Assembly (NCBI GenBank): GCA_031459875.1 | Contig: JAVKHQ010000005.1 | Coordinates: forward strand, 32,001 to 96,000 | DNA: 64,000 bases | Direction: 5' to 3' | Source: Candidatus Fervidifonticultor sextus | GTDB lineage: Bacteria > Sysuimicrobiota > Sysuimicrobiia > Sysuimicrobiales > Humicultoraceae | Shown: positions 1-64,000 of the stretch, one piece after another | How positions within the stretch are numbered: the first letter of the stretch is position 1 | How the letters are laid out: every line of letters begins with the position of its first letter | Position numbers and translations under genes: made by a program | The notes under the pieces: generated by a model | Told to the model about the DNA's origin: nothing | Seen by the model: the letters and a program-made list of their open reading frames with translations, nothing else | The model's database searches: none

Positions 1-2
1 GG

Positions 3-155
3 GGCAACATGCTCAGCGGCGCACGCACGTATTTGCGCACGGTGCCCGGGCTGGCCATCTTCCCGGGAATCCTGATCTTCATCACGGTCCTCTGCTACAA
101 CTGGTTTGGCGACGGCCTGCGCGATGCAATCGACCCTACCCTCGCCGAACGGTAG
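3..155 (+). CDS. ABC transporter permease (DppC/OppC-like), C-terminal fragment
   Basis: Frame from nt 3 reads GNMLSGARTYLRTVPGLAIFPGILIFITVLCYNWFGDGLRDAIDP...TAG, the typical OppC/DppC C-terminus; truncated by the window edge. Confidence 0.85.
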   Translation, partial: GNMLSGARTYLRTVPGLAIFPGILIFITVLCYNWFGDGLRDAIDPTLAER

Positions 156-158
156 GCC

Positions 159-1298
159 ATGGAGGTGATCGCTCCCATGCCCACGGCCACCTTGGCGCTC
201 ACCGGCGATCTGATGCTCAACCAGCCCATCGTCCAGGGGGGCCGATCGCCCGGCAGCGCGGCTGTCTGGGCGCTCCTGGACGGCGCGGATCTGGTCTTCG
301 TCAATCTCGAGTGCCCGCTGACCAGCCGGTGGGCGCCGGCAGACAAGGTCGTAACGTTCCGCAGCGACCCGCACCTGGCTCGCGACCTGGTCGCCGCCGG
401 CGTGGACGTGGTGACGGTGGCGAACAACCACATGTACGACCAGGGTGCCGAGGGCATGTTCGACACGCTGGCCGCACTGCGGGATGCAGGCCTGGCCCCA
501 GTCGGTGGGGGCGAGCACCTGGACGCCGCGCTGAGGCCAGCGGTCCTGCCGGCTGGCGGGATGCGAATTGCCTTCCTCGGCGTCGCGACCACGCTGCCGG
601 TCGGTTGCGCCGCCGCGCCGGACCGGCCCGGCCTGGCACCCATCCGCGTCACCACCAGCTACGTGGTCGACGCCTCCGGCCTGGAAGAGACGCCTGGGAT
701 CGCGCCCTTTGTGGAAACACGCGCCTGGCCCGGCGACGTGGAGGCGGTGGTCGCTGCGGTCGGCGCCGCCAGGCGCCAGGCCGATGCCTGCGTGGTTGGC
801 ATCCACTGGGGGGTGCCCAACGGCTGGGTGGCCCAGTTCCAGGATCCTCTCGCCACGTACCAGCGGCCGCTGGCGCGGGAGCTGGTACGCGCCGGCGCTG
901 ATGTGGTGGTCGGCCACCATCCCCACGTGTTGCACGGCATCGAGATGCTCGACGGGCGGCCGGTATTCTACAGCCTGGGCAACTTCGTCTTCCACACGCT
1001 GCGGGTGGGCGCGCAGCCGGCGCTGCGGCGGCCTGACCCCCCGTACAGCTGGCGGAGCCTGCGGTCGCCGGTCAATCTCGATTCAGCGGTCGCCCTCGTC
1101 ACTCTGGACGCCGGCCGGGTCGCGGCCATCCAGATCGTTCCACTTGTGCTCAACGGGGTCGGAGACCCCGAGCTGGCCACGGGCGCGGACGCCACGCGGA
1201 TCCTGGCGGCGCTGGGCGCGCTGTCGGAGCCCCTGGGGACGCGGATTGCCCCAGACGGCGATCGCGGGCGAGTGGAGCTTTGCGGGTCGGAACCGTGA
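159..1298 (+). CDS. CapA/PGA_cap family metallophosphoesterase-like protein
   Basis: Motifs GDLML, NLECP, ANNHMYD, IHWG, GHHPHV, YSLGNF. Confidence 0.88.
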   Translation: MEVIAPMPTATLALTGDLMLNQPIVQGGRSPGSAAVWALLDGADLVFVNLECPLTSRWAPADKVVTFRSDPHLARDLVAAGVDVVTVANNHMYDQGAEGMFDTLAALRDAGLAPVGGGEHLDAALRPAVLPAGGMRIAFLGVATTLPVGCAAAPDRPGLAPIRVTTSYVVDASGLEETPGIAPFVETRAWPGDVEAVVAAVGAARRQADACVVGIHWGVPNGWVAQFQDPLATYQRPLARELVRAGADVVVGHHPHVLHGIEMLDGRPVFYSLGNFVFHTLRVGAQPALRRPDPPYSWRSLRSPVNLDSAVALVTLDAGRVAAIQIVPLVLNGVGDPELATGADATRILAALGALSEPLGTRIAPDGDRGRVELCGSEP

Positions 1299-1374
1299 CG
1301 CCAGGGGGAGTTCGCGCCAGTGTCGGCAAAGTCGCCAGCAGCACGCTCAACCCCACGCGGCAGGGAGGGGTGCC

Positions 1375-2443
1375 ATGAAGATCACCATTGTGGGCGCCGG
1401 CGCCATCGGCGGCACCATGGGCGCCTATCTCGCGCGCGCCGGCTGCGAGATCACCTTCGTCGACGTGGCCGAGGACCATGTGGAGGCCATCAATACCCGT
1501 GGCCTCACCATCGAGAGCCAGGACGAGACCTTTACGGTGGGGGCGCGGGCCCTCCTCCCGGACCAGATGCAGGGTCCACTGGGGATGGTCTTCCTGGCCA
1601 CCAAGACCATGCACACGGACATCGCCGCGCGCCAGATTGCCCCCCATCTGGCCCCAGACGGCGCCATCGTCTCGATGCAGAACGGGTTCAACGAGGAGCG
1701 CATCGCGGCCGTTGTGGGTGCCCAGCGCACCATCGGTGCGTGCGTCAACTTCGGCGCCGACTATCTCGAGCCGGGCCGCATCATGTTCGGCGGCGCGGGG
1801 GCGCTCTACGTGGGCGAGCTCGACGGCACCACCTCGGCCCGCGTGGTCGAGGTGGTGGAAGCGCTGCGGTCGAGCTTCCTGCCCCACGCCCAGGCCACCA
1901 CCAACATCTGGGGGTACCTGTGGGGCAAGCACGCGTACGCGGCAATGCTGAAGGCCACCGCCCTGACCGACGAGACCATCGCCGACGTGCTGGCCCATCC
2001 CGAGGCCAGGCCGGCGCTGGCGAACCTGGCGGCCGAGGTGCTGGCCCTCGCCGAAGCCGAGGGCGTGCGGCCCGAGGCGTTCGACGGATTCGAGCCTGAT
2101 GCGTTCGTCTTCCCCCCCCCGCCGCGACCAGGCCAGGATGGAAGCCAGCCTCGACGCCCTGGTCGCGGTCAACCGCAAGTGGGCCAAGGCCAGGAGCGGC
2201 GTCTGGCGGGACCTGGCGGTGCGCATGCGCAAGACCGAGGTCGAAACCGTGGCAGCGGAGCTGCGCGGACGGGCCCTGAAGCACCGCATCCCTATCCCTT
2301 TGGTGGATGCGGTCGCCGGCATGATCGGCGAGGTCGAAGCGGGGAAGCGGTCCAGAAGCTGGGGCAACATCCGGGCGCTGGCCCACCTGAATACGCGCAC
2401 CTACGGCGCCCGGGCTGAGGGCGAGGTGGCCGGTTATGTCTAG
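1375..2443 (+). pseudogene. 2-dehydropantoate 2-reductase-like (ApbA/PanE family), frameshifted in a C9 run
   Basis: ATG 1375 after GGGAGGGG; MKITIVGAGAIGG, QNG, NIWGYLWGK. The C-terminus (SGVWRDL..RKTEV) lies in the +1 frame (ORF 2099..2443); removing one C from 2112-2120 restores one ORF. Confidence 0.8.
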
Positions 2444-3275
2444 CGCGGCGCCGCCATCTGGGCACGGACCGCAGGCAGGGCCAACCTACGCGGTGGATCC
2501 TCTGGACTTCTCCGGACGCGTGGTGCTGGTCACCGGAGCCGCCCACGGCATCGGGCGCGGCATCTGCGAGGCGTTTGCCGGCCGTGGCGCGACGGTCTGG
2601 GGCTGTGATGTGCTCGAGGAGGAACTGGCCGAGACCGTGCGGCGCTGCCGCGCGGCTAGCGGGACCGCCCACGGACGCACGGTCGATGCCACAGAGGCAG
2701 CGTCTGTGCACACGTTCGTGGAAGAGATCTGCGACAGGCATGGCGCCGTCGACGTGCTGGTCCATGCTGCGGGCGGGGTTCAGTATCAGCTTCCCCGGCC
2801 AGTGGAGACGGTCCCTCTCGACGACTGGCGCCGCATCGTCGCCGCCAACCTTGACAGCGCGTTCCTGTTCGTGCGGGCCGTGGTGCCGGGCATGAAGGCG
2901 AGGAGGTTCGGGCGGATCGTTACCATCTCGTCCGGGGCTGGCCGCTCCTACAGCCAGACCGGCATCCAGGCCTATGCTGGAGCAAAGGCCGGGCTGATCG
3001 GATTTACGCGCCAGATCGCCCGCGAGCTGGGCCCGTGCGGGATCACTGCCAACTCCGTGGCGCCAGGTTTCGTGCTTTCCAACCCGTCGTCGATCGCCCA
3101 GTGGGAAGCCCTGGGCACCGAGGGACAGGCAAGGTTTCTCGACGCGCTGGCGGTGCGGCGCCTGGGCACGCCCGAAGATGTGGCGCTGGCGGTGCTCTTC
3201 TTCGCCTCGCCCTGCGCGTCGTACATCACTGGCCAGACGCTGAGCGTCGACGGCGGCCGCTGGATGCTGGGTTGA
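2436..3275 (+). CDS. SDR family oxidoreductase (FabG-like)
   Basis: TGAAHGIG, YAGAK (YxxxK), NSVAPG, ITGQTLSVDGG. Confidence 0.92.
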   Translation: MSSAAPPSGHGPQAGPTYAVDPLDFSGRVVLVTGAAHGIGRGICEAFAGRGATVWGCDVLEEELAETVRRCRAASGTAHGRTVDATEAASVHTFVEEICDRHGAVDVLVHAAGGVQYQLPRPVETVPLDDWRRIVAANLDSAFLFVRAVVPGMKARRFGRIVTISSGAGRSYSQTGIQAYAGAKAGLIGFTRQIARELGPCGITANSVAPGFVLSNPSSIAQWEALGTEGQARFLDALAVRRLGTPEDVALAVLFFASPCASYITGQTLSVDGGRWMLG

Positions 3276-3315
3276 CAGCCGCAATCACGACAGACGCCTC
3301 ACGAGGGGGACACGG

Positions 3316-5052
3316 ATGGCTCGCTGGATCATGACCACCCCGCCGTACGATCAGGTGAATGCCGCCCGCATGATGGCCGACGTCGAGGCCCTGGCACGCT
3401 GGGTCCGGCTGTCGGGCACCTCGCACGAAATGGAAGCCGTTCGATACGCGCAGAAACGACTCCGCGCCGCCGGATGTCAGACGCGGGTCATCCTGCACGA
3501 TGCCTTCATCAGCCTCCCTGGCACGGCGTCCCTGCAGGTGCTGACCGGCGGGTCGGCGGCTGCGGTCCCCTGCATCACCCATTCGTTCGCGGCGCCCACC
3601 GGGCCCGGCGGCCTCGAGCGCGCGGCAGTGTACGCGGCCGTCCCCGCCGACCTGGCAGGCGTCGCGGCTGGCAGGATCGCGGTCGTCGATGGGCTGGCAA
3701 GCCCGGCTGTGGTGCGCGCCGTGGAGATGGTCGGCGCTGCGGGGCTGGTCTGCCTCAACCGGGATCCCTACGTCCACGAGATGATCGTGTCGCCCGTCTG
3801 GGGCAGCCCCACCCTGGAGGACCTGGCGGCGCTGCCGAAGATCCCCGTGGTGTCGGTAGCGGGGCGCGACGCCGGCCCCGTGCGCGAGGCGGCGCGGACG
3901 GGCGCCCGTTTACGGCTCTTCGCGGAGGTCGACACCCGGTGGCGCAAGACCCCGATCCTGATCGGAGAGTTGCCGGGCGCGGTGGAGGAGACCTTCGTGC
4001 TCTTCTCAGGGCATCTGGACTCGTGGCATCGCGGCGCCATGGACAACGGGGGGGCCAACGCCACGATGTTGGAGCTGGCACGGGTGATGGGGTCGGTGCG
4101 GCGCTACCGCGGCGTGCGGTTTGCGTTCTGGTCGGGTCACTCCCACGGCCGCTACTCGGGCTCCACGTGGTACGCGGACCACTACTGGCACGAATTGGAC
4201 GCACGTTGCGTGCTGCACCTCAATGTGGATTCCACCGGTGGTCGAGGATCGGTCCTCAACCGGCACGCCTATGCCATGCCCGAGACGCGCGGGGTCGCGG
4301 ATGCGGTGATCCGAGAGCTTGCCGGCGGTCGCTTCGTAGGCCAGCGCGTCGGACGGATGGGCGACCAGTCGTTCCTGGGCGTCGGCCTGCCCTCGCTATT
4401 GATGGACATCTCCGAGCAGGAGGGCACGTCGCCGGAAGCCAGCGTGGACTTCTCCGCCTTCAGCGGAGGCGGAACTGGCGGGCTGGGTTGGTGGTGGCAC
4501 ACGACCGAGGACACACCCGACAAGATCGACCCGGCGTTGCTGGAAAGGGATGCCAGGGTCTACCTTGGTATCCTGCACGCATTCGTGACCTCGCCGGTCC
4601 TGCCGCTGGACTACGGCGCGGCGGCGCACGAGTGGTTGAAGCGGCTGCGTGAGGTCCGGGCGGCCTCTACCTGGGCCGATGTGAAAGGGGCGCTGGCCGA
4701 GGCACGCAGGCTCGCGCACGCGGCCGAGCTCCTGCACCGGCACGCGCAGGCAGTGGCGGCGTCCGGCGACCGGTCGAGCATCAGGGCCACCAACGCCGCG
4801 CTGATGGCCATGGGACGTGCTCTGATCCCCATCGACTTCACGCGGGCCGGCCGCTTCGGCCACGACCCCGCCCTGCCCCAGTCAGATCCCCCGCACTTGG
4901 CGGCGCTGCGCGCGCTGGCGCATGCGTCAGGCGATGAGGCGAGGCACCTGGCCGTGCAGGCGGTGCGGGATCTCAACGCCATCCGCCACGCGCTGGCCAC
5001 GGCCGCCCAGGCCGCGGAAGCGGTGGTCTCAGCCCCGCGGCCAAGTCGCTGA
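3316..5052 (+). CDS. M28 family metallopeptidase with PA-like insert
   Basis: SGHLDSW, GAMDNGG, NVDS, WWHTTEDT motifs. Confidence 0.82.
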   Translation: MARWIMTTPPYDQVNAARMMADVEALARWVRLSGTSHEMEAVRYAQKRLRAAGCQTRVILHDAFISLPGTASLQVLTGGSAAAVPCITHSFAAPTGPGGLERAAVYAAVPADLAGVAAGRIAVVDGLASPAVVRAVEMVGAAGLVCLNRDPYVHEMIVSPVWGSPTLEDLAALPKIPVVSVAGRDAGPVREAARTGARLRLFAEVDTRWRKTPILIGELPGAVEETFVLFSGHLDSWHRGAMDNGGANATMLELARVMGSVRRYRGVRFAFWSGHSHGRYSGSTWYADHYWHELDARCVLHLNVDSTGGRGSVLNRHAYAMPETRGVADAVIRELAGGRFVGQRVGRMGDQSFLGVGLPSLLMDISEQEGTSPEASVDFSAFSGGGTGGLGWWWHTTEDTPDKIDPALLERDARVYLGILHAFVTSPVLPLDYGAAAHEWLKRLREVRAASTWADVKGALAEARRLAHAAELLHRHAQAVAASGDRSSIRATNAALMAMGRALIPIDFTRAGRFGHDPALPQSDPPHLAALRALAHASGDEARHLAVQAVRDLNAIRHALATAAQAAEAVVSAPRPSR

Positions 5053-5209
5053 GGATGTCGCCCACCGAGTTCTCCGCCAGCGTGACGTCGAAGGCCTGGG
5101 GAGGGGTGCACCAACGCGGGTGACGCGGCGGGTCACGATCATCGGTTCCTGCGCTGTCGCCGACCTTAGGCGACGGCGCACTGGAGGACTCGCCCCCTTG
5201 CCCGCCCCG

Positions 5210-5938
5210 ATGCGACTGCCTGGCGTCTTGCTGGCCGCCGTGGTGGTCGGTGCCGCGTTCAGCCTCCCCCGGCCCGCTCCGGTATCACCGTCCGCCCCGG
5301 CAACACCCGATCCGTTCGCCGACGCCCGCCGGACGATGGTGGAGACCCAGATCCGGGCGCGAGGGATCCGCGACGAACGGGTCCTGCGCGCGATGCTGAC
5401 CGTCCCCCGGCACCGCTTCGTCGACGCCCGCTATCTCGCGCAGGCCTACAACGACCACCCGCTGCCCATTGGCTACGGCCAGACCATCTCGCAGCCCTAC
5501 ATCGTGGCCCTCATGTCCGAGCAGGCCTCGGTGCGGCCGGGGAACCGCGTGCTGGAGATCGGCACGGGCTCGGGCTATCAGGCCGCGATCCTGGCTGAAC
5601 TCACCGATCAGGTCTACACCATCGAGATCATCGAGCCCCTGGCCCGCGCCGCCGAGCAGCGGCTGCGGGACCTCGGCTACCGGCAGGTACGCACGCGCAT
5701 CGGCGACGGCTACCTGGGCTGGCCCGAGGCCGCGCCCTTCGACGCGATCCTGGTTACCGCCGCGCCCGACCACGTGCCGCCTCCGCTGGTCCAACAATTG
5801 AAGGAAGGAGGTCGGATGGTGATCCCGGTCGGCCCGCCCGGGCTGGTGCAGACCCTGTGGCGCATCACGAAGGCCGACGGGCAGCTGAAGTTCACCAATC
5901 TGGGCGACGTGGCGTTCGTGCCGCTGGTGCGCCGGTAG
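5210..5938 (+). CDS. pcm: Protein-L-isoaspartate O-methyltransferase with hydrophobic N-terminal extension
   Basis: PIGYGQTISQPYIVALM, VLEIGTGSGYQAA, APFDAILVTAA, FVPLV; start ATG 5210 or TTG 5198. Confidence 0.92.
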   Translation: MRLPGVLLAAVVVGAAFSLPRPAPVSPSAPATPDPFADARRTMVETQIRARGIRDERVLRAMLTVPRHRFVDARYLAQAYNDHPLPIGYGQTISQPYIVALMSEQASVRPGNRVLEIGTGSGYQAAILAELTDQVYTIEIIEPLARAAEQRLRDLGYRQVRTRIGDGYLGWPEAAPFDAILVTAAPDHVPPPLVQQLKEGGRMVIPVGPPGLVQTLWRITKADGQLKFTNLGDVAFVPLVRR

Positions 5939-8414
5939 CCCCGGGAGCCCAGGCGGAGGTGCCCGGCCCGCGGGACCATCCGGCCCGGTGCGCCACGAGG
6001 CCTGCCCCTGCGTAGGCCAGCGCTCCCGCCAGCAGCACAGGCCGGAACCCCCCTTCCAGGGCGAGCATCGCGGCCAGGATGGAGGCGAGCACCGAGGCAC
6101 AGCCGTTGATCCCCCACGCCCACGGCACGAGTCGGGGATCGAACCGTCCGACCAGGGCGATCCCGGCGGGAAAGGGCATGCCCATGAGGATGCCCGAGGG
6201 CCCGATCACTGCGGCCAGGACGGCGAGCCGGCCCGGGGTGGCCAGGCCGAGGGCGGCGTCGAGGATCTGCGGCAGCGTCCAGGCGATCGCGGCGACCACT
6301 GCGGCCAGCGCGACAGCCACCGGCAGCAGTCGTCGGCCCACGCGCGGGGCCAGCAGGCTGCCGGCGCCCGACGACACCAGCAGCCCGGCGAGCACGACGG
6401 CTGCGGCGTGGGTCGGGGAGCCCAGGACCAGGATCATCTGCTGCAGCAGGGGGATCTCCACGAAGAGAAACGCCAGACCCAGGAGCAGGAAGTAGAGGAA
6501 GACGCTCCGCCCCCCGGGACCGGTCGCCGCCGTCGCCGGGACGCCCACCACGCGGAGCGGGGCCAGGATCAGCGCCGCACTCAAGAGGGCGACGATCGCC
6601 AGCAACCCGACCAGGACCAGGTAGCCGCCGCCGCCGAACGGCTGCCAGGTCCTCCCGAGAGTGGCCAGAATCCTCGGCACCTGCTGCCACCGGAAGAAGT
6701 GAAAGAAGAATGGCCACCCGTCGCGCGCCGGCCGCACATCGAACGGATACCCGCCAAGGAACGCCGAGCGCCGGACCGGGTCGAGGATCGCGAGGAAGGC
6801 CGCCCGGTGGAGGTCTGTCGGCATCACGGTATAGCGGTTGGCGGCTTCGACCTCCACGCCCGGCGCGTAGGTGATGTCGAACCGGCGCGAGGCCGCAAAT
6901 GCCCGCACGGCCGCCACGTCGGCGGGCGCGAAGCCGTCCGGCTTGACCAGCACGGTCATCGTGTTCAGGGAACGCAGGGCGACCAGTCGGGAGGCGGGGT
7001 CGGGCGGCCCGGTGGCCCGCATGCCCCCGCGGCCGGAGGGGGCCGACCGCTCCAGCGCCAGCACCGCCGCAGCCCAGACGCGGATCTCCTCGCTGGGCGG
7101 CGTCTGGATCCACCGCGTCACCGCCAGCACGCCGCCGGGGGCCAGGCATTTCAGGTAGGCGCCCATGGCCTCCACGGTGTACAGGTAGTGCTCCGCCAGC
7201 GAGAACGCACCGGAGGCCACCACCTGAAACGATTCGAGTAGAGGGACCTGGATGACGTCGAAGCGCTCACGGGTCCGCCGGAGATAGGTGCGCGGGTGTT
7301 CCACGACGATCCGGACTTGGGAGGGAGCGCCCGGTGCGTCGAGGACGCCTCTGCCGAAGCGGCGCGCGGCCTCCGCGACCAGAGGGTTGGCCTCCAGGAT
7401 CGTGACCGGGCCCATCCCCTGGTGGAGCGCGCCGAGCACCTCGACGCCCATGCCCACGATCAATGCCCGGCCCGAGCGGAGATGGTAGGCGACCGCCGTC
7501 GGCAGATATTCCGTGAAGGTGGCATCCGTCCCCACCGGCAGCCCTCGGGTGCCCTCGCCGTCGATCGTCAGGCCCGGCAGCGAGGGTGGGATCCCGGCAA
7601 ACACGTGGCTGAGTCCCGGCGCCGACCGCACCGCGGCGCTGCGCACCACGTCCACCCGTGAGATGGCATTCTCCCGTGAGAACACCACACGGGCATCGGG
7701 GAGACGGCGGAGCTGGCTGAGGCTCTTGTACGGCGACAGGGGGAGTTCGACGGGCAGGGTCGCCCCGAGCGCGGTGACCACGGCCAGGGCGGCAGCCCCC
7801 AGCGTCTTGGGGGCCCACGCGCGCCGGTGCGAGGCCGCCCACAGGATGGCGCTCCCGGCCGCCGCGGCCGCCCCCGAGGCGATCATGCAGCCCGGTCCCC
7901 CCAGCGTTTCCAGCAGCGGCACCGCAGCCAGCGCGCCGCCCGCCGCGCCAAGGAATGAGGCGGCATAGAGGCTGCTGGCGCGATGGGGAAACCCGGCCAG
8001 TAGCACGCCGGTCACCAGGCCGCCGAAGAAGAAGGGTAGGACGAGTGCCGCCACCACGACCGCCAGGAACAGCCACTGGGTTGGATCCAGGGCGACCAGG
8101 TAGGCGTCGGCGGGGACCGTGACGACCGCCAGCAGCGCCAGACCGACCGACGGCGCCACCGCCAAGGCTGCCCACGCCGCGGTCGGCAGCGGCGCGCCGC
8201 GCAGCACCGGGACGACGGCCAGCGCGGTCCCGCTGGCCCCGAAGCCCAGCAGCCCCAGGCCCACGGCCATGAAGGCGAAGTGGTGCCACTGCACGAAGGA
8301 GAAGATCCGCGTGAGGGCGACCTGCTCGATCAGCGTGGCGGCGGCGACCAGCGCGACGCCCGCGTGGACACCCGCGCCGGCGGCCCCGCCCCCCTGGCGG
8401 CGTGGCTCGGTCAC
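5892..8414 (-). CDS. Large membrane protein with central spermidine-synthase/SAM-methyltransferase-like domain
   Basis: N-terminal TM bundle (EQVALTRIFS), central SRVDV/FDVI/YLYTVEA, C-terminal TMs with WAWGING and GMPFP. Confidence 0.78.
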   Translation of the reverse strand: MTEPRRQGGGAAGAGVHAGVALVAAATLIEQVALTRIFSFVQWHHFAFMAVGLGLLGFGASGTALAVVPVLRGAPLPTAAWAALAVAPSVGLALLAVVTVPADAYLVALDPTQWLFLAVVVAALVLPFFFGGLVTGVLLAGFPHRASSLYAASFLGAAGGALAAVPLLETLGGPGCMIASGAAAAAGSAILWAASHRRAWAPKTLGAAALAVVTALGATLPVELPLSPYKSLSQLRRLPDARVVFSRENAISRVDVVRSAAVRSAPGLSHVFAGIPPSLPGLTIDGEGTRGLPVGTDATFTEYLPTAVAYHLRSGRALIVGMGVEVLGALHQGMGPVTILEANPLVAEAARRFGRGVLDAPGAPSQVRIVVEHPRTYLRRTRERFDVIQVPLLESFQVVASGAFSLAEHYLYTVEAMGAYLKCLAPGGVLAVTRWIQTPPSEEIRVWAAAVLALERSAPSGRGGMRATGPPDPASRLVALRSLNTMTVLVKPDGFAPADVAAVRAFAASRRFDITYAPGVEVEAANRYTVMPTDLHRAAFLAILDPVRRSAFLGGYPFDVRPARDGWPFFFHFFRWQQVPRILATLGRTWQPFGGGGYLVLVGLLAIVALLSAALILAPLRVVGVPATAATGPGGRSVFLYFLLLGLAFLFVEIPLLQQMILVLGSPTHAAAVVLAGLLVSSGAGSLLAPRVGRRLLPVAVALAAVVAAIAWTLPQILDAALGLATPGRLAVLAAVIGPSGILMGMPFPAGIALVGRFDPRLVPWAWGINGCASVLASILAAMLALEGGFRPVLLAGALAYAGAGLVAHRAGWSRGPGTSAWAPGATGAPAARTPRRPDW

Positions 8415-8462
8415 GGCATGGCCTTCGCGGCCGCCGCGGGGCGGTCCTACCGCGCCGGGCGC

Positions 8463-8508
8463 GAAGGATCTTTTCGGATGCCCAGGAGAATTTCAGAAGG
8501 ATTTTTTC
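8463..8508. promoter_or_regulatory. Two imperfect palindromic boxes, candidate RpiR/MurR operators
   Basis: GAAGGATCTTTTC (8463-8475) and GAAGGATTTTTTC (8496-8508), 33 bp apart, in the AT-rich divergent intergenic region. Confidence 0.55.
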
Positions 8509-8531
8509 ATCCCCTCCCGAAGGGAACCCCG

Positions 8532-9395
8532 ATGCCCCCCGAGCCGTCCGCAGGGATCGGGAGCCTGACGCGCCTGCGCGAGATGCGCCCGCGGCTGGCT
8601 CACGCCGAACGCAGGCTGGCCACCTACATCCTCAAGCACCCCCGCCAGGTCCTGGATTCCTCCATTACCCTGGTGGCTGGCCGCGCTGGGGTCAGCGAGG
8701 CCACCGTTGTCCGGCTGTGTCGGCGCATCGGATGCCGCGGCTACCAGGACCTGCGGATCCGTCTGGCCGCCGACTTGGTCCTGCCGCCCCGCCAGCTCTA
8801 CCAGGAGATCGAGCCCGCAGACGACGCGACGGCGGTGAAGCGCAAGGTCTTCGGGCTGTCGGTGCGCGCCCTGGAGGAGACGCTGGATGTCCTGGACGAT
8901 CGGGCCCTGGAGAGCGCCGTCGAGGCGATCACCGGCGCGCGCCGTGTGGACTTCTACGGCGTGGGCGCCTCGGGGCTCGTGGCGCTGGATGCCCACCAGA
9001 AGTTCCTGCGCATCGGCGTCGAGGCCCAGGCCTTCACCGACCCCCACGTCCAGGCGGCCTCGGCGGCGCTGTTGCGCAAGGGCGACGTCGCCGTGGGGAT
9101 CTCCGAGTCGGGGTCGACCCGCGACACGGTGCACGCCCTGGGCGTGGCGCGGGCGGCGGGGGCCACCACCATCGCCATCACCCGCTACGGGCCGTCACCC
9201 ATCGCCAAGGTGGCGCAGATCCGGCTGCACACCCTCTCGCCCGAGAGCGGCATTCGGGGCGGGGCGCTGGCCAGCCGCATCGCGCAGCTCGCCGTCGTCG
9301 ACGCCCTGATGGTCGCTGTGGCCCTGCGCCGCTACGACGCGACGCTGGCGGCCCTGCGGGCCACGCGCGACGCGGTGGCGGAGAAGAAGTTCTGA
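8532..9395 (+). CDS. MurR/RpiR family transcriptional regulator
   Basis: HTH GVSEATVVRLCRRIGCRGYQDL plus SIS domain (YGVGASG, ISESG, SRIAQL). Confidence 0.93.
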   Translation: MPPEPSAGIGSLTRLREMRPRLAHAERRLATYILKHPRQVLDSSITLVAGRAGVSEATVVRLCRRIGCRGYQDLRIRLAADLVLPPRQLYQEIEPADDATAVKRKVFGLSVRALEETLDVLDDRALESAVEAITGARRVDFYGVGASGLVALDAHQKFLRIGVEAQAFTDPHVQAASAALLRKGDVAVGISESGSTRDTVHALGVARAAGATTIAITRYGPSPIAKVAQIRLHTLSPESGIRGGALASRIAQLAVVDALMVAVALRRYDATLAALRATRDAVAEKKF

Positions 9396-9943
9396 TGGCC
9401 TCCTCCCTGGTCATCCGCCGGCTGCGGGCAGAGGACGTGGAGCCCTGCGCCCGGATCATCGCGGGCGATCCCCTCTGGCAGCGCTATGAGGTGAGGCTCC
9501 CGCAGGCACGGCGGATGGTGCGCGCCGCACTGGCCGCATCCCGGCGCGGCGGACCGGCAGCCCGGGCGGCGGGAGAGTTCGCCGTGGCGCGCACGAGGGG
9601 GCAGGTGGTCGGCTTCGTCTGGTTCCGGCTGGACGGCACCTTCCACCACAGCGGCTACGTCCGACTGCTGGGCGTCGCGCCCCACGCGCGCGGGCGCGGG
9701 GTCGGCAGGCGCCTGATGGCGCATGCCGAGCGACGCCTGTTTGCGGCGGGCCCGAACGTGTTCCTCCTGTGCTCGGACTTCAACAGCGGGGCCCAGGCCT
9801 TCTACGAGAAACTGGGCTACACCACGGTCGGGGCGATTCCCGACTACATCGTGCGGGGGGTGACCGAGCGGCTGTACCGGAAGACCCGGGGTCCCATCGT
9901 GACCCGGGAGACGAGAGACCACCGAAGGAGGCGAAGCCAGTGA
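9395..9943 (+). CDS. GNAT family N-acetyltransferase
   Basis: LGVAPHARGRGVGRRLM, AQAFYEKLGY; TGATG coupling to the RpiR gene. Confidence 0.88.
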   Translation: MASSLVIRRLRAEDVEPCARIIAGDPLWQRYEVRLPQARRMVRAALAASRRGGPAARAAGEFAVARTRGQVVGFVWFRLDGTFHHSGYVRLLGVAPHARGRGVGRRLMAHAERRLFAAGPNVFLLCSDFNSGAQAFYEKLGYTTVGAIPDYIVRGVTERLYRKTRGPIVTRETRDHRRRRSQ

Positions 9944-11454
9944 GAGTCCGCTGGGCGTTGTGGGTGCTCGTGGTCGGGCTCGTGCTGCCGGCCCTGCCGG
10001 CCGGCGCCGGCCCGGCCGGGACGACGTTCACCATCGGGGTGGACCAGGAGGTCGTGGGACTGGACCCCAACCTGGTCACCGCGTTCTCCTCGTTCCGCCG
10101 CATCGACTTCCTCTACAACAAGCTGGTCCGCTACAACGACCGGCTGGAGATCGAGCCCGACCTGGCCGAGTCCTGGGAGTTCCCCGACCCCCGCACCGCG
10201 ATCTTCCGGCTGCGGCGCGGGGTCAGGTTCCACAGCGGCGCCGAGATGACCGCCGACGACGTGAAGTTCACCCTGGAGCGGGTGCTGGATCCCGCAACCC
10301 GCTCGCCGGGCCGGTCGTTCATCGACGTGATCACCGCGGTCGATGCCGTCGACCGCTACACGGTCCGGGTGCGGATGCGCTTCCCGCTGGCCTCGCTGCT
10401 GTCCGGCCTGGCCTCGGCCAACCTCTCCATCGTCGAGCGGGCGGCGGTCCAGCAGCACGGCAACCTGCAGCGCACCGTGGCCGGCACAGGCCCCTACATG
10501 ATGGCCGAGTGGGTGCCGGACAACTTCATGCGACTGGTCCGCCACCCCAACTACTTCCGCCGCGGGCTCCCCAGGATCGACACGATCATCATCCGCGTCA
10601 TCCCCGACCAGGCCTCCCTGCTGGCCGGCGTGCGGACCCGCGCCCTGGACATGGCCACGATCAACCAGGGCCCGGTGATCACCCAGGCGAAGCGTGAGAC
10701 GGGCATCGTCGTGTTGCAGAAGGCCGGGATCAACCTCAGGATCTTCTCCTTCAACACCACCCGCCGGCCCTTCGATGACGCGCGGGTGCGCTACGCCTTC
10801 TCCTGGGCCATCGACCGCCAGGCAATCGTGAACACCGCGGAGTTCGGCTACGCCACGGTCTCCGGGCCCATTCCGGCCTCGACGCCGTGGGCCACGCCCG
10901 CCTCCAGGTTTCCCTCCTACACCCAGAACCTCGCCCGCGCCAGGCAACTGCTGGCCGAGGCCGGATACCCGCAGGGCTTCGCGACGCGCATCGTCACCTC
11001 GCCCACCTATGAGGGCGGCATCGCGGTGGCCCAGGTCATCCAGGAGCAGTTGCGGGCGATCGGCGTCACCGCCACGCTGGACACCATCGAGTGGGGCACC
11101 TACATCAACCGCTGGGTGGCCCGCGACTTCGACACCATGGTCGAGCTGCGCGGCGGCGACCCGGACCCCGACCGGTTCCTGTACCGGACCTTCCACAGTA
11201 CCGGCGCGGTCAACAACTTTCTGTTCAAGGACGCGGGCATCGATCGGCTGCTGGAGCGCGGCCGGGTCAACCTGGATGCCGACGCCCGCAAGCCGATCTA
11301 CGCGGAGCTGGAGCGCGCGCTGATCGAGGCCGCGCCGGCCCTGTTCCTCTACGTGCCGATGGAGACGCAGGTCCTCCAGGGCTACGTGCGGGGGTTCAGG
11401 CTCATCGGCAACGGCGCGCTGTACTATCTGGAGGAGGCGACGGTCGAGCGGTAG
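9940..11454 (+). CDS. ABC transporter substrate-binding protein, family 5 (Opp/Dpp)
   Basis: GTG 9940 after AAGGAGG; signal peptide, PDLAESW, GVRFHSG, GTGPY, PFDDARVR. Confidence 0.93.
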   Translation: MRVRWALWVLVVGLVLPALPAGAGPAGTTFTIGVDQEVVGLDPNLVTAFSSFRRIDFLYNKLVRYNDRLEIEPDLAESWEFPDPRTAIFRLRRGVRFHSGAEMTADDVKFTLERVLDPATRSPGRSFIDVITAVDAVDRYTVRVRMRFPLASLLSGLASANLSIVERAAVQQHGNLQRTVAGTGPYMMAEWVPDNFMRLVRHPNYFRRGLPRIDTIIIRVIPDQASLLAGVRTRALDMATINQGPVITQAKRETGIVVLQKAGINLRIFSFNTTRRPFDDARVRYAFSWAIDRQAIVNTAEFGYATVSGPIPASTPWATPASRFPSYTQNLARARQLLAEAGYPQGFATRIVTSPTYEGGIAVAQVIQEQLRAIGVTATLDTIEWGTYINRWVARDFDTMVELRGGDPDPDRFLYRTFHSTGAVNNFLFKDAGIDRLLERGRVNLDADARKPIYAELERALIEAAPALFLYVPMETQVLQGYVRGFRLIGNGALYYLEEATVER

Positions 11455-11523
11455 CGCCCTGCCCCCCCTACACCGTGCGGCCGGGGCCCAGGGAGCGCGG
11501 GACCCGGCTGCCGGACTTCGCCG

Positions 11524-12471
11524 ATGCAACGCTATCTGGCCGCGCGTCTGCTGGCACTGATCCCGGTGCTGCTGGGCATCCTCGTGGTCGTGTTCCTGCT
11601 GATCCGGCTGATCCCGGGGGACGCCATCCAGTTGTTCCTGGGCACGCAGGTGGAGATGACGCCCGAGCAGATGGCGGAACTCCGGCGCTTCTTCGGGGTG
11701 GATCGGCCCATCTGGGTCCAGTTCGCCGACTACCTGGGCCGGGTGCTGCGCGGCGATCTCGGCGTGTCGCTGAGGACCGCTCGACCGGTGCTGTCCGATA
11801 TCCTGCAGCGACTGCCCCTGTCCTTCCAGCTCGCCACGCTGAGCCTGGTGGTGGCCGTGGTGATCGCGATGCCGCTGGGTGTCCTCTCGGCCGTCACCCG
11901 CAATTCGGCGTTCGACGTCGTCGCGCGGATCGCCGGCCTGCTGGGGCTCTCTATCCCCAACTTCTGGTTGGGCGCCATGCTGATCCTCGTCTTCTCGCGC
12001 TACCTCCACGTTGCGTTGGGGCAGTATGTGCCGATCACGCAGGACCCCCTGGGCACGCTGCAGAGCCTCTACCTGCCCGCGCTGGCGCTGGGCACGGCGA
12101 TCGCGGCGATCCTGATGCGCTACGTCCGGTCGTCGCTGCTAGAGGTGCTGGGGCAGGAGTACATCCGCACCGCCCGCGGCAAGGGGCTGAGGGGCACGGC
12201 GGTGATGCTCCGCCACGCCCTGCCCAACGCCATGATCCCGGTGGTCACCGTCATCGGCTTCCAGATGGGCTACCTGCTGGGCGGCACGGTGGTGATCGAG
12301 GAGATCTTCGCCCTGCCCGGGATGGGCCGGCTGGCGCTGCAGGCCATCTTCCAGCGCGACTACCCGGTGGTGCAGGGCGTGGTGCTGGTCGTCGCCCTGC
12401 TGTTTGTGCTCACCAACCTCGTCGTGGACCTCCTCTATGCCTGGATCGACCCCCGCATCCGCTACGCCTGA
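11524..12471 (+). CDS. ABC transporter permease (DppB/OppB)
   Basis: IPGD, GDLGVS, EYIRTARGKG, RDYPVVQG, DPRIR. Confidence 0.94.
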   Translation: MQRYLAARLLALIPVLLGILVVVFLLIRLIPGDAIQLFLGTQVEMTPEQMAELRRFFGVDRPIWVQFADYLGRVLRGDLGVSLRTARPVLSDILQRLPLSFQLATLSLVVAVVIAMPLGVLSAVTRNSAFDVVARIAGLLGLSIPNFWLGAMLILVFSRYLHVALGQYVPITQDPLGTLQSLYLPALALGTAIAAILMRYVRSSLLEVLGQEYIRTARGKGLRGTAVMLRHALPNAMIPVVTVIGFQMGYLLGGTVVIEEIFALPGMGRLALQAIFQRDYPVVQGVVLVVALLFVLTNLVVDLLYAWIDPRIRYA

Positions 12472-12472
12472 G

Positions 12473-13342
12473 ATGGCGGCCACGCCGCCGGCCGAGGCGC
12501 CCCGCCTGCGCACGTGGCGGTGGTGGGCTCGCCGGTTCGTGCGCAACCGCGTGGCGCCCATCGGCCTGGTCATCGTCGCCGCGAGCATCGCGGTGGCGCT
12601 GCTGGCGCCGGCCATCGCGCCCCGGGACGTCCGCGCCATGTCGCCGCCCGATGCCCTCTCGCCGCCGGGGCGGCTCTTCTGGTTCGGCACCGACGAGTTC
12701 GGCCGCGACGTATTCAGCCGCGTCCTGGTCGGCTCCCGGATCTCCCTGGTGGTCGCGTGCCTCTCGGTGCTCACGGCCCTGGCCATGGGCACGACGGTCG
12801 GCCTGACCGCGGGGTTCTACGGCGGGTGGTGGGATGCGGTGTCGATGCGGGCGATGGACGTCATCTTCGCCTTCCCGGCGATCCTGCTGGCCATTGCCAT
12901 CATGGCGGTCCTGGGCACGAGCCTCTTTAACCTGGTCATCGCCATCGGGATCGTCTACACGCCGCAGTTCGCCCGGGTCGCGCGGGCTGCGGCGCTGACG
13001 GTGCGGGCCCTGGAGTTCGTGGACGCCGCCCGCGCGCTGGGTCTGAGCAACGTGCGCATCATCGCCCGTCACGTCATTCCCAACGTCCTCGCGCCGATCA
13101 CCGTGCAGATCTCCCTCAGCCTCTCGCTGGCGATCCTTTCGGAGTCGGCGCTGTCCTTCCTGGGCTTGGGCACGCAGCCGCCGACCCCCTCGTGGGGGAA
13201 CATGCTGAGCGAGGGCCGGCAGTTCCTCGAACTCGCCCCCTGGAACGCGGTGTTCCCCGGGCTGGCCATCATGGTGGTCGTGCTGGGGTTCAACCTGCTG
13301 GGCGACGGCCTGCGCGATCTGCTCGACCCGAGGCTCCGGTGA
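12473..13342 (+). CDS. ABC transporter permease (DppC/OppC)
   Basis: FGTDEFGRDVFSR, EFVDAARALG, SFLGLG, PSWGNML, GDGLRDLLDPR. Confidence 0.94.
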   Translation: MAATPPAEAPRLRTWRWWARRFVRNRVAPIGLVIVAASIAVALLAPAIAPRDVRAMSPPDALSPPGRLFWFGTDEFGRDVFSRVLVGSRISLVVACLSVLTALAMGTTVGLTAGFYGGWWDAVSMRAMDVIFAFPAILLAIAIMAVLGTSLFNLVIAIGIVYTPQFARVARAAALTVRALEFVDAARALGLSNVRIIARHVIPNVLAPITVQISLSLSLAILSESALSFLGLGTQPPTPSWGNMLSEGRQFLELAPWNAVFPGLAIMVVVLGFNLLGDGLRDLLDPRLR

Positions 13343-14550
13343 CAGCCTCCGACCGTCCGGGTCCTGCGTCGCGGGCCGGGGGGGCGGCCCGCCGCGTGCG
13401 GGAAGCGGTGCGGGCGCATCTGCGCGAGGGGGTGGCGCAGGGCGTCTTCCCGGGCGCGGTCGCCGCCGTGATCTGGAGAGGGGCCACGCTGGCGCTGGAG
13501 GCGCATGGCTTCGCCCAGGTGGTGCCGTACTGCCGGGCGATGACCCCGCAGACGATCTTCGACCTCGCCAGCGTCACCAAGCCGGTCGTCACCACCACGG
13601 CCGTCCTCCAGTTGTGGGAGCGCGGGATCCTCGACGTGGACGCGCCGGTCTGCCGCTACCTGCCAGGGTTCGCCGACGGCGGGAAGGAGCGGGTCACCGT
13701 GCGGCACCTGCTGGCCCACACCTCGGGCCTGCCGGCGTGGGAGATGCTCTATCTTCCGGCCCCCTCCGCGCTTTGCGGCGGGAGCGGCGCGCGAGCCCGG
13801 GCATGCCGTTCCATCGACGAGGCGGTGGCGCGCATCTGTGCGACGCCGGCCGCCGCATCCCCGGGTGTGTCGGTGAACTACAGCGATCTCGGCTTCATCG
13901 TGCTGGGCCATCTCGTCCAGCGCGCCAGCGGCGAGGACCTGGAGGCCTACGCCCGGCGCCACATCTTCGGTCCCCTGGGTATGCGTTGGACCCGCTTCGT
14001 CCCGCCGGCCGGGTGGCGGTCGCGGTGCGCCGCCACCGAGATGGGCAACGCTTATGAACGGGAGAAGGCCGCGGCGCTGGGGCTGGGCCGGCGATTCCCC
14101 TGGCGCACCTACCTCCTCCGCGGGGAGGTCCACGACGGCAACGCCTGGTACCTGGGACGCGGCGTGGCCGGGCACGCCGGGCTGTTCGGCACGGCCGCCG
14201 ACCTGGGGCGCTTCGGAATGGCGATGCTCCGGGGGGGATCACTGGACGGCGTGCGGATCCTGGGGCGCAGGACGGTCCGGGAGGCCACGTGCACCCAGAC
14301 GCCGCACACCGCCGGGCCCCCCCGCGGGCTCGGGTGGGCGCTGGCGGGCGCGCCGTTTGCGGGATCCCGCGCGTCCCCCTCGGCGTTCGGGCACACGGGG
14401 TTTGTCGGCACGTCGGTGCTGGTCGACCCCGATCGCGACCTGGTCGTCGTGCTGCTCACCAACCGGGTCCACCCCTCGGCGTCGAATGAGGCCATCCAGG
14501 GCTTCAGAGCGACCTTCCACGACGCGGTGATCGGGGCGCTCGATGCCTGA
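13339..14550 (+). CDS. Beta-lactamase-family serine hydrolase (AmiE-like, probable muropeptide amidase)
   Basis: SVTK (SxxK), LLAHTSG, YSD, GEVHDGNA, GHAGLF, GHTGF; located in the murQ operon. Confidence 0.85.
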   Translation: MTASDRPGPASRAGGAARRVREAVRAHLREGVAQGVFPGAVAAVIWRGATLALEAHGFAQVVPYCRAMTPQTIFDLASVTKPVVTTTAVLQLWERGILDVDAPVCRYLPGFADGGKERVTVRHLLAHTSGLPAWEMLYLPAPSALCGGSGARARACRSIDEAVARICATPAAASPGVSVNYSDLGFIVLGHLVQRASGEDLEAYARRHIFGPLGMRWTRFVPPAGWRSRCAATEMGNAYEREKAAALGLGRRFPWRTYLLRGEVHDGNAWYLGRGVAGHAGLFGTAADLGRFGMAMLRGGSLDGVRILGRRTVREATCTQTPHTAGPPRGLGWALAGAPFAGSRASPSAFGHTGFVGTSVLVDPDRDLVVVLLTNRVHPSASNEAIQGFRATFHDAVIGALDA

Positions 14551-15517
14551 AGCCCTCATCGCCGGGGTGGACGGCGGCGCGTCCAAGACCCGCGCGGCGG
14601 TCCTCAGCGCCGGCGGGAAGGTGCTGGCCACCTCCACGGTGCCCTCGGCCAGCGCCTACCACCGCGAGGCCGAAGAGGCGGCCGAAATCGTCGTCGCATC
14701 CGTCCGGGAGGCGATGGCGGCGGCCGGGATCGGCGGGCCGCTGGCGGCGCTGGGCGCGGGGCTGGCGGGGGCCGACGACCCCGCGATCCGCGCGCGGCTG
14801 GAACGCACGCTCGCCGGCGCCGGGCTGGCGGCCAGCGTGCTGGTCGATCACGACGCCGCCGCAGCACTGGCCGGCGGCACGGCGCTGGAACCGGGGATCG
14901 TTGTGGTCGCGGGGACCGGATCCATCGCCTTCGGCGTGGATGCGGAAGGTCGGCGGGCCCGCGCCGGCGGGTGGGGACCGCTGCTGGACGACGAGGGGAG
15001 CGGCTACGCGATCGGCCGGGCGGTGTTGCGCGCGGCGATGCGGGCGTTCGACGGCCGCAGCGAGACCACCGCGCTGGCCGAGTCCGTGCGCCAGCATTTC
15101 GGGCTCGGGTCCCTGGCCGGGCTGAAGATGGCAGTGCGTGGCCTGGGGATCGACGAGGTGGCCGCGATCGCACCGCTGGCTGTGGATGCGGCCCAAAGCG
15201 GCGACGCCGTGGCGAATCGGATCCTGCAGCGTGCCGGCCGGCACCTCGCCGCGATGGTGGCGGCGGTGGCGGCGCAACTCGGCTGGCGGGAAGTGCCGTT
15301 TCCGCTGGTGGCAGCCGGCGGGGCCTTCGAAGCCGGCGCCCTGATTCTCCACCCGCTGGCCCAGGCCCTGGAGGCGGCGGGTTACCGGGCGGGCCTGCAG
15401 CCCGCCCGCTTTCCCCCTGAGGTCGGGGCCGCACTCCTGGCGGCACGGGCGGCAGGGCTCGATGCGGCCGGATTGATCCGCGCGCTGGCGCGCGAGGGGG
15501 GCGGACGGGGCCCATGA
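14543..15517 (+). CDS. BadF/BadG/BcrA/BcrD family sugar kinase (GlcNAc/MurNAc kinase-like)
   Basis: GVDGGASKT, AGTGSIA, GGWGPLLDDEGSGY. Confidence 0.86.
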   Translation: MPEALIAGVDGGASKTRAAVLSAGGKVLATSTVPSASAYHREAEEAAEIVVASVREAMAAAGIGGPLAALGAGLAGADDPAIRARLERTLAGAGLAASVLVDHDAAAALAGGTALEPGIVVVAGTGSIAFGVDAEGRRARAGGWGPLLDDEGSGYAIGRAVLRAAMRAFDGRSETTALAESVRQHFGLGSLAGLKMAVRGLGIDEVAAIAPLAVDAAQSGDAVANRILQRAGRHLAAMVAAVAAQLGWREVPFPLVAAGGAFEAGALILHPLAQALEAAGYRAGLQPARFPPEVGAALLAARAAGLDAAGLIRALAREGGGRGP

Positions 15518-15542
15518 GGCGGCCCAATCGCAAGGGGCGGGA

Positions 15543-16496
15543 GTGGTGAGTGTGGTGCATTCCGAAGGAGACTCCTCTCCGGTCGACTACGCCGTGCTGG
15601 GGACGGAGCAGCGCAATCCACGGTCGCGGGAACTCGACCGGCTCTCTACGGAAGAGATCCTGCGATTGATCAACGAGGAAGACCGCCGCGTGCCCGAGGC
15701 TGTGGCCGCCGAGATCCCCAACATCGCGCGGGCGGTGGACCAGGTGGTCCGGGCGCTAAGGGCCGGCGGCCGCGTCATCTATGTCGGCGCCGGGACCAGC
15801 GGGCGGGTCGGCCTCCTCGACGCCCTGGAGTGGCCCCCCACCTTCGGGGTGGATCCGGAGGTGATCCGGGCTGTCGTCGCCGGCGGTGCGTCGGCAGCCA
15901 TCGAGGCCGCCTCGCCGTTCGAAGACGACCCCGCGGCAGGCGCCGCGGAGATCGCCGGGCTGGGGGCGGGCCCGAGGGACGTGGTCGTGGGGATCGCCGC
16001 CAGCGGCGTGACCCCCTTCGTGATGGGTGCCGTCCAGGAAGCCCGGCGCCGCGGGTGCGCCATCGTCGGCCTCAGCAACGTCCCGGGCTCTCCGCTGGCA
16101 GCGGCGGCCGATGTGGCCATCACCCCCGTCGTGGGCCCGGAGGTCCTCACAGGCTCCACGCGGATGAAGGCCGGGACCTCCCAGAAACTCGTCCTCAACA
16201 TGCTGAGCACCGCGGCCATGGTGCGGCTGGGCAAGGTCTACAGCAACCTCATGGTGGACCTCTCGCCCAGCAACCGGAAACTGGCGGCCCGGGCGCAGCG
16301 CATCGTCGCCGAGGCCACCGGCCTGGACCTGGAGACCAGCAGCCGGCTGCTGGAGCAGTCCGGGGGACGGGCGAAGGTGGCCATTGTCATGGGACTGGCC
16401 GGCGTCGGCCGGGAGGAGGCCGAGCGGCTGCTGGCTCGCTGTGGCGGGCTCGTGCGCGAGGCGGTGCAGCAGGGGCGCGATGCGGGCCGTCGCTGA
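15543..16496 (+). CDS. murQ: N-acetylmuramic acid 6-phosphate etherase
   Basis: TEQRNP, YVGAGTSGR, GPEVLTGSTRMKAGTSQKLVLNMLST; start uncertain. Confidence 0.95.
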   Translation: MVSVVHSEGDSSPVDYAVLGTEQRNPRSRELDRLSTEEILRLINEEDRRVPEAVAAEIPNIARAVDQVVRALRAGGRVIYVGAGTSGRVGLLDALEWPPTFGVDPEVIRAVVAGGASAAIEAASPFEDDPAAGAAEIAGLGAGPRDVVVGIAASGVTPFVMGAVQEARRRGCAIVGLSNVPGSPLAAAADVAITPVVGPEVLTGSTRMKAGTSQKLVLNMLSTAAMVRLGKVYSNLMVDLSPSNRKLAARAQRIVAEATGLDLETSSRLLEQSGGRAKVAIVMGLAGVGREEAERLLARCGGLVREAVQQGRDAGRR

Positions 16497-17673
16497 TCTC
16501 GCCCGGCGCGATCCCAAGCGCGTCATCGGCCTGATCGCGGGAACCTCGGGCGACGGCGTAGACGCGGCCCTGGTCGAGGTGGCCGGCGCCGGGCTGCAGG
16601 CGCGCGTGCGGCTGGTCGCCGGGCTCACGCTGCCGTTCCCCCCTGACGACCGCGATGAACTCTTCCGGCTGTTCGATCCCGCCGCGGCCACCGTGGACCG
16701 GCTGTGCCGGTTCGACTTCAGGCTGGGCGAGCTCTTTGCCCAGGCGGCGCTGGCCGTGATGGCCCAATCCGGCCTGACCCCTCCGGAGGTGGACCTCATC
16801 GGATCGGCCGGACAGACGGTCTGGCACATCCCGGCCCCGCAGGGCGCGACGCTGCAGATCGGCGAGCCCGCGGTCATCGCCGAGCGGACCGGCCTGCCCG
16901 TCGTGGCGGATTTCCGGGTCGCCGACGTCGCCGCCGGCGGCCACGGCGCGCCGCTGGTCCCGTACTTCGACCTCGTCGTCTTCCGCCATCCCGCGCGGTC
17001 GCGCGCCGTCCAGAACATCGGCGGCATCGGCAACGTGACCTACCTGCCGGCCCGTCCGCCCGACGGGTGCGCCATCGACGACGTGCTCGCCTTCGACACC
17101 GGGCCCGGCACCATGGTCATCGACGCGGTCATCTCGGCGCTCACCGATGGGCGGGAGCGCTTCGACCGGGACGGCGCATTGGCCGGGGCCGGCCGCGTGG
17201 ACGAGGCCTGGCTGGCCGACCTGCTGGATGACCCGTTCTTCCGCCAGGCGCCGCCCAAAACGACGGGCCGGGAGGTCTACGGGCAGGCCTTTGCGGCCCG
17301 CCTGCTGGAGGAGGGGATCCGGCGCCGCCTGATGCCGGAAGACATCGTCGCGACCGTCTCGGCGCTGACGGCCGACTCCATCGTGCGCGCCTACCGCGAC
17401 TTCCTGTGGCCGCGGGGCGCGCCGGACGAGGTCGTGCTGTCCGGCGGCGGCGCCTACAACCGCTTCCTGCGCGAGCGGATCGCCCGGGGCGTGGGCGCGC
17501 CGGTGCGGCTCGCCGAGGAGTTCGGCGTGGACGGGAAACTCAAGGAGGCCATGGCGTTCGCCCTATTGGCCTCGGACGCGGTCGCGGGCCTGGCGACCAA
17601 CGTGCCCCAAGCTACGGGGGCGTCGGGGCCGCGGGTGTTGGGCAAGTTCGTGCCGGGACCGCGCATGGTATAG
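16480..17673 (+). CDS. anmK: Anhydro-N-acetylmuramic acid kinase
   Basis: GTSGDGVDAAL, GQTVWH, DFRVADVAAGGHGAPLVP, NIGGIGN, FDTGPG, PPKTTGRE, KEAMAFA. Confidence 0.95.
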   Translation: MRAVADLARRDPKRVIGLIAGTSGDGVDAALVEVAGAGLQARVRLVAGLTLPFPPDDRDELFRLFDPAAATVDRLCRFDFRLGELFAQAALAVMAQSGLTPPEVDLIGSAGQTVWHIPAPQGATLQIGEPAVIAERTGLPVVADFRVADVAAGGHGAPLVPYFDLVVFRHPARSRAVQNIGGIGNVTYLPARPPDGCAIDDVLAFDTGPGTMVIDAVISALTDGRERFDRDGALAGAGRVDEAWLADLLDDPFFRQAPPKTTGREVYGQAFAARLLEEGIRRRLMPEDIVATVSALTADSIVRAYRDFLWPRGAPDEVVLSGGGAYNRFLRERIARGVGAPVRLAEEFGVDGKLKEAMAFALLASDAVAGLATNVPQATGASGPRVLGKFVPGPRMV

Positions 17674-17674
17674 T
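17666..17674 (+). promoter_or_regulatory. Extended -10 element (TGGTATAGT) 6 nt before the argS ATG
   Basis: TGn-TATAGT overlapping the anmK stop; no SD before ATG 17681. Confidence 0.6.
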
Positions 17675-17680
17675 AAGCCG

Positions 17681-19342
17681 ATGTTCCGAGAGGTGCTCCG
17701 CCGCCAGATCCGGGACGCCATCGTCCGCGCCATGGCGTCGGGGACGCTCGTCCCCGGGGACGTGCCGGAGGTGGACGTCGAGGTCCCCCGGGACCGGCGC
17801 TTCGGCGACTACGCCACCAACGCCGCCATGGTGCTGGCCAGGGGCACCGGACGGTCCCCCCGCGAGGTCGCCCGGGCGCTGATCGAGGCCTGGGCGCCGT
17901 CCTCTGACCGCATCGGCCGCCTGGAGGTGGCCGGACCGGGCTTCATCAACATCACCCTGGCGTGGCCCTGGCGCCAAGACCTGGTCGCGTCGATCCGCCG
18001 GCTCGGCGATGCCTACGGCCTCCAGACCGTAGGCGCCGGCCGGCGCGTCAACGTCGAGTTCGTCAGCGCCAACCCCACGGGCCCGCTCCACGTCGGCGCC
18101 GGCCGCAACGCCGTCATCGGCGACGTGGTGGCCAACCTGCTTGCGGCGCTGGGCTACGCCACCTCGCGCGAGTACTACATCAACGACGCCGGACAGCAGG
18201 TGTTGAACCTGGCGCGCTCCGTGGAGGCCCACTACTTCGCGCTCTTCAACCAGCCCAGGCCCTTCCCCGACGACGGCTACCGCGGCCAGTACGTGGCGGA
18301 CCTGGCCCGGACGATCGCCGCGGCCGATGGGGACCGGTGGCTTCGGGCCTCCGAGGAAGACCGGCTCGAGCACTTCCGCGACGTCAGCGTCGCGACCATC
18401 CTGGCCGACATCCGGGAGGTGCTCGAGCGCTTTGGGGTTCGGTTCGACGTCTGGTTCAGCGAGCGGAGCCTGATTCGCTCAGGCGCCGTGGACCGGGTCC
18501 TGGCCGACCTGCAGGCGCGCGGCTATGTCTACGAGGCCGACGGCAAGCTCTGGTTTCGCTCCACGGCGTTCGGCGATGACAAGGACCGGGTCATCGTCAA
18601 GCCCTCCGGCGAGTGGACGTATTTCGGGAGCGACATCGCCTACCACCTGGACAAGCGGGCCCGCGGCGCCGACCTGATGATCAATGTCTGGGCCATCGAC
18701 CACATCGGGGATGTCGCCCGCGTGAAGGGCGGGCTCGCAGCCCTCGGGGTCCCGGAAGACGCGCTGGAGATCATCATCTACCAGCACGTCCGGCTGAAGA
18801 ACGAGGGCGAGGCGCTGCGGATGTCCAAGCGCGCGGGAGAGTTCGTGACCCTGCGCGACCTCATCGACGCGGTGGGGGTGGACGCCGCGCGGTACTTCTT
18901 CGCCATGGTCTCCCCGTCGGTGCCCATGGACTTCGACGTCGCGCTGGCCCTGCGGCCCTCGCCGGACAACCCGGTCTACTACGTGCAGTACGCCCACGCC
19001 CGCATCGCCGGCATCCTGCGCGAGGCGGCCGCCGCCGGCCGTCAGGCCGGGGAGGCGCCGCCGCTCCATCGCCTGGAGCACGACCGCGAAGCGGCCCTGA
19101 TCCACACGCTGGCGGAGCTGCCCGAGGTGATCCGGACCGCCGGCCTGCGCCGCGAGCCCCACCGGCTGTGCGCGTTCGCCCGGGAGGTCGCCGAGGCCTT
19201 CCACCTGTTCTACACCCACTGCCGGGTCCTCACCGACGATGCGGAGCTGTCGGCCGCCCGCCTGGCCCTGGTCGAGGCGACCCGGGTCGTGCTCCGGCGC
19301 CTCCTGGGCCTGCTGGGGGTCTCGGCGCCGGAACGGATGTAG
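17681..19342 (+). CDS. argS: Arginine--tRNA ligase
   Basis: GDYATN, GPGFIN, VEFVSANPTGPLHVG, MSKRAG, YYVQYAHAR, GVSAPERM. Confidence 0.97.
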   Translation: MFREVLRRQIRDAIVRAMASGTLVPGDVPEVDVEVPRDRRFGDYATNAAMVLARGTGRSPREVARALIEAWAPSSDRIGRLEVAGPGFINITLAWPWRQDLVASIRRLGDAYGLQTVGAGRRVNVEFVSANPTGPLHVGAGRNAVIGDVVANLLAALGYATSREYYINDAGQQVLNLARSVEAHYFALFNQPRPFPDDGYRGQYVADLARTIAAADGDRWLRASEEDRLEHFRDVSVATILADIREVLERFGVRFDVWFSERSLIRSGAVDRVLADLQARGYVYEADGKLWFRSTAFGDDKDRVIVKPSGEWTYFGSDIAYHLDKRARGADLMINVWAIDHIGDVARVKGGLAALGVPEDALEIIIYQHVRLKNEGEALRMSKRAGEFVTLRDLIDAVGVDAARYFFAMVSPSVPMDFDVALALRPSPDNPVYYVQYAHARIAGILREAAAAGRQAGEAPPLHRLEHDREAALIHTLAELPEVIRTAGLRREPHRLCAFAREVAEAFHLFYTHCRVLTDDAELSAARLALVEATRVVLRRLLGLLGVSAPERM

Positions 19343-19591
19343 GCCTGCCCGCGCCGCCCCGCGGCCGAGGCTACTTGCACGGTCCGGCGTGGTATGCTAG
19401 GAATATCTGGGGGCAGTGTCGCCGGCGACTGGTGTGTGGTCGCCACCCGTCGTCACCATTCTCCGACCAGGTTTCAATCCAGGACTTCCGGGGTCGAATC
19501 CCAGACAGTCCATGCTCCACAGCGACAGGTCAGACGAGACGGGTAGACGGCCAGGAACCGCCGCGGCCCCGGCGGGGGAGGCAGGGCATTC

Positions 19592-21088
19592 ATGAACAGG
19601 TGCGTGCGCGCGGCGGCAGCCATCGCGCTGCTGGCGGTGGCTGCGGCTCCGGCCGCCGCCCAGATCTTCACGGACATGGCCAACCACCCCGCACGCCGGG
19701 CGGCGGAGCGCCTGGCGGCCAAGGGCGTCGTGACGCGGCTGCCGGACGGCCGGCTGGCGCCCGATGACCCGCTGACCCGGCTGGATGTGGCGGTCTTCCT
19801 GGCCCGGGTCCTGGGAATTCCCACCGGCGGCATTCCCTACCTCGACTTCCGGGACACCGATCAGATCCCGCCTGGGGATCGGGCCGCCGTGGCGGCCGCG
19901 TCGATCATGGGCACGGTCTCGGCGACGCGGGTGGAGATCCGGAAGGGGACCGTCGTCTACACGCTCACCACGAACAAGACCGTCTACGCGCCCGATGAGC
20001 CGGTGCAATTGAATTTCTCCATCGCCAACGAGGGGCCCGGCGTGCCCACGGAGATCCTGTCTGCCGACCGCGGCCGCCCCCGCGTGAGGCTCTCGGAGCG
20101 CGACGGGGCGAAGGTCGGCTACCAGGGCGAAGTCTACGTCGAGACCAGGACCCCCCAGGGCACCCGGCGCGATCGGGTGGCCCGCATCCAGATCAAGGAG
20201 TTCCGGCCGGACGGCGCGATCGTGGACATCGTGGACCAGGGCTCGGTCGAGTGGAAGCCGGGGCTGAAGGCCCTCTACCTCCAGGACGTCTGGTTCGAGT
20301 ACTCGTCCACCCAGTTCTACGATTTCGTGATCCGCGACGCGGACGGCAACGAGATGGCCCGCTGGTCCCTCAACCGGCCGTTCCAGCCCGTCGCCCAGCC
20401 CATCCCCCTGGCCGCCGGAACGGCCATCCAGGACGCCACGCGCTGGAGGCAGCTGGATCAGAACGACCGGCCCGTCCGGCCCGGGCGGTACGAGCTGGTC
20501 GCCGTCCACACCACCAAGGAGAACCCCACCGAGCTGTCCATCACGTTCCAGCGGGGGATCATCGCGCCCTTCCCCGACAACACCTTCCGACCCAGGCAGC
20601 CGGTGACGCGGGCCGATCTCGCGGTGTTTATCGTGCGGGCCATGGGGCTGGAGACCGAGGCGCGCCGCCGGACCAACGACCCCCTCCAGGTGGCTGACGC
20701 CCGTGACATCCCGGCCGAGGCGCGCGGCAGCGTGGTGGTCGCCCTGGAGAAGAAGGCGCTCCTGCCATTGCCCGACAACACCTTCCGGCCAGCCCGCACA
20801 GCCACCCGGGGTGACGCCGTGCTCGGGCTCAACGGGCTCATGGAAGCGCTGGGCCGCTACGACTACACCACGGCCACGCTGCGCGAGGTCCGCGGCGGCC
20901 CCCCGCCGGTCGTGGTCGTGGAGGACGCCAACAAGCAGATCCGCTCCCACCGGGTCGCCGTGGTGAGCGCCATCTACCGCAACGACCAGGTCGTCCTGCT
21001 CCTCCAGCTGCGGCCGGGGGACCAGCTCAAGATGCTCAAGCCCACCGACGCAGGCGAGGTCATGTACATCGAGGCGACCGGGAGGTAG
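19592..21088 (+). CDS. Secreted S-layer homology (SLH) domain protein with Ig-like/BsuPI-like central region
   Basis: Signal peptide (AAAQ); SLH-like repeats (FTDMANHPA, PDDPLTRLD, FPDNTFRPRQPVTRAD, PDNTFRPARTATRGD); FEYSSTQFYDFVI..WS segment. Confidence 0.75.
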   Translation: MNRCVRAAAAIALLAVAAAPAAAQIFTDMANHPARRAAERLAAKGVVTRLPDGRLAPDDPLTRLDVAVFLARVLGIPTGGIPYLDFRDTDQIPPGDRAAVAAASIMGTVSATRVEIRKGTVVYTLTTNKTVYAPDEPVQLNFSIANEGPGVPTEILSADRGRPRVRLSERDGAKVGYQGEVYVETRTPQGTRRDRVARIQIKEFRPDGAIVDIVDQGSVEWKPGLKALYLQDVWFEYSSTQFYDFVIRDADGNEMARWSLNRPFQPVAQPIPLAAGTAIQDATRWRQLDQNDRPVRPGRYELVAVHTTKENPTELSITFQRGIIAPFPDNTFRPRQPVTRADLAVFIVRAMGLETEARRRTNDPLQVADARDIPAEARGSVVVALEKKALLPLPDNTFRPARTATRGDAVLGLNGLMEALGRYDYTTATLREVRGGPPPVVVVEDANKQIRSHRVAVVSAIYRNDQVVLLLQLRPGDQLKMLKPTDAGEVMYIEATGR

Positions 21089-21093
21089 CGGCC

Positions 21094-21768
21094 ATGGAGT
21101 TCTTCCTCGACACGGCCAACCTGGAGGAGATCCGGACGGCGCAGTCCTGGGGCATTCTGGACGGCGTCACGACCAACCCCACCCTCGTCGCCAGGGAAGG
21201 CCGGGACCACAAGGCGCTGATCCAGGAGATCTGCGCCCTCGTGCCGGGTCCGGTCAGCGTCGAGACCACCACCGCCGACGCCGAGGGGATGGTCCGTGAG
21301 GGCGAGGTCTTCGCCACCTGGGCGCCCAACGTGGTGGTGAAGGTGCCGGTGACCCCAGAGGGGATCAGGGCCGCGAGGGCGCTGGGGGCCAAGGGCATCC
21401 CCGTGAACGTGACGTTGGTCTTCTCGCTGCCCCAGGCGCTGATCGCGGCCAAGGCGGGCGCCCGGTTCGTCAGCCCCTTTGTGGGCCGGCTCGACGACGC
21501 CGGTAGCGACGGCATGCAGGTCGTTCGGGACATCTGCACCGCCTTCGCCCACTACAAGTTTGGGACCAGGGTGCTCGCCGCCAGCCTGCGCCACCCGGTG
21601 CACGTCGTCCAGGCGGCCCTGGCCGGGGCGCAGGTGGCCACGATGCCCTTCAAGGTGATGGAGCAACTCTTCAAGCATCCGATGACCGACGTCGGGCTCG
21701 AGCGGTTCCTGGCGGACGCCCGCCGGCTGGCCGCCGAACTCGAAGCGCGCAAGACGGCGCGGGTCTAG
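21094..21768 (+). CDS. fsa: Transaldolase / fructose-6-phosphate aldolase family
   Basis: FFLDTAN, GVTTNPTL, VVVKVP, NVTLVFS, SPFVGRLDD, AASLRHP. Confidence 0.93.
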   Translation: MEFFLDTANLEEIRTAQSWGILDGVTTNPTLVAREGRDHKALIQEICALVPGPVSVETTTADAEGMVREGEVFATWAPNVVVKVPVTPEGIRAARALGAKGIPVNVTLVFSLPQALIAAKAGARFVSPFVGRLDDAGSDGMQVVRDICTAFAHYKFGTRVLAASLRHPVHVVQAALAGAQVATMPFKVMEQLFKHPMTDVGLERFLADARRLAAELEARKTARV

Positions 21769-21798
21769 ACGCGGCCGTCGCGGGAATAGATCGGAGAG

Positions 21799-23073
21799 GT
21801 GAGCGTTGACGTGCCGATCGCAGAACTGGAGGCCAAGACCCTGACAGAGCTCCAGGACATGGCCAAGGAGCTCAACATCCCCAACTACCGGCGGTACCGG
21901 AAGCAGGAGCTGATCATGCGCGTGCTCCAGGTGCAGACCGAGGCCGCGGGGCTGCTGATCCGCTCGGGCATCCTGGAGATCATGCCCGAAGGGTACGGGT
22001 TCCTGCGGACCAACGGCTACCTGCCGGGCAACGAGGACATCTACGTGTCGCCCTCGCAGATCAAGCGGTTCGGCCTGCGGGTGGGCGACGAGGTGCTGGG
22101 GCAGGTCCGGCCGCCCAAGGACAACGAGAAGTACTTCGCGCTGCTGCGCGTGGAGGCGGTCAACGGGCTGGACCCCGAGCAGGCGCGCACGCGTCCCGGT
22201 TTCGAGCAGTTGACGCCGGTCTTCCCCCACGAGCGCATCAAGCTGGAACTGCCCGAATCCGACCTCACCGTGCGGGTGGTCGATCTGTTCTCGCCCATCG
22301 GCAAGGGCCAGCGCGGCATGATCGTCTCGCCGCCCAAGGCCGGCAAGACCACGCTGCTCAAGAAGATCGGGCAGTCCATCGTCCAGAACCACAGCGAGAT
22401 CTATCTGATGGTCCTGCTCCTCGACGAGCGGCCGGAAGAGGTTACCGACATGCGCCGCTCGGTCGAGGCGGAGGTCATCGCCAGCACCTTCGACCGCGCC
22501 CCCGAGGAGCACATCCAGGTGGCCGACCTGGTCCTGGAGCGCGCCAAGCGTCTGGTCGAGGGCGGCCGGGACGTCGTCATCCTGCTGGACTCCCTGACGC
22601 GCTTCTCCCGCGCCAACAACCTGGTCATCCCGCCGTCGGGCCGCACGCTGTCCGGCGGCCTGGATCCCGCGGCCCTGCACCGGCCGAAGCGGTTCTTCGG
22701 CGCGGCCCGCAAGATCGAGGAGGGCGGGAGCCTGACCATCATCGCCACGGCCCTGATCGACACCGGCAGCCGGATGGACGACGTCATCTACGAAGAGTTC
22801 AAGGGCACTGGCAACATGGAACTGCACCTCAACCGCAAACTGCAGGAGCGCCGGACCTTCCCGGCCATCGACATCAAGATGTCGGGCACGCGGCGCGAGG
22901 AGCTGTTGCTCACCGACGAAGAACTGCGCAAGGTCTGGGTGCTGCGCAAGAGTCTGGAGCAGCTCGACACCGTGGCCATGACCGAGCTCATCCTGGACCG
23001 CCTGCGCAAGACCCCCAACAACGCGGCGTTCCTGCGGTCGATCGTCAAGAGCTCGGAGGAGAACGGCGCCTAA
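21799..23073 (+). CDS. rho: Transcription termination factor Rho
   Basis: [39 protein letters not shown]. Confidence 0.98.
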
Positions 23074-23102
23074 ACTCCCAGGCCTCCCCCATGGGGCGCA
23101 CC

Positions 23103-23137
23103 TCGACGCCCGGCAGGAGGACGCGGCCGGGCGTCGA
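23103..23137 (+). terminator. Stable hairpin downstream of rho
   Basis: TCGACGCCCGGC / GCCGGGCGTCGA 12-bp inverted repeat; no U-tract, so function uncertain. Confidence 0.4.
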
Positions 23138-23279
23138 ATACTAGTGGCACTCCGCAGCAGGCTGGTTCGTCTGGGTTTCCTCGCACGACCGCACGCCGCC
23201 CGCGCGTGCGCAACATGCCGGTCGAATATCCAGCCCGGCGCAGGCCGGTGCGTCTGGCTGGGACAGGTAGGAGGCAGCA

Positions 23280-24353
23280 TTGCGCACAGCGGCACGGCTG
23301 GCGTGCGTGGCGGTGGTCCTGGCGCTGGCGACGGCGCTGGGGGTGCCGGAGCCGGTGGCCTCCCAGCCTCCGGTGCGATCCAGGGCCGATCGGACAGTCG
23401 TCCAGCCGCTGCACGACCTCTCGGCGCTCCACCCGCCGGTGGCCCGCGACGGCCGGCTGGTGTCGGCTGGGGCGCGGCCCCGGGGCCCGGTCGCCGGCGC
23501 TCCCGGAATCGGGGTCCCGCGGGCCAGCGCCCTCCCGGCGCGTGTCACGCCGCCGCGGGTCCACACCGTGCGCAGCGGCGACACCCTGTGGGGCATCGCC
23601 AGGCGGTACGGGGTCACAGTGGAACGCCTGGCCGAAGCAAACCGAATCCAGGCGACCTCGACGCTGGCGACGGGGCGGTCCCTGGTGATTCCGCCCCAGG
23701 GAGGCGGGCAGGCCCCCGCAGCCCGGGCGACCTCGCGGCCTGCGCCGCCGCGTCCCGCACCCGTCACCCATATCGTCCAGCCGGGCGACACGTTGTGGGA
23801 CATCGCCAGCCGGTACGGGACGCGCGTGGAAGACCTGATGGCCTACAACGACCTGGGCGACTCCGAGTGGATCAGGCCCGGCCAGCGGTTGATCATCTCG
23901 GGCCGCGCGCTCCCCAGGCACCGCCAGGTGGCCGCGCAGTCTCGCAGCGCCCGCCGGGCGCCGGCGGGGGAGATCGAGGCGCTGGCCGGGGGCCTGGCCT
24001 GGCCCGCGCGCGGGACCCTCACCTCGCGGTTCGGCTGGCGGTACCGGCGCCACCACGACGGGATTGACATCGCCAGTCCCCGCGGGACGCCGATCTTTGC
24101 CGCGCGCGACGGCGTGGTGGAGTTCGCGGGGTGGAAGGCCGGGTACGGCCGCGTCGTCATCGTCAGCCACGGGGGCGGTCTGGTGACGGTCTACGGACAC
24201 GCGTCGAGCCTGCTCGTTAAAGCCGGCGAGTCGGTCAGGAAGGGCCAGGTGATCGCGCGCGTCGGCTGCACCGGTTCCTGCACCGGGTCGCACCTCCACT
24301 TCGAAGTCCGCCACAACGGCCGACCGATCAACCCGCTGCCCTACCTGCAGTAG
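23280..24353 (+). CDS. LysM x2 + M23 family peptidase (NlpD/MepM-like)
   Basis: Two LysM repeats (HTVRSGDTLWGIA, HIVQPGDTLWDIA), HDGID, YGH, HLHFEVR; TTG start after AGGAGG. Confidence 0.93.
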   Translation: MRTAARLACVAVVLALATALGVPEPVASQPPVRSRADRTVVQPLHDLSALHPPVARDGRLVSAGARPRGPVAGAPGIGVPRASALPARVTPPRVHTVRSGDTLWGIARRYGVTVERLAEANRIQATSTLATGRSLVIPPQGGGQAPAARATSRPAPPRPAPVTHIVQPGDTLWDIASRYGTRVEDLMAYNDLGDSEWIRPGQRLIISGRALPRHRQVAAQSRSARRAPAGEIEALAGGLAWPARGTLTSRFGWRYRRHHDGIDIASPRGTPIFAARDGVVEFAGWKAGYGRVVIVSHGGGLVTVYGHASSLLVKAGESVRKGQVIARVGCTGSCTGSHLHFEVRHNGRPINPLPYLQ

Positions 24354-24452
24354 TCCATCGAAGCCCCGCCTGCCGTCGGGTGCCTCGACGGCCCAGGGGT
24401 GGTCTGGTATACTCCGGGTGTTGCCATTTGCGACTTTCCGAGGAGCGGTTCC

Positions 24453-24656
24453 ATGAAGGCCGGGATCCACCCTGAGTACCACCAGGCCCGCGTCACCTGC
24501 GCGTGCGGCGAGACCTTTGTCACCGGGTCGACCAAGAAGTCAATCCGGGTGGAGATCTGCTCGAAGTGCCATCCTTTCTACACGGGCCAGCGCAAGTTCG
24601 TTGACGCCGAGGGCCGCGTGCAGAAGTTCGCCCGCAAGTACGGCCTGAAGGTCTAG
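24453..24656 (+). CDS. rpmE: 50S ribosomal protein L31 (Zn-ribbon C+ form)
   Basis: [30 protein letters not shown]; extended -10 TGGTATACT near 24405. Confidence 0.97.
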
Positions 24657-24667
24657 CCTGGCCCGAA

Positions 24668-25468
24668 CTACTGCCGATCCAGCCACGCGAAAAAGTCTTT
24701 CTCGAACTCTTCCACCGGGCGACCGAAGACGGCCTCAAACTGGGTCGGGAAGACCGTGTCACCCGGCGCATAGAGCGCGATGATCTTGGGCCACCCGGCG
24801 GTCTCGTGCAGGTAGATGCCCAGGGCTGCCGCGATGCGATAGAAATCCCCCAACGTCCTCGCATCCGGCGTCCCGATTCCGATCTGCCGGATGGAGAAGG
24901 CAGGCTGGTTCTTCCTGGCCTGCTGGGACCGGGGGAGTTGCGTGGCCTTCACGTACGCCGGAAAGTTAATGACCCTCCGTTCGTCCATGACCTTCAGCTT
25001 GTGTAGCTCGGCCGGCCCTTCCCAGAAAGCAAAGGGAGTTCTGCGGCGATCCATCCGCGACTGGCGCTGGTACAGGTGGAACATCTCGTGCGGGACGGTC
25101 CACCAAACCTGCAGGTCGGGCCGCGCGGTATAACTGCGAATGTACTCGAGGTTCAACGCGAAGGCCCCCAGGGCCGACTGACCGCTGTAGAGGTGGGATC
25201 GCCGCTCCGCGGTCGGCCGGTCGAACAACCCGAACTCCACGAGGACGTCGGCGAAGTCGGCCTTTGTGGCGCAGAGGTAGGCCTTTGGGGGCCCATCCAG
25301 CACCACGCCGAGCCTCCTCAGAGACGCCAGGCTGTGCAGCGTCGCCTGCTGGACGGCCTGGACCACGGCGGGCTCCACCTGGCCGCGCTGCACGATCTCG
25401 AACGGCAGTTGGGCGAGGGTCGGGTGGAGTGCCAGGGTCGTGGCGATTGCGCACACCACCAGGCTCAA
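24668..25468 (-). CDS. Secreted HExxH metallopeptidase-like hypothetical protein
   Basis: Signal-like N-terminus; HEMFH followed by FWEGPAE (gluzincin-like pattern); start uncertain. Confidence 0.6.
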   Translation of the reverse strand: MSLVVCAIATTLALHPTLAQLPFEIVQRGQVEPAVVQAVQQATLHSLASLRRLGVVLDGPPKAYLCATKADFADVLVEFGLFDRPTAERRSHLYSGQSALGAFALNLEYIRSYTARPDLQVWWTVPHEMFHLYQRQSRMDRRRTPFAFWEGPAELHKLKVMDERRVINFPAYVKATQLPRSQQARKNQPAFSIRQIGIGTPDARTLGDFYRIAAALGIYLHETAGWPKIIALYAPGDTVFPTQFEAVFGRPVEEFEKDFFAWLDRQ

Positions 25469-25701
25469 GGAGCGGCGGTGGGTCAGTCTTCTTGAGTCGT
25501 GCGTGATCGTAGGAAGTCCCCCCTCCGGTGTGACGTCGCGTTCTACGTCCTCCGGTCTACGGCGCCTCCAGGCGAGCCGCGACGGATTCCGGAACGGGGT
25601 TCGTAAGTTGCAGGCTGAAGGCCCGCGACGAGCCAGGGCAGGATCGCCTGGCTGATTCCGTCCGCCATCATCGCCCCATCGGCCATCGCCGCGTGGCGCC
25701 G

Positions 25702-25751
25702 CCGGACCCCGCCAGTCCTGAGGGGGGCCCTGCCAGACGGGCGGGGTCCGG
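25702..25751 (-). terminator. Long hairpin just after the PCuAC stop
   Basis: CCGGACCCCGCC / GGCGGGGTCCGG 12-bp perfect inverted repeat. Confidence 0.45.
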
Positions 25752-25758
25752 TCGCCGC

Positions 25759-26274
25759 CTACGGCGCCGACATGCGCACGGGTACCGAGATGGCCACCGC
25801 TCCCGCCCGCTCGAAGTGCAGCGTCACGGCGAGCCGCTCCCCCTCTTTGAGGTCGCGCTTGAGTCCCAGCAGCATGATGTGGAGCCCACCCGGACGCAGC
25901 TGCGCCCGTCCGCGAGCAGGGACCACGATGGCCGGCACCTTGTGCATGCGACTCATGCCGCCCTCCATGCGCGTCTCATGGAGTTCCACCGCGGCGGCGA
26001 CCCCGGCGTCGGCGCGCAACAGCCGGTCAGCCTGCGAGCCGGTGTTGTGAATGACCATGTAGATCGCCGAGGCGCCAGGTCCCATCTCCGTGCCTTTCCC
26101 ATGGACACCGGCGGGTGCCGCGACGCCCGGCCGTGCCCAGGCCTTCTCGATCCTGATCGATGACGCAGGCGACGCGGCATCGCCCGAGATGGTGGCGGCT
26201 CCGATAAACACGGCAGCGGCAACGAGGGGCGCACCCGAGAGCCACAGGTGCCTCATCTGACGTGACAGGTACAT
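25759..26274 (-). CDS. Copper chaperone PCu(A)C, copy 1
   Basis: Signal peptide, IEKAWAR, SAIYMVIHN, ELHETRMEGGMSRM...GLHIML; SD AAGGAG before ATG 26274. Confidence 0.93.
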   Translation of the reverse strand: MYLSRQMRHLWLSGAPLVAAAVFIGAATISGDAASPASSIRIEKAWARPGVAAPAGVHGKGTEMGPGASAIYMVIHNTGSQADRLLRADAGVAAAVELHETRMEGGMSRMHKVPAIVVPARGRAQLRPGGLHIMLLGLKRDLKEGERLAVTLHFERAGAVAISVPVRMSAP

Positions 26275-26328
26275 CTCTGGATCACTCCTTTGCCAATCGG
26301 TCGCGACGCGAAGTCGGGCGTGTTGCAT

Positions 26329-26913
26329 CTAGTGCCTGAGCAGCTGACGGACGTCGTGTGCCACGTCGGCCGCGGTGGCCTCGTGGCTCACATTCAGACG
26401 CCAGCGTCCCTCCCGGTCGATGACGGGGACGTTCGTCGAGTGCGCTATGAGGTACCCCGCTGCGCTGTTGCGTACCGGGACCTTCTGGAACGCGGCGCCG
26501 AAGAATCGGTAGGTCGCGGCCAACAGATGCGGGGGGCCTGTCAGACCTACGAACTCGGGGCTGAACAGACGGAGGTACCGGTCGAGGAACGCCGGGGTGT
26601 CAACCTCGGGGTCGAGCGTGATGAACACGAAGCGGACTCGCGCGGCGTCCGTCCCCAGTATCTTGGCGACGTCCCGGAACATCCCCAGGGTGAGCGGACA
26701 GACGTCCGGGCACCTGGTGTAGCCAAAGAAGACCAGGACGACGCGCCCCCGTTGCTCGGCGAGGTTGAACGGCCGCCCGTGCTGGTCGCTCAGCACGAGC
26801 CTCGGGACCGGGCGCGCAGGGTCGAGTTCGCGGGCTCGGAAGCTTGGGCGGTGGCACGCGGAGAGGAGCAGCACGGCCAAGCCGCTGGCGATCCATCTGA
26901 TCCATCGGGCCAT
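26329..26913 (-). CDS. SCO family copper chaperone lipoprotein, copy 1
   Basis: Lipobox LLSAC, FFGYTRCPDVCP, DPEVDT, IAHS; SD GGGAGG before ATG 26913. Confidence 0.94.
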   Translation of the reverse strand: MARWIRWIASGLAVLLLSACHRPSFRARELDPARPVPRLVLSDQHGRPFNLAEQRGRVVLVFFGYTRCPDVCPLTLGMFRDVAKILGTDAARVRFVFITLDPEVDTPAFLDRYLRLFSPEFVGLTGPPHLLAATYRFFGAAFQKVPVRNSAAGYLIAHSTNVPVIDREGRWRLNVSHEATAADVAHDVRQLLRH

Positions 26914-27008
26914 AACTAGCCTCCCGCGAAAGGTGTCTACCACGACGCCGCACCGCAACACGCCGGGAGTCGACGGCGTGGAGTGGCGGGCCGCAGTGGT
27001 GAGTCGGA

Positions 27009-27524
27009 TTAGGCTGGGCGGTGGGCTCGAGGCGGAGGGTCCGGAACGGGGAGGGGGATGGGCATGAGGCCCGGCGAGACCGGGCGGGCGACCCGTTCGG
27101 TCGGCGGTGGCGCTCCCGGCATCACTGTCGCTGGCGCCGTGGCGACGGCCAGGCCCGAGACGCTGAGGACCTGCGCGCCATGGGCGGTCCCGGGAAGGAC
27201 GGACACGACACGCGGCAGTTCAGAAATTCGTCGGCTGCCGTGCGGGGGCCACGCCGCGCTCTTCCCGTTCTCACCATGATGTCCGGGGGATCCGCGCTGC
27301 CGGTCGTGGCCGTGGCGACGGTGGTGGGCGAGCGCGTCGGCGCGCTGCGCAGGCGTACCGCCGATCACCACGTGCAGGTGGTACGGGTCGCGCTCCACCG
27401 CCTGCGTGTCGGCGACCGGGACGATCAGTCGCAAGACCATCGCCGGCAACGCAACCGCGGCCACAACCAGGAACGGACCCGGACGGCTTGAGCGATCTGC
27501 CGGCGCCGCGCGACATGGGAACAT
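27009..27524 (-). CDS. His-rich putative leader peptide, paralog 1 (HxHxVIGGTP ... VPDPPPR)
   Basis: Hydrophobic segment, then ERDPYHLHVVIGGTPAQRADALAHHRRHGH, PRVVSV and C-terminal VPDPPPRAHRPA; homologous to 54063.. and 56381..; start uncertain. Confidence 0.75.
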   Translation of the reverse strand: MFPCRAAPADRSSRPGPFLVVAAVALPAMVLRLIVPVADTQAVERDPYHLHVVIGGTPAQRADALAHHRRHGHDRQRGSPGHHGENGKSAAWPPHGSRRISELPRVVSVLPGTAHGAQVLSVSGLAVATAPATVMPGAPPPTERVARPVSPGLMPIPLPVPDPPPRAHRPA

Positions 27525-27931
27525 GCCTGGCCGGTGTTCGACAGTGGTAGGATGAAGTCCTCCCCCCTTCCAACCCGATGCAGACATGGACATCCGGACG
27601 ACGGCCCGCGGCAAGCGCGATGGCACCATCGTGCGCCACCTGCAGCTCGCCCACAACGAGCGGGGTCCGCGGACCGGAATGCCCCGGGCCCGCGTCCTGT
27701 CCCGGCAATCCGGGCCAACCTGGGAAGCGCCCGGAACTCCAAGGTGGCGGGCTCACCGGCCCTCACGACGACAGCCCGGGATGTGGGAACCACCGCCAGG
27801 TCGGCGGAGAACGCCACGACGTCCCACGCGCCCGGCACCACCCGCAGGTGGGCCCTCCCCGTCGCGTGTCCCGTGGTCATTGCACCGGCCCGCGCGTCAT
27901 GGCAGTGTCCCAGCTTCGATCATGGTCCGTA

Positions 27932-28561
27932 TCAGGGCTTCTGGCTGATAGCCAGCCGCCCGTACCTCTCTGGAAGGAACACGCCCACGTTCCGCGGCCA
28001 CCAGAAGCTGGGGCCACGGTCGTAGTTGTCCCAGTAGTGCAATCCGGTGGCCACCGTCCCGCCGAGTGCAACACCGATCTCCTCCAATGGGACCGACAGC
28101 TCGTACATCATGTGGCGCGCTGCGGGCGGGCCCATCGCCGCGCCCCGTGCGCGGCTGTCGAAGTGAAATGTCCGTCGGCCTCGCGCATCGATGCGGTCCG
28201 TGCGCAGCCGGCCGTCGCCATAGAGCCAGTAGCCGACCTCGCCCTTGAACCAGATGGCCATGTTGTCGAAGCCGGTGTGGGGAGGGCTGGACGCCGTGGT
28301 GTTGGTGATGTCGTGGATGGCGTCGACACCCACGTAAAGCCGCTCCGTATCGTTCATGACGAGGAAGACGCACCGCGCACCCCCATCGCGGCTGGCCAGG
28401 GTCAGGCGGGCCGCTGCCCGCCACTCGTCCTCTCCGACGACCCCGTCGATGTCAGGCGGCGTGACCGCGTAAGGACTCTGGAGCACCTCCTGCCCACCGG
28501 CTCCTCCCGCGAGGAGACCGGCGATCGCCAGAAGTGCGCCAGCGGCCCCGACCCGTCTCAT
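27932..28561 (-). CDS. Secreted hypothetical protein with CBM9/DOMON-like features
   Basis: Signal peptide; PPDIDGVVGEDEW, NDTERLYVG, YELSVPLEEIG. Confidence 0.6.
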   Translation of the reverse strand: MRRVGAAGALLAIAGLLAGGAGGQEVLQSPYAVTPPDIDGVVGEDEWRAAARLTLASRDGGARCVFLVMNDTERLYVGVDAIHDITNTTASSPPHTGFDNMAIWFKGEVGYWLYGDGRLRTDRIDARGRRTFHFDSRARGAAMGPPAARHMMYELSVPLEEIGVALGGTVATGLHYWDNYDRGPSFWWPRNVGVFLPERYGRLAISQKP

Positions 28562-28620
28562 ATCACCTGCTCCGGGTTTGGGACGCGGATGGGGGGCGTC
28601 CGTTCACGTTTGGTCCACCG

Positions 28621-29184
28621 CTATGGCATTCGTGGAATCTGCGACGCAGGCCAGAGACCATCGGCGGATCCCGCCGGGAAGACTTGCAAGTAGTAGACCG
28701 TATTGGCTGGTACGGGCAGCGGCACACCCGTTTGTGTGTAGCCGCCAATGGCTAACCCAATGTGGTCATACACGGCGACGATGAAACCGGTCCTGTCGCT
28801 GAGAAGCCAGCGGAAGCTGGGGGTGCCATATACCTGCCACGCGGTCTGAAGGGGAGTGCCCAAGGCCACACCCTCGGCTGTACGGAACCGGATCGCCTCA
28901 CCAGCCCCCTGGAGCAGCAGGGCTACCACTTGATCGGTGTCGCGACGGACGAGGGCAACGAGCGCCCAGCGCTGTCCCTGCGGTCCGAACGTCCATCCTA
29001 TGGCCGCGAGGGTCGGGTTGGCCGCCGCCCCCAGGTTCTGCGGGAGCCCCAGTTGCATGCGCAGTGCCGCGCCCGTCACGCCGAGCCGGTAGGGGCCGAT
29101 GCGGTCCCCAGGTACCATCACCGAGTCCTCCGGCGTGGCGGCGGCGCCTGGGAGCCAGGCGAAGGTGGCGCCTGCCAGCGTCAT
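28621..29184 (-). CDS. Secreted hypothetical protein, paralog of 29282..29764
   Basis: EDSVMVPGDRIGPYRLG and FRTAEGVALGTP shared with its neighbour; start uncertain. Confidence 0.65.
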   Translation of the reverse strand: MTLAGATFAWLPGAAATPEDSVMVPGDRIGPYRLGVTGAALRMQLGLPQNLGAAANPTLAAIGWTFGPQGQRWALVALVRRDTDQVVALLLQGAGEAIRFRTAEGVALGTPLQTAWQVYGTPSFRWLLSDRTGFIVAVYDHIGLAIGGYTQTGVPLPVPANTVYYLQVFPAGSADGLWPASQIPRMP

Positions 29185-29281
29185 GAGCAGAAGCGCGAGT
29201 CTCGTAGCGGGCGTCGAGCCGCCGCCGATCCGCCTGTGCGCAGGGTCGATGACGGGTGCTGGCGACCCAGGCGGTCTTTGG

Positions 29282-29764
29282 CTACTGGGATTTGTGATCA
29301 AAGACCCCAATGGCAATGATCCTGCCCTCTTTGGTCTGCACATAGAGCCCAATTCTCCAGTAGGCGCGCGCTTCGACATTTCCCGGATATTGGTGGCGCC
29401 ATTCCGGTCGACCGAAGCGGTCGAGCTCTGAACCAGGACTGCCAAGGCCGACGCCATCGGCCGTCCTGAAGACCCGGTTCGCCTCAGAGTCGAGGAGCGT
29501 CGCGGCCGAGACCGTGTGGGTCGCGTTGAAGAACGAGAAGTAGATACGCTTGTCCCGCCAGAGCATGCCGTAGGACTGAGGCATGGTGGTCGAACCTCGT
29601 TCCCCGACCGACCCCATCAGGCCGATCACGCCGGCCAGCGTCATGCCCAGATTGTAGGGTCCGATGCGTTTGCCAGGGACGATCAGGGTGCCGTCTTCAA
29701 CCTGCGCAGCGGCCAATGTGTGCGCCGCCAGGATGCTGACGAGAACCGCGAGTCCTTTCCGCAT
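29282..29764 (-). CDS. Secreted hypothetical protein
   Basis: Signal peptide (AAAQ); EDGTLIVPGKRIGPYNLG, FRTADGVGLGSP; SD GGAG. Confidence 0.72.
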   Translation of the reverse strand: MRKGLAVLVSILAAHTLAAAQVEDGTLIVPGKRIGPYNLGMTLAGVIGLMGSVGERGSTTMPQSYGMLWRDKRIYFSFFNATHTVSAATLLDSEANRVFRTADGVGLGSPGSELDRFGRPEWRHQYPGNVEARAYWRIGLYVQTKEGRIIAIGVFDHKSQ

Positions 29765-29899
29765 GACGCCACTCCACGAGAAGGTCGCGCCCGGTCACCC
29801 GGTCAGCTGACGGCCTACCTGTCTTGAATTGTTCAGCAGGCCCGGACGGCCCGCAAGGAGAAACATTCGCAAAACTTCGCAGGTCGTGGGGGACATCCG

Positions 29900-31258
29900 A
29901 TGCTCCGCCTCTCGCTCACGGACAGGCGGGTTACCGCAGAAGGGCGGCCGCTGGCCCTCAGCCCGGCGTTTTTCCAACTGTACTGCCTGCTGGCCTACGA
30001 GCGCGCCTCCGGCCGTGATCGGTTCGTCACCGTCCGCGACGTCCGGCGCCTCTCCCGGTGGGGACGAGCCACCCCCGACAGCATCGGGAAGAGCATTCAC
30101 CGCCACGTCCGCCGGGCGCAGCGCGCCGGATGGGACCTCATCGAGTCTCCGCCCAGGGCAGCGACGAAGTTGTTTCGGCTGAAGGACGCCCATGTCGTAT
30201 TCGATACGCCGCTGTCCGCCGTCGAGAGTTTCCTCGGCCTCGATCTCGCCGTCACGACTCCATCGTACCCGTGGCCCGGCGGGCGATCGCCGGCCGTCGA
30301 TAGGATGTTCAGGTTCTTGTGGGCGATGGTGCGGGCACGGATGGAGCTGGAGCGCGGCGACTTAGTCAGAGCCCGGTCCATGATCGAGGAGGCCGAACGG
30401 GTAGAAGGACAGCGCCCCAGAGACCGCATCCTGCTCCTCCTGCTGACCTCCAGCATCCTGGAGCACGAAGGGCGGTTCGACGAAGCGCTGGCGAAGGCGC
30501 AGGATGCCCTGGCAATGTGCCGCGCTCACGGCGGCGATTACCTGACGCTGGCCCGCGCCTGCATCCGGGTGGGGTTCCTGGGCGCAATGCTGCGGCAGCC
30601 GCACCGCTACGGGGAAGCCCGCGACCTGTACCTGGAAGCCCAGAGGCTCATCGAGGGTTCCCAGCACCTGATCGAGCTCTCGCAGATCGCCACGGGGCTC
30701 GGACATCTGGCTCGGAGGGCACACGATCTGGATGATGCGCTGGCCTACTTCATCCGCGCCCTCGAGTACGCCGCGGCGGAGGCCTGGGGGTGGGGCATTC
30801 AGGCAGGTCTGTTCAATCTGGGCCTGGTCCAGGCGGAGCGCGGTGACAGCCTGCAAGACCAGCGCGCCCGCCAGGCCGCCTACCTGGAGGCCCGCGCCTG
30901 GTTGGAGCGAGCGGTGGAGTTTGTGGACCGGACCGGCATCGGCCGGTATTCCAGCGAAGGGCTGTCGGTGATGGCCCACGTCCTGCTGCGCCTGGGCCGA
31001 GGTAGAGCGGCCGTCGTCTGGGCCAGAGCGGCCCTGGATCGCGCACGGGCGGTGCAGAACAGGAAGAGCCGGGCCGTGGCACTGGAAACCCTCGGAGAGG
31101 CCCTCTGCGCCATTGGTGACCGGGCAGAGGGAATCAGGGCGCTGCGGGAAGCATACTCCGAGTATGGGGCCATGGGCTTCGAGCCCGATGCCCGGCGCGT
31201 CCTGCACCTGATCGCTGAAGCCAGGAGCCGCCGGCGGGGCGGCAAGCCCCGACCGTGA
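29900..31258 (+). CDS. Putative regulator: winged-helix-like N-terminus plus TPR repeats
   Basis: N-terminus resembles OmpR-type wHTH ([22 protein letters not shown]); helical TPR-like repeats ([39 protein letters not shown]). Confidence 0.65.
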
Positions 31259-31283
31259 CGGTTACAGGCGGACAGGGGATGGC

Positions 31284-31868
31284 ATGAGCGGCACCGGCGG
31301 GAACATCGAGGTTATCTGCGGGAGTATGTTCAGCGGGAAGACTGAGGAGTTGATCCGTCGGGTGCGGCGCGCCCAGATCGCCCGGCAGCGGGTTCAGGTG
31401 TTCAAGCACGCGCTGGACGACCGCTACGCGGTCGGGGCGATCACCTCCCATGACGGCGGGCGCATCGAGGCGGTGCCGGTCACCACCAGCGCGGAGATCC
31501 TGGCGCAGGTGCATTCTGAGACCGGCGTGGTGGCCGTCGACGAGGTCCAGTTCCTCGACGACGGCATCCGCCAGGTGGCCCAGACCCTCGCCGCCCGCGG
31601 CGTCCGCGTGATCCTGGCCGGTCTGGATGTGGACTTTCGCGGCGAACCGTTCGGTCCGATGGGGTATCTGCTGGCGGTCGCCGAGGAGGTCACCAAACTG
31701 CAGGCCATCTGCATGATCTGCGGAGCGCCGGCCACCCGGACACAGCGCCTGGTGGACGGCCGGCCCGCGCACTACACCGACCCGGTGATCTTCATCGGCG
31801 CCGGCGAAGCCTACCAGGCCCGCTGCCGGCGCTGCCACGAGGTGCCGGGCCGGCCGGGCGAACCCTGA
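31284..31868 (+). CDS. tdk: Thymidine kinase
   Basis: [46 protein letters not shown]. Confidence 0.97.
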
Positions 31869-31924
31869 CTGTGCGGGTTCGCGGGCGGCTGGGGTCCCGT
31901 ACTATAATCGGGACGGTGAACTCG

Positions 31925-33004
31925 ATGGATGCCAGACTCAAGGCCCGCCTGGAGGCGCTGGAGGCCCGCTACGAGGCCCTGGCGGCCCAGATGGCCGACC
32001 CGGCGGTGCTGGCGGATCAGGCCCGCTACCAGGAGGCGGCGCGGGAGTACGCCGAACTGGAGGGGACGGTGACGCGTTTCCGCGCGTACCGCGAAGCCAG
32101 CCGCCAGGCCGCCGAGGCCGAGGCGATGGCGCGGGAGGAGGCCGACCCCGACCTCCGCGAAATGGCGAGGGGTGAGGTCGCCCGGCTGGCGGAACGGCTC
32201 GCCGGCCTGGAGGCCGACCTCCAGCGCCGGCTGCTGCCGCCTGACCCCCTCGACGAGCGCCACATCATCGTCGAAATCCGGGCCGGGACCGGCGGCGACG
32301 AGGCCGCGCTCTTTGCCGGGGACCTGCTCCGCATGTACACGCGCTACGCCGAGCGCCACCGCTGGAAGTCCGAGGTGCTCTCGGCGAGCCCGACCGGCAT
32401 CGGGGGGTTCAAGGAGGTCGTCGTGGCCATCGCCGGCCGGGGCGCCTACAGCCGGCTGAAGTACGAGAGCGGCGTCCACCGCGTCCAGCGGGTCCCGGTG
32501 ACCGAGTCGTCCGGCCGCATCCACACCTCCACGGCGACCGTGGCGGTCCTGCCCGAGGCTGAGGAAGTGGACGTCGTCGTCCGGCCCGAGGACCTGGAGA
32601 TCGAGACCTACCGGGCCGGGGGGGCCGGGGGCCAGAACGTCAACAAGGTCGAGACGGCGGTCCGCATCAGGCACCGGCCCACCGGTCTGGTCGTGACCTG
32701 TCAGGACGAGCGCTCGCAGTTCCAGAACCGCGAGAAGGCCATGCGCATCCTGCGGGCGCACCTGCTGGAGCGGGCCGAGCGCGAGCAGGCCGAGGCGATC
32801 GCGAGGCAGCGCCGCCAGCAGGTGGGCACGGCGGAGCGCAGCGAGAAGATCCGGACCTACAACTTTCCCCAGAACCGGGTCACCGACCACCGCATCGGTC
32901 TCAGTCTCCACCGGCTCGAGACTGTGCTGGACGGCGACCTCGACGAGTTGATCGAGGCCCTCACCGCCGCCGATCGGGCCGCCCAGCTCGCCGCGGTGGA
33001 CTGA
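31925..33004 (+). CDS. prfA: Peptide chain release factor 1
   Basis: [23 protein letters not shown] (PxT), [30 protein letters not shown] at 31903. Confidence 0.97.
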
Positions 33005-33028
33005 TCCCCCGGGAACCTGACTGCCGCC

Positions 33029-33886
33029 GTGAGGACCGTCGCCGAGGCCTGGATGGCCGGCCGCGAGCACCTGGCCGCATTGGGCGTGGAGGAGGCCGCG
33101 ATCACCGCGGAAGTCCTGCTCCGGCACGCCCTGGGCTGGACCCGCACCGAACTCTATCTGGCCTGGCACCGCCCCCTCGACGAGGCGGCCTGGACGCGCT
33201 TCCAGGCCCTCCTGGACGCCCGGGCGGCAGGACGGCCGGTGGCATATATCGTCGGCCGGCGGGAGTTCATGGCACTGGACTTTCTGGTGGATGAACGGGT
33301 CCTCATCCCCAGGCCCGAAACCGAGGTGCTGGTGGAGGCGGCGCTGGAGGCGGTCCGCGACGTCCCGGCACCGGCCATCGCCGACATCGGCACCGGCAGC
33401 GGCGCTATCGCCGTGAGCCTGGCGGTCCTGCGTCCGGACGCCGCCATCGTCGCCACGGACCTCTCCCAGGATGCCCTGGAGGTGGCCCGGACCAACGCCG
33501 ACCGGCACGGCGTGGCCGACCGGATCCGCTTCCTCCAGGGCGACCTGTTAGCCCCGGTCGCCGCCGCCGGCATGCGCCTGGACCTGGTGGCCTGCAACCC
33601 CCCCTACGTCTCCCCTGAGGCGGCGGGGGGGCTGCCCAGGGAGATCCGGGAGTTCGAGCCGGCCGTCGCGGTGGTGGCTCCCGGGGACCCCCTGGACCTC
33701 CACCGCCGGCTGGTCACCACGGCGCCCGGGGTCCTGCGGCCACGAGGCTGGCTGGTGGTGGAGGTCGGAGCAGGCCAGGCCCCGCGTGTGGTCGAACTGT
33801 TCAATCAGGCGGGCGCCTACGAGGCTCCAGTCACAAGACGGGATGGCCTCGGGTGGGATCGGGTCGTGGCCGCGCGCATCCGGTGA
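33029..33886 (+). CDS. prmC: Release factor glutamine methyltransferase
   Basis: VLIPRPETE, DIGTGSGAIA, NPPY; follows prfA. Confidence 0.95.
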   Translation: MRTVAEAWMAGREHLAALGVEEAAITAEVLLRHALGWTRTELYLAWHRPLDEAAWTRFQALLDARAAGRPVAYIVGRREFMALDFLVDERVLIPRPETEVLVEAALEAVRDVPAPAIADIGTGSGAIAVSLAVLRPDAAIVATDLSQDALEVARTNADRHGVADRIRFLQGDLLAPVAAAGMRLDLVACNPPYVSPEAAGGLPREIREFEPAVAVVAPGDPLDLHRRLVTTAPGVLRPRGWLVVEVGAGQAPRVVELFNQAGAYEAPVTRRDGLGWDRVVAARIR

Positions 33887-33889
33887 GCC

Positions 33890-34387
33890 ATGAATGAGAA
33901 AGGCCGACCGGCGAACTACTACGCGCTCACCTTCCAGCCGGCGGTGGATCGATCTCAGGAGCCCATCGTGATCCTCCGAGTGGATCCGCGCGATGATGCC
34001 GTGCCGCGCAGGGCGGTGGAGGTGCTCCGCGCAGGCGGGCTGATCGTCTTTCCCGCCGACGACGGCTACCTGGTCGGGTGCTCGGCGCTGGATCCTGAAG
34101 CGGTCCAACGGCTGTGCGAGGTCACCGGTGTCAGGCGCGAGGCCCTCACCTATTTCGCCGGCTCGCCGGAGCACGCCGCCCGCCTGGACGCGCCGACCCG
34201 CCCGCTCCACCATCCCGTACCGCTGGCGCTGATGCGCGCCACCGGAGTGCCGCTGGCGGCGACGCCCTGCCGGCCCGATGGGCCACCGGCGCCGTCGGCC
34301 CAGCACGCCGTCTTCATCCTGGGGGACGCCGCGGATCTGGTTTTGGACGCCGGACCGATCCGGCAGCCGGCTCCCGCAGGCAGGTAA
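33890..34387 (+). CDS. Short, degenerate Sua5/YrdC/TsaC family protein
   Basis: AVEVLRAGGLIVFPADDGYLVGC, HPVPLALMRATGVPLAAT, DLVLDAG; syntenic position after prmC. Confidence 0.7.
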   Translation: MNEKGRPANYYALTFQPAVDRSQEPIVILRVDPRDDAVPRRAVEVLRAGGLIVFPADDGYLVGCSALDPEAVQRLCEVTGVRREALTYFAGSPEHAARLDAPTRPLHHPVPLALMRATGVPLAATPCRPDGPPAPSAQHAVFILGDAADLVLDAGPIRQPAPAGR

Positions 34388-34391
34388 GACC

Positions 34392-34847
34392 GTGCGCATC
34401 GTGATCGGAGGTGACCACGCGGGGGTGCTCCTCAAGGCGGAGATCGCGCGCCTGCTGCTGGAACTGGGTCACGAGGTGCGAGATCTGGGTACCAACACCG
34501 TGCAGCCGGTGGACTACCCCGACTACTGCATCCCGGTGGCCGAGGCGGTCGCGCGCGGGGAGGCCGATCGGGGCATCATCTTCGGCGGGACGGGCAACGG
34601 CGAGGCCATGGCGGCCAACAAGGTGATGGGGATTCGATGCGCCGTCTGCCACGATGTCACCACGGCGCGCCTGGCGCGATCCCACAACGACGCCAACATG
34701 CTCGCGCTGGGCGCCCGGATCGTGGGGACCGAGGTCGCCAAGGAGATCGTCCGGACGTTCCTGGCAACCCCGTTTGAAGGGGGACGGCACATCCCGAGGA
34801 TCGAGAAGATTCACAGGTACGAGCGGGAGCGCAGGCTCCCGCCGTAG
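34392..34847 (+). CDS. rpiB: Ribose-5-phosphate isomerase B
   Basis: GGDHAG, VDYPDY, GGTGNGE, ANKV, HNDANMLALGAR, FEGGRH. Confidence 0.95.
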   Translation: MRIVIGGDHAGVLLKAEIARLLLELGHEVRDLGTNTVQPVDYPDYCIPVAEAVARGEADRGIIFGGTGNGEAMAANKVMGIRCAVCHDVTTARLARSHNDANMLALGARIVGTEVAKEIVRTFLATPFEGGRHIPRIEKIHRYERERRLPP

Positions 34848-34886
34848 CACGACGAGGCCGGCATACTTCAGGGGAGGTGACAGGGG

Positions 34887-35300
34887 ATGCCTGATACGGT
34901 CCGTCTGGTGGACTACTACTATGTCACAGTGCCCGACAAGCCGGGCGAGGGAGCGCGCGCCCTCAGTTATCTCAAGGAGGCCGGCGTGAACCTCATGACC
35001 CTGCATGCCTTTCCCAGCGGCCGCCGGGCGCAGGTGGACTTCGTGCCTTCGGACGCGGCCGCGTTTCGCACCGCGGCGCGGAAGGCGGGGTGGAAGCTCG
35101 TGGGCCCGAAGAAGGCGTTCCTGATCGAGGGCGAAGACCGGGTCGGTGCCCTGGTGGACTACTTCACGAAGCTGGGCGAGGCGAAGATCAACGTCACCGC
35201 CTCCACTGCCATCGCCGCCGGCATGGGCCGGTTCGGCGCCATCCTCTGGGTGAAGGCGCGCGACGTCAAGCGGGCGGCCAAGGCCCTGGGCGTCGGGTAG
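34887..35300 (+). CDS. Tandem ACT-domain protein
   Basis: VPDKPGEGARALSYLKEAGVNL and EDRVGALVDYFTKLGEAKINV. Confidence 0.8.
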   Translation: MPDTVRLVDYYYVTVPDKPGEGARALSYLKEAGVNLMTLHAFPSGRRAQVDFVPSDAAAFRTAARKAGWKLVGPKKAFLIEGEDRVGALVDYFTKLGEAKINVTASTAIAAGMGRFGAILWVKARDVKRAAKALGVG

Positions 35301-35321
35301 GCTCCACCGGCAACAGGAGTG

Positions 35322-35352
35322 CAGACCGGGCCGGGATTCCCGGCCCGGTCTG
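35322..35352. terminator. Probable bidirectional terminator between the ACT gene and glyA
   Basis: CAGACCGGGCCGGG-ATT-CCCGGCCCGGTCTG 14-bp perfect stem between convergent genes. Confidence 0.7.
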
Positions 35353-35366
35353 TTGGACTGGTATCC

Positions 35367-36695
35367 TCACGCGATCCCCGGGACCGGGAACCGGCGACAC
35401 CACGCCCGGACCTCCTCCCGGACCGCCGCCAGACGGGCGTTGGCCCGGAGGGCGGTGCGGAACGTCCTCAGCACCTGACTCCGCGCCTCGCGGTCCTCCG
35501 GCAACTGGTATTCGCGGATCTCGTCGTGCACCAGGGCCATCCACTGCGCCAGTTGGATCATCTCGGGTTCGCGCATGCCGCGGGTGGTGGCTGCCGGCGT
35601 CCCCAGGCGGATGCCTGAGGGGTAGAAGGCCGAGGATGGTTCGCCCGGGACGGTGTTCTTGTTGACCGTGATCCCCACGGCGTCGAGGGCCTCCTGCATG
35701 AAGACGCCCCGGCCGATCCCGCCGGGTCGGAGGTCGACGAGCAGCATGTGGTTGTCGGTGCCGCCTGTCACCAGTGTAAACCCTCGTTCCGCAAGCGCCG
35801 CCGCCAGCGCCCTGGCGTTGGCCACGATCTGCGCCGCGTAGGCTGCGAACTCCGGCTTCATCGCTTCTCCCAGACACACGGCGATCGCCGCTGTGGTGTG
35901 GTCGTGGGGCCCCCCCTGCAGGCCGGGGAAGACGGCGCGGTCGATCTTCTCGGCCAGGTCGGGATCCTTGGCCAGGCCGCGGTCGGTGACCAGGATCATG
36001 GCGCCCCTGGGCCCCCGCAGCGTCTTGTGGGTCGTGGTGGTGATGATGTGGGCGTGCGGGGTCGGGCTGGGGTGGACGCCGCCGGCGACCAGGCCGGCGA
36101 TATGGGCGATGTCCGCGGCGAAGTAGGCGCCCACCTCATCGGCCACGGCGGCGAACTCGGCAAACGGAAATTCGCGCACATAGGCGGTGGCCCCGCACCA
36201 GATCAGCCGGGGCCGGTGCTCCCGCGCCAGACGCCGGACCTCGTCCAGATCGATGTACCCGTCGGCCCGGACGTGGTAGGGGACGCTCCGGTAGTAGGTG
36301 CCAGTGGCGCTGACCTTCCAACCGTGGGTCAGGTGTCCGCCGTCGGGCAGGTTCTGGCCCATGACGACGTCCCCGGGCTGGCAGGTGGCCAGGTAGACGG
36401 CCAGGTTGGCCGGGCTGCCGGAGTAGGGCTGGACGTTGGCGTGCGGCACGCCGAACAGCGCCCGGGCGCGCTGCTGCGCCAGGCGCTCGACCTCGTCGAC
36501 GACCTCGTTGCCCCCGTAGTAGCGCCGCCCGGGATACCCCTCAGAATACTTGTTGGTGAGCACGCTGCCCATCGCCTCGAGCACCGCGGCCGAGACGTAG
36601 TTCTCGGAGGGGATCAGTTCAACCCCGTCCCGCTGCCGGGCCCGCTCGCGCTCGAGCATGGCATACAGCTCTGGATCGTGGGTCTGAAGCACCAT
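35367..36695 (-). CDS. glyA: Serine hydroxymethyltransferase
   Basis: [48 protein letters not shown]. Confidence 0.98.
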
Positions 36696-36875
36696 CAGGA
36701 CGCCTCCCGAACGCCGGGATCACCGGACCAGGCCTTCTTTCGGTGCGCAAAGACCGTCTGCCTCCAAAGGCTCATGGTGCCGCAACAGAAGGGCGGAGGC
36801 GACCGCGGGGGAGGAGGGGTGCGTTGCGGCCGCAGCGAAGCCGGTACCATCCCCTCCCGCGCAGGAGGTACCGGC

Positions 36876-37505
36876 ATGCCCACCGTGCACATCTTCGACC
36901 ACCCGCTGATCCGGCACAAGCTCACGATCCTCCGGGACAAGCGCACCGGCCACAAGGAGTTCCGCGAACTGACCGAGGAACTGGCGATGCTCATGGCCTT
37001 TGAGGTGACCCGCGCCCACCCGGTGCGGGAGGTGGAGGTGGAGACGCCGCTGGCGAAGACCACGGGCTGGACCATCGCCGGCCAGGAGATCGCCGCCATC
37101 CCGATCCTGCGGGCCGGGCTCGTCATGGAGTCCGCCATCACCCGGCTGATTCCCACCGCGCGGGTCGGCCACATCGGCATCTACCGGGAGCACGACACCC
37201 TCCAACCGGTCCAGTACTACGCCAAGCTCCCGCCCGACATCGCCGAGCGGGAGGCCATGATCCTGGACCCGATGCTGGCCACCGGCGGCTCCATCGTGGC
37301 CGCCATCGACATCCTCAAGCATAGCGGCTGCCGGACGATCAAGGTCATGGCCATCATCTCCGCCCCGGAGGGGATCAAGAAAGTCCACGACGCGCATCCT
37401 GATGTGGACATCTACACGGCGGCGGTGGACAGCCACCTGAACGAGAAGGGCTACATCGTCCCGGGGCTGGGTGACGCCGGCGACCGGCTCTTCGGGACGA
37501 AGTAG
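36876..37505 (+). CDS. upp: Uracil phosphoribosyltransferase
   Basis: [42 protein letters not shown]. Confidence 0.97.
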
Positions 37506-37538
37506 CCTCAGTCCACCGTCAGCCGAGGTCGTCGCGGG

Positions 37539-38342
37539 ATGTCGGTCTGGGTCGGGACCTCCGGATACGCCTACGCGCACTGGCGGGGAGTCCTCTATCC
37601 TGCAGACCTTCCGCCACGGCGCTGGCTGGCGCACTACGCGGCCGCGTTCGAGGCGGTCGAGTTGAACGTCACGTTCTACCGCCTGCCCCGGGCGTCCGCC
37701 TTCGAGGCCTGGCGCCAGGGGACGCCGGCCGGATTCCGGTTCGCGGTGAAGGGGAGCCGGTTCATCACCCACCTGAAGCGGCTGGGAGACGCAGGAGAGG
37801 CACTCGCGACGTTCTTCGAGCCGGTCCGACGGCTGGGGCCGAAGCTGGCAGCCGTACTCTGGCAGCTGCCCCCGCGGTTCCGGGCGGACCCCGACCGGCT
37901 CGACCGGTTCCTGAGCCAGGCCGCCCGGGCCGCCGGACGCGTCCGCCGCGCCGGGCCGGTCCGGCACGCGCTGGAGTTCCGCGACCGGTCGTGGTTCAAT
38001 GAGGCTGTCTATGAGGTGCTCCGGCGCCACGATGCCGCGCTCGTGCTGGCCGACGCTCCATTCGAGGTGGTCACCGCGCCGCTGCGGGCGGCCCCCGGGG
38101 GGCGGCTCGACACTGTCAGGGTCCCGGTGGTGAGTTCGTGGATGTACCTGCGCCGCCACGGGTCGCGGGGGGACGGCCGCCTTTCCTACACGGAGGCAGA
38201 ACTGCGCCGCGATGCCGAGGCCATCGCCGCCTGGGCGCGTCGAGGTGACGTCTTCGTCTTCTTCAACAACGACTATGCCGGGCACGCGGTCCGCAATGCC
38301 GCCACGCTCCAGCGGCTCGTCGGTGCCCTGATGGCGGGATGA
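37539..38342 (+). CDS. DUF72 domain protein
   Basis: VGTSGY, VELNVTFY, FAVKGSRFITHLKRL, LWQLPP, EFRDRSW, FFNND. Confidence 0.92.
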   Translation: MSVWVGTSGYAYAHWRGVLYPADLPPRRWLAHYAAAFEAVELNVTFYRLPRASAFEAWRQGTPAGFRFAVKGSRFITHLKRLGDAGEALATFFEPVRRLGPKLAAVLWQLPPRFRADPDRLDRFLSQAARAAGRVRRAGPVRHALEFRDRSWFNEAVYEVLRRHDAALVLADAPFEVVTAPLRAAPGGRLDTVRVPVVSSWMYLRRHGSRGDGRLSYTEAELRRDAEAIAAWARRGDVFVFFNNDYAGHAVRNAATLQRLVGALMAG

Positions 38343-40108
38343 ATGTTCCGCAGGCCGCCGTGGCCCTGATCTGCGTGGCGCTGGCGGTCGCCCTGGGGAG
38401 CCTTCCCACCGGCGCCGTCGTCGGCCGGCGCCTGCGCGGGGTGGACCTGCGGCGCCTCTCGCCCCACAACCTCGGACTGGGCACCGTGGCCGCCCTGGTC
38501 GGCGTCCCGGTCCTCGGGCTGGTGGTGGTCCTGGACCTCCTCAAGGGGATGCTGGCCGTCACGGTCGCCTGGGCGCTGGCGCCGTCGGCATGGACCCTGG
38601 CCGCCGCCTCCGCCGGCGCCATGGCGGGCCACGCGTGGGGGCCGTTTCGGTTCCTGGCGCCACCGGTGGCGGCGCGGCTCAAGGGCGTCGCCGTGGCCTC
38701 CGGCACCGTAGTGATGCTGGCCTGGCTGGGGCAGGTCCCGTGGACCTCGGTGGCGATCCCGGCGGCCGTCGGCGGCGGCACGCTGGCGGCCCCCCGGGCG
38801 TTTGGCCCGCGGTGGGGCTACCTGTCGCTGGCGGCCGTGCTGGCTGCCGCCAGCCTGCCGGTGGCGCTCTGGGCGCTGCGCGCGCCGGTGCCCTACCTCG
38901 TCCTCGCGCTGGCCTACGCGGTCCTGACCCTCTGGAACCACAAAGAGCACCTGCTGCGCATCGCCGACGGCGTCGAGCCCCGCCTGGGCGAGCGCCTGCC
39001 GCTGCCGGGCCTGGACAGCGAGGCGGTCTGCGCGTTCCTCATCCACCCCATGACCGTGCGGGACTTCTGGGAAGCCCGACGGTTCCGGTGGCTCGGGCCG
39101 CTGTACCGGCGCGGCCTGATCCCCGACCGGGTCGTGCGCCAGCTGGCGCGCCTTGCCCGCCCGATGAAGGTCGACGACTGGCACCCCATCATCACCGCCG
39201 ACGGCCGTCGCGCCCGCGTCTACCTGATCGGCGCGCCGCTGCTGCCCGACATGATCCGCTCGGACCCGGCGCTGGCGGTCCGCCGGGCGGTCCAGGCCGC
39301 GCACCTGGCATCGAACCTGGGCGCGACCGTGCTGGGCCTGGGCGCCTTCTGGTCGGTCGTCGGCCACAAGGGCACCGATGTGCAGGCTCAGGCTCCGATC
39401 GCCATCACCAACGGCGGCGCCTATACCGCCGGGACTGTCAGGATGGCCATCCCGCTGGTCCTGGACCGGCTGCGCGGGCGGGGCGTCGAGGTCTCTCGCG
39501 CGGTCGCCGCGGTCGTGGGGGCCAACGGGGTCGTCGGCTTCGGCATCTGCCGGGCCGTGGCAGACCGCGTGGGCCGCCTCATCATGATCGGGACGGATCA
39601 GGAGCGGCTGGAGCGGTCGAGGGAACTGTTGCTGCGCCGGTATCCCAAAACCACGATCGAGGCCACGACGGATCTCGTGCGGCTGCGCCAGGCCGACGTC
39701 ATTTTCACGGCCACCTCCGATCCGCGGCCAGTCATCTTTGCCGACCACGTCCGGCCCGGGTGCCTGCTCTTCGACCTGGGCCGGCCTCCTGATGTGGACG
39801 AGTCGGTGCGGACCGTCCCCGGTGTCGAGGTCATCCCCGGAGGGGTCGTCCGGCTGCCCGGGGATCCTCGGGGACGCATCGAGGATCTGGGCTACGGCCC
39901 CGGGCTGGTGCCCGCCTGCCTGGCCGAGACCATCATCATCGCCCTGGACGGCTGCTTCGACCGCAGGAGCCTGGGCGACCGCACGCGCAGCGAGGACGTG
40001 GACTTCTTTGTCAGTCGCGCCAGCGACCTGGGGTTTCAGGTGCTGACCGCGCTTCCTCCGGCGGTCCGTCCAGGAGTCCCGTCCCCAGGAGTGGAACCCC
40101 ATCCCTGA
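38339..40108 (+). CDS. Fusion: PlsY-like acyltransferase plus acyl-ACP-reductase-like NAD(P)-binding domain
   Basis: N-half GSLPTG, VDLR, DLLKG, GHAW, KGVA, HLLRIADGVE; C-half FLIHP, LGAFWSVVG, TNGGAYTA, GANGVVG, ACLAET. Confidence 0.75.
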   Translation: MNVPQAAVALICVALAVALGSLPTGAVVGRRLRGVDLRRLSPHNLGLGTVAALVGVPVLGLVVVLDLLKGMLAVTVAWALAPSAWTLAAASAGAMAGHAWGPFRFLAPPVAARLKGVAVASGTVVMLAWLGQVPWTSVAIPAAVGGGTLAAPRAFGPRWGYLSLAAVLAAASLPVALWALRAPVPYLVLALAYAVLTLWNHKEHLLRIADGVEPRLGERLPLPGLDSEAVCAFLIHPMTVRDFWEARRFRWLGPLYRRGLIPDRVVRQLARLARPMKVDDWHPIITADGRRARVYLIGAPLLPDMIRSDPALAVRRAVQAAHLASNLGATVLGLGAFWSVVGHKGTDVQAQAPIAITNGGAYTAGTVRMAIPLVLDRLRGRGVEVSRAVAAVVGANGVVGFGICRAVADRVGRLIMIGTDQERLERSRELLLRRYPKTTIEATTDLVRLRQADVIFTATSDPRPVIFADHVRPGCLLFDLGRPPDVDESVRTVPGVEVIPGGVVRLPGDPRGRIEDLGYGPGLVPACLAETIIIALDGCFDRRSLGDRTRSEDVDFFVSRASDLGFQVLTALPPAVRPGVPSPGVEPHP

Positions 40109-40130
40109 GGCACTACCCCAGGAGAGGCCC

Positions 40131-40967
40131 ATGCGCGTGGGACTGGCGCAGTACGGATCGTCGGCCGACAAGGCCGCCAACCTGATCCAGGCAGCAGAAG
40201 TGGCCCGGGAGGCCGGCCGCCGGGGCGTGGACCTGCTCGTCTTCCACGAGGTCTACATGTACCGCCGGCCCCCGGAGGCGACGGTGCCGCCTGCGGAGGT
40301 CGCCGAGCCCCTGGACGGGCCGTTCATGCAGGGCGTGCGGCGCGCGGCGGCGGAGCACCGGCTCCACCTAGTCATGGGCCTGTTGGAACGGGCGCCGGGC
40401 GAATCCTACCGGGCGTACAACACCGCCGTCCTGGTCGCGCCTTCAGGCCAGGTGCTGGCCGTCTACCGCAAGGTGCACCTCTACGACGCCTTCGACGGCA
40501 GGGAGTCCGAATCGTTCGTGCCCGGCGACGCACCGCCGCCGGTCGCCGACACCCCGCTGGGCCGCATCGGATTGCAGATCTGTTACGATATCCGGTTCCC
40601 CGAGTGGTCGCGGCTGCTCGCGCTGCAGGGCGCCGAGTACCTGGTGGTGCCGACGCGGTGGGTACCCGGCCCGCTGAAGGAGGAGCACTGGCTCACGCTG
40701 GTGCGGGCCCGCGCCATCGAGAACACCTGCTGGGTGATCGCCGCTGCCGACGTCCCGCCGTATCGCCTGGGCCGGTCGGTGGTCGTGGATCCCATGGGGG
40801 TGGTGGTCGCCGACGGCGGGGAGGAGGCGGGGCTGGTGACGGTGGATGTGGATCCCGATCGGGTGCGGCGCGTCCGCGCGAAGAACCCGTCGCTGCTCTT
40901 CCGCCGCCCCGACCTCTATGGGGCGCTGGCGGAGAAGGGCGTGGCGGCGGCGAACCGTAGGGAGTAG
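40131..40967 (+). CDS. Carbon-nitrogen hydrolase (nitrilase superfamily)
   Basis: LVFHE, YRKVHLYD, ICYDIRFPE, RARAIEN (E-K-C triad). Confidence 0.93.
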   Translation: MRVGLAQYGSSADKAANLIQAAEVAREAGRRGVDLLVFHEVYMYRRPPEATVPPAEVAEPLDGPFMQGVRRAAAEHRLHLVMGLLERAPGESYRAYNTAVLVAPSGQVLAVYRKVHLYDAFDGRESESFVPGDAPPPVADTPLGRIGLQICYDIRFPEWSRLLALQGAEYLVVPTRWVPGPLKEEHWLTLVRARAIENTCWVIAAADVPPYRLGRSVVVDPMGVVVADGGEEAGLVTVDVDPDRVRRVRAKNPSLLFRRPDLYGALAEKGVAAANRRE

Positions 40968-41016
40968 GTTCGTCACGTTCCGGGGGGTGCGGAGCCGCAG
41001 AGAGTGGGGAGGCTGC

Positions 41017-42339
41017 ATGACCAAAGAGGAAGTCCTCCGTCAGGCCGATGCCCGCGGCGTCCGGTTCGTCCGCCTCCAGTTCACCGACATCCTGGGAACC
41101 CTCAAGAACGTCGAGATCCCGGTAGAACAACTGGAGAAGGCCTTGGATCGCGAGATCATGTTCGACGGCTCCTCCATCGAGGGGTTCGTGCGCATCGAAG
41201 AGTCGGACATGCTCCTGGTCCCCGACCCTGCGACGTTTGCCGTCTTTCCGTGGAAAGACCAGGAGGGCGTCACCGCGCGACTGATCTGCGACGTCTACAC
41301 GTCAGACGGTGAGCCGTTCCCCGGCGACCCGCGACACGTGTTGCGCCGGGCCATCGAGGCGGCGTCCGGACAGGGATTCGCGATGATGGCCGGGCCGGAG
41401 TGCGAGTTCTTTCTCTTCCCGACCGATGCGGCCGGGCAGCCGGTGCTGGCCACCCACGACCGGGCGGGGTACTTCGATCTGGCGCCCCTGGACAAGGGCG
41501 AGGAGGCCCGCGCCGACATGGTGACGGCGCTGACCGCCATGGGCTTCGAGGTGGAGGCGGGGCACCACGAGGTCGCCCACGGACAGCACGAAATCGACTT
41601 CAAGTACACCGACGTGCTGCGGACTGCCGACAACGTGGCCACCTTCCGGTTCGTCGTACGGACGATCGCCGGGCGCCACGGGCTGCACGCGACGTTCATG
41701 CCCAAGCCGATCGCCGGCATCAACGGATCGGGGATGCACACCCACCAGTCGCTGTACCGCGGCGGGCGCAATGCCTTCTACGATCCGGACGGCGCCTACC
41801 AGCTCAGTGCGACCTGCCTGCACTACGTCGGGGGCCTGCTGGAACACGCCCGCGGGATGGCGGCGGTCACCAACCCCCTGGTGAACTCCTACAAGCGGCT
41901 GGTGCCGGGCTACGAGGCTCCGATCTACATCGCCTGGGCGGAGCGCAACCGCTCGCCGCTGGTGCGGATCCCGGCGGCGCGGGGCGAGGCCACGCGGGTC
42001 GAACTGCGGATGCCGGACCCTTCCTGCAACCCCTATCTGGCGTTGGCGGTCATGCTGATGGCGGGGTTGGACGGGATCGCCCGGAGGCTGGATCCTGGTC
42101 CACCGCTCAACCGCAACATCTACGCGATGACCGAGGACGAACTTGAGCGGTTGCAGATCCGCGTTCTCCCCCGGAACCTGGACGAGGCCGTGCGCGAGAT
42201 GCTCGCCGACCCGCTGGTCTCTAGCGCGCTGGGGGACCACATCGTCGAGCACCTGACCCGCGCGAAACGGCTGGAGTGGCGGGAGTACCTCGCCCAGGTC
42301 CACGCATGGGAGGTGAACCGGTATCTGGCCACCTTCTAG
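41017..42339 (+). CDS. glnA: Glutamine synthetase type I
   Basis: FTDILG, FDGSSIEG, HHEVAHGQHEI, TFMPKP, NGSGMH, NSYKRLVPGYEAP, NPYLA. Confidence 0.96.
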   Translation: MTKEEVLRQADARGVRFVRLQFTDILGTLKNVEIPVEQLEKALDREIMFDGSSIEGFVRIEESDMLLVPDPATFAVFPWKDQEGVTARLICDVYTSDGEPFPGDPRHVLRRAIEAASGQGFAMMAGPECEFFLFPTDAAGQPVLATHDRAGYFDLAPLDKGEEARADMVTALTAMGFEVEAGHHEVAHGQHEIDFKYTDVLRTADNVATFRFVVRTIAGRHGLHATFMPKPIAGINGSGMHTHQSLYRGGRNAFYDPDGAYQLSATCLHYVGGLLEHARGMAAVTNPLVNSYKRLVPGYEAPIYIAWAERNRSPLVRIPAARGEATRVELRMPDPSCNPYLALAVMLMAGLDGIARRLDPGPPLNRNIYAMTEDELERLQIRVLPRNLDEAVREMLADPLVSSALGDHIVEHLTRAKRLEWREYLAQVHAWEVNRYLATF

Positions 42340-42368
42340 GCCAGACTCCCCGAGCGAGAGGTGACGGG

Positions 42369-42809
42369 ATGAGGCCGTCCTGGGACGAGTATTTCCTGCG
42401 GATCGCCCAACTGGCGTCCACGCGCTCGACCTGTCTGCGCCGGCACGTCGGCGCGGTGGTCGTCAAGGATCGCATGGTGTTGTCCACGGGGTACAACGAC
42501 ACGCCGCGCGGACTGCCCAACTGCGGCGACGGCGGCTGCGCGCGGTGCGCCAGCGACGCGCCCACCGGCGTCGGCCTGGACACCTGCCTGTGTCTCCATG
42601 CCGAACAGAATGCGATCATCCAGGCCGCCTATCACGGTGTCAGCATCAACGGCGCGAGCATCTACGTTACCCACCAGCCCTGTCTGACCTGCGCCAAGAT
42701 GATCCTCAACGCCGGAATCCGCCGGGTAGTCTTCGCCGGCGACTACCCCGACCCCACCGCGCGGGAGATGCTGGAGGCCGCGGGGGTTGAATTGGTGCGC
42801 ATGATGTGA
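42369..42809 (+). CDS. dCMP deaminase family protein
   Basis: RPSWDEYF, RSTCLRRHVGAV, TGYN, HAEQNAI, PCLTCAK. Confidence 0.93.
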   Translation: MRPSWDEYFLRIAQLASTRSTCLRRHVGAVVVKDRMVLSTGYNDTPRGLPNCGDGGCARCASDAPTGVGLDTCLCLHAEQNAIIQAAYHGVSINGASIYVTHQPCLTCAKMILNAGIRRVVFAGDYPDPTAREMLEAAGVELVRMM

Positions 42810-42844
42810 TAGGGTAGGCGTAGTCGACATAGTTGCGTGTTCGG

Positions 42845-42878
42845 ACGGGCGGTGTTGACTGCAGCACCGCCCGTTTCA
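42845..42878 (+). terminator. Hairpin after the deaminase gene (terminator or helicase leader element)
   Basis: ACGGGCGGTGTTG-ACTG-CAGCACCGCCCGT 13-bp stem with one G-U, followed by TTCATGTGT. Confidence 0.6.
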
Positions 42879-42988
42879 TGTGTCCGCAGCGTTCGTCCCT
42901 CATCCAGGGCCGGGTGAACCGGTGGGCACGCGCAGGATGCCGGCTCAATCCGGCCCGGTTTTCCCGGGTCCAGTAGGAGGAAGCGACA

Positions 42989-44122
42989 ATTTCCACCATC
43001 ACGCGCGAGACCGCGTTCGGCGGCCTCGCCCTGCGCCCGGAAACCGTCCGGGCCCTCTTTCGTCTGGGGTGGACCGAACCCACTCCGATTCAGGGGAAGG
43101 TCATCCCCAGGCTCCTGGCCGGAGCCGACGTGGCCGGCCAGGCCCAGACCGGGTCCGGCAAGACTGGAGCGTTTGCGATTCCCCTGGTCGAGCGCCTCGA
43201 CCGGGCGGCCCGGAGGATCCAGGCCCTGGTCCTGGCGCCGACCCGCGAACTGGCCCTGCAGATCGCCGGCGTCGTGCGCGACCTGGGCGGCCCCGCCGCG
43301 CGCGTGGCGACCCTCTACGGCGGCCAGCCCATCGAGCGCCAGTGCAGCGCCCTGCGCGGCGGCACACAGGTGGCGGTGGCCACGCCCGGCCGGCTGCTCG
43401 ACCACCTCAACCGGCGCACGATCCGACTCGACGCCGTCGCGTTCCTGGTCCTGGACGAGGCCGACCGGATGCTGGAGGCGGGCTTCCTGCCCGACGTCGA
43501 GGCGATCCTCCGTCACGTGCCGCGCGAGCGGCAGACGGCGCTGTTCTCAGCCACGCTGCCTCCGGCGGTCAGCGAGATCGCGACCCGGCACATGCGGAAT
43601 CCGGTCTGGATCCGGATTGCCGCGCCGACGCCGACCGTCCAGACCGTCACCCAGTATTACCTGGAGGTCGCCGAGCAGGACAAGGTCCGGGCGCTGCGGC
43701 TGCTGCTGACCAGCGGCGAGGTCCCCTCCGCCCTGGTGTTCCGGCGCACGCGGCGGGGCACCGACCGGCTGGCCAAGGTCCTCCGCGACCGCGGGATCCC
43801 CGTCGAGGTGCTCCACGGCGACATGACGCAGGGCGCACGGCTGCGGGCGCTGGAGGCGTTCGCCCGGGGGAAGGTCCGGGTGCTCATCGCCACCAACGTG
43901 GCCGCCCGGGGGCTCGACCTGCCCGATATCTCCCACGTCATCAACTTCGACATGCCTGAGGATGTTGAGACCTACATCCACCGGGTCGGCCGGACGGCCC
44001 GCATGGGTCGGGACGGGGAGGCGATCACCTTCGTGGGACAGTACGATGTGGAGACCTTCGACCTGATCCAGCGCCGGCTCGGGGGGGCGCTCCGACCGCA
44101 CCCGCTGCCGCTGTACCGGTAG
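42989..44122 (+). CDS. DEAD-box RNA helicase, probable AUU start
   Basis: Q motif (FGGLAL..GWTEPTPIQ), AQTGSGKT, PTRELA, TPGR, DEAD, SAT, ARGLD, HRVGRTAR; AGGAGG then in-frame ATT at 42989; in-frame TAG at 42974. Confidence 0.92.
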   Translation: MSTITRETAFGGLALRPETVRALFRLGWTEPTPIQGKVIPRLLAGADVAGQAQTGSGKTGAFAIPLVERLDRAARRIQALVLAPTRELALQIAGVVRDLGGPAARVATLYGGQPIERQCSALRGGTQVAVATPGRLLDHLNRRTIRLDAVAFLVLDEADRMLEAGFLPDVEAILRHVPRERQTALFSATLPPAVSEIATRHMRNPVWIRIAAPTPTVQTVTQYYLEVAEQDKVRALRLLLTSGEVPSALVFRRTRRGTDRLAKVLRDRGIPVEVLHGDMTQGARLRALEAFARGKVRVLIATNVAARGLDLPDISHVINFDMPEDVETYIHRVGRTARMGRDGEAITFVGQYDVETFDLIQRRLGGALRPHPLPLYR

Positions 44123-44138
44123 GCTCTGGGGGTCGATC

Positions 44139-44175
44139 GGGAAGGGGCGGTGCACCGTCCCTTCTCTTCTGTGCT
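44139..44175 (+). terminator. Intrinsic terminator after the helicase
   Basis: GGGAAGGGGCGG-TGCA-CCGTCCCTTCTC stem followed by a T-rich tail; between convergent genes. Confidence 0.7.
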
Positions 44176-44193
44176 TCTTTGGCCTTTGACCCG

Positions 44194-45192
44194 TTAGAAG
44201 ATCCGGCGCAGGAGAAACGCCACCAGCCCGCCGATCAGCGCGCAGGCCGGGAACGTGAGGATCCAGGCCGCCACGATCTCGAGCCCGACGCCCCACCGCA
44301 CCGCTGAGAACCGGCGTGTGGCGCCGACCCCCATGATCGCCGTATTGATGGTGTGAGTGGTGCTCACCGGGATGCCCAACCGGGTGGCCGTCTCGATGGC
44401 TGAAGCCGCGGCGGTCTCGGCGGCGAAGCCCTGGTAGGGCTCCAGTTTCGTCACCCGCATGCCCATGGTGTGGACGATCCGCCACCCGCCCAGCGCGGTG
44501 CCGACCCCCATGGTGGCCGCGCAGGTCAGGATGACCCACAGGGGGACCCGGAACTCCGGCAGGACCCCGCCCAGCACGAGGGTCAGGGTGAAGACGCCGA
44601 TGAACTTCTGGCCGTCGTTGCTCCCGTGGCTGAAGGCCATGAACGCGGCCGAGCAGATCTGCAGGCGGCCGAAGAGCCGGCGGGCCGCACCCAGTGATGT
44701 GCGCCTGAATGTCCACGAGATGGCCAGGAGCAGCAGGAACCCCCCTGCAAACCCCAGCACGCTGGAGAACCCCAGCCCGACCAGGACCTTCTGCCAGCCC
44801 TCCCACAGCAGCACGTCGGGACCGGCGGTGGCCAGCCCGGCCCCCGACAGGGCGGCGACGAGGGCGTGGCTCTCGCTGGTAGGCAGCCCGTGGAGCCACG
44901 CCAGGGTGCTCCACACCACGATGGCCAGCATCGCCGCCGCGATCGTGACCGGGTCGACGACCTCGGCCCGCACGATGCCCTTGCCGATGGTCGCCGCGAC
45001 CGCGGTCCCCGACATCGCCCCGAGCGCGTTCAACACCGTCGCCATCCCCACCGCCACCGACGGCGTGAGCACCCGCGTCGAGACCACGGTCGCGATCGCG
45101 TTGGGCGCATCCGTCCAGCCGTTGACGAACTCGGCCGCCAGGACCAGCAGGAGCACGGGGACCAGGCCGGCGGGGAAGACGGTCTCGCTCAC
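44194..45192 (-). CDS. pit: Inorganic phosphate transporter (PiT family)
   Basis: NGWTDAPNAIAT, PTSESHAL, HGSNDGQK, PVSTTH; GTG 45192 overlapping the DUF47 stop. Confidence 0.93.
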   Translation of the reverse strand: MSETVFPAGLVPVLLLVLAAEFVNGWTDAPNAIATVVSTRVLTPSVAVGMATVLNALGAMSGTAVAATIGKGIVRAEVVDPVTIAAAMLAIVVWSTLAWLHGLPTSESHALVAALSGAGLATAGPDVLLWEGWQKVLVGLGFSSVLGFAGGFLLLLAISWTFRRTSLGAARRLFGRLQICSAAFMAFSHGSNDGQKFIGVFTLTLVLGGVLPEFRVPLWVILTCAATMGVGTALGGWRIVHTMGMRVTKLEPYQGFAAETAAASAIETATRLGIPVSTTHTINTAIMGVGATRRFSAVRWGVGLEIVAAWILTFPACALIGGLVAFLLRRIF

Positions 45193-45806
45193 AGGTTCTT
45201 GGCCCGGATGCCCTGGAGCAGGTGTGCCACATGCTCGCACTGGTCGGTGGCCTCTTCCAGGGTCTCGTAGACTTCTTTCCACTTGATGACGTCGATGGGG
45301 TTCCCGACGTCGGTGAACAGGGTGGCGATGGCCTCGCGCTGCATGCGGTCGGCGAGGTTCTCCAGGCGATTGATCTCGCGGACTGTTCCTTCGATGCGTT
45401 CCAGGTGTCGGAGGTTCCCGATGGCCTCCGCCACGGCCTCGCACTGGCTGACGATGATGTGCGCCAGTTCCCTCGCCTCGGCCGTGGAATGGGGAATCCG
45501 GTAGACGGCCATGCGGGCCGACGAGGCTTCGATCCAGTCCACGACGTCGTCCAGTTGCTTGGCCAGCCCAAAAAGGTCCTCCCGATCCAGCGGAACGACG
45601 AAGGTTCGGTTGAGGCGGTCGATGATCGCGTGGGTGATCTCGTCCCCCCGGTCCTCCAGCCCTTTGATCGCCTGGGCCTGACGCTCGACGTCCCGGTAGT
45701 CGTCCAGCAGGCCCTTGAGCAGCCGCGCCGACTCCAGGACGTTGGCGGCGGACTGGTTGAACAGGTCGAAGAAGACTTCCTCGCGGGGCAGGAGCCGCAG
45801 CGCCAT
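45189..45806 (-). CDS. DUF47 / PhoU-like phosphate transport regulator
   Basis: LEDRGDEITH, FVVPLDRED, INRLENLAD, IKWKEVYETLEEATD; directly upstream of pit. Confidence 0.92.
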   Translation of the reverse strand: MALRLLPREEVFFDLFNQSAANVLESARLLKGLLDDYRDVERQAQAIKGLEDRGDEITHAIIDRLNRTFVVPLDREDLFGLAKQLDDVVDWIEASSARMAVYRIPHSTAEARELAHIIVSQCEAVAEAIGNLRHLERIEGTVREINRLENLADRMQREAIATLFTDVGNPIDVIKWKEVYETLEEATDQCEHVAHLLQGIRAKNL

Positions 45807-45943
45807 CGGAATCCCTCCAATCGTGAACTCGTGCCATACTTCGGCGGCGTTCCGTCACGGCCTCCATCACGCCCTCTGGCGTCGCTGGAGGCCCCTGCGG
45901 GCAGCAGACGTGCTATGCTCAGAGGCGGCATTGTGGAGGCACC

Positions 45944-46588
45944 GTGAAGACCCGCGAGGTCGCATTGACCGGCTTGATGGCGGCGCTGGTGCTGGTGATC
46001 ACCCGTGCCTTCGTCCTGCCCATCCCGCAGACCAAGGGGTTCTTCAACCTGGGCGAGGCCGGGGTGTACCTGGCGGCGGTGCTGTTCGGCCCCCGCGTCG
46101 GCGCCCTGGCCGGCGGCATCGGGTCGGCCCTGGCCGACCTCACGCTGGGCTACGCCCAGTACGCGCCCTTCACGCTGGTCATCAAGGGCATCGAAGGCGC
46201 GTTGGTGGGCACCATCGCCCGCGGCGCCCGGGCGGCCTGGGTCCCCGGGCTCGCCGTCGGCGCGGCTGCGGCGGTGTGGCTGTTCTCGATGGAGGCCTTT
46301 GCCATCCGGATCGCTGCCGCATGTCTGTTGGTCGCGGCTCTGGTCGGGCTGGCGCTGCTGGCCCGCAGGCCGGAGGGCCGGGCGCCCGCCCGCCTGGCCG
46401 GCATGATCAGCGGAGGGTTGGTCATGGTGGCGGGCTACTTCACCACGCAGGCCTATGTGCTGGGGCTGGGGGCGCCGGTCGCCCTGGTGGAGGTTCCCTA
46501 CAACCTGGTGCAGGTGGTGGTGGGGGTGGTGGCCGGCCTGGCAGCCGTGGCGACGGTTGAACGTGCCCTCCTTGCGCCGCCTCCGTAA
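45944..46588 (+). CDS. ECF transporter S component
   Basis: ALTGLMAAL, GFFNLGE, GGIGSALADL, APFTLVIKG, PYNLVQ; extended -10 TGCTATGCT at 45911. Confidence 0.85.
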   Translation: MKTREVALTGLMAALVLVITRAFVLPIPQTKGFFNLGEAGVYLAAVLFGPRVGALAGGIGSALADLTLGYAQYAPFTLVIKGIEGALVGTIARGARAAWVPGLAVGAAAAVWLFSMEAFAIRIAAACLLVAALVGLALLARRPEGRAPARLAGMISGGLVMVAGYFTTQAYVLGLGAPVALVEVPYNLVQVVVGVVAGLAAVATVERALLAPPP

Positions 46589-46612
46589 ACATCCGACCCT
46601 CGAGGAGTGGGT

Positions 46613-47014
46613 ATGCCCAGGGTTCTGTTCGTCTGAGCGCACAACACCGCCCGCTCGCAGATGGCGGAGGGGCTGTTCAACGCCCTGGCGCCGGCGGGCT
46701 GGGAGGCGCGGTCCGCGGGGACGGACCCACAAGGCGCCGTGCGACCCGAGGCCATCGAGGTCATGCGCGAGGTCGGCATCGACATCAGCCACCACCATCC
46801 GAAGGCCATCGCCGACGCCATGGCGCCCGACGTGCGGCTCGTCGTGGGGCTGTGCGCCGAGGAGGCCTGCCCGGTCGTTCCCGGCACGCGCAGCCTCCAC
46901 TGGCCGCTGCCGAACCCCTCGGGCCGGCCGATCGGTGTCTTTCGGGAAGTCCGCGACGACCTGGCGCACCGCATCCGTGCACTCATCCGGGAACTGACGG
47001 AGGAGGCCCCATGA
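46613..47014 (+). CDS. arsC: ArsC / LMW-PTP family arsenate reductase, probable selenoprotein (UGA at codon 8)
   Basis: SD GAGGAG, ATG 46613; MPRVLFV-[TGA]-AHNTARSQMAE = C-x5-R P-loop with UGA in place of Cys; SAGT, resolving pair CAEEAC. Confidence 0.82.
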
Positions 47015-47520
47015 CCGACCGTCTCGAGTCTGTGCTCGCCCGCGTGGAAGTGCCCCGCGGCAGCCGCAACAAGTACGAGGTTGACCCGGAGCGCGGCGCG
47101 ATCCGCCTCAACCGCGTCCTGTACTCGCCGCTGCACTACCCGGCCGACTACGGCTTTTTGGAGGACACGCTGGCCGAAGACGGCGACCACCTGGACGTCC
47201 TGATCTTCACCTACGAGCCGACCTTTCCGGGCTGTCTGGTGGACGTCCGCCCCATCGGCGTGCTGGACATGCGCGACGAGAAGGGCCACGACCAGAAGAT
47301 CCTCGCGGTGCCGGCGGGGGATCCGCGTTTTGATGGGGTGACCGACCTGGAGCACGTCCCTTCCCACTTCCTCAAGGAGGTCACGCACTTCTTCACGGTC
47401 TACAAGGAACTGGAACAGAAGCCCGTCGAGATTTACGGCTGGGCTGGCGCGCAGGAGGCGCGGCGGCTGGTGGGCGAGGCTGCTCGGCGATTCGCCGAGG
47501 CGGTGGAGGCCAGCCGATAA
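47011..47520 (+). CDS. ppa: Inorganic pyrophosphatase (family I)
   Basis: VEVPRGSRNKYE, YPADYGF, DGDHLDV, DEKGHDQK, HFFTVYKELE. Confidence 0.95.
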   Translation: MTDRLESVLARVEVPRGSRNKYEVDPERGAIRLNRVLYSPLHYPADYGFLEDTLAEDGDHLDVLIFTYEPTFPGCLVDVRPIGVLDMRDEKGHDQKILAVPAGDPRFDGVTDLEHVPSHFLKEVTHFFTVYKELEQKPVEIYGWAGAQEARRLVGEAARRFAEAVEASR

Positions 47521-47550
47521 GGGCGGCGGGCTGCGGCCTGCGGCGGCCCG

Positions 47551-48552
47551 CTAGAGCACCAGGCCCCGCGACGCGGCGAACGCCTCCACCTCGTCGCGCC
47601 GGGGCATCGCCGGCTGCGCCCCCATCCGGGTGACCGAGAGCGCCGCCGCGGCGTTGGCGAAGCGGACAGCCTCAGCCAGCGCCTTCCCCCCGGCCAGCGC
47701 CACAGCCAGCGCCCCGGCGAACGCGTCGCCGGCGGCCGTGGAATCCACGGCCTCGACCGGGATCCCGCCGACCCGTCCGCGCGTCTGGGGCGTGGCGAGG
47801 TAGGCGCCCCTGGCCCCGAGTTTGATGACGGCGGCTTTGGCCCCCCGCGCGAGCAGCCGGTCTGCGGCCTCGGCGGCCGACCGGTCATCGTCTGGCGTGA
47901 CGCCGGTCAGGAACTGTGCCTCCACCTCGTTAGGATTGATCACGGAGAGCAGCGGGTAGAGGTCGGCAGGGAGCGGTTGTGGTGGGGCCGGGTCGAGGAT
48001 CACCTGGCAGCCCGCGGCGTTGGCGAGTCGGACAGCCTGGCGGATCGCGTCCAGCGGGACTTCCAGTTGCACCAGCAGGACGCTCCCCGTCGCCACGACC
48101 CTCCGGGCGGCCAGGACATCGTCGGCGGACAGCCGCAGGTTGGCGCCCGGCGCGACGACGATGGTGTTGCGGCCCTGCGCGTCCACCGTGATGAAGGCCA
48201 CGCCGGTGGCCGCCTCCGGGTCCACCCTGACGTGGGCTACGTCGATTCCCTCCGAGGCCAGACCCTCGCGGAGCCTCGTCCCGAAGGCATCGCCGCCGAC
48301 GCATCCCACCATGGCGACCCGGGCGCCGAGCCGGGCGGCGGCCAGCGCCTGGTTGGCGCCCTTGCCGCCTTGGAACATGGCGAACTCGCCGCCGGAGATC
48401 GTCTCGCCGACCTCCGGCAGCCTGGGGGACCGGACGACCATGTCGATGTTGAGACTGCCGACGACCGCGATCGCGGGTTTGGGCGCAGGTGCGCCGTCGC
48501 GCCTGTGGGCGGATCCGGCGGCCCGCGGCGACGGCCGTCTACGCGCGCGCAT
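47551..48552 (-). CDS. rbsK: Ribokinase
   Basis: VVGSLNID, GGKGANQA, NEVEA, DSTAAGDAF; start uncertain. Confidence 0.92.
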   Translation of the reverse strand: MRARRRPSPRAAGSAHRRDGAPAPKPAIAVVGSLNIDMVVRSPRLPEVGETISGGEFAMFQGGKGANQALAAARLGARVAMVGCVGGDAFGTRLREGLASEGIDVAHVRVDPEAATGVAFITVDAQGRNTIVVAPGANLRLSADDVLAARRVVATGSVLLVQLEVPLDAIRQAVRLANAAGCQVILDPAPPQPLPADLYPLLSVINPNEVEAQFLTGVTPDDDRSAAEAADRLLARGAKAAVIKLGARGAYLATPQTRGRVGGIPVEAVDSTAAGDAFAGALAVALAGGKALAEAVRFANAAAALSVTRMGAQPAMPRRDEVEAFAASRGLVL

Positions 48553-48684
48553 GTCCGGGCAGTCTGCATAGGGTCATGGGGAGCAGTCTCCTCTCTGTCG
48601 GTGTGCTACGCCGCCGCGGGGAGGTCTCCTGGGCGTCCGGCGTCCCCCAGGGACCGTCGGGGGTGACCGCGAACTGACAGGCCC

Positions 48685-49323
48685 ATGGGCCGGTGGCGCG
48701 CGCTCGCCGCGTTCGATGTCGTCTTCCTGGCCCTGAGCCTGCTGGCGCCCGGGGCCGTGGGCACGCGGTGGTGGCGCCGGCAGGCCTCGTGGCGCTACCG
48801 GAGGCTCGCGCCCCACTACGACGCGAAGATCATCGCGCGGACCCCGGGATACCGCGCTCCCCTGGAGGCGGCCCTGGGGCGGTTGTCGCCTCCGTATGGG
48901 CGCATCCTCGACGTCGGCACGGGCACCGGCACCGTGGCCCTCGAAGTCGCGCGTCGTTTCCCCGGCTCGTGCGTGTGCGCGTGCGACGTCTCAGGGGAGA
49001 TGCTGCGCGTGGCCCGCCAGCGGGCGCAGGGGCTGGGCCTGCGGATCGCCTGGCAGCAGGCGAACGGGACGAGGCTGCCCTACCGGAATGCCAGCTTCGA
49101 CCTCGTCCTCCTGCAGAACGCGCCGCCGGCCTTCGCGGAGCTGGCCCGGGTACTGAAGCCCGGGGGGACCCTGGTCTTGTGTTTCACCAAGGGCGGCGGG
49201 CTCCCCGGGTTCCTCGAGCGCCGCCTGGTCCGACGGCTGGGAGCGCTGGGGATTCCGGTGGTGGAACTCCGCCGGGTCGCAAGCGGGCTCTACGTCCTCG
49301 CGCGCCGGTCGGCCGGTTCGTAA
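48685..49323 (+). CDS. Class I SAM-dependent methyltransferase
   Basis: ILDVGTGTG, LPYRNASFDLV, ELARVLKPGG. Confidence 0.88.
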   Translation: MGRWRALAAFDVVFLALSLLAPGAVGTRWWRRQASWRYRRLAPHYDAKIIARTPGYRAPLEAALGRLSPPYGRILDVGTGTGTVALEVARRFPGSCVCACDVSGEMLRVARQRAQGLGLRIAWQQANGTRLPYRNASFDLVLLQNAPPAFAELARVLKPGGTLVLCFTKGGGLPGFLERRLVRRLGALGIPVVELRRVASGLYVLARRSAGS

Positions 49324-49914
49324 CTATCGGCCCTCCAGGAGCGCTCGCGCGTCCGCCGCGAGGTCTGCGGCCAGAACGCCCCATGGATACGAGAACCGGA
49401 TCGTCCCGTGCCGGTCGATGAGGTAGATCGCCGTGGCATGGCCGATGCGGGCGTCCTCACCCGACCCGGCCGCCGCGTAGGGAGCGGGATAGACATTGAA
49501 CGCCCGGTAGAGACGCGCCAGGACCTCTCGCGCGCCGGTGAGGCCGACGAAGTCCGGGTGGAAGATCGAAACGTACCAGCGCAATCGCTCGGGCGTGTCG
49601 CGATCCGGATCAGTGGTGACGAAGAGCACGCGCACGTGCGCCGCGTCCACCCCGAGCAACGCCCGTGCCTGTCTGAGGGTGACCAGCGTGGTCGGGCATA
49701 CGTCGGGACAGAGCGTGTAGCCGAACGCGAGGAACACCACCATGCCTCGCAGCGCATCGAGCGAGAACGGGCGACGGTGACCATCGAGCAGGGTGACCGC
49801 TGCCGGGAGCGGTTCGCGGACCGGCAGCCCGCGGAAGGCCGGTGGGGCCGCCCGCAGGCAGGCCCCACCCAGCAACGTCAGGCCCACGAGCGCGCAGGCC
49901 CACACCCCGCGCAT
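49324..49914 (-). CDS. SCO family copper chaperone lipoprotein, copy 3 (more divergent)
   Basis: Lipobox LGGAC, FGYTLCPDVCP, DPDRDT, IGHA. Confidence 0.92.
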   Translation of the reverse strand: MRGVWACALVGLTLLGGACLRAAPPAFRGLPVREPLPAAVTLLDGHRRPFSLDALRGMVVFLAFGYTLCPDVCPTTLVTLRQARALLGVDAAHVRVLFVTTDPDRDTPERLRWYVSIFHPDFVGLTGAREVLARLYRAFNVYPAPYAAAGSGEDARIGHATAIYLIDRHGTIRFSYPWGVLAADLAADARALLEGR

Positions 49915-49915
49915 C

Positions 49916-50299
49916 TCAGGGGACCACCCGGAGCGTCGCCTGCATCCCGGCTTCCCGGTGCCCGGGGATGCTGCAGTACACCACGTAGGCTCCCGGCGCC
50001 AACCGGGCTTTCACCTGCACGGTCTTGCCGGCAGGGAAGGGTTTGGCCTCCGCGACAATCTTCTTCGCCGCATTCTCGACGACAAAGTCGTGCTCGACGG
50101 CTCCGGCGTTCCGCACAGTGAATGTGACCTCGCCGGCCTTCGCCAGCAGGTCCCTGGGTTCGTAGACGAACTCCCGGGCGACCACGGTCACCGACAGGGA
50201 GGGCGAGGCGGGCGGCGGTGCCGGAGCCGCCGATGGCGTGTGTGCCGCGGTCATCCCCAGGATCGTCAGCGCCATGCCAACCCGGCGTACGATACGCAT
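49916..50299 (-). CDS. Small secreted type-1 blue copper protein (cupredoxin)
   Basis: Signal peptide; NAGAVEHDF and YCSIPGHREAGM (H, C, H, M ligands). Confidence 0.9.
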   Translation of the reverse strand: MRIVRRVGMALTILGMTAAHTPSAAPAPPPASPSLSVTVVAREFVYEPRDLLAKAGEVTFTVRNAGAVEHDFVVENAAKKIVAEAKPFPAGKTVQVKARLAPGAYVVYCSIPGHREAGMQATLRVVP

Positions 50300-50328
50300 G
50301 CTGAACCCCTCCGATCTGGACCGCGCCG

Positions 50329-51849
50329 TCAGTGCGCCGGCCGCGGCTTGATGACGAGGACCCCGTTGCCACCCCAGGCGTCCGGCCCCAGGTGGACGTC
50401 CCCCGCCTTCCGCGGGGGAGAGACGGATAGGTCGACCACCGTGAGTACCGGCGCGTACTTGTTGGTCACGTAGGCCAAAAACCCGCCGCCCTGCTTGAAG
50501 CCGTAGGCCACGCCGTGGGCGCCCTTGTACGCCGGCACTTCGCTGACGACCCGAATCTTCGATGGATCGTCGTAGTCGACCGCGATCACGCTGGCGTTGG
50601 CGGTCCCGGTGTTGGCCACGACGACGTAGCGGCCGTCCGGGCTGAACGGCGACTGAATGGGCACGGCGCCGACCCGCACGATCTTGACCACCTTGGGGTT
50701 CTTCGGATCGCGCAGGTCCTGGAAGATCAGGCGGCCCTGGAGGAGCTTGTCGTGGGTCAACAACACGGTGGTGGTGACCGCGTAGCGCTTGTTGGGCGAG
50801 ATCGCCGCGTACAGAGGCAGGTTGGCGCCGAATGCCTTCCCGTCGAGATCGGTCACCTTCGACAGGTCCACCGTGGTCAGCACCTTCTCCGCGTCCAGGT
50901 CGATGATCGACATCTGCCCCGAGAGCGCGTTCGCGACGACCATGAGCTTGCCGTCGGGCGAGATCCAGCCGCCGTGCGGTCCGAGGGGCACCTCGATGTA
51001 GCGCACCGGGACCTGGGCCGCCGGTACGGCGGGATCCACCGCCTTGACGAGATCGAGCACGGCAATCCGGTTCGCCGCGTTGATGGTCACCACGACCTTG
51101 CCCTGGGGCGTGGTGTGGGTGTGCGCGGGGGACTCGCCGACCGGGATGCGGTTCTTGACGATGCGCCGGGTCCGGGCGTCGATGATGGTCAGGTAGTTCT
51201 GATGCCAGTTGGTCTGGACGACGTAGCGCTCGTCCCAGGAGACCATGGCGTTGTGCGGGTTGTTGAAGTCGCCGTCGATGACCGCCTTCACCTTCATCGT
51301 GGCGGCATCCACCACCGTGACGGTGCCCGGCGCCTCGCGGTTGGGTCGGGTCTGGAACTGCGTGTCCACCCACACCTCGCCTCGGCCTCGCACGCGCGGT
51401 GGCACCAGGCCGGTGGGGCTGGCCGGCGGCCACGGCTTGATGAACTGCGGCAGGGGGTTCGCGCCGACCGCGATCTGCCCGTCCATGTAGGGATGGATGG
51501 CGCAGACGTAGACGTAGACCCCCGGCTTGGTGAACTGCTGGCGCGCCGTGCCCTTGCGGCCCACGATGGTGATGGTCTTCGCCGGTTCGTCGAAGCCGGT
51601 GAGGAAGGTGATGGTGTGGAGCGTCCGGGCATCAGAGAACGACCAGACGACCTCGTCGCCCGGCTCCACGCGCAGCGTCTGTGGGAAGAACCACGGCGCG
51701 AACTCGCTGACGACGACGGCGTTCTTTGGCAGGGCGGGCGGTGGCGCGCCGCCCGGGGCCTCGGGCGCGGAGCGCGCGATCCCGGCCGGCCCGGCGATCA
51801 CCGCGGCCGCGATGGCGAACACCAGCAGGCTCCTGCTCAGCGTCGGCAT
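50329..51849 (-). CDS. Secreted cupredoxin plus His-rich YVTN-type beta-propeller protein
   Basis: Signal peptide; HTITF and YVCAIHPYMDG; propeller blades with NPHN, PAHTHT, GPHGG, SPDGK, SPDGR, GAHGV, YVTN. Confidence 0.8.
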   Translation of the reverse strand: MPTLSRSLLVFAIAAAVIAGPAGIARSAPEAPGGAPPPALPKNAVVVSEFAPWFFPQTLRVEPGDEVVWSFSDARTLHTITFLTGFDEPAKTITIVGRKGTARQQFTKPGVYVYVCAIHPYMDGQIAVGANPLPQFIKPWPPASPTGLVPPRVRGRGEVWVDTQFQTRPNREAPGTVTVVDAATMKVKAVIDGDFNNPHNAMVSWDERYVVQTNWHQNYLTIIDARTRRIVKNRIPVGESPAHTHTTPQGKVVVTINAANRIAVLDLVKAVDPAVPAAQVPVRYIEVPLGPHGGWISPDGKLMVVANALSGQMSIIDLDAEKVLTTVDLSKVTDLDGKAFGANLPLYAAISPNKRYAVTTTVLLTHDKLLQGRLIFQDLRDPKNPKVVKIVRVGAVPIQSPFSPDGRYVVVANTGTANASVIAVDYDDPSKIRVVSEVPAYKGAHGVAYGFKQGGGFLAYVTNKYAPVLTVVDLSVSPPRKAGDVHLGPDAWGGNGVLVIKPRPAH

Positions 51850-51915
51850 GACGACACCCCCGTTCGTCAGGTGATCGTGCGGTCTGACAGCGTGCACTCG
51901 GACCTCTTGCATGGC

Positions 51916-52587
51916 TCATCTCGCCGCCTGGACGAACGTCCTCCATGTGCGCGCCGCGCCTGCGGCGGAGGCCGGCGCGTGGTCGGGACAGTCGATCCGC
52001 AGGGCGCGGTCGCCGAAGGCGGCGTCCACGAACGCACAGTGATGCGGGCGGGCGGGATCGGCGTGCACGTGCGGCCGAAAGTACCGGCAGGTGACGCACA
52101 TCCGGCTCGGGGCGATCTGCCCAGACTCCTGGAGGGCGCGGATCACCTTCACCAGGGCGCGCAGCAGGGCGGCCTGCTCGGTTACCCCGAGCGTGTCGAC
52201 CGCAGCGTGCACGGCTTCGCCCCAGCTCAACGCCCGACCCGCTTCGCGACGACCCGCGGGTGTGAGGACAATGAGCCGGCCACGGCCGTCGCCACCGACG
52301 GCGTGCTTGGCGACAAGCCCTTTCCGCGCCAGGGTGGTGACCGCCTGGCTCGCGCTCGCCCTGGTGACGCCCAGCGCGGCCGCGACGGCGGAGAGGCGCT
52401 GGCCACCGGGATGGCGGCGCAACATGGTGAGGATCAGCCCCTGCGTCGGCGTGAGGCCGCGTGGCCCGGCGCCACGCCACGACGCCTGCCGCAGCGCCAG
52501 AGCGATCCTGCTCAGGCCGGCGGTGACGCGTTGCCGCAGGGGCTCGCCGTCGACCTCAACCCGGGTGAACGCCGACCTGGAGACCAT
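51916..52587 (-). CDS. MarR family regulator with C-terminal 4-Cys motif
   Basis: GLTPTQGLIL, GVTRASASQAVTTLARKGLV, DGRGRLIVLTPAG; RMCVTCRYF..HHCAF..IDCPDH; SD AGGAG before ATG 52587. Confidence 0.88.
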   Translation of the reverse strand: MVSRSAFTRVEVDGEPLRQRVTAGLSRIALALRQASWRGAGPRGLTPTQGLILTMLRRHPGGQRLSAVAAALGVTRASASQAVTTLARKGLVAKHAVGGDGRGRLIVLTPAGRREAGRALSWGEAVHAAVDTLGVTEQAALLRALVKVIRALQESGQIAPSRMCVTCRYFRPHVHADPARPHHCAFVDAAFGDRALRIDCPDHAPASAAGAARTWRTFVQAAR

Positions 52588-52837
52588 GTTGGTTAAGTCT
52601 CCTAACGACTCGTTGCCTCCCGGGTTCGACACAGAGGTCGAGGTTCCTGCACGCCTCCGACGGACCGCGGAGGCACGCCAACCTTCGGGCCAGTGGACGC
52701 CCGCCAAGAGGGGGCCGCCACGGGCGCCGGCACCGGGGAGCATGATGTCGCTCTCCGGGACAGGGCCGTGGGTGATCCCGCGGGCGCGATTCCTCGGTTG
52801 GTCGGCGGGTGCGGGCCCGGCGCCGTCCGGCCGAAGG

Positions 52838-53347
52838 TCAGGGCGCCGCCATTCGCACCGGCACCCGGACCGCCACCGCCCCGGCCTGCTCGAAGTGCAG
52901 CGTCGCTGTGAACCGATCCCCCTCCCGAAGGTCGCGCTTGAGGCCAAGCAGCATGATGTGGAGGCCGCTTGGCCGCAGCGTCACCCGGCCGCCCGCGGGC
53001 ACCACAATAGCCGGCAGCTTGTGCATGCGACTCATGCCGCCCTCCATGCGCGTCTCGTGGAGCTCCACGGCGGCGGCAACGTCGGTCTCGGCACGCACCA
53101 GACGATCACCCCTCGGTCCGGTGTTGTGGATGGTCATGTAGATCGCCGACGTGCCGGGGCCCATGGCCATGGTGGTCCCGTGGGCACCGGCGGGAGCCGC
53201 GATGCCTGGCCGCGCCTAGGCGTCCTCGATGCGGATAGGCGAGGCCGGCGGCGCCGCTTCGCTGGCAGCGATGGCGGCCATGAACACCACTGCGGTGAAG
53301 AGGGCCGTGCCTCGCAGCCACGAGATTCTCAAGCACATCAAGTCCAT
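52838..53347 (-). pseudogene. Copper chaperone PCu(A)C, copy 2, interrupted by an in-frame TAG
   Basis: Signal peptide, then IRIEDA-[TAG 53218-53216]-ARPG where copy 1 has IEKA-W-ARPG; ELHETRMEGGMSRM...GLHIML intact. Confidence 0.85.
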
Positions 53348-53396
53348 ACTCATCACTCCTTTCCAGCCCGCACCAATGCCAAGTCGGGCGTCGAGC

Positions 53397-53972
53397 CTAG
53401 TGCCGCAACAGCTGCCGGATGTCGTGTACCAGGTCGTCCGCGGTGGCCTCGTGGCTCAGATTCAGACGCCAGCGGCCCTGCCGGTCGATGACGGCGATGT
53501 TCGCCGAGTGCGCCACGAGGTACCCCGCCGCGCTCTTGGGCACCGGGACCTTCTCGAACGCCGCGCCGAAGAATCGGTACGTGGTGGTCAGTGCGTCCGG
53601 GGGGCCCGCCAGGCCCACGAACTCCGGATGGAACAGCCGCAGGTACCGGTCGAGGAACGCCGGCGTGTCGATTTCCTGGTCCACCGTGACGAATACGAAG
53701 CGAACCCGTGCGGCATCCGCCCCGAGCCTCTCGGCGACCTGGCGGAAGACCCCGAGTACGAGGGGGCAGACATCCGGGCACCGGGTGTACCCGAAGAAGA
53801 TCAGGACGACCCGACCCCGCTGCCCGGCCAGGTTGAACGGGTGCCCATGTTGGTCGGTGAGCGTGAGCGCCGGCACCGGACGGGGAGGATCGAGCACGCG
53901 GCCCCGGAAGGTCGGGCGCTGGCAGGCTGAGACCAGCAGCACCAACAGGCCGACGGCGATCCATCTGGACAT
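53397..53972 (-). CDS. SCO family copper chaperone lipoprotein, copy 2
   Basis: Lipobox LVSAC, FFGYTRCPDVCP, VAHS; near-identical to copy 1 (e.g. DTPAFLDRYLRLF, FFGAAF). Confidence 0.94.
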   Translation of the reverse strand: MSRWIAVGLLVLLVSACQRPTFRGRVLDPPRPVPALTLTDQHGHPFNLAGQRGRVVLIFFGYTRCPDVCPLVLGVFRQVAERLGADAARVRFVFVTVDQEIDTPAFLDRYLRLFHPEFVGLAGPPDALTTTYRFFGAAFEKVPVPKSAAGYLVAHSANIAVIDRQGRWRLNLSHEATADDLVHDIRQLLRH

Positions 53973-54062
53973 GGGTGACCTCCCTCGAAAAGCGTTCAGC
54001 GCGGCACACGTCACGGCGTCCCCGCCGATGGGGCGGAGCGCGGGCCGCAGTGACCTCGGTGA

Positions 54063-54581
54063 CTAGGCGAGAGGGTCTGGTCGGGGCGGGGGATCCGGGA
54101 CGGGAATGGCGACCCGGGCGACGCGCGGCGGGGCCAGACCTGCGATCTGTCCGGTGGCCCGGGGGGCGGGGGGCCCCGCAGGCGCCGCCACCGTTGCGAC
54201 CGACAGGCCGGTCGTGCTCAGGACCATCGCGCCCGAGGCAGTCCCGGGAAGGACCGACACGACGCGCGGGACTTGGGGGTCGCCCTGGGCCATTCGTTGG
54301 GTCTGCCCCCCGCCCGTCCAGTGTCGTCCCGGATGTCCGGCGGAGCCGTGCGGTCTGTCGTGGTCGTGGTGACGGTGGTGGGCGAGTGCTTCAGCGCGCT
54401 GCGCGGGGGTGCCGCCGATGACGAGATGCAGGTGGTAGGGATCGCGCTCCACCGCCTGCGTGTTGGCGATGGGCAGGATCAGCCGCGCGATGGTCACCAG
54501 CAACAGGCCCGTGCCCGCAGCCTGGCGTGGCGACGAGCGATCCCAGCGGGCGACCAATGTCGCGCGAGGCACGAGCATCAT
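54063..54581 (-). CDS. His-rich putative leader peptide, paralog 2
   Basis: Hydrophobic segment, ERDPYHLHLVIGGTPAQRAEALAHHRHHDH, PRVVSV, C-terminal VPDPPPRPDPLA. Confidence 0.78.
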   Translation of the reverse strand: MMLVPRATLVARWDRSSPRQAAGTGLLLVTIARLILPIANTQAVERDPYHLHLVIGGTPAQRAEALAHHRHHDHDRPHGSAGHPGRHWTGGGQTQRMAQGDPQVPRVVSVLPGTASGAMVLSTTGLSVATVAAPAGPPAPRATGQIAGLAPPRVARVAIPVPDPPPRPDPLA

Positions 54582-54594
54582 GCTGTACCCGCTC

Positions 54595-54624
54595 ATTATA
54601 GTCGGTCGCCGCACCAGCGTGCAA
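54595..54624 (-). promoter_or_regulatory. Sigma70-type promoter TTGCAC-N18-TATAAT for leader-SCO-PCuAC cassette 2
   Basis: Minus strand -35 at 54624-54619, -10 at 54600-54595; ATG 13 nt downstream. Confidence 0.7.
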
Positions 54625-54710
54625 CGCACAGAGGGGAGGAGAGGGGCGGACGCACCCGGGGAAGTCACGTCCCGTCGCCGGGAGAGATCGCGGCAGGTCG
54701 CGTGAACTCG

Positions 54711-55625
54711 TTAGCGCGTCTTCAGGTAGCGGAGAAGCCCCAGCGCGCTCAGCCGCGTGGACATGATCGTCTCGAACCGGGCCACGCGGTCTGGCCCGTC
54801 GAGCCGGGCGGCTTCGACCGCCATCACGTGGCGCATCCGGCGCGCGATCGCGTCTTCATCAGCGCCGTCCTCCAGGGCCACGCGGACCAGTTCCACCGCC
54901 GCGTGCAGGCGCTGCTGCAACTGCGCCAGCAGCTCCTCGACCCAGGTGTGCGCGCCGAAGTGCGTCAGCAGGAGCCGCCGCGCTCCAAGCCCCTGCAGGC
55001 GCCCGATGGTGGCATCCCACGCCGGGACGTCGAGTTCGGGGGGTGGGGTCGGGGGGCGGACGTAGCGGGATCCCGGCAGCGCCACGCCGGCCGCGTCCCC
55101 GGTGAAGAGGTCCCCGGAGGCGCGATCGAAGTAGACGACGTGATGACGGGCGTGGCCGGGGGTATCGAAGACGGCCAGCCGACGCGACCCCAGCAACACC
55201 TCCGCCCCCTCGCCGATGACGCGGATCCGCTCGTGGGGCACCGGGGCCACCTCGCCGAAGAGCCGCTCCAGGTCCGCGCCGTACAGCCGCCGGGCGCTGG
55301 CCATCAGCCGCGAGGGATCCGCCAGGTGGGGCGCGCCCACCGGGTGCACGTAGACCTCCAGATGCGGGAACCGACGCACGAGGACGCCGGTGGCGCCCGC
55401 ATGGTCCAGGTGAATGTGGGTCACGGCCAGGGCCTGGAGGTCTTCGGGCTCCACCCCCGCGGCCCGCACGCTCTCCAGGAGGGTCTCCACGGTAGACGCC
55501 GGCCCGGTCTCGATCAGGGCCGGCCGGTCGCCCGTCAGCAGGTAGGCGCCGATGGCCTGCGGGGTCCCTTCGTAGTCGGTGTCAATCAGAACGAGATCGT
55601 CGGCCAGGCGTTCGATGCGCGGCAT
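54711..55625 (-). CDS. MBL-fold metallo-hydrolase
   Basis: THIHLDHAGA, TPGHARHH, FTGDAAG, THFG. Confidence 0.92.
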   Translation of the reverse strand: MPRIERLADDLVLIDTDYEGTPQAIGAYLLTGDRPALIETGPASTVETLLESVRAAGVEPEDLQALAVTHIHLDHAGATGVLVRRFPHLEVYVHPVGAPHLADPSRLMASARRLYGADLERLFGEVAPVPHERIRVIGEGAEVLLGSRRLAVFDTPGHARHHVVYFDRASGDLFTGDAAGVALPGSRYVRPPTPPPELDVPAWDATIGRLQGLGARRLLLTHFGAHTWVEELLAQLQQRLHAAVELVRVALEDGADEDAIARRMRHVMAVEAARLDGPDRVARFETIMSTRLSALGLLRYLKTR

Positions 55626-55726
55626 GGGTCGTCCCCCGGTGAGCGTCCGGCATCACAATAACACAGCCGGATGTGGTATGCTCACCTGCGAGATTGCCAC
55701 GCGAGCCTCAGGTGAGGGGTTGCGGC

Positions 55727-56377
55727 ATGTCACCAGGCGGCAAGGCTACCCGGGAGGCGAAGCGACAGCGCCGTGAGGCGGCGCTCGCGGCCCGGCGCGA
55801 AGAGCAGCGTCGGCTCCAGGCCCGGCGGCGACGGCGGGCGCTGGCCGTCTACGGGGGCATCGCCTTGATCGTGGTGGCCGGCGTGGGGTTGCTGACGCTC
55901 TCGGCGCTCCGCCCTCAGTCCAGCATCTTGGGTGCCATCGGCGGCTTCGGGAAGCCGTCTGGCCTGGAGGGGGTCCAGGTGTTTGCGGACCAGGGCGCGG
56001 CCCACATCACCCTGGGCCAGGCGCACCCTCCGTACAACTCCAATCCGCCCACCTCGGGATGGCACACTCCCTTCACCGCCCCCTGGGGAGTGCACCGCAC
56101 GTCGATCGCGGACGAGATCATCGTCCACAACCTGGAGCACGGCGGCATCTGGATTTCATACAGGGACGCATCCGACACGGCGCTGGTGGAGAGGCTGGAA
56201 GCCCTGGTGTCCCGCTACCGCTCCAAGGTGATCCTGACGCCGCGGTCCAATAACGACAGCCGGATCGCCGTGGCCGCCTGGACGCGCCTGCTGAAACTCG
56301 ACGAGTACGACGAGCGGAAGATCGTGGCCTTCATCAACGCCTTCAAGAACAAGGGACCGGAGATGGTCCCTGACTGA
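55727..56377 (+). CDS. DUF3105 domain membrane-anchored protein
   Basis: Basic N-terminus plus TM; YNSNPPTSGWH, VHNLEHGGIWISY, AAWTRLL, GPE. Confidence 0.85.
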   Translation: MSPGGKATREAKRQRREAALAARREEQRRLQARRRRRALAVYGGIALIVVAGVGLLTLSALRPQSSILGAIGGFGKPSGLEGVQVFADQGAAHITLGQAHPPYNSNPPTSGWHTPFTAPWGVHRTSIADEIIVHNLEHGGIWISYRDASDTALVERLEALVSRYRSKVILTPRSNNDSRIAVAAWTRLLKLDEYDERKIVAFINAFKNKGPEMVPD

Positions 56378-56380
56378 GCG

Positions 56381-56860
56381 GTGGAGGACCGGCGGCTGAT
56401 GGAGGCTGCACGTTGCGCCAGGGCGGCGGCCGTGGTCACGCGCCCGGTCCGAACGTCTCTGCTCCCCGTGTTCCTGGTCATCGTCCTTCTTGGTGCTTTC
56501 GATCCGGGTGCGGGGGAGCGGGGTCCTTCGCACGCACACATCGTAATCGGTGGCACCCCGGACGAGCAGGCGCGAGCCCTCGCTGCCCATTTGCGGGGCG
56601 CGCACTCGTCGGCCACCTCCCACGCCTGGCATGTGCTCTTCCGGGCCTCCGACGAGGCGACAGACCACCCCCACGTGATCTCCATCAGCACGGGTGCGGT
56701 CGGTGCCTCCGTCCTCGGAGTCGGCGACGGGACCATGGTGGCCGCGCCCGCCAGCCGGGTGCCCCGCGCACCGCTGTCCGGCCGGGTTGTGCCCCTGCAG
56801 TCCGCGGCGCCGGCCGAAGCCGATCGGACCGTCCCTGATCCGCCTCCTCGCCTCACCTGA
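56381..56860 (+). CDS. His-containing putative leader peptide, paralog 3
   Basis: Hydrophobic segment, ERGPSHAHIVIGGTPDEQARALAAHLRGAH, PHVISI, C-terminal VPDPPPRLT. Confidence 0.75.
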   Translation: MEDRRLMEAARCARAAAVVTRPVRTSLLPVFLVIVLLGAFDPGAGERGPSHAHIVIGGTPDEQARALAAHLRGAHSSATSHAWHVLFRASDEATDHPHVISISTGAVGASVLGVGDGTMVAAPASRVPRAPLSGRVVPLQSAAPAEADRTVPDPPPRLT

Positions 56861-56961
56861 ACCGTCCGGCTACACACATGGCACGCTGGCGGACGGGCAT
56901 CGCCCCCGGAGGTCGTGGTCCCGCCTGCGGGTCGATGCCCAGATCATGGGAGGTGGGCACT

Positions 56962-57396
56962 GTGAGAAGGCAGCTCCTTGTGCTGGCCCTGTGCGTCCCC
57001 CTGACCCTGGGCGTCATCGCGCCAGCCGTTCTCGGTCACCAGACGAAGGTGGTGGGCGGCAAGTACCGGGTAATCGTGGGGTTTGTCCGGGAGCCCGCCT
57101 TCACCGATGAGCGCAACGGCCTGGACCTGATCGTGCGCCGGGTTGAAGACAATGCCCCCGTGGAGCACCTCGAACGCAGCCTCTCGGCCGAACTGATCGC
57201 CCCAGGAGGCCAGGGCAGGCGGGCGCTGCGGCTTCGGCCGCAGTTCGGCCGGCCCGGCTACTACACCGACGACTTCATCCTGACCCGTCCGGGTGTCTAC
57301 CAGATCCGCGTGTGGGGCGTCATCGCTGACGTGCGCTTCGACGAGACGTTTGAGTCCCATGAGGTCAGGCCGCTCAGTGAGTTGCGGTTTCCGTAG
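56962..57396 (+). CDS. Secreted hypothetical protein (Ig/YtkA-like), probable N-terminal His after cleavage
   Basis: GTG after GGGAGG; signal peptide ending VLG-HQ; VGFVREPAF, PGYYTDDFILTRPGVY. Confidence 0.72.
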   Translation: MRRQLLVLALCVPLTLGVIAPAVLGHQTKVVGGKYRVIVGFVREPAFTDERNGLDLIVRRVEDNAPVEHLERSLSAELIAPGGQGRRALRLRPQFGRPGYYTDDFILTRPGVYQIRVWGVIADVRFDETFESHEVRPLSELRFP

Positions 57397-57397
57397 C

Positions 57398-57856
57398 ATG
57401 CGGGGATCGTTTCCCGAGACTGTCCTGGTCGGCGCCGCCCTGGCCCTCCTGGGGGCCGGGGCGGCTGCCGCCCACGCCTACCTCAGGGCCGCGGAGCCGG
57501 CCGAGGACAGCACGGTGGCGGTCGCCCCCAGCGAGGTTCGGCTTGTGTTCAGCGAACCCATCGAGGTCCGGTTCAGTACCTTCAAGGTCTATCGGGTGCC
57601 CGCTGATCCGGGGTGGGATCGGCGTCGCCTCAACGCGGCTGCAGGCGCCCTGGTCTCGGAGGTCCTTCGGCGTCGCGGTGACGAAGCCGACCGGGCGGAT
57701 GCCGGCCTGGCGACGGCCGCACGTACGACCACCACCGTGACGCTACGCCTGCGTCCCCATCTGGCTCCCGGCGCCTACGCGGTGATGTGGCGGGTGCTGT
57801 CGATCGACACGCATGTCACCCAGGGCTTCTACGTGTTTCGGATCAGACCGAACTGA
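57398..57856 (+). CDS. copC: Copper resistance protein CopC
   Basis: AAA-HAYL (mature His1), VRLVFSEPIE, PGAYAVMWRVLSIDTHVTQG. Confidence 0.9.
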   Translation: MRGSFPETVLVGAALALLGAGAAAAHAYLRAAEPAEDSTVAVAPSEVRLVFSEPIEVRFSTFKVYRVPADPGWDRRRLNAAAGALVSEVLRRRGDEADRADAGLATAARTTTTVTLRLRPHLAPGAYAVMWRVLSIDTHVTQGFYVFRIRPN

Positions 57857-57877
57857 AGGGACGCGTCACCCGATCTC

Positions 57878-59581
57878 ATGGACGTCCTCGCCAGGACCCT
57901 TTCCTACCTCGGCGCGACCCTGTTGATTGGTGCAGGGATCTTCGCCTTCTGGATCGGCCCCGAGATGGCCCGCAGCGCGGCGCGTGGGCGGATCCGCCTC
58001 GGCGCGCTGGCGGGAGTCTGCCTGCTGCTGGTGGGGACCGCACTGGGGGTGATCCGGGGACTCCTCCAGGCGCTGGGCGAACTGGGTCCGGCCATGGTAC
58101 CGGCCTACCTTCTCGGGACCCGTCACGGCAACGCGGCCGCCGCCCGGATCGTGCTCGCCGTCCTGCTCGGGGTCATGGCGCCGGGCCGCGGCGGCCGACT
58201 CAGCAGGCCCGTCTTTCTGGGGCTCGCCGCCGGCCTGCTCGCGACTTTCAGCCTGACCAGCCACGCCGCCGGCCTCGGTCGGGTCTTCCCGATCCTGGCG
58301 GACCTGGTCCACCTTTCCGGCGCCGCCGTGTGGGCCGGCGTCGTGCTCTACCTGGCATGGGCTCCAGTCTGGGTGCCCAGCCTGCCGCAGGGCGCCCCCG
58401 GAGATTCTCTGAGCCAGGCCGTGCGGCAGACCTCCGCGATCGGACTGGCCTGCGTCCTCCTGCTCGTTGCGACCGGCGCCTACGCGGCCGCCCTGCACCT
58501 CTGGGGCCCCGTGGCGCTCTCGGCCACCCCGTACGGCCGGACCCTCGCGGGCAAACTCGCGGCCATCGCCCTGCTGCTGGCAATCGCTGCGGTGAACCGT
58601 TGGGTGCTCACTCCTGGTCTTGGGCGGCCCGGATTCCTCGGGGCGACTGGCCGCCTGCTGAAGGTCGAGTCGCTGGTTCTGGCCGCCGTCTTGTCCCTGA
58701 CTGCCCTGCTCACCACGCGCCCGCTGCCCGAGCCGCCGGCCTCCGTGGAGGGCGTCGTGACCATCAATGAGGTGGCTGGCCCCTGGCTGGTGCGGGGGAG
58801 CCTGGCTCCGGCGATTCCCGACGGGCTCACCCTTGAGTTGACGGTCCGCCGCGCTGGCGGCGCCCTCCCGGTGGGCCCGATGTCCGTGGAAGCCGTGATG
58901 ACCATGCAGGGGCATCCGATGCCGCCGGTGGTCATCCGGCCGACGGCCACCGGTCCGGGAAGTTTCCGCGCCGCTGTCTCGCTGCCGATGGCTGGCGCGT
59001 GGGACCTCGCTATCGTCCTGCCGGGCGCCGTCCTCCGTGTTCCCGTCATGGCTCGCAGCGGTCCGGGGGGCGGCTCAGGGTGGGCTCCAGTGCTGCCAGG
59101 TCTCCTGCTGGCGGTCGCCGCCTCGGTCGTTGCGGGTGCCATGCTCGACCGGGCAGGCCTCCACACGCAGACAGGCCGGCTGGCCGCCCTCACAGGAGGC
59201 GCCCTGCTGGCGGTCGGCCTGACCTTCGCCGTCCGCGCCGCAGCCCCCGCCACCTCGCCGGGCGGGATCCCTGACCGGCAGAATCCCATCGCCCCGACGG
59301 CGGAGTCGCTGGCCGCCGGAGAACGCCTCTACCGGCAGCATTGCCAGGCCTGCCACGGGCTCACCGGAGCCGGCGACGGTCCGGCCGCCGCAGCGCTCCG
59401 CCCGCCGCCGGCGGACCTGCGGGTGCACATGGCGGCGGGGCACACCGACGGCCAGCTCTTCCACTGGATCAGCGAGGGCATGCCCGGGACCGCCATGCCA
59501 GCCTTCAAGAATATCCTCTCCGAGGAGGACCGCTGGCATGTGTTGAACTTCATCAAATCGTTCGCCCTCAGCGATCGGTAA
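57878..59581 (+). CDS. CopD-family membrane protein fused to a YtkA-like domain and cytochrome c
   Basis: SLTSHAA, DLVHLSGAAVWAG, TPYGRTLAGKL; MTMQGHPM..LPMAGAW; NPIAPT, CQACHG, GMPGTAMPAF. Confidence 0.88.
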   Translation: MDVLARTLSYLGATLLIGAGIFAFWIGPEMARSAARGRIRLGALAGVCLLLVGTALGVIRGLLQALGELGPAMVPAYLLGTRHGNAAAARIVLAVLLGVMAPGRGGRLSRPVFLGLAAGLLATFSLTSHAAGLGRVFPILADLVHLSGAAVWAGVVLYLAWAPVWVPSLPQGAPGDSLSQAVRQTSAIGLACVLLLVATGAYAAALHLWGPVALSATPYGRTLAGKLAAIALLLAIAAVNRWVLTPGLGRPGFLGATGRLLKVESLVLAAVLSLTALLTTRPLPEPPASVEGVVTINEVAGPWLVRGSLAPAIPDGLTLELTVRRAGGALPVGPMSVEAVMTMQGHPMPPVVIRPTATGPGSFRAAVSLPMAGAWDLAIVLPGAVLRVPVMARSGPGGGSGWAPVLPGLLLAVAASVVAGAMLDRAGLHTQTGRLAALTGGALLAVGLTFAVRAAAPATSPGGIPDRQNPIAPTAESLAAGERLYRQHCQACHGLTGAGDGPAAAALRPPPADLRVHMAAGHTDGQLFHWISEGMPGTAMPAFKNILSEEDRWHVLNFIKSFALSDR

Positions 59582-59586
59582 CCTGA

Positions 59587-60621
59587 ATGCGTGCTTCCCG
59601 CCGTCGCCATCTCCATCGGGCCGCCCTGCTGGCAAGTCTGCTGGCTGCCTTTTCGGGTTGCCAGCAGGCGCCGCCGGCCCACGGGCCGGCGCTCCCGCTG
59701 GTCAGGCCTGTACCGGACGCTCCGGGCAGGCTGCTCTACACGAAACTGCGGCCCGATGCCCGGAGCGCGTTTATGACCTTCGAGCCGGCCACCGGGGCGC
59801 TCGCGGAGCTGGTCGTGTTCCCGCCGGGTGTGATCGCGGGGATGCCCGCCGCCTCACCCGATGGGGCCCAGGTGGCCTACAGCGCCTACCGACCCGGAAA
59901 GGATCCGACGGATCCCGGCGGCACCGATCTCTACGTGATGGATGCCACTGGCGCGCGCCAGCACCTCGTGGCCGCGCATCCGCAGGCGGGTGCCTCGCTG
60001 ACCGAGCCGGCGTGGGCGCCAGACGGTCGAACCCTGTATGTCACCCACGTCGCCCGCGACGGCGCCATGCGGATCGAACGGATCTCGCTGAGCGATCGGC
60101 GCCGACAGACCGTCATCGTCAACGCCTCGTACCCGACCGTCGCCCCTGACGGACGTGTGGGGTTCATCCGCATGGATCCGAGCCTCCGCATCCAAGAACT
60201 CTGGGTGGCACAGGCCGACGGGCGCGGGGCCCGTCGTATCGTGGCCGGCTCGCCGTTTGCCGGGATGGCCTTCCCCAGGTTTGCACCCTCAGCCGATCTC
60301 ATCGTGTTTGCGGCCATCGGTGGTCCCGTCGGCTCGCCTTCGCCCCGATCCGAGCGTCCGGTGCCTCTCTGGCAGCGTGGACGGGCTGCCTTCGCCCACG
60401 CCGTCCCCTGGGACCTCTGGATCGTCGCTAGCGACGGGACGGGCCTGAGGCAGGTGACCAACCTGAAGGAGGACTACCCCGTTCCGGTCTGGTCCGCCGA
60501 CGGGCACTGGATCGCCTTCACGGGCGAGTTCGGCCTCTACCTCCTCCGCCCCGCGGAGAAGCGGGTTGTGCGGGTCCACGATGAAGGGGCTGGGAGCGGC
60601 CTGGCGTGGCTGTCGCGCTAG
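59587..60621 (+). CDS. TolB-like (PD40) beta-propeller lipoprotein
   Basis: Lipobox FSGC; PAASPDG, PAWAPDG, PTVAPDG, PRFAPS, PVWSADG repeats. Confidence 0.85.
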   Translation: MRASRRRHLHRAALLASLLAAFSGCQQAPPAHGPALPLVRPVPDAPGRLLYTKLRPDARSAFMTFEPATGALAELVVFPPGVIAGMPAASPDGAQVAYSAYRPGKDPTDPGGTDLYVMDATGARQHLVAAHPQAGASLTEPAWAPDGRTLYVTHVARDGAMRIERISLSDRRRQTVIVNASYPTVAPDGRVGFIRMDPSLRIQELWVAQADGRGARRIVAGSPFAGMAFPRFAPSADLIVFAAIGGPVGSPSPRSERPVPLWQRGRAAFAHAVPWDLWIVASDGTGLRQVTNLKEDYPVPVWSADGHWIAFTGEFGLYLLRPAEKRVVRVHDEGAGSGLAWLSR

Positions 60622-60676
60622 GCGCCACCAGGCGTCCGCCCCCGGGCCGCGCCGGCCTTGCGCCGCCTGGGTTGCA

Positions 60677-60685
60677 TGCTATAAT
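60677..60685 (+). promoter_or_regulatory. Extended -10 (TGCTATAAT) for rplY-pth
   Basis: Perfect TGn-TATAAT about 55 nt upstream of the rplY ATG. Confidence 0.7.
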
Positions 60686-60738
60686 GAACGCCGTTCGGGC
60701 CCCGATCCTCGGGGCTCGACTGTTGGAGGGAACCGCAC

Positions 60739-61476
60739 ATGGAACGGGTGACACTGAAGGCTCGGCCGCGTGAGGCACTCGGTAAAGGCGCCGCGCGCAG
60801 TCTTCGGCGGCAGGGGCTCGTCCCGGCGGTCGTCTACGGCCGCGGCCGGGACCCTCAGGCGGTCGCCGTCGATGCGAAGGCGCTGTCGGAGGCCCTGCAC
60901 ACCCACGCCGGTATGAACGTCCTGATCGATCTGGAGGTCCCAGACGGCGACGGCGCGGAGCCGACCACGGTCGTCGTCAAGGAGACCCAGCGGGACATCT
61001 TTCGGCATCACCTGATCCATGTGGACTTCCACGCCATCTCCCTGACCGAGACCATCGAGATGCATGTGCCGGTGGTGCTGAAGGGGACCGCCAGGGGGGT
61101 GGCCGAGGGCGGGGTGCTGGAGCACCACCTGCGCGAGGTCCTGGTCAAGTGTCTGCCGACGCAGATCCCGGACCAGCTCGAACTGGATGTCACCGAGTTG
61201 CTGGTCGGCCGGTCCCTGCACGCCAGCGATCTGGTGGTCCCGGAAGGCGTCACGCTGCTTACGCCGCCCGATGAGGTGATCGTCACCGTCGTCGCGCCGC
61301 GGGTGCACGAGGAGGCGGCGCCCGCTGCGGCGGCCCCGGCGGAGGCCGCGGCGGCGGTCGAAAGCGCGCCGGCGCCCGAAGGGGCCGGGACCACGACGGC
61401 AGCCGGGAAGCCCCGGGCCGCCGACGCGGCGGCCGCGGCCGGCAAGCCGCGGGCAGCCGAAAGCGACAGGTCCTGA
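60739..61476 (+). CDS. rplY: 50S ribosomal protein L25/Ctc
   Basis: GKGAARSLRRQGLVPAVVYG, HVDFH, GGVLEH, CLPTQIP; Ala-rich tail with two AAGKPRAA repeats. Confidence 0.96.
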   Translation: MERVTLKARPREALGKGAARSLRRQGLVPAVVYGRGRDPQAVAVDAKALSEALHTHAGMNVLIDLEVPDGDGAEPTTVVVKETQRDIFRHHLIHVDFHAISLTETIEMHVPVVLKGTARGVAEGGVLEHHLREVLVKCLPTQIPDQLELDVTELLVGRSLHASDLVVPEGVTLLTPPDEVIVTVVAPRVHEEAAPAAAAPAEAAAAVESAPAPEGAGTTTAAGKPRAADAAAAAGKPRAAESDRS

Positions 61477-61551
61477 TCGCGCGCCGGGGCCACCGCCCCC
61501 CTGCGCCGCGCACCGGGTGCTCGCCCGAACGCGGATGGATGTCTTTTCGCC

Positions 61552-62151
61552 ATGCGGCTTATCGTGGGGCTGGGCAACCCCGGACGGCGCTACCGCGGCA
61601 CCCGGCACAACATCGGGTGGGAGGTCCTGGACCGCCTTGCCCGCACGCACGGCATTGCGATTGACGCCGAGGACGGCTGGGCCGAGGTCGGCCGGGGCAC
61701 CATCGGCGGCCGCCGGGTGCTGCTGGCCCGGCCGCAGACCTACGTGAACGTCAGCGGCACGGCCGTGGCCGACCTCACCCGGCGCCATCGGGTCGCGCCA
61801 TCGGACCTGCTTGTGATCGTCGACGACCTGGATCTCCCGGTGGGGTCGGTGCGCGTGCGGGAGAAGGGCGGCCACGGCGGCCACAACGGCCTCCGCTCCA
61901 TCATCGAGGCGCTCGGCACCACGGCGTTCCCCCGCATCCGGATCGGCATCGGCAGGCCGCCGGAAGGCGTCGACCCCGCCGACTACGTGCTCGAACGACC
62001 GTCGGCCGACGAGCGGGCGCTCCTGGACGATGCCGTGGCCCGCGCCGCAGAGGGCGCGACGCTGTGGGTCACGGACGGCGTGCAGGCCGCCATGCGTCGC
62101 TGTCACATCCGGCGGCCTCAGGACGCTGTAGGGTCACAGGCACCGCTATAA
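61552..62151 (+). CDS. pth: Peptidyl-tRNA hydrolase
   Basis: IVGLGNPG, TRHNIG, TYVNVSG, DDLDL, GGHNGLRSI, RIRIGIGRP. Confidence 0.97.
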   Translation: MRLIVGLGNPGRRYRGTRHNIGWEVLDRLARTHGIAIDAEDGWAEVGRGTIGGRRVLLARPQTYVNVSGTAVADLTRRHRVAPSDLLVIVDDLDLPVGSVRVREKGGHGGHNGLRSIIEALGTTAFPRIRIGIGRPPEGVDPADYVLERPSADERALLDDAVARAAEGATLWVTDGVQAAMRRCHIRRPQDAVGSQAPL

Positions 62152-62172
62152 TGGCGGGATGGAGGCATCGTC

Positions 62173-62751
<579 letters not shown>

Positions 62752-62784
62752 TCCTGGAGGCCCCCGCGTCAGGGCGCCGCGGCG

Positions 62785-64000
62785 TTGGCTGACGTCGGCC
62801 GCCGCGGCCTCTGGTCGGCGTTTGCCACCCTGCGCCACCGCAACTTCCGGCTGCTGTGGACCGGCCTGCTGGTCTCGCAGACCGGGTCGTGGATGCAGTT
62901 CATCGCGCTCGGTTACCTGGTCGACCAGCTCACGAAGGCACCGATCTATCTCGGTCTGTTGGGGATCAGCCAGGCCGTCCCGCGCCTGCTGTTTGCGCTG
63001 ATCGGCGGGGCGGCCGCCGACCGCTTCGACCGGCGCCGGGTGCTGCTGGCGACCAACCTGCTCCTCATGGGCTCGGCCATCCTGCTCTGGCTGCTGGCGT
63101 ACACCGATCGCATTCAGGTCTGGCACGTCCTGCTCATCGGGGCGGTCAACTCGACGACCCAATCCTTCGACAATCCGTCGCGGCAGTCGATGGTCCCCCT
63201 CCTGGTCGGCGACCGCGAGCTGATGCCGGCCCTCAGCCTGAACACCATGGCTATGAACGGCTCGGGGATCTTCGGCCCGTCCATCGGCGGCGTGGTGATC
63301 GCCCTGGTGGGGGTCGAGGGGTGCTTCTTTGTCAACGCCCTCTCATACGTCGCGGTGGTGGCGGCCCTGCTGCGGATGGAGATCCCGCAGCAGGCCGCCG
63401 GGGGACGCCAGTCCATCGGCGCCGACATCCGTGAGGGCCTACGGCTCCTCGGCCAGAACCGCCACCTGCTGGCGATGCTGGGCGTCGTGGGCGTGCTGAG
63501 CTTCTTCGGCCGTCCCTACATCCGACTGATGCCCGCCGTGGCGCGGGAGGTGCTCGGAGTCGGCCCCACCGGCCTGGGCGTCCTGCAGGCCGCGCCGTCG
63601 GTCGGCACGATCCTGGCCGTCTTCGTCGTCGGCATCTTCGGGGAGACGGCCGGCAGGGGCCGGCTGCTGCTGGGTGCGGCGATGACCACGGGGCTCGTGG
63701 TGGCGCTCTTCGGCGCGTCCACCTGGTTTGGTGTCTCGGTCGGTCTGTTGGTCCTCGCGGGCATCTCGCAGGCGCTGGCCATGGCCGCAGGCAACACGAT
63801 CCTGCAGACCAGCGTCCGCCCGGATCAGCGCGGACGGATGATGGGCGTCTGGAGCATGGTGAACTTCGGGATGTTCGCGCTGGGCACGCTGCCGCTGGGC
63901 GCCCTGGCCGGCGCGGTCGGGGTGGGCCCGGCGCTGACGCTGGGCGGCGTCGTGGTGGTCGTGGTGGTCGGAATCCTGGCGCTGGCCGTGCCGCGGATCG
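62785..64000 (+). CDS. MFS transporter (partial, runs off the window end)
   Basis: Open frame from TTG 62785: AFATLRHRNFRLLWTGLLVSQTGSWMQ, GGAAADRFDRRRVL, DQRGRMMG; no stop before 64000. Confidence 0.88.
   Translation, partial: MADVGRRGLWSAFATLRHRNFRLLWTGLLVSQTGSWMQFIALGYLVDQLTKAPIYLGLLGISQAVPRLLFALIGGAAADRFDRRRVLLATNLLLMGSAILLWLLAYTDRIQVWHVLLIGAVNSTTQSFDNPSRQSMVPLLVGDRELMPALSLNTMAMNGSGIFGPSIGGVVIALVGVEGCFFVNALSYVAVVAALLRMEIPQQAAGGRQSIGADIREGLRLLGQNRHLLAMLGVVGVLSFFGRPYIRLMPAVAREVLGVGPTGLGVLQAAPSVGTILAVFVVGIFGETAGRGRLLLGAAMTTGLVVALFGASTWFGVSVGLLVLAGISQALAMAAGNTILQTSVRPDQRGRMMGVWSMVNFGMFALGTLPLGALAGAVGVGPALTLGGVVVVVVVGILALAVPRI

Follow-up and report, generated by a model that had tools for sequence, protein, structure and literature searches.

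CutF and CruR, two DUF2946 proteins of proteobacteria, are known examples in which a nascent chain senses extracytoplasmic copper post-transcriptionally. In Rhodobacter capsulatus, CutF (cutFOG) stalls at a C-terminal PPP, which opens the stem-loop that otherwise conceals the cutO ribosome-binding site (10.1101/2025.02.05.636593). A survey of CutF-like genes names PCuAC-type chaperones among the frequent neighbours and also lists His-only clusters, which adjoin HupE/UreJ (Ni/Co) and not copper genes (PMC9973294). CruR (Bp2923) of Bordetella pertussis carries RAPP at 139-142, three residues from the C-terminus, together with a CXXC motif, acts through Rho-dependent termination over an unstructured region and has a dispensable signal peptide (PMC9426467). 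Both PPP and an Asp before a diprolyl motif are given as stallers in PMC4176338. SecM, VemP and MifM likewise combine an N-terminal signal or anchor with a C-terminal arrest point; their stalled ribosome opens a structure that hides the next ribosome-binding site, and pulling force on the nascent chain sets the arrest length (described in part in 10.1101/2025.02.05.636593).

The window analysed here, a 64,000-nt stretch of a Candidatus Fervidifonticultor sextus contig, contains three ORFs upstream of copper genes that, with a probability of roughly 0.65, represent a co-translational copper switch of the CutF/CruR type without detectable membership in DUF2946. Compared with CutF, these putative leaders are alike in a C-terminal PPP and a short intergenic region, in a predicted stem-loop over the next ribosome-binding site and in a nascent protein that may be exported and may carry its metal site outside the cytoplasm. 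They differ in carrying three invariant histidines where CutF has CxxxC, with no detectable sequence kinship; in preceding SCO1/PCuAC and CopC/CopD, whereas CutF precedes a multicopper oxidase; in that many leaders are predicted to pair with the Shine-Dalgarno through the PPP codons themselves; and in their fixed 55-59-residue tether and their phyla, Sysuimicrobiota and Chloroflexota. As for the features by which PMC9973294 delimits CutF-like proteins, the leaders have the C-terminal proline motif (in the three copies of the window, 3-6 residues separate PPP from the end), and their spacers (36-219 nt) and downstream copper genes agree with the rule; the length limit of <150 aa is exceeded by the window's copies (171, 172 and 153-159 aa) and admits only some members of the family (~125-185 aa).

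With CruR (PMC9426467), the leaders share an arrest motif near the C-terminus, the head of a copper-acquisition operon and, probably, metal sensing by the nascent chain, and the direction in which copper lowers acquisition genes is favoured for them too; they differ in their three His, their PPPR and a structured spacer with predicted Shine-Dalgarno masking. Unlike SecM, VemP and MifM, which act on secA, secDF2 or yidC2 and report on the state of the secretion or insertion machinery, the leaders occur in a copper context only, and their sensor has conserved putative metal ligands. The preliminary description had contrasted the terminal DPPPR with RAPP and proposed a candidate new family. The motif is present, but since the CutF arrest motif is itself a C-terminal PPP (10.1101/2025.02.05.636593), it is no departure from the known kind; the family does lack a Pfam or NCBIfam model, but because the CutF authors already report His-only clusters and PCuAC neighbours (PMC9973294), the leaders are a variant and not a new principle.

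Three paralogous putative leaders and the copper genes behind them

The three ORFs end at the positions first assigned to them (27009, 54063 and 56860), and internal ATG starts of copies 1 and 2 are present at 27524 and 54581 (Table 1). Their description as paralogs with one layout is borne out by a three-way alignment with 44 invariant columns, in which the other two copies are 46% and 36% identical to copy 1. The motifs E-R-x-P-x-H-x-H-x-V-I-G-G-T-P, A-x-A-L-A-x-H, P-x-V-x-S and V-P-D-P-P-P-R are invariant in all three, and the layout is not due to chance, because it recurs in homologs from other genomes. The Cys metal motif of DUF2946 (CXXC or CxxxC) was absent from every copy in the alignment, as claimed, and three invariant His stand in its place. 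Where the CutF-like rule of PMC9973294 has an N-terminal signal peptide, the copies show basic residues followed by a hydrophobic segment (AF2 helix at 17-38; best 17-aa window with a mean Kyte-Doolittle value of 2.17).

Spacers of 95, 90 and 101 nt separate copies 1, 2 and 3 from the next start codon, as originally measured, and each carries a GGGAGG/GGAGG Shine-Dalgarno. Pfam matches agree with the copper genes first proposed, namely SCO1/SenC then PCuAC after copies 1 and 2, and, after copy 3 and behind the secreted His protein, CopC, CopD with cytochrome c and the PD40 protein. The latter leader begins 4 nt past the end of the DUF3105 gene and is not the first gene in its operon, which is also the case in two Anaerolineae loci. 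The secreted His protein, with a mature N-terminus of HQTKVVGG, recurs in relatives between the leader and CopC/CopD; it matched no NCBIfam family and no Pfam family above the curated cut-off, the one sub-threshold Pfam hit being DUF5559 at 17.2 bits (E 0.005), where 25 bits are required.

Table 1. Putative leaders, flanking genes and predicted pairing elements in the window
Feature	Position	Strand	Details
PCuAC copper chaperone copy 1	25759..26328	-	PF04314, E 4e-33
SCO1/SenC copy 1	26329..26913	-	PF02630, E 4.7e-36; ATG 26913
Shine-Dalgarno of SCO1 copy 1	26920..26925	-	GGGAGG, 6 nt before ATG 26913
Copy 1 stop-codon region	27005..27015	-	pairs with SCO1 Shine-Dalgarno in minimum-energy fold; predicted P = 0.83 (Shine-Dalgarno with leader 3' end)
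Leader copy 1, 171 aa	27009..27524	-	N-terminal hydrophobic segment, H49/H51/H68 module, His-rich linker, PRVVSV strand, tether, PDPPPR + 5 aa
PPP codons, copy 1	27030..27038	-	CCT CCG CCT, containing CCUCC
PCuAC copy 2	52838..53170	-	Pfam; upstream reading frame broken by TAG at 53216-53218
SCO1/SenC copy 2	53397..53972	-	PF02630, E 1.6e-35; ATG 53972
Shine-Dalgarno region of SCO1 copy 2	53977..53987	-	CGAGGGAGGUC
Leader copy 2, 172 aa	54063..54581	-	PDPPPR + 5 aa
Copy 2 tail codons	54068..54078	-	AGACCCUCUCG; predicted partner of SCO1 Shine-Dalgarno, P = 0.80
PPP codons, copy 2	54084..54092	-	CCC CCG CCC
DUF3105 protein	55673..56377	+	Pfam; directly upstream of leader copy 3
Leader copy 3	56381..56860	+	159 aa (GTG 56381) or 153 aa (ATG 56399); PDPPPR + 2 aa
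PPP codons, copy 3	56840..56848	+	CCG CCT CCT, containing CCUCC
Copy 3 last codons and stop	56847..56860	+	predicted partner of next Shine-Dalgarno, P = 0.78-0.79
Shine-Dalgarno region of secreted His protein	56943..56957	+	GGGAGG at 56948-56953
Secreted His protein, 144 aa	56962..57396	+	GTG start 56962
CopC	57377..57856	+	PF04234; start uncertain
CopD fused to cytochrome c	57878..59581	+	Pfam
PD40/TolB-like beta-propeller protein	59587..60621	+	Pfam

Distribution of the family

A profile search of 1.84 billion proteins returned 121 cluster representatives. They form a coherent family in which, as had been anticipated, the terminal (D/E)PPPR hardly varies, and no Pfam or NCBIfam model matches it. 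Four Chloroflexota MAG loci and 21 of the 94 genomes of the phylum Ca. Sysuimicrobiota contain members. ORFs were picked with a GC3-based prefilter. With a back-translated IUPAC pattern, 89 stretches were obtained; among the 80 that were scanned, 15 contain a true family member, and the three weak matches and the remainder are chance hits, many of them from Mesorhizobium. Two metagenome loci were recovered by genome scan with closer alignment.

The expected copper neighbourhood was found at all assessable loci. SCO1 and PCuAC, or CopC/CopD with or without the His protein, lie directly 3' on the same strand at 20/20 assessable phylum loci with a PPP(R)-bearing leader, and copper genes also directly follow the leader in three Anaerolineae loci and, by eye, in the two metagenome loci. 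The single copy without PPPR (L053) has no copper genes near it. The leader evolves faster than the genes behind it: where leaders are 50-61% identical, the SCO1 proteins of the pair share 76-86% and the PCuAC proteins 70-77%.

Conserved residues, tether and predicted fold

An alignment of 84 sequences shows no variation at H49, H51, H68, P164 or P165, and conservation of 90% or more at P47, G55, L65, V106, P163 and R166. Between V106 in the conserved strand and the middle proline, P164, the distance is 55-59 residues (sd 1.0) for 80 of the 84 members, and that from H68 to V106 varies from 21 to 53 residues; alignment columns 99-168 are near gap-free yet of low information content. Most tails read (D/E)PPPR plus two residues: among the 101 sequences having both motifs, exactly two residues follow R in 61, and 3-7 follow the middle Pro in 92. 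On its own, a PPP among the final 10 residues is not uncommon, as 34 of the genome's 4129 candidate ORFs have one. The tether includes a weakly hydrophobic stretch, which putatively ends ~31 residues before the stall point.

AF2 predicted a strand-helix unit at residues 21-70 with moderate confidence (pLDDT 75-92), with a pTM of 0.39 for the whole leader and 0.21 for the last 71 residues, suggesting that the tether has no globular fold. High pLDDT at PDPPPR persists in the isolated segment and thus reflects local geometry instead of packing. The Atlas model of the leader had a pLDDT of 0.50, an Atlas structure search reached a TM of 0.30 at most, and a Foldseek search of the PDB had no match at E ≤ 0.001. 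Identification as a known periplasmic copper chaperone (CopC, PCuAC, SCO1 or CusF) was rejected, with no Pfam, NCBIfam or PDB fold match, and so was membership in DUF2946 (PF11162), as the three copies match no family and the gathering score was not reached. In line with the preliminary description, kinship to DUF2946 was not detectable: with the Pfam model, one of the 84 members appeared at E 0.32, and none of the 94 phylum genomes had a DUF2946 match over the cut-off. As a separate lead only, an Atlas feature search returned unnamed clusters plus CzcI (PF28244) in 4 of 30 matches at 0.93.

These data bear on the idea that the product is a membrane-anchored or secreted copper-binding accessory protein acting in trans with Sco, PCuAC or CopC/CopD, with PDPPPR as a structural or docking motif and any RNA pairing as a by-product of C-rich proline codons. 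We regard this as unlikely, albeit the strongest of the alternatives. The three invariant His within the strand-helix unit, the size of 125-185 aa and the strict co-occurrence with copper chaperones are what such a protein would show, and a leader product of this kind could function as a mature copper-binding protein; the two roles are compatible, and both could hold. Less readily accommodated are the last ~60 residues, fixed in length, little conserved and without a predicted fold, the pLDDT of the Atlas model, the absence of a structural match in the PDB, and the loss of the copper context in the copy without PPPR.

Predicted masking of the downstream ribosome-binding site

Pairing between the next Shine-Dalgarno and the leader 3' end (from 9 nt ahead of PPP to 5 nt beyond the stop) was measured as a partition-function probability against 200 same-genome gene pairs, which also served as controls for duplex energy. 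A Shine-Dalgarno rule, with hand correction in four loci, fixed the downstream starts; every RNA structure here is predicted, and the sequence is GC-rich. A pairing probability of at least 0.5 was predicted in 21/24 loci against 26/200 controls, a comparison that overstates the difference because the loci are related; three loci (L039, L040 and L049) had no such predicted pairing. The D-PPP-R codons themselves are the predicted partner in 14/24 loci, compared with 6% of controls. Among the four Chloroflexota loci the values were 0.86, 0.10, 0.50 and 0.80, three of them reaching 0.5. Raw duplex energy between the leader end and the Shine-Dalgarno region did not separate the family from controls (-20.9 vs -19.1 kcal/mol), and whole-spacer fold z-scores of the three window copies were unremarkable (-1.04, +0.48 and -0.62). 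By prediction, then, an RNA structure within reach of a stalled ribosome may shield the downstream ribosome-binding site.

Codon choice points in the same direction. The middle Pro codon is CCT in 14/24 loci, against a CCT share in this genome of 6.5% of Pro codons and 12.5% of PPP middle codons (n = 329), and CCTCC (CCUCC in RNA) occurs in 17/24 loci. Synonymous recoding lowered the mean pairing probability from 0.81 to 0.48, still above the control mean of 0.14; part of the pairing thus follows from the peptide itself, since proline codons are C-rich. For the window's copies alone the recoding test was not significant (fraction at least as good 0.10, 0.12 and 0.25; by duplex energy 0.64, 0.53 and 0.84). 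The residual pairing of recoded sequences is what the accessory-protein explanation would expect; the CCT bias and the recoding effect would not be expected of a purely protein-level motif, and the conserved position just upstream of a Shine-Dalgarno, over spacers of 36-219 nt, also counts against that explanation.

The same pairing would suffice for plain translational coupling without metal sensing, in which translation of the ORF opens the hairpin over the next ribosome-binding site, PPP slows the ribosome at a constant rate and the His serve another purpose. This explanation needs nothing more than the predicted pairing, and the genome encodes EF-P, which would normally relieve PPP. We consider it improbable, as it leaves unexplained the three-histidine module, its regular spacing to PPP, the exclusive copper context and the near-invariant PPPR over the 121 cluster representatives. 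Transcriptional attenuation of the CruR type, in which a paused ribosome keeps Rho off a C-rich site in the leader's end, appears very improbable. A Rho gene lies on the window's contig, Pro and Ala codons make the leader 3' part rich in C, and this is CruR's own mode (PMC9426467); against it, Rho loads on unstructured RNA but strong structure is predicted for the spacers, which contain no intrinsic terminator. A scan found no consensus promoters. Attenuation has the stalling step in common with the co-translational switch and could act alongside it.

Proposed mechanism

Overall, the in-silico checks came out as the leader interpretation had predicted, and three added lines agree with it: the predicted pairing of the leader end with the Shine-Dalgarno, the matching codon choice and the fixed-length tether. 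In the co-translational switch, the N-terminal hydrophobic segment would target the nascent leader to the membrane and thereby expose the three-histidine module outside the cytoplasm. The ribosome would pause at (D/E)-P-P-P-R, ~57 residues past the last conserved strand and 2-5 codons before the stop, where it would cover or adjoin, in cis, the nucleotides otherwise paired with the next Shine-Dalgarno. With the paused ribosome at the pairing site, SCO1, or the secreted His protein heading CopC/CopD, would be translated only during the pause. Copper on the histidine module may alter the tension of the nascent chain and hence the pause length. The CruR direction is favoured in view of what the downstream genes do, namely copper acquisition and cuproenzyme assembly: without copper, a long pause would allow expression, and with copper, release would leave the ribosome-binding site masked.

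A more specific form of this mechanism, possible but tentative, is that the family works as a mechanical copper gauge whose code operates on two levels. The histidine module would fold, or be held outside the membrane, depending on copper, and the tether would pass the pull on to the ribosome during its pause at PPP. The nine bases CCN-CCU-CCN, as an anti-Shine-Dalgarno, would then be both a brake for the peptide and an RNA lock for the next gene, an arrangement that may have evolved in Sysuimicrobiota and Chloroflexota independently of DUF2946.

Significance

If the proposal is true, the principle known from the two proteobacterial proteins would also operate with a three-histidine ligand set in deep-branching, uncultivated, thermophilic lineages, and such sensing would be placed before SCO1/PCuAC and CopC/CopD. 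The fixed tether, together with stall codons that may double as a Shine-Dalgarno mask, would provide a handle on the interplay between force, metal binding and RNA structure, and annotators would gain a name for ~120 clusters of 'hypothetical proteins'.

Leader copies in the window and extent of the family

ORF analysis of the window recovered three open reading frames at the positions proposed for them as copper leader peptides, here termed leader copies 1, 2 and 3. They aligned over their full length with 44 invariant columns, including ERxPxHxHxVIGGTP, AxALAxH, PxVxS and VPDPPPR, and the other two copies were 46% and 36% identical to leader copy 1 over the whole length. The layout outlined in the preliminary description was thus confirmed, including the position of VPDPPPR 2–5 residues from the stop (tails past the arginine of 5, 5 and 2 residues) and the absence of CxxC and CxxxC from all three copies. 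These are the only family copies in the source genome. Upstream of leader copy 2 is a perfect TATAAT hexamer that stops 13 nt short of the ATG, and the interval contains no Shine–Dalgarno (SD) sequence; the mRNA from which this copy is translated may be almost leaderless. A consensus promoter scan called no promoter at this site because of a weak −35 element.

No model in Pfam-A or NCBIfam matched the three copies. Seven matches, one being the window's own, came from a word-indexed search covering 5.8 billion proteins. A ten-sequence profile (A2) run against 1.84 billion cluster representatives retrieved 121 proteins at E ≤ 0.001, of which 69 also passed E ≤ 1e-10, and almost all were 125–185 aa long; P0078, with 3281 aa and 16 matching stretches, was taken as a low-complexity false match. 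The family alignment (A3, 84 sequences) comprises the three window copies and 81 of the matches P0001–P0095, leaving out the window duplicates P0002 and P0008, all matches weaker than P0095, and fragments or odd-ended sequences (P0047, P0051, P0057, P0063, P0065, P0067, P0078, P0081, P0087, P0088, P0090 and P0091). The profile search recovered a family with the anticipated conserved C-terminal PPPR. It is not detectably related to DUF2946, the domain of the copper leaders CutF and CruR: a Pfam search at E ≤ 1 with each of the 84 members revealed no common family and hit DUF2946 once (E 0.32), and DUF2946 exceeded its cut-off in none of 94 phylum genomes.

Near relatives belong to Candidatus Fervidifonticultor, in the phylum Candidatus Sysuimicrobiota, where a limit of E ≤ 0.01 gave family matches in 25 of the 94 genomes and a limit of E ≤ 1e-6 in 21; the former tally takes in one weak match in an unpublished genome (G016), on which no result depends. 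A back-translated pattern searched against 185,579 species genomes hit 89 stretches, 80 of which were scanned. True members were found in 15, eleven from the known phylum set and four from Anaerolineae (Chloroflexota) MAGs (L103, L116, L129 and L146); three other stretches were weak (E > 1e-5) and the remainder were chance matches.

Coordinates of the leader copies and associated features
Feature	Location	Strand	Remark
Leader copy 1	27009–27524	−	171 aa
Predicted elements of leader copy 1	residues 17–38, 50–54, 58–71, 105–109		helix; strand (HxHVV); helix ending at H68; strand
Leader copy 2	54063–54581	−	172 aa
TATAAT hexamer	54595–54600	−	before leader copy 2
Leader copy 3	56381–56860	+	153–159 aa; start GTG 56381 or ATG 56399
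His protein after leader copy 3	56962–57396	+	
PCuAC gene, copy 2	52838–53395	−	next ATG 53170
In-frame TAG of PCuAC copy 2	53216–53218	−	
MarR-type regulator gene	51916–52560	−	operon 2
527-aa protein gene	50329–51912	−	operon 2
Small cupredoxin gene	49916–50302	−	operon 2
Rho gene	~21814–23043	+	contig 53814–55043
His protein, L039	5850–6497		
Leader paralog, L053	6250–6729	+	
Leader, L129	2363–2830	+	
Leader, L116	224–691	−	

Copper gene neighbourhoods

Each window copy is followed by a copper operon, as had been described: SCO1/SenC and then PCuAC after copies 1 and 2, and a secreted protein, CopC, CopD–cytochrome c and a PD40 protein after copy 3. The spacers of 95, 90 and 101 nt also agreed, each ending in a GGGAGG or GGAGG SD and a start codon. 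The secreted protein after copy 3 has a mature end starting with His and matched no family above its cut-off, and a DUF3105 gene lies 4 nt upstream of leader copy 3.

Neighbours were surveyed at 22 homologous phylum loci. Within 4.5 kb, 343 ORFs of 75 aa or more showed a GC3 signature, and 342 of these were scanned. The homolog ends in PPP(R/E) in 21 of them. At one (L051) the sequence stops 59 nt past the leader gene, with an SD and an ATG visible 46 nt downstream; at all 20 others, same-strand copper genes come next, in line with the predicted copper-gene enrichment. Four loci (L036, L047, L055 and L056) carry SCO1 then PCuAC, and the other 16 carry genes for CopC, CopD or both (with cytochrome c, YtkA or FixH domains), in most cases preceded by a secreted protein of 145–220 aa that lacks a Pfam family and has His at its mature N-terminus. 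Among copies with the proline motif, the copper context is exclusive. The 22nd locus, L053, holds a copy without PPPR and its stop and is not flanked by copper genes; a canonical copy (L049) is retained elsewhere in that genome. The L053 copy retains the histidine module, reads PPSPRGQ and extends beyond the usual stop, and looks like a decaying paralog.

In Anaerolineae, the leader is followed by CopC (L146) or by a lipoprotein and two CopC genes (L103); L129 has SCO1, the leader 4 nt on, the His protein and CopC–CopD, and L116 has SCO1, the leader and the beginning of a His protein. SCO1 lies 4–10 nt upstream of the leader at these last two loci. By-eye comparison with the window proteins gave leader–SCO1–PCuAC in metagenome locus L057 and leader–His protein–CopC in L058.

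The His protein recurs in the window and in L039, L045, L048, L050, L022 and L129, between the leader and CopC/CopD, with a mature end of the form H-(E/Q)-(T/E/N)-(K/R)-x-VG...EP. It had no match above cut-off in Pfam or NCBIfam and no relative in the PDB; its position suggests a partner of CopCD, perhaps a YcnI-like one.

Operon 2, the genes after leader copy 2, has further features. At the position of a Trp codon in copy 1, its PCuAC gene has an in-frame TAG (EDA*ARPG vs EKAWARPG), and translation from the next ATG would give a product without a signal peptide; the stop could mark a pseudogene, vary between strains or stem from misassembly. The PCuAC and cupredoxin genes are separated by a gene for a MarR-type regulator whose C-terminal extension is rich in Cys and His; this regulator may be a transcription factor that senses metal and works alongside the leader. 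The 527-aa protein combines an N-terminal cupredoxin with a beta-propeller and weakly matches lactonase-type nitrous-oxide reductase (64.5 bits, cut-off 700), and the small cupredoxin after it has EfeO/CopI-like matches; both may be cuproenzymes served by operon 2.

Fixed spacing before the proline motif

H49, H51, H68, P164 and P165 (copy 1 numbering) are invariant in A3, and P47, G55, L65, V106, P163 and R166 are conserved in at least 90% of its sequences. Among 101 sequences with HxH and PPP[RKEQIW], the chain continues past the middle proline for 4 residues in 61 (P, R and two more), 5 in 15, 7 in 10 and 3 in 4. The anchor residues are kept in 80 of the 84 A3 sequences, and in these V106, in the strand R-V-x-S, lies 55–59 residues (sd 1.0) before P164; the His-rich linker from H68 to V106 spans 21–53 residues (sd 5.7). 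Columns 99–168 of A3 have 0–3 gaps nearly everywhere (14 and 37 in two columns), and columns 129–157 have an information content of 0.5–1.9 bits. Being almost free of gaps at such low information, the stretch before the proposed stall point is constrained in length rather than in sequence. The leader also diverges faster than its neighbours (50–61% identity, vs 76–86% for SCO1 and 70–77% for PCuAC in the same pairs), as would be expected if its middle needs only a length.

Within this tether lies a window of 17 residues that is weakly hydrophobic (mean Kyte–Doolittle 1.44, with 30% of members reaching 1.6 or more) and ends a median of 31 residues ahead of the middle proline. In L129 and L116 the tether has a strongly hydrophobic, transmembrane-like stretch at the same overall length. 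The ribosomal exit tunnel is filled by about 30 residues, and in force-profile work a hydrophobic segment pulls hardest with its end ~30–40 residues from the peptidyl-transferase centre; the distances in the leader family fit these figures. Plain translational coupling without sensing would leave both the histidines and this ruler unexplained, and is improbable.

The AlphaFold2 model with A3 had a mean pLDDT of 70 and a pTM of 0.39, with low confidence for the linker and residues 111–150 and pLDDT 79–91 for residues 151–171. When the last 71 residues were folded alone (28 locus-derived sequences, pTM 0.21), PDPPPR kept a pLDDT of 80–90, which indicates that this confidence is local and does not come from packing on the histidine module; no fold is predicted for the tether. 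A Foldseek search of the PDB returned no match for the leader, and the ESM Atlas model of copy 2 had a pLDDT of 0.50. On the other hand, the strand–helix module is modelled with fair confidence, and the gene is not the first of its operon in copy 3, L129 and L116. Both points favour a product that is also, or instead, a mature copper-binding accessory protein, which we regard as unlikely, though less so than plain coupling.

Predicted masking of the downstream SD

For each of the window's spacers, the minimum-energy fold places the downstream gene's SD in a helix with the leader's final codons or the region of its stop. Partition functions were computed for 24 loci (the three window copies and 21 phylum loci with PPP; starts by the SD rule, four hand-corrected) and for 200 control pairs of adjacent same-strand genes of the source genome with a GGAGG SD and a 30–220 nt spacer. 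The SD core is predicted to pair (P ≥ 0.5) with the stretch that a ribosome paused at PPP would occupy in 20 of 24 loci (controls, 11%) and with the D-PPP-R codons themselves in 14 of 24 (equivalent in controls, 6%). When the span was widened to run from 9 nt upstream of PPP to 5 nt beyond the stop codon, the counts were 21/24 for the family and 26/200 for the controls (Fisher's p = 1e-13, overstated because the loci are related). The four Chloroflexota loci gave pairing values of 0.86, 0.10, 0.50 and 0.80. Long exact helices occur in L046 (13 bp), L041 (11 bp) and L036 (11 bp), and no pairing of leader end and SD was predicted in L039, L040 and L049. Raw duplex energy did not separate the family from controls (−20.9 vs −19.1 kcal/mol), and whole-spacer fold z-scores were ordinary.

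Codon choice favours this pairing. Where the SD is GGAGG, the proline codons are mostly CCN-CCU-CC, and where it is G-rich without A (L045, L050 and L044) they are C-rich without U. CCT serves as the middle proline codon at 14 of 24 loci, and 17 of the 24 contain CCTCC; in the source genome, CCT makes up 6.5% of proline codons and 12.5% of PPP middle codons (n = 329). When the last codons were recoded with random synonyms, pairing probability averaged 0.48, compared with 0.81 for the native sequences (Wilcoxon p 6e-7). Recoded sequences still exceeded controls, so that the proline-rich peptide itself supplies part of the pairing. For the window's three copies alone the test was not significant (0.10, 0.12 and 0.25 of recodings did at least as well). 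The SD partner is not PPP but the longer five-residue tail in leader copies 1 and 2 and likewise in L036.

A putative co-translational copper switch

CutF of Rhodobacter capsulatus is described as being exported co-translationally and binding copper by CxxxC; its stall at a C-terminal PPP overrides EF-P, and the ribosome then melts a stem-loop hiding the cutO ribosome-binding site (10.1101/2025.02.05.636593). In Bordetella pertussis CruR, RAPP lies three residues before the end, and copper sensed via CXXC relieves arrest, leading to Rho-dependent termination ahead of a copper importer gene (PMC9426467). The strongest stalling is reported for polyproline, and Asp ahead of a diprolyl motif stalls as well (PMC4176338).

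As far as computation goes, the initial interpretation of these ORFs as histidine leaders analogous to CutF and CruR is supported, and we assign a CutF/CruR-type switch a probability of about 0.65. The chain would be exported by its N-terminal segment and would bind copper outside the cytoplasm through the three histidines, while the ribosome would pause at D-PPP-R and thereby leave the SD of the next gene free; metal binding would alter the pull on the nascent chain, and hence the pause. EF-P and Rho are both encoded in the genome, the Rho gene lying ~4 kb from leader copy 1. Rho-dependent attenuation of the CruR kind could operate alongside the switch, and is very improbable as the sole mechanism. 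The direction is the weakest step of the switch model: we favour the CruR logic, in which copper would shorten the pause and shut the genes down, over that of CutF, because SCO1/PCuAC and CopC/CopD with the His protein serve copper supply.

A survey of CutF-like proteins reported 5,334 of them; PCuAC-like chaperones ranked high among their neighbours, two clusters were His-only and lay beside HupE/UreJ, and few members came from Chloroflexota (PMC9973294). Some members of the present family may be among these 5,334. The three-histidine leaders introduce no new principle; they are an undescribed, Pfam-less, putative analogue of CutF and CruR in Sysuimicrobiota and Chloroflexota.

Follow-up and report, generated by a model that had tools for sequence, protein, structure and literature searches.

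How might the last few codons of one bacterial gene decide when the next gene is translated? The question is posed by a 64,000-nt stretch of DNA from Candidatus Fervidifonticultor sextus (which, at its full length, we call the window), where three consecutive proline codons lie close to the end of an open reading frame (ORF) and a complementary Shine–Dalgarno sequence (SD) lies ahead of the next gene, which starts at GTG 56962. A preliminary description of this locus took the proline codons for an anti-SD and imagined that a ribosome paused on them would set the SD free. Is that what happens here, and is this place one of a kind?

The letters themselves cause little argument. The two elements, CCGCCTCCT at 56840-56848 and GGGAGGTGG at 56948-56956, are where they had been placed and, as read from the sequence, can form 9 consecutive pairs, of which two are G-U; GGGAGGTGG is spaced 6 nt from the GTG, and a signal-peptide-like N-terminus starts exactly at that codon. 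The stem thought to fold the intervening RNA back on itself, GGGCATCG/CGATGCCC, is located at 56895-56902/56933-56940, and the 56895-56940 hairpin appears in both the minimum free energy (MFE) and centroid structures and juxtaposes the ORF end and the SD in the folds; the sequences of a second, overlapping stem (CCGTCC/GGACGG) are found at 56862-56867/56891-56896. The notion of a “leader 3” peptide, however, has to be given up, as the prolines are residues 148-150 of a 153-aa ORF that is conserved as a protein and has GGAGGA 11 nt 5' of its ATG (Table 1).

Table 1. Features of the three paralog loci, in coordinates of the window
Feature	Position	Strand	Basis or remark
Paralog A, 171 aa from ATG 27524, ends PVPDPPPRAHRPA-stop	27009..27524	-	tblastn, ORFs, alignment
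Paralog A PPP codons CCT CCG CCT	27038-27030	-	
SD GGGAGG (26925-26920) and ATG (26913-26911) of second SCO1 gene, downstream of paralog A	26911..26925	-	sequence, helix listing
ORF of second SCO1 gene	26329-26961	-	
Paralog B, 172 aa, ends PVPDPPPRPDPLA-stop; database protein P0001	54063..54581	-	ORF, alignment
Paralog B PPP codons	54092-54084	-	
Paralog B predicted anti-SD GACCCUCUCG, within 5-residue tail	54077-54068	-	0.83 of SD pairing goes to tail
SD region CGAGGGAGGTC (53987-53977) and ATG (53972-53970) downstream of paralog B	53970..53987	-	sequence, helix listing
SCO1/SenC gene downstream of paralog B	53397-53972	-	Pfam SCO1-SenC 1.6e-35
Paralog C, 153-aa putatively exported His-motif protein ending PDPPPRLT-stop	56399..56860	+	ORF; identical to database protein P0002
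Alternative start of paralog C	GTG 56381	+	would give 159 aa
H-A-H codons of invariant P-x-H-x-H-(V/I)-(V/I)-I-G-G motif, putative metal site	56531..56539	+	
D-P-P-P-R codons GAT CCG CCT CCT CGC; conserved polyproline motif, proposed stall site	56837..56851	+	
R-L-T codons and TGA stop; 56849-56858 = predicted main anti-SD partner	56849..56860	+	MFE helices
First intergenic hairpin	56862..56892	+	MFE of 56861-56990 and larger windows
Second intergenic hairpin, GGGCAUCG...CGAUGCCC with inner stem	56895..56940	+	MFE and centroid
SD GGGAGGTGG (56948-56956) and start GTG (56962-56964)	56948..56964	+	sequence; SD strength -14.4 kcal/mol vs anti-SD
Putative controlled gene, 144-aa secreted beta-sandwich protein, predicted mature N-terminus His	56962..57396	+	AlphaFold2 pLDDT 89.2
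CopC	57398-57856	+	Pfam CopC 1.2e-18
CopD fused to cytochrome c domain	57878-59581	+	Pfam CopD 4.1e-14, Cytochrom_C 5.1e-13

Nor is the pairing better than shuffled sequence would provide. Of 1000 dinucleotide shuffles, 26% contain a run of at least 9, and so do 18% of 442 control gene pairs taken from this genome (a single-genome set drawn from a crude, GC3-based gene call), the longest SD-complementary run here being 10 (upstream 146 nt), and the fold of 56800-56990 equals its shuffles in stability (z = -0.02). The named 9-bp helix itself has a pair probability of anything from 0.003 to 0.49, varying with the window that is folded; in the standard window the proline codons take a 0.02 share of the SD's pairing, and the main predicted partner, with a share of 0.60, is the adjacent CGCCUCACCU, made up of the R-L-T codons and the first base of the stop. 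A ribosome sitting on the prolines would cover both alternatives. Masking such a footprint lowers the energy needed to open the SD, but only from 11.0 to 8.5 kcal/mol. The real codons at this locus pair no better than random synonymous ones (p = 0.80), and its ORF end is no better matched to its own ribosome-binding site (RBS) than to those of other family members (rank 0.88). On its own, this locus is not significant. The observation is thus confirmed in part, and its interpretation is supported in part: what holds of the idea that a proline-bound ribosome frees the SD is its family-level form, which is backed by an enrichment of ORF-end/SD pairing and by the precedent of CutF, whereas the exact helix first proposed is a minor one here.

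One might stop at this point and conclude that the pairing is a by-product of composition, that CCN codons are bound to match a G-rich SD in a genome with 70% GC, that the match has no role and that the downstream genes are independently translated. Runs of 9 bp are common, after all; bare ORF-end/RBS duplex energies are unremarkable (percentiles 0.05-0.86 of controls); control SDs are mostly predicted to be paired as well (median 0.65); and in several loci, this one included, random synonymous versions do nearly as well as the real sequence. We nevertheless think this explanation improbable, and what tells against it is found in the relatives of this ORF.

What kind of protein carries the prolines? 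A word search gave 13 relatives and a full HMM search 157 clusters (E <= 1e-3), in the uncultured thermophilic phylum Sysuimicrobiota, where the family is present in 23 of 94 genomes, and in metagenomes from soil and hot springs. Neither Pfam nor NCBIfam has a model that matches the family protein, and literature searches on DPPPR/EPPPR with copper, and on CutF-like/DUF2946 with Sco1/PCuAC, returned no description of the family. Members are 139-186 aa long (5th-95th percentile; median 153.5), and in 88 of the 90 complete ones the N-terminus includes a hydrophobic 15-mer, preceded in 88% by a net positive charge; export is predicted from this 15-mer and the charge of its N-flank. Three histidines (H45, H47 and H64, the third lying 17 residues after the H-x-H) show no variation in either of two alignments, of 14 and of 22 sequences, and the internal motifs H-x-H-V-I-G-G-T and R-V-x-S-V are conserved. 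The polyproline stands 100-126 aa from the His motif. DPPPR is invariant in 14/14 aligned sequences; the C-terminal [D/E]PPPR ends 2 or 5 residues ahead of the stop (...PVPDPPPRLT and ...PAPEPPPRLS are examples); PPP falls in the last 12 residues of 143/158 representatives and PPPR in those of 123/158; and of the 143 PPP-bearing members, 77 have exactly 3 residues between PPP and the stop and 106 have 3-4. Two smaller observations may be recorded beside these: two members match DUF5134 weakly (E 0.0032), and the nearest clusters in the ESM Atlas are unnamed, with one CzcI cluster at 0.93 (112 shared features) that we treat as a lead only.

The company that these proteins keep is consistent. 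At all loci with readable downstream DNA, the next gene encodes SCO1, CopC, CopD or a secreted His-1 beta-sandwich family, on the same strand and across 36-219 nt of intergenic sequence. The window holds three paralogs, every one of them immediately 5' of copper-chaperone genes. At locus C (the one with which we began, 101 nt ahead of its neighbor), the 144-aa downstream protein is unannotated and matches no model in Pfam or NCBIfam; a Foldseek search with its AlphaFold2 model put the Helicobacter pylori copper-resistance protein CrdA at the top (E 9.5e-5), with FtrA/P19 copper proteins also among the matches. The Candidatus F. octavus ortholog has lost this gene by deletion. It keeps the end of the ORF, the intergenic region (including a nearly identical 56895-56940 hairpin) and the SD with the first ~13 codons, now fused to CopC, and such persistence of a regulatory region after loss of its cargo counts against an accident of composition.

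Predicted ORF-end/SD pairing is strongly enriched across the family. Whole-fold stability, the longest complementary run and bare duplex energy all fail to separate family from controls, and the only measure that does so is the partner-specific pair probability. When the ORF end is taken as the stretch from -33 to +9 around the stop, the probability that the SD pairs with it has its median at 0.016 and its 90th percentile at 0.56 among the 442 control pairs, and 16 of the first 17 family loci have values of 0.33-0.91; in a wider window, family and controls differ with a Mann-Whitney p of 6e-6 (n = 14), although this and the p-values below are overstated, since the family loci are phylogenetically related. 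In folds at 65 C, the control 90th percentile is exceeded by 21 of 27 non-redundant loci, the 6 beneath it including L029, L034 and L045, and at L015 no pairing is predicted, even though its relative L006 pairs. That the partner in the full fold is the ORF end far oftener than in controls of the same geometry is the first difficulty for composition as the whole explanation. A second is the identity of that partner, which among the 27 loci is predicted to be the PPP codons in 13, pre-PPP codons in 1 and nothing in 2, and in 11 is the tail or stop region, which is to say not proline codons at all. A third is specificity: ORF ends pair with their own RBS more strongly, by 2.1 kcal/mol, than with non-cognate RBSs (permutation p = 1e-4, 27 loci). 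And in L031 and L033, a C-G pair has become U-A, a compensatory change, in the helix adjoining the SD.

Has selection then acted on the RNA, or is the peptide sufficient? Across 15 loci, the real codons outpair their synonymous resamples (Fisher p = 9e-6), and the middle proline codon is CCU in 15/27 loci as against 13% at 248 genomic PPP sites. The resamples themselves already pair well, with means of 0.05-0.77 that exceed 0.4 in 10/15 loci; therefore, much of the pairing follows from the peptide sequence, CCN codons facing a G-rich SD, and selection at the level of the RNA is not required for it.

What a ribosome would do to these structures can also be estimated. Of nine loci tried, eight show a lower SD opening energy once a footprint on PPP is masked, with drops of 5.7, 5.9 and 6.4 kcal/mol at L001, L003 and L012; the drop is small in the window's own copies (1.7 kcal/mol at locus A, 0.8-1.3 at locus B and 2.5 at locus C) and absent or reversed in L011. 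At locus A, pairing of the SD with the tail or stop region reaches 0.74, and in the copies with a 5-residue tail, the predicted anti-SD lies at the margin of a PPP-stalled ribosome, starting at about +12 relative to the P-site. A terminating ribosome would unmask the SD about as well as one positioned on PPP (8.5 vs 8.5 at locus C and 4.8 vs 5.3 at locus B).

This last result favors a plainer account than stalling. Perhaps the protein is an ordinary copper-handling membrane protein, a stable and functional partner of SCO1/CopC-type chaperones, whose PxP[D/E]PPPR serves for interaction with other proteins or anchoring, and the two genes are joined by simple translational coupling, in which the ORF-end/SD pairing does no more than tie translation of the second gene to that of the first, with no regulated pause and no sensing. 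The conserved internal motifs and the small alpha/beta unit in the AlphaFold2 model are what one would expect of such a protein; the PPP codons vary synonymously around an invariant peptide, which shows selection on protein sequence; and the authors of the CutF work, before they arrived at stalling, first proposed a protein-interaction role for its proline-rich end. Yet that same model (pLDDT 60.2) is mostly low-confidence or disordered, the prolines are fixed 3-4 residues from the stop in most PPP-bearing members, and the arrangement PPPR-x(1-2)-stop is identical to that of CutF, in which stalling and action in cis have been demonstrated. The CCU enrichment and the cognate fit to the SD flank are signals at the level of RNA that a motif mattering only as protein does not account for. 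We regard plain coupling as unlikely, if by some distance the most serious of the objections that we have considered.

Quite another possibility is that the ORF is a leader through which transcription is attenuated, as in mgtP or the his and trp operons, a terminator/antiterminator switch responding to the supply of prolyl-tRNA or EF-P. Only the consecutive proline codons upstream of a structured intergenic region recommend this comparison with mgtP-type attenuators. At 153 aa and conserved as a protein, the ORF is no short leader, and no terminator-like site or U-tract hairpin lies on the + strand between 56860 and 56962 (the second hairpin, 56895-56940, has no U-tract after it), nor did an Rfam scan of 50000-64000 at E <= 1 find a match. 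A short leader ORF with a terminator/antiterminator, a candidate that we set aside, has features that locus C lacks, and attenuation of this kind seems to us very improbable.

The nearer models are proteins that control translation from within the ribosome. In the SecM/MifM/VemP architecture, an ORF of ~95-170 aa begins with an export signal and carries an arrest motif a few codons before its stop, and the downstream SD is sequestered by a helix whose 5' arm is the ORF end. The preliminary description had drawn the SecM/MifM parallel, which is sound as to general architecture: the family shares a putative export signal, the near-stop motif and, as predicted, the ORF-end/SD helix. It fails as to cargo, for there is no Sec or YidC pathway gene, whose activity would release the arrest, downstream at any of the loci read, where copper proteins are found instead. 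There is also no sequence similarity, and arrest in the family would rest on an EF-P-sensitive polyproline, not on a peptide that interacts with the tunnel.

CutF, from the cutFOG operon of Rhodobacter capsulatus, is closer. It ends in P109EPEGPPPRL118, and its copper-dependent stalling acts in cis to unmask the SD of cutO, which is shielded by a stem-loop; PPP changed to PAP abolishes Cu-dependent production of CutO, and EF-P relieves the stall. The CutF protein itself does not accumulate. Like the CutF-like/DUF2946 proteins (including Xanthomonas CopL), the family consists of small, putatively exported proteins encoded directly 5' of a copper gene on the same strand, and like CutF, its members have a putative metal-binding motif in mid-sequence, PPPR at the C terminus close to the stop, an SD-shielding RNA (here predicted) and a genome that encodes EF-P. 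The differences are just as clear. The family's motif is His-only (H-x-H...H), where CutF has CxxxC and CutF-like proteins have that or Cys/His variants; its predicted anti-SD lies inside the last codons of the ORF rather than in an intergenic stem-loop; its targets are SCO1, CopC or CrdA-like genes, not a multicopper oxidase; it occurs as three paralogs per genome, in the phylum Sysuimicrobiota; and at 139-186 aa, about half of it lies above the <150-aa limit that, together with a signal peptide, defined the published list of CutF-like proteins (CutF itself has 118 aa). The CutF paper does mention His-only CutF-like clusters, adjoining HupE/UreJ genes, and PCuAC-type chaperones as frequent neighbors. 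As for DUF2946 (PF11162) itself, 14 family members were put through hmmscan at E <= 10 without a match, and over the whole genome, the model has two sub-threshold matches, both away from the three paralogs on a different contig.

A second precedent is CruR of Bordetella pertussis, together with the RAPP/RGPP arrest peptides that precede genes for YcnI-family proteins, PCu(A)C and TonB receptors (PMC12992588, EMBO J 2025). For CruR, copper is proposed to relieve arrest (PMC12992588), the opposite of what it does with CutF. The likeness is of plan, with small proteins that have a localization signal, a proline-containing arrest motif near the C terminus, copper genes downstream and arrest proposed to be modulated by copper. 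R[AG]PP is found in the last 15 residues of 0/158 family members, which have [D/E]PPPR instead.

How, then, might the family work? The protein may act in cis, as Rhodobacter CutF does, with the ribosome slowing at Pro-Pro-Pro once the N-terminal part has been exported. In free mRNA, the last ~30 nt of the ORF would reach over one or two intergenic hairpins to pair with the next gene's SD, the pairing strand being, by prediction, the PPP codons in about half of the family and the tail and stop codons in the three copies of the window. A ribosome held on PPP, or more briefly any terminating ribosome, would occupy or unwind that strand and free the SD, so that translation of the downstream SCO1, CopC or CrdA-like gene would scale with the dwell time at PPP. 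Polyproline stretches are normally resolved by EF-P, which is a point against a stall; on this model, EF-P would help to fix the dwell time and, if CutF and CruR are a guide, so would copper bound at the exported His motif. We infer that the ribosome stalls, that this alters translation, that copper is the signal and in which direction the response goes; for the family as a whole, we give this CutF-like mechanism in cis an even chance of being right. Probably the family exerts CutF-like translational control in a new form built on histidines, an assignment based on computation. We would go a step further only tentatively, and with more doubt than belief: CCN-CCU-CCN may do two jobs, stalling the ribosome and serving as anti-SD, in which case stall and unmasking would coincide at one physical site; the family may be a set of His-based nascent-chain copper sensors with no recognizable relation to DUF2946; and this thermophile may run three parallel switches, on two SCO1 operons and one CrdA-like/CopC/CopD operon.

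Why should one care? Copper-dependent translational control by a stalled, exported nascent chain is known from two proteobacterial proteins only, CutF and CruR, and has been predicted to be widespread. If our reading is true, it would add a family without a database model, built on a His rather than a Cys motif and spread over an uncultured thermophilic phylum and metagenomes (157 clusters), and would place it in front of SCO1 and CopC/CopD, genes of copper delivery to cytochrome oxidase. For those who annotate genomes, there is reason not to write such ORFs off as hypothetical membrane proteins. For those who experiment, a single genome offers three differently wired natural copies in which the position of the anti-SD can be tested against the PPP site. 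And if polyproline codons are indeed a built-in anti-SD, the coupling of stall to unmasking could be both general and easily evolved.

The proline codons CCGCCTCCT lie where the preliminary description placed them, but the leader peptide to which it assigned them proves to be something larger: they are residues 148-150 of a 153-aa ORF, paralog C, one of three related genes (A, B, and C) in the window. All three encode an N-terminal hydrophobic segment, an invariant block (P-x-H-x-H-V/I-I-G-G-T...A-L-A-x-H), a second common block (R-V-x-S-V...G..V-L), and a C-terminal V-P-D-P-P-P-R followed by two residues in C and five in A and B. Pfam and NCBIfam recognize none of them. A word-indexed search found 13 relatives; when 1.84 billion cluster representatives were searched in full with an HMM, 157 scored at E<=1e-3. 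PPP stands within the last 12 residues of 143 of the 158 family proteins and PPPR within those of 123; in 77 proteins exactly three residues follow PPP, and in 29 four do. Of 90 complete members, 88 carry near the N-terminus a hydrophobic 15-mer whose N-flank is mostly positive in charge, and 100-126 residues separate the His motif from PPP, so that the motif would be far outside the ribosome while PPP is decoded. AlphaFold2 gives a family protein a small, low-confidence alpha/beta unit with a disordered C-terminal third (pLDDT 60.2). The family occurs in 23 of 94 Sysuimicrobiota genomes. At one locus, L049 (G066:C46, match 12803-13135), agreement with the profile stops at position 123, and the family member, possibly truncated or frameshifted, lacks the PPPR tail, its last residues being ...VVCQLTMME; the genome holds a second, complete copy (L034).

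Features at the family loci of the window
Feature	Position	Strand	Details
Paralog A	27009-27524	-	Downstream: SCO1, then 189-aa ORF
189-aa ORF	25759-26328		No NCBIfam match
Paralog B	54063-54581	-	Downstream: SCO1
DUF3105 gene	55673-56377
Alternative start, paralog C	GTG 56381		159 aa
Paralog C	56399-56860	+	ATG 56399, GGAGGA 11 nt upstream; stop 56858-56860; C-terminus ...TVPDPPPRLT-stop; downstream: 144-aa secreted protein, CopC, CopD fused to cytochrome c
PPP codons, CCGCCTCCT	56840-56848
CGCCUCACCU	56849-56858		R-L-T codons and first stop base
Intergenic hairpin	56895-56940
SD, GGGAGGTGG	56948-56956		6 nt upstream of GTG 56962
144-aa gene	56962-57396		GTG start
CopD with C-terminal cytochrome c domain	57878-59581

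An exported copper-handling gene follows every family gene on the same strand, after a gap of 36-219 nt, and the copper-handling context is repeated at loci outside the window. Two of 16 downstream proteins scanned are SCO1 and two CopC; the 12 without a family above cut-off can be aligned with one another. The 144-aa protein encoded after paralog C is a confident beta-sandwich (AlphaFold2 pLDDT 89.2) whose best structural match in the PDB is the Helicobacter (H. pylori) copper-resistance protein CrdA (E 9.5e-5), FtrA/P19 copper proteins ranking lower. Its secreted, unannotated family has an invariant His as the predicted first mature residue (…A-H-E-x-R/K-x-V-G…) and comes in short forms of ~144 aa (the window protein, L003, L036, L038, L039, and L046) and long forms of ~200-220 aa with a C-terminal hydrophobic anchor (L027, L029, L031, L033, L034, L044, and L045); it may represent a new copper chaperone of the histidine-brace type. 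Between CopD and its fused cytochrome c lies a weak YtkA-like match (E 9.4e-4, below the Pfam cut-off). On the other side of paralog C, 3 nt separate the end of the DUF3105 gene from the alternative GTG, and 21 nt separate it from the preferred ATG, so paralog C may lie inside a longer operon instead of heading it.

How, then, might the end of such an ORF speak to the gene that follows? The nine consecutive pairs (two of them G-U) proposed between CCGCCTCCT and the Shine-Dalgarno sequence (SD) GGGAGGTGG can indeed form, and both intergenic stems described earlier are in the sequence, the 56895-56940 hairpin appearing in the MFE and centroid of all windows folded. The PPP/SD helix itself is a minor alternative at paralog C, with a pair probability of 0.003-0.49 depending on the window folded; the main partner of this SD is CGCCUCACCU, which adjoins the PPP codons. 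The intergenic region holds no terminator-like element, and the locus has no Rfam match.

Is the pairing a by-product of composition? At paralog C, the whole fold (56800-56990) is no more stable than its shuffles (z = -0.02), and an SD-complementary run of at least nine within the upstream 146 nt is no rarity: of 1000 dinucleotide shuffles 26% contain one, as do 18% of 442 control gene pairs. Bare duplex energies are mid-range relative to the controls. For the family, we made partition-function folds of the RNA between 36 nt upstream of the stop and 18 nt beyond the start and measured what share of SD pairing the ORF end takes, counted as positions -33 to +9 relative to the stop; the controls were 442 same-strand gene pairs with a strong SD and 40-170 intergenic nt, drawn from crude GC3-based gene calls in the window's genome. 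Of the first 17 family loci, 16 have a share of 0.33-0.91, against a control median of 0.016 and 90th percentile of 0.56. The signal is robust to changes of method: with 120 nt of upstream context, 8 of 14 loci exceed the control 90th percentile, then 0.26 (Mann-Whitney p = 6e-6), and in folds at 65 C, with loci from the phylum added, 21 of 27 non-redundant loci do. The SD partner in these 27 is the PPP codons in 13, the tail/stop region in 11 (all three window paralogs among them), pre-PPP codons in one, and none in two. A mere compositional by-product is, to our minds, an unlikely reading.

Evidence for RNA-level selection on the pairing is mixed, and every p-value bearing on it is optimistic because the loci are mutually related: when the last 11 codons were recoded at random at 15 loci, the actual codons, pooled, beat the synonymous resamples (Fisher p = 9e-6), an ORF end forms a better duplex with its cognate RBS than with noncognate ones, by 2.1 kcal/mol (27 loci, permutation p = 1e-4), 15 of 27 loci have CCU as the middle Pro codon, making CCUCC, versus 13% of genomic PPP sites, and the helix adjoining the SD shows a C-G to U-A change between L031 and L033; but random synonymous versions already pair well in 10 of 15 loci (mean 0.4-0.77), the codons of paralog C do no better than resamples (p = 0.80), and its ORF end suits the RBSs of other members at least as well as its own (rank 0.88). 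CCU is rare in the window's genome (7% of Pro codons), but two A/T-ending codons of three occur at 10.5% of its 248 PPP sites. At the family PPP, 40 of 81 Pro codons (27 loci) end in A or T versus 21% at those 248 sites, an excess that fits either selection for a CCUCC anti-SD or selection for slowly decoded codons.

We then come to the ribosome itself, represented by a 28-nt stretch kept unpaired about a P-site on Pro2 or Pro3, with the SD opening energy recomputed. The energy falls at every locus tabulated below except L011.

Predicted SD opening energy (kcal/mol) at family loci
Locus	Free mRNA	Ribosome on PPP
Paralog C	11.0	8.5
L001	12.3	6.6
L003	10.6	4.7
L012	13.8	7.4
L005	12.7	8.5
Paralog A	10.2	8.5
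Paralog B	6.1	5.3
L011	10.0	not lowered

The earlier proposal that a ribosome paused on PPP would free the SD finds partial backing in the family-level pairing and in this mask; the stalling step we infer. A terminating ribosome unmasks the SD about equally, so a PPP pause would prolong what each translating ribosome briefly causes. That equality also suits plain translational coupling by an ordinary copper protein, a reading we find possible but less likely than a switch. In copies with five-residue tails, the anti-SD starts ~12 nt past the P-site, where the cover of a stalled ribosome would end.

The closest known system is CutF of Rhodobacter capsulatus, which is reported to be an exported protein of 118 aa with a CxxxC motif and the C-terminus P109EPEGPPPRL118, acting only in cis; a stem-loop shields the cutO SD, the CutF stall is relieved by EF-P and lengthened by copper binding to the exported part, and changing PPP to PAP abolishes Cu-dependent CutO production (PMC9973294; 10.1101/2025.02.05.636593; PMC8456105). 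Its authors describe CutF-like proteins as small, with a signal peptide, PP among the final 15 residues, and a metal gene next downstream on the same strand, PCuAC-type chaperones being among the frequent neighbors (PMC9973294). Our family broadly has this architecture, with a putative export signal, and shares with CutF the PPPR-x(1-2)-stop ending; unlike CutF, it lacks DUF2946 similarity, uses His rather than Cys, is somewhat longer, and has its predicted anti-SD in its own last codons. RAPP/RGPP arrest peptides, with CruR placed among them, are reported upstream of YcnI-family and PCu(A)C genes (EMBO J 2025, PMC12992588), whereas the RAPP/RGPP motif is in 0 of 158 family members. Full-text literature searches on DPPPR/EPPPR with copper and on CutF-like/DUF2946 with Sco1/PCuAC gave no account of the family; distant relatives may figure among the mBio 2023 CutF-like proteins.

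A deletion in Candidatus F. octavus offers a natural experiment. Its ortholog (L001) is 92% identical, and there the PPP/SD helix as first proposed is the MFE. The 144-aa gene is deleted (L001:4432-4612 compared with window 56830-57010 and 57380-57470) between two signal-peptide-coding regions, with the upstream control region kept: the ORF end, intergenic region, SD, start codon, and ~13 codons remain and run into the CopC signal peptide. This is consistent with a conserved control module now heading CopC.

The most likely reading, which we hold with about even confidence, is a CutF-like cis-acting switch tuning the translation of copper-chaperone genes. It rests directly on sequence features, family, gene context, and predicted pairing; the rest we infer. 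In this reading, an exported His-motif protein would pause its ribosome at the C-terminal polyproline, and the paused ribosome would keep the ORF end from pairing with the downstream SD, tuning copper-chaperone translation with copper and EF-P as the likely inputs.
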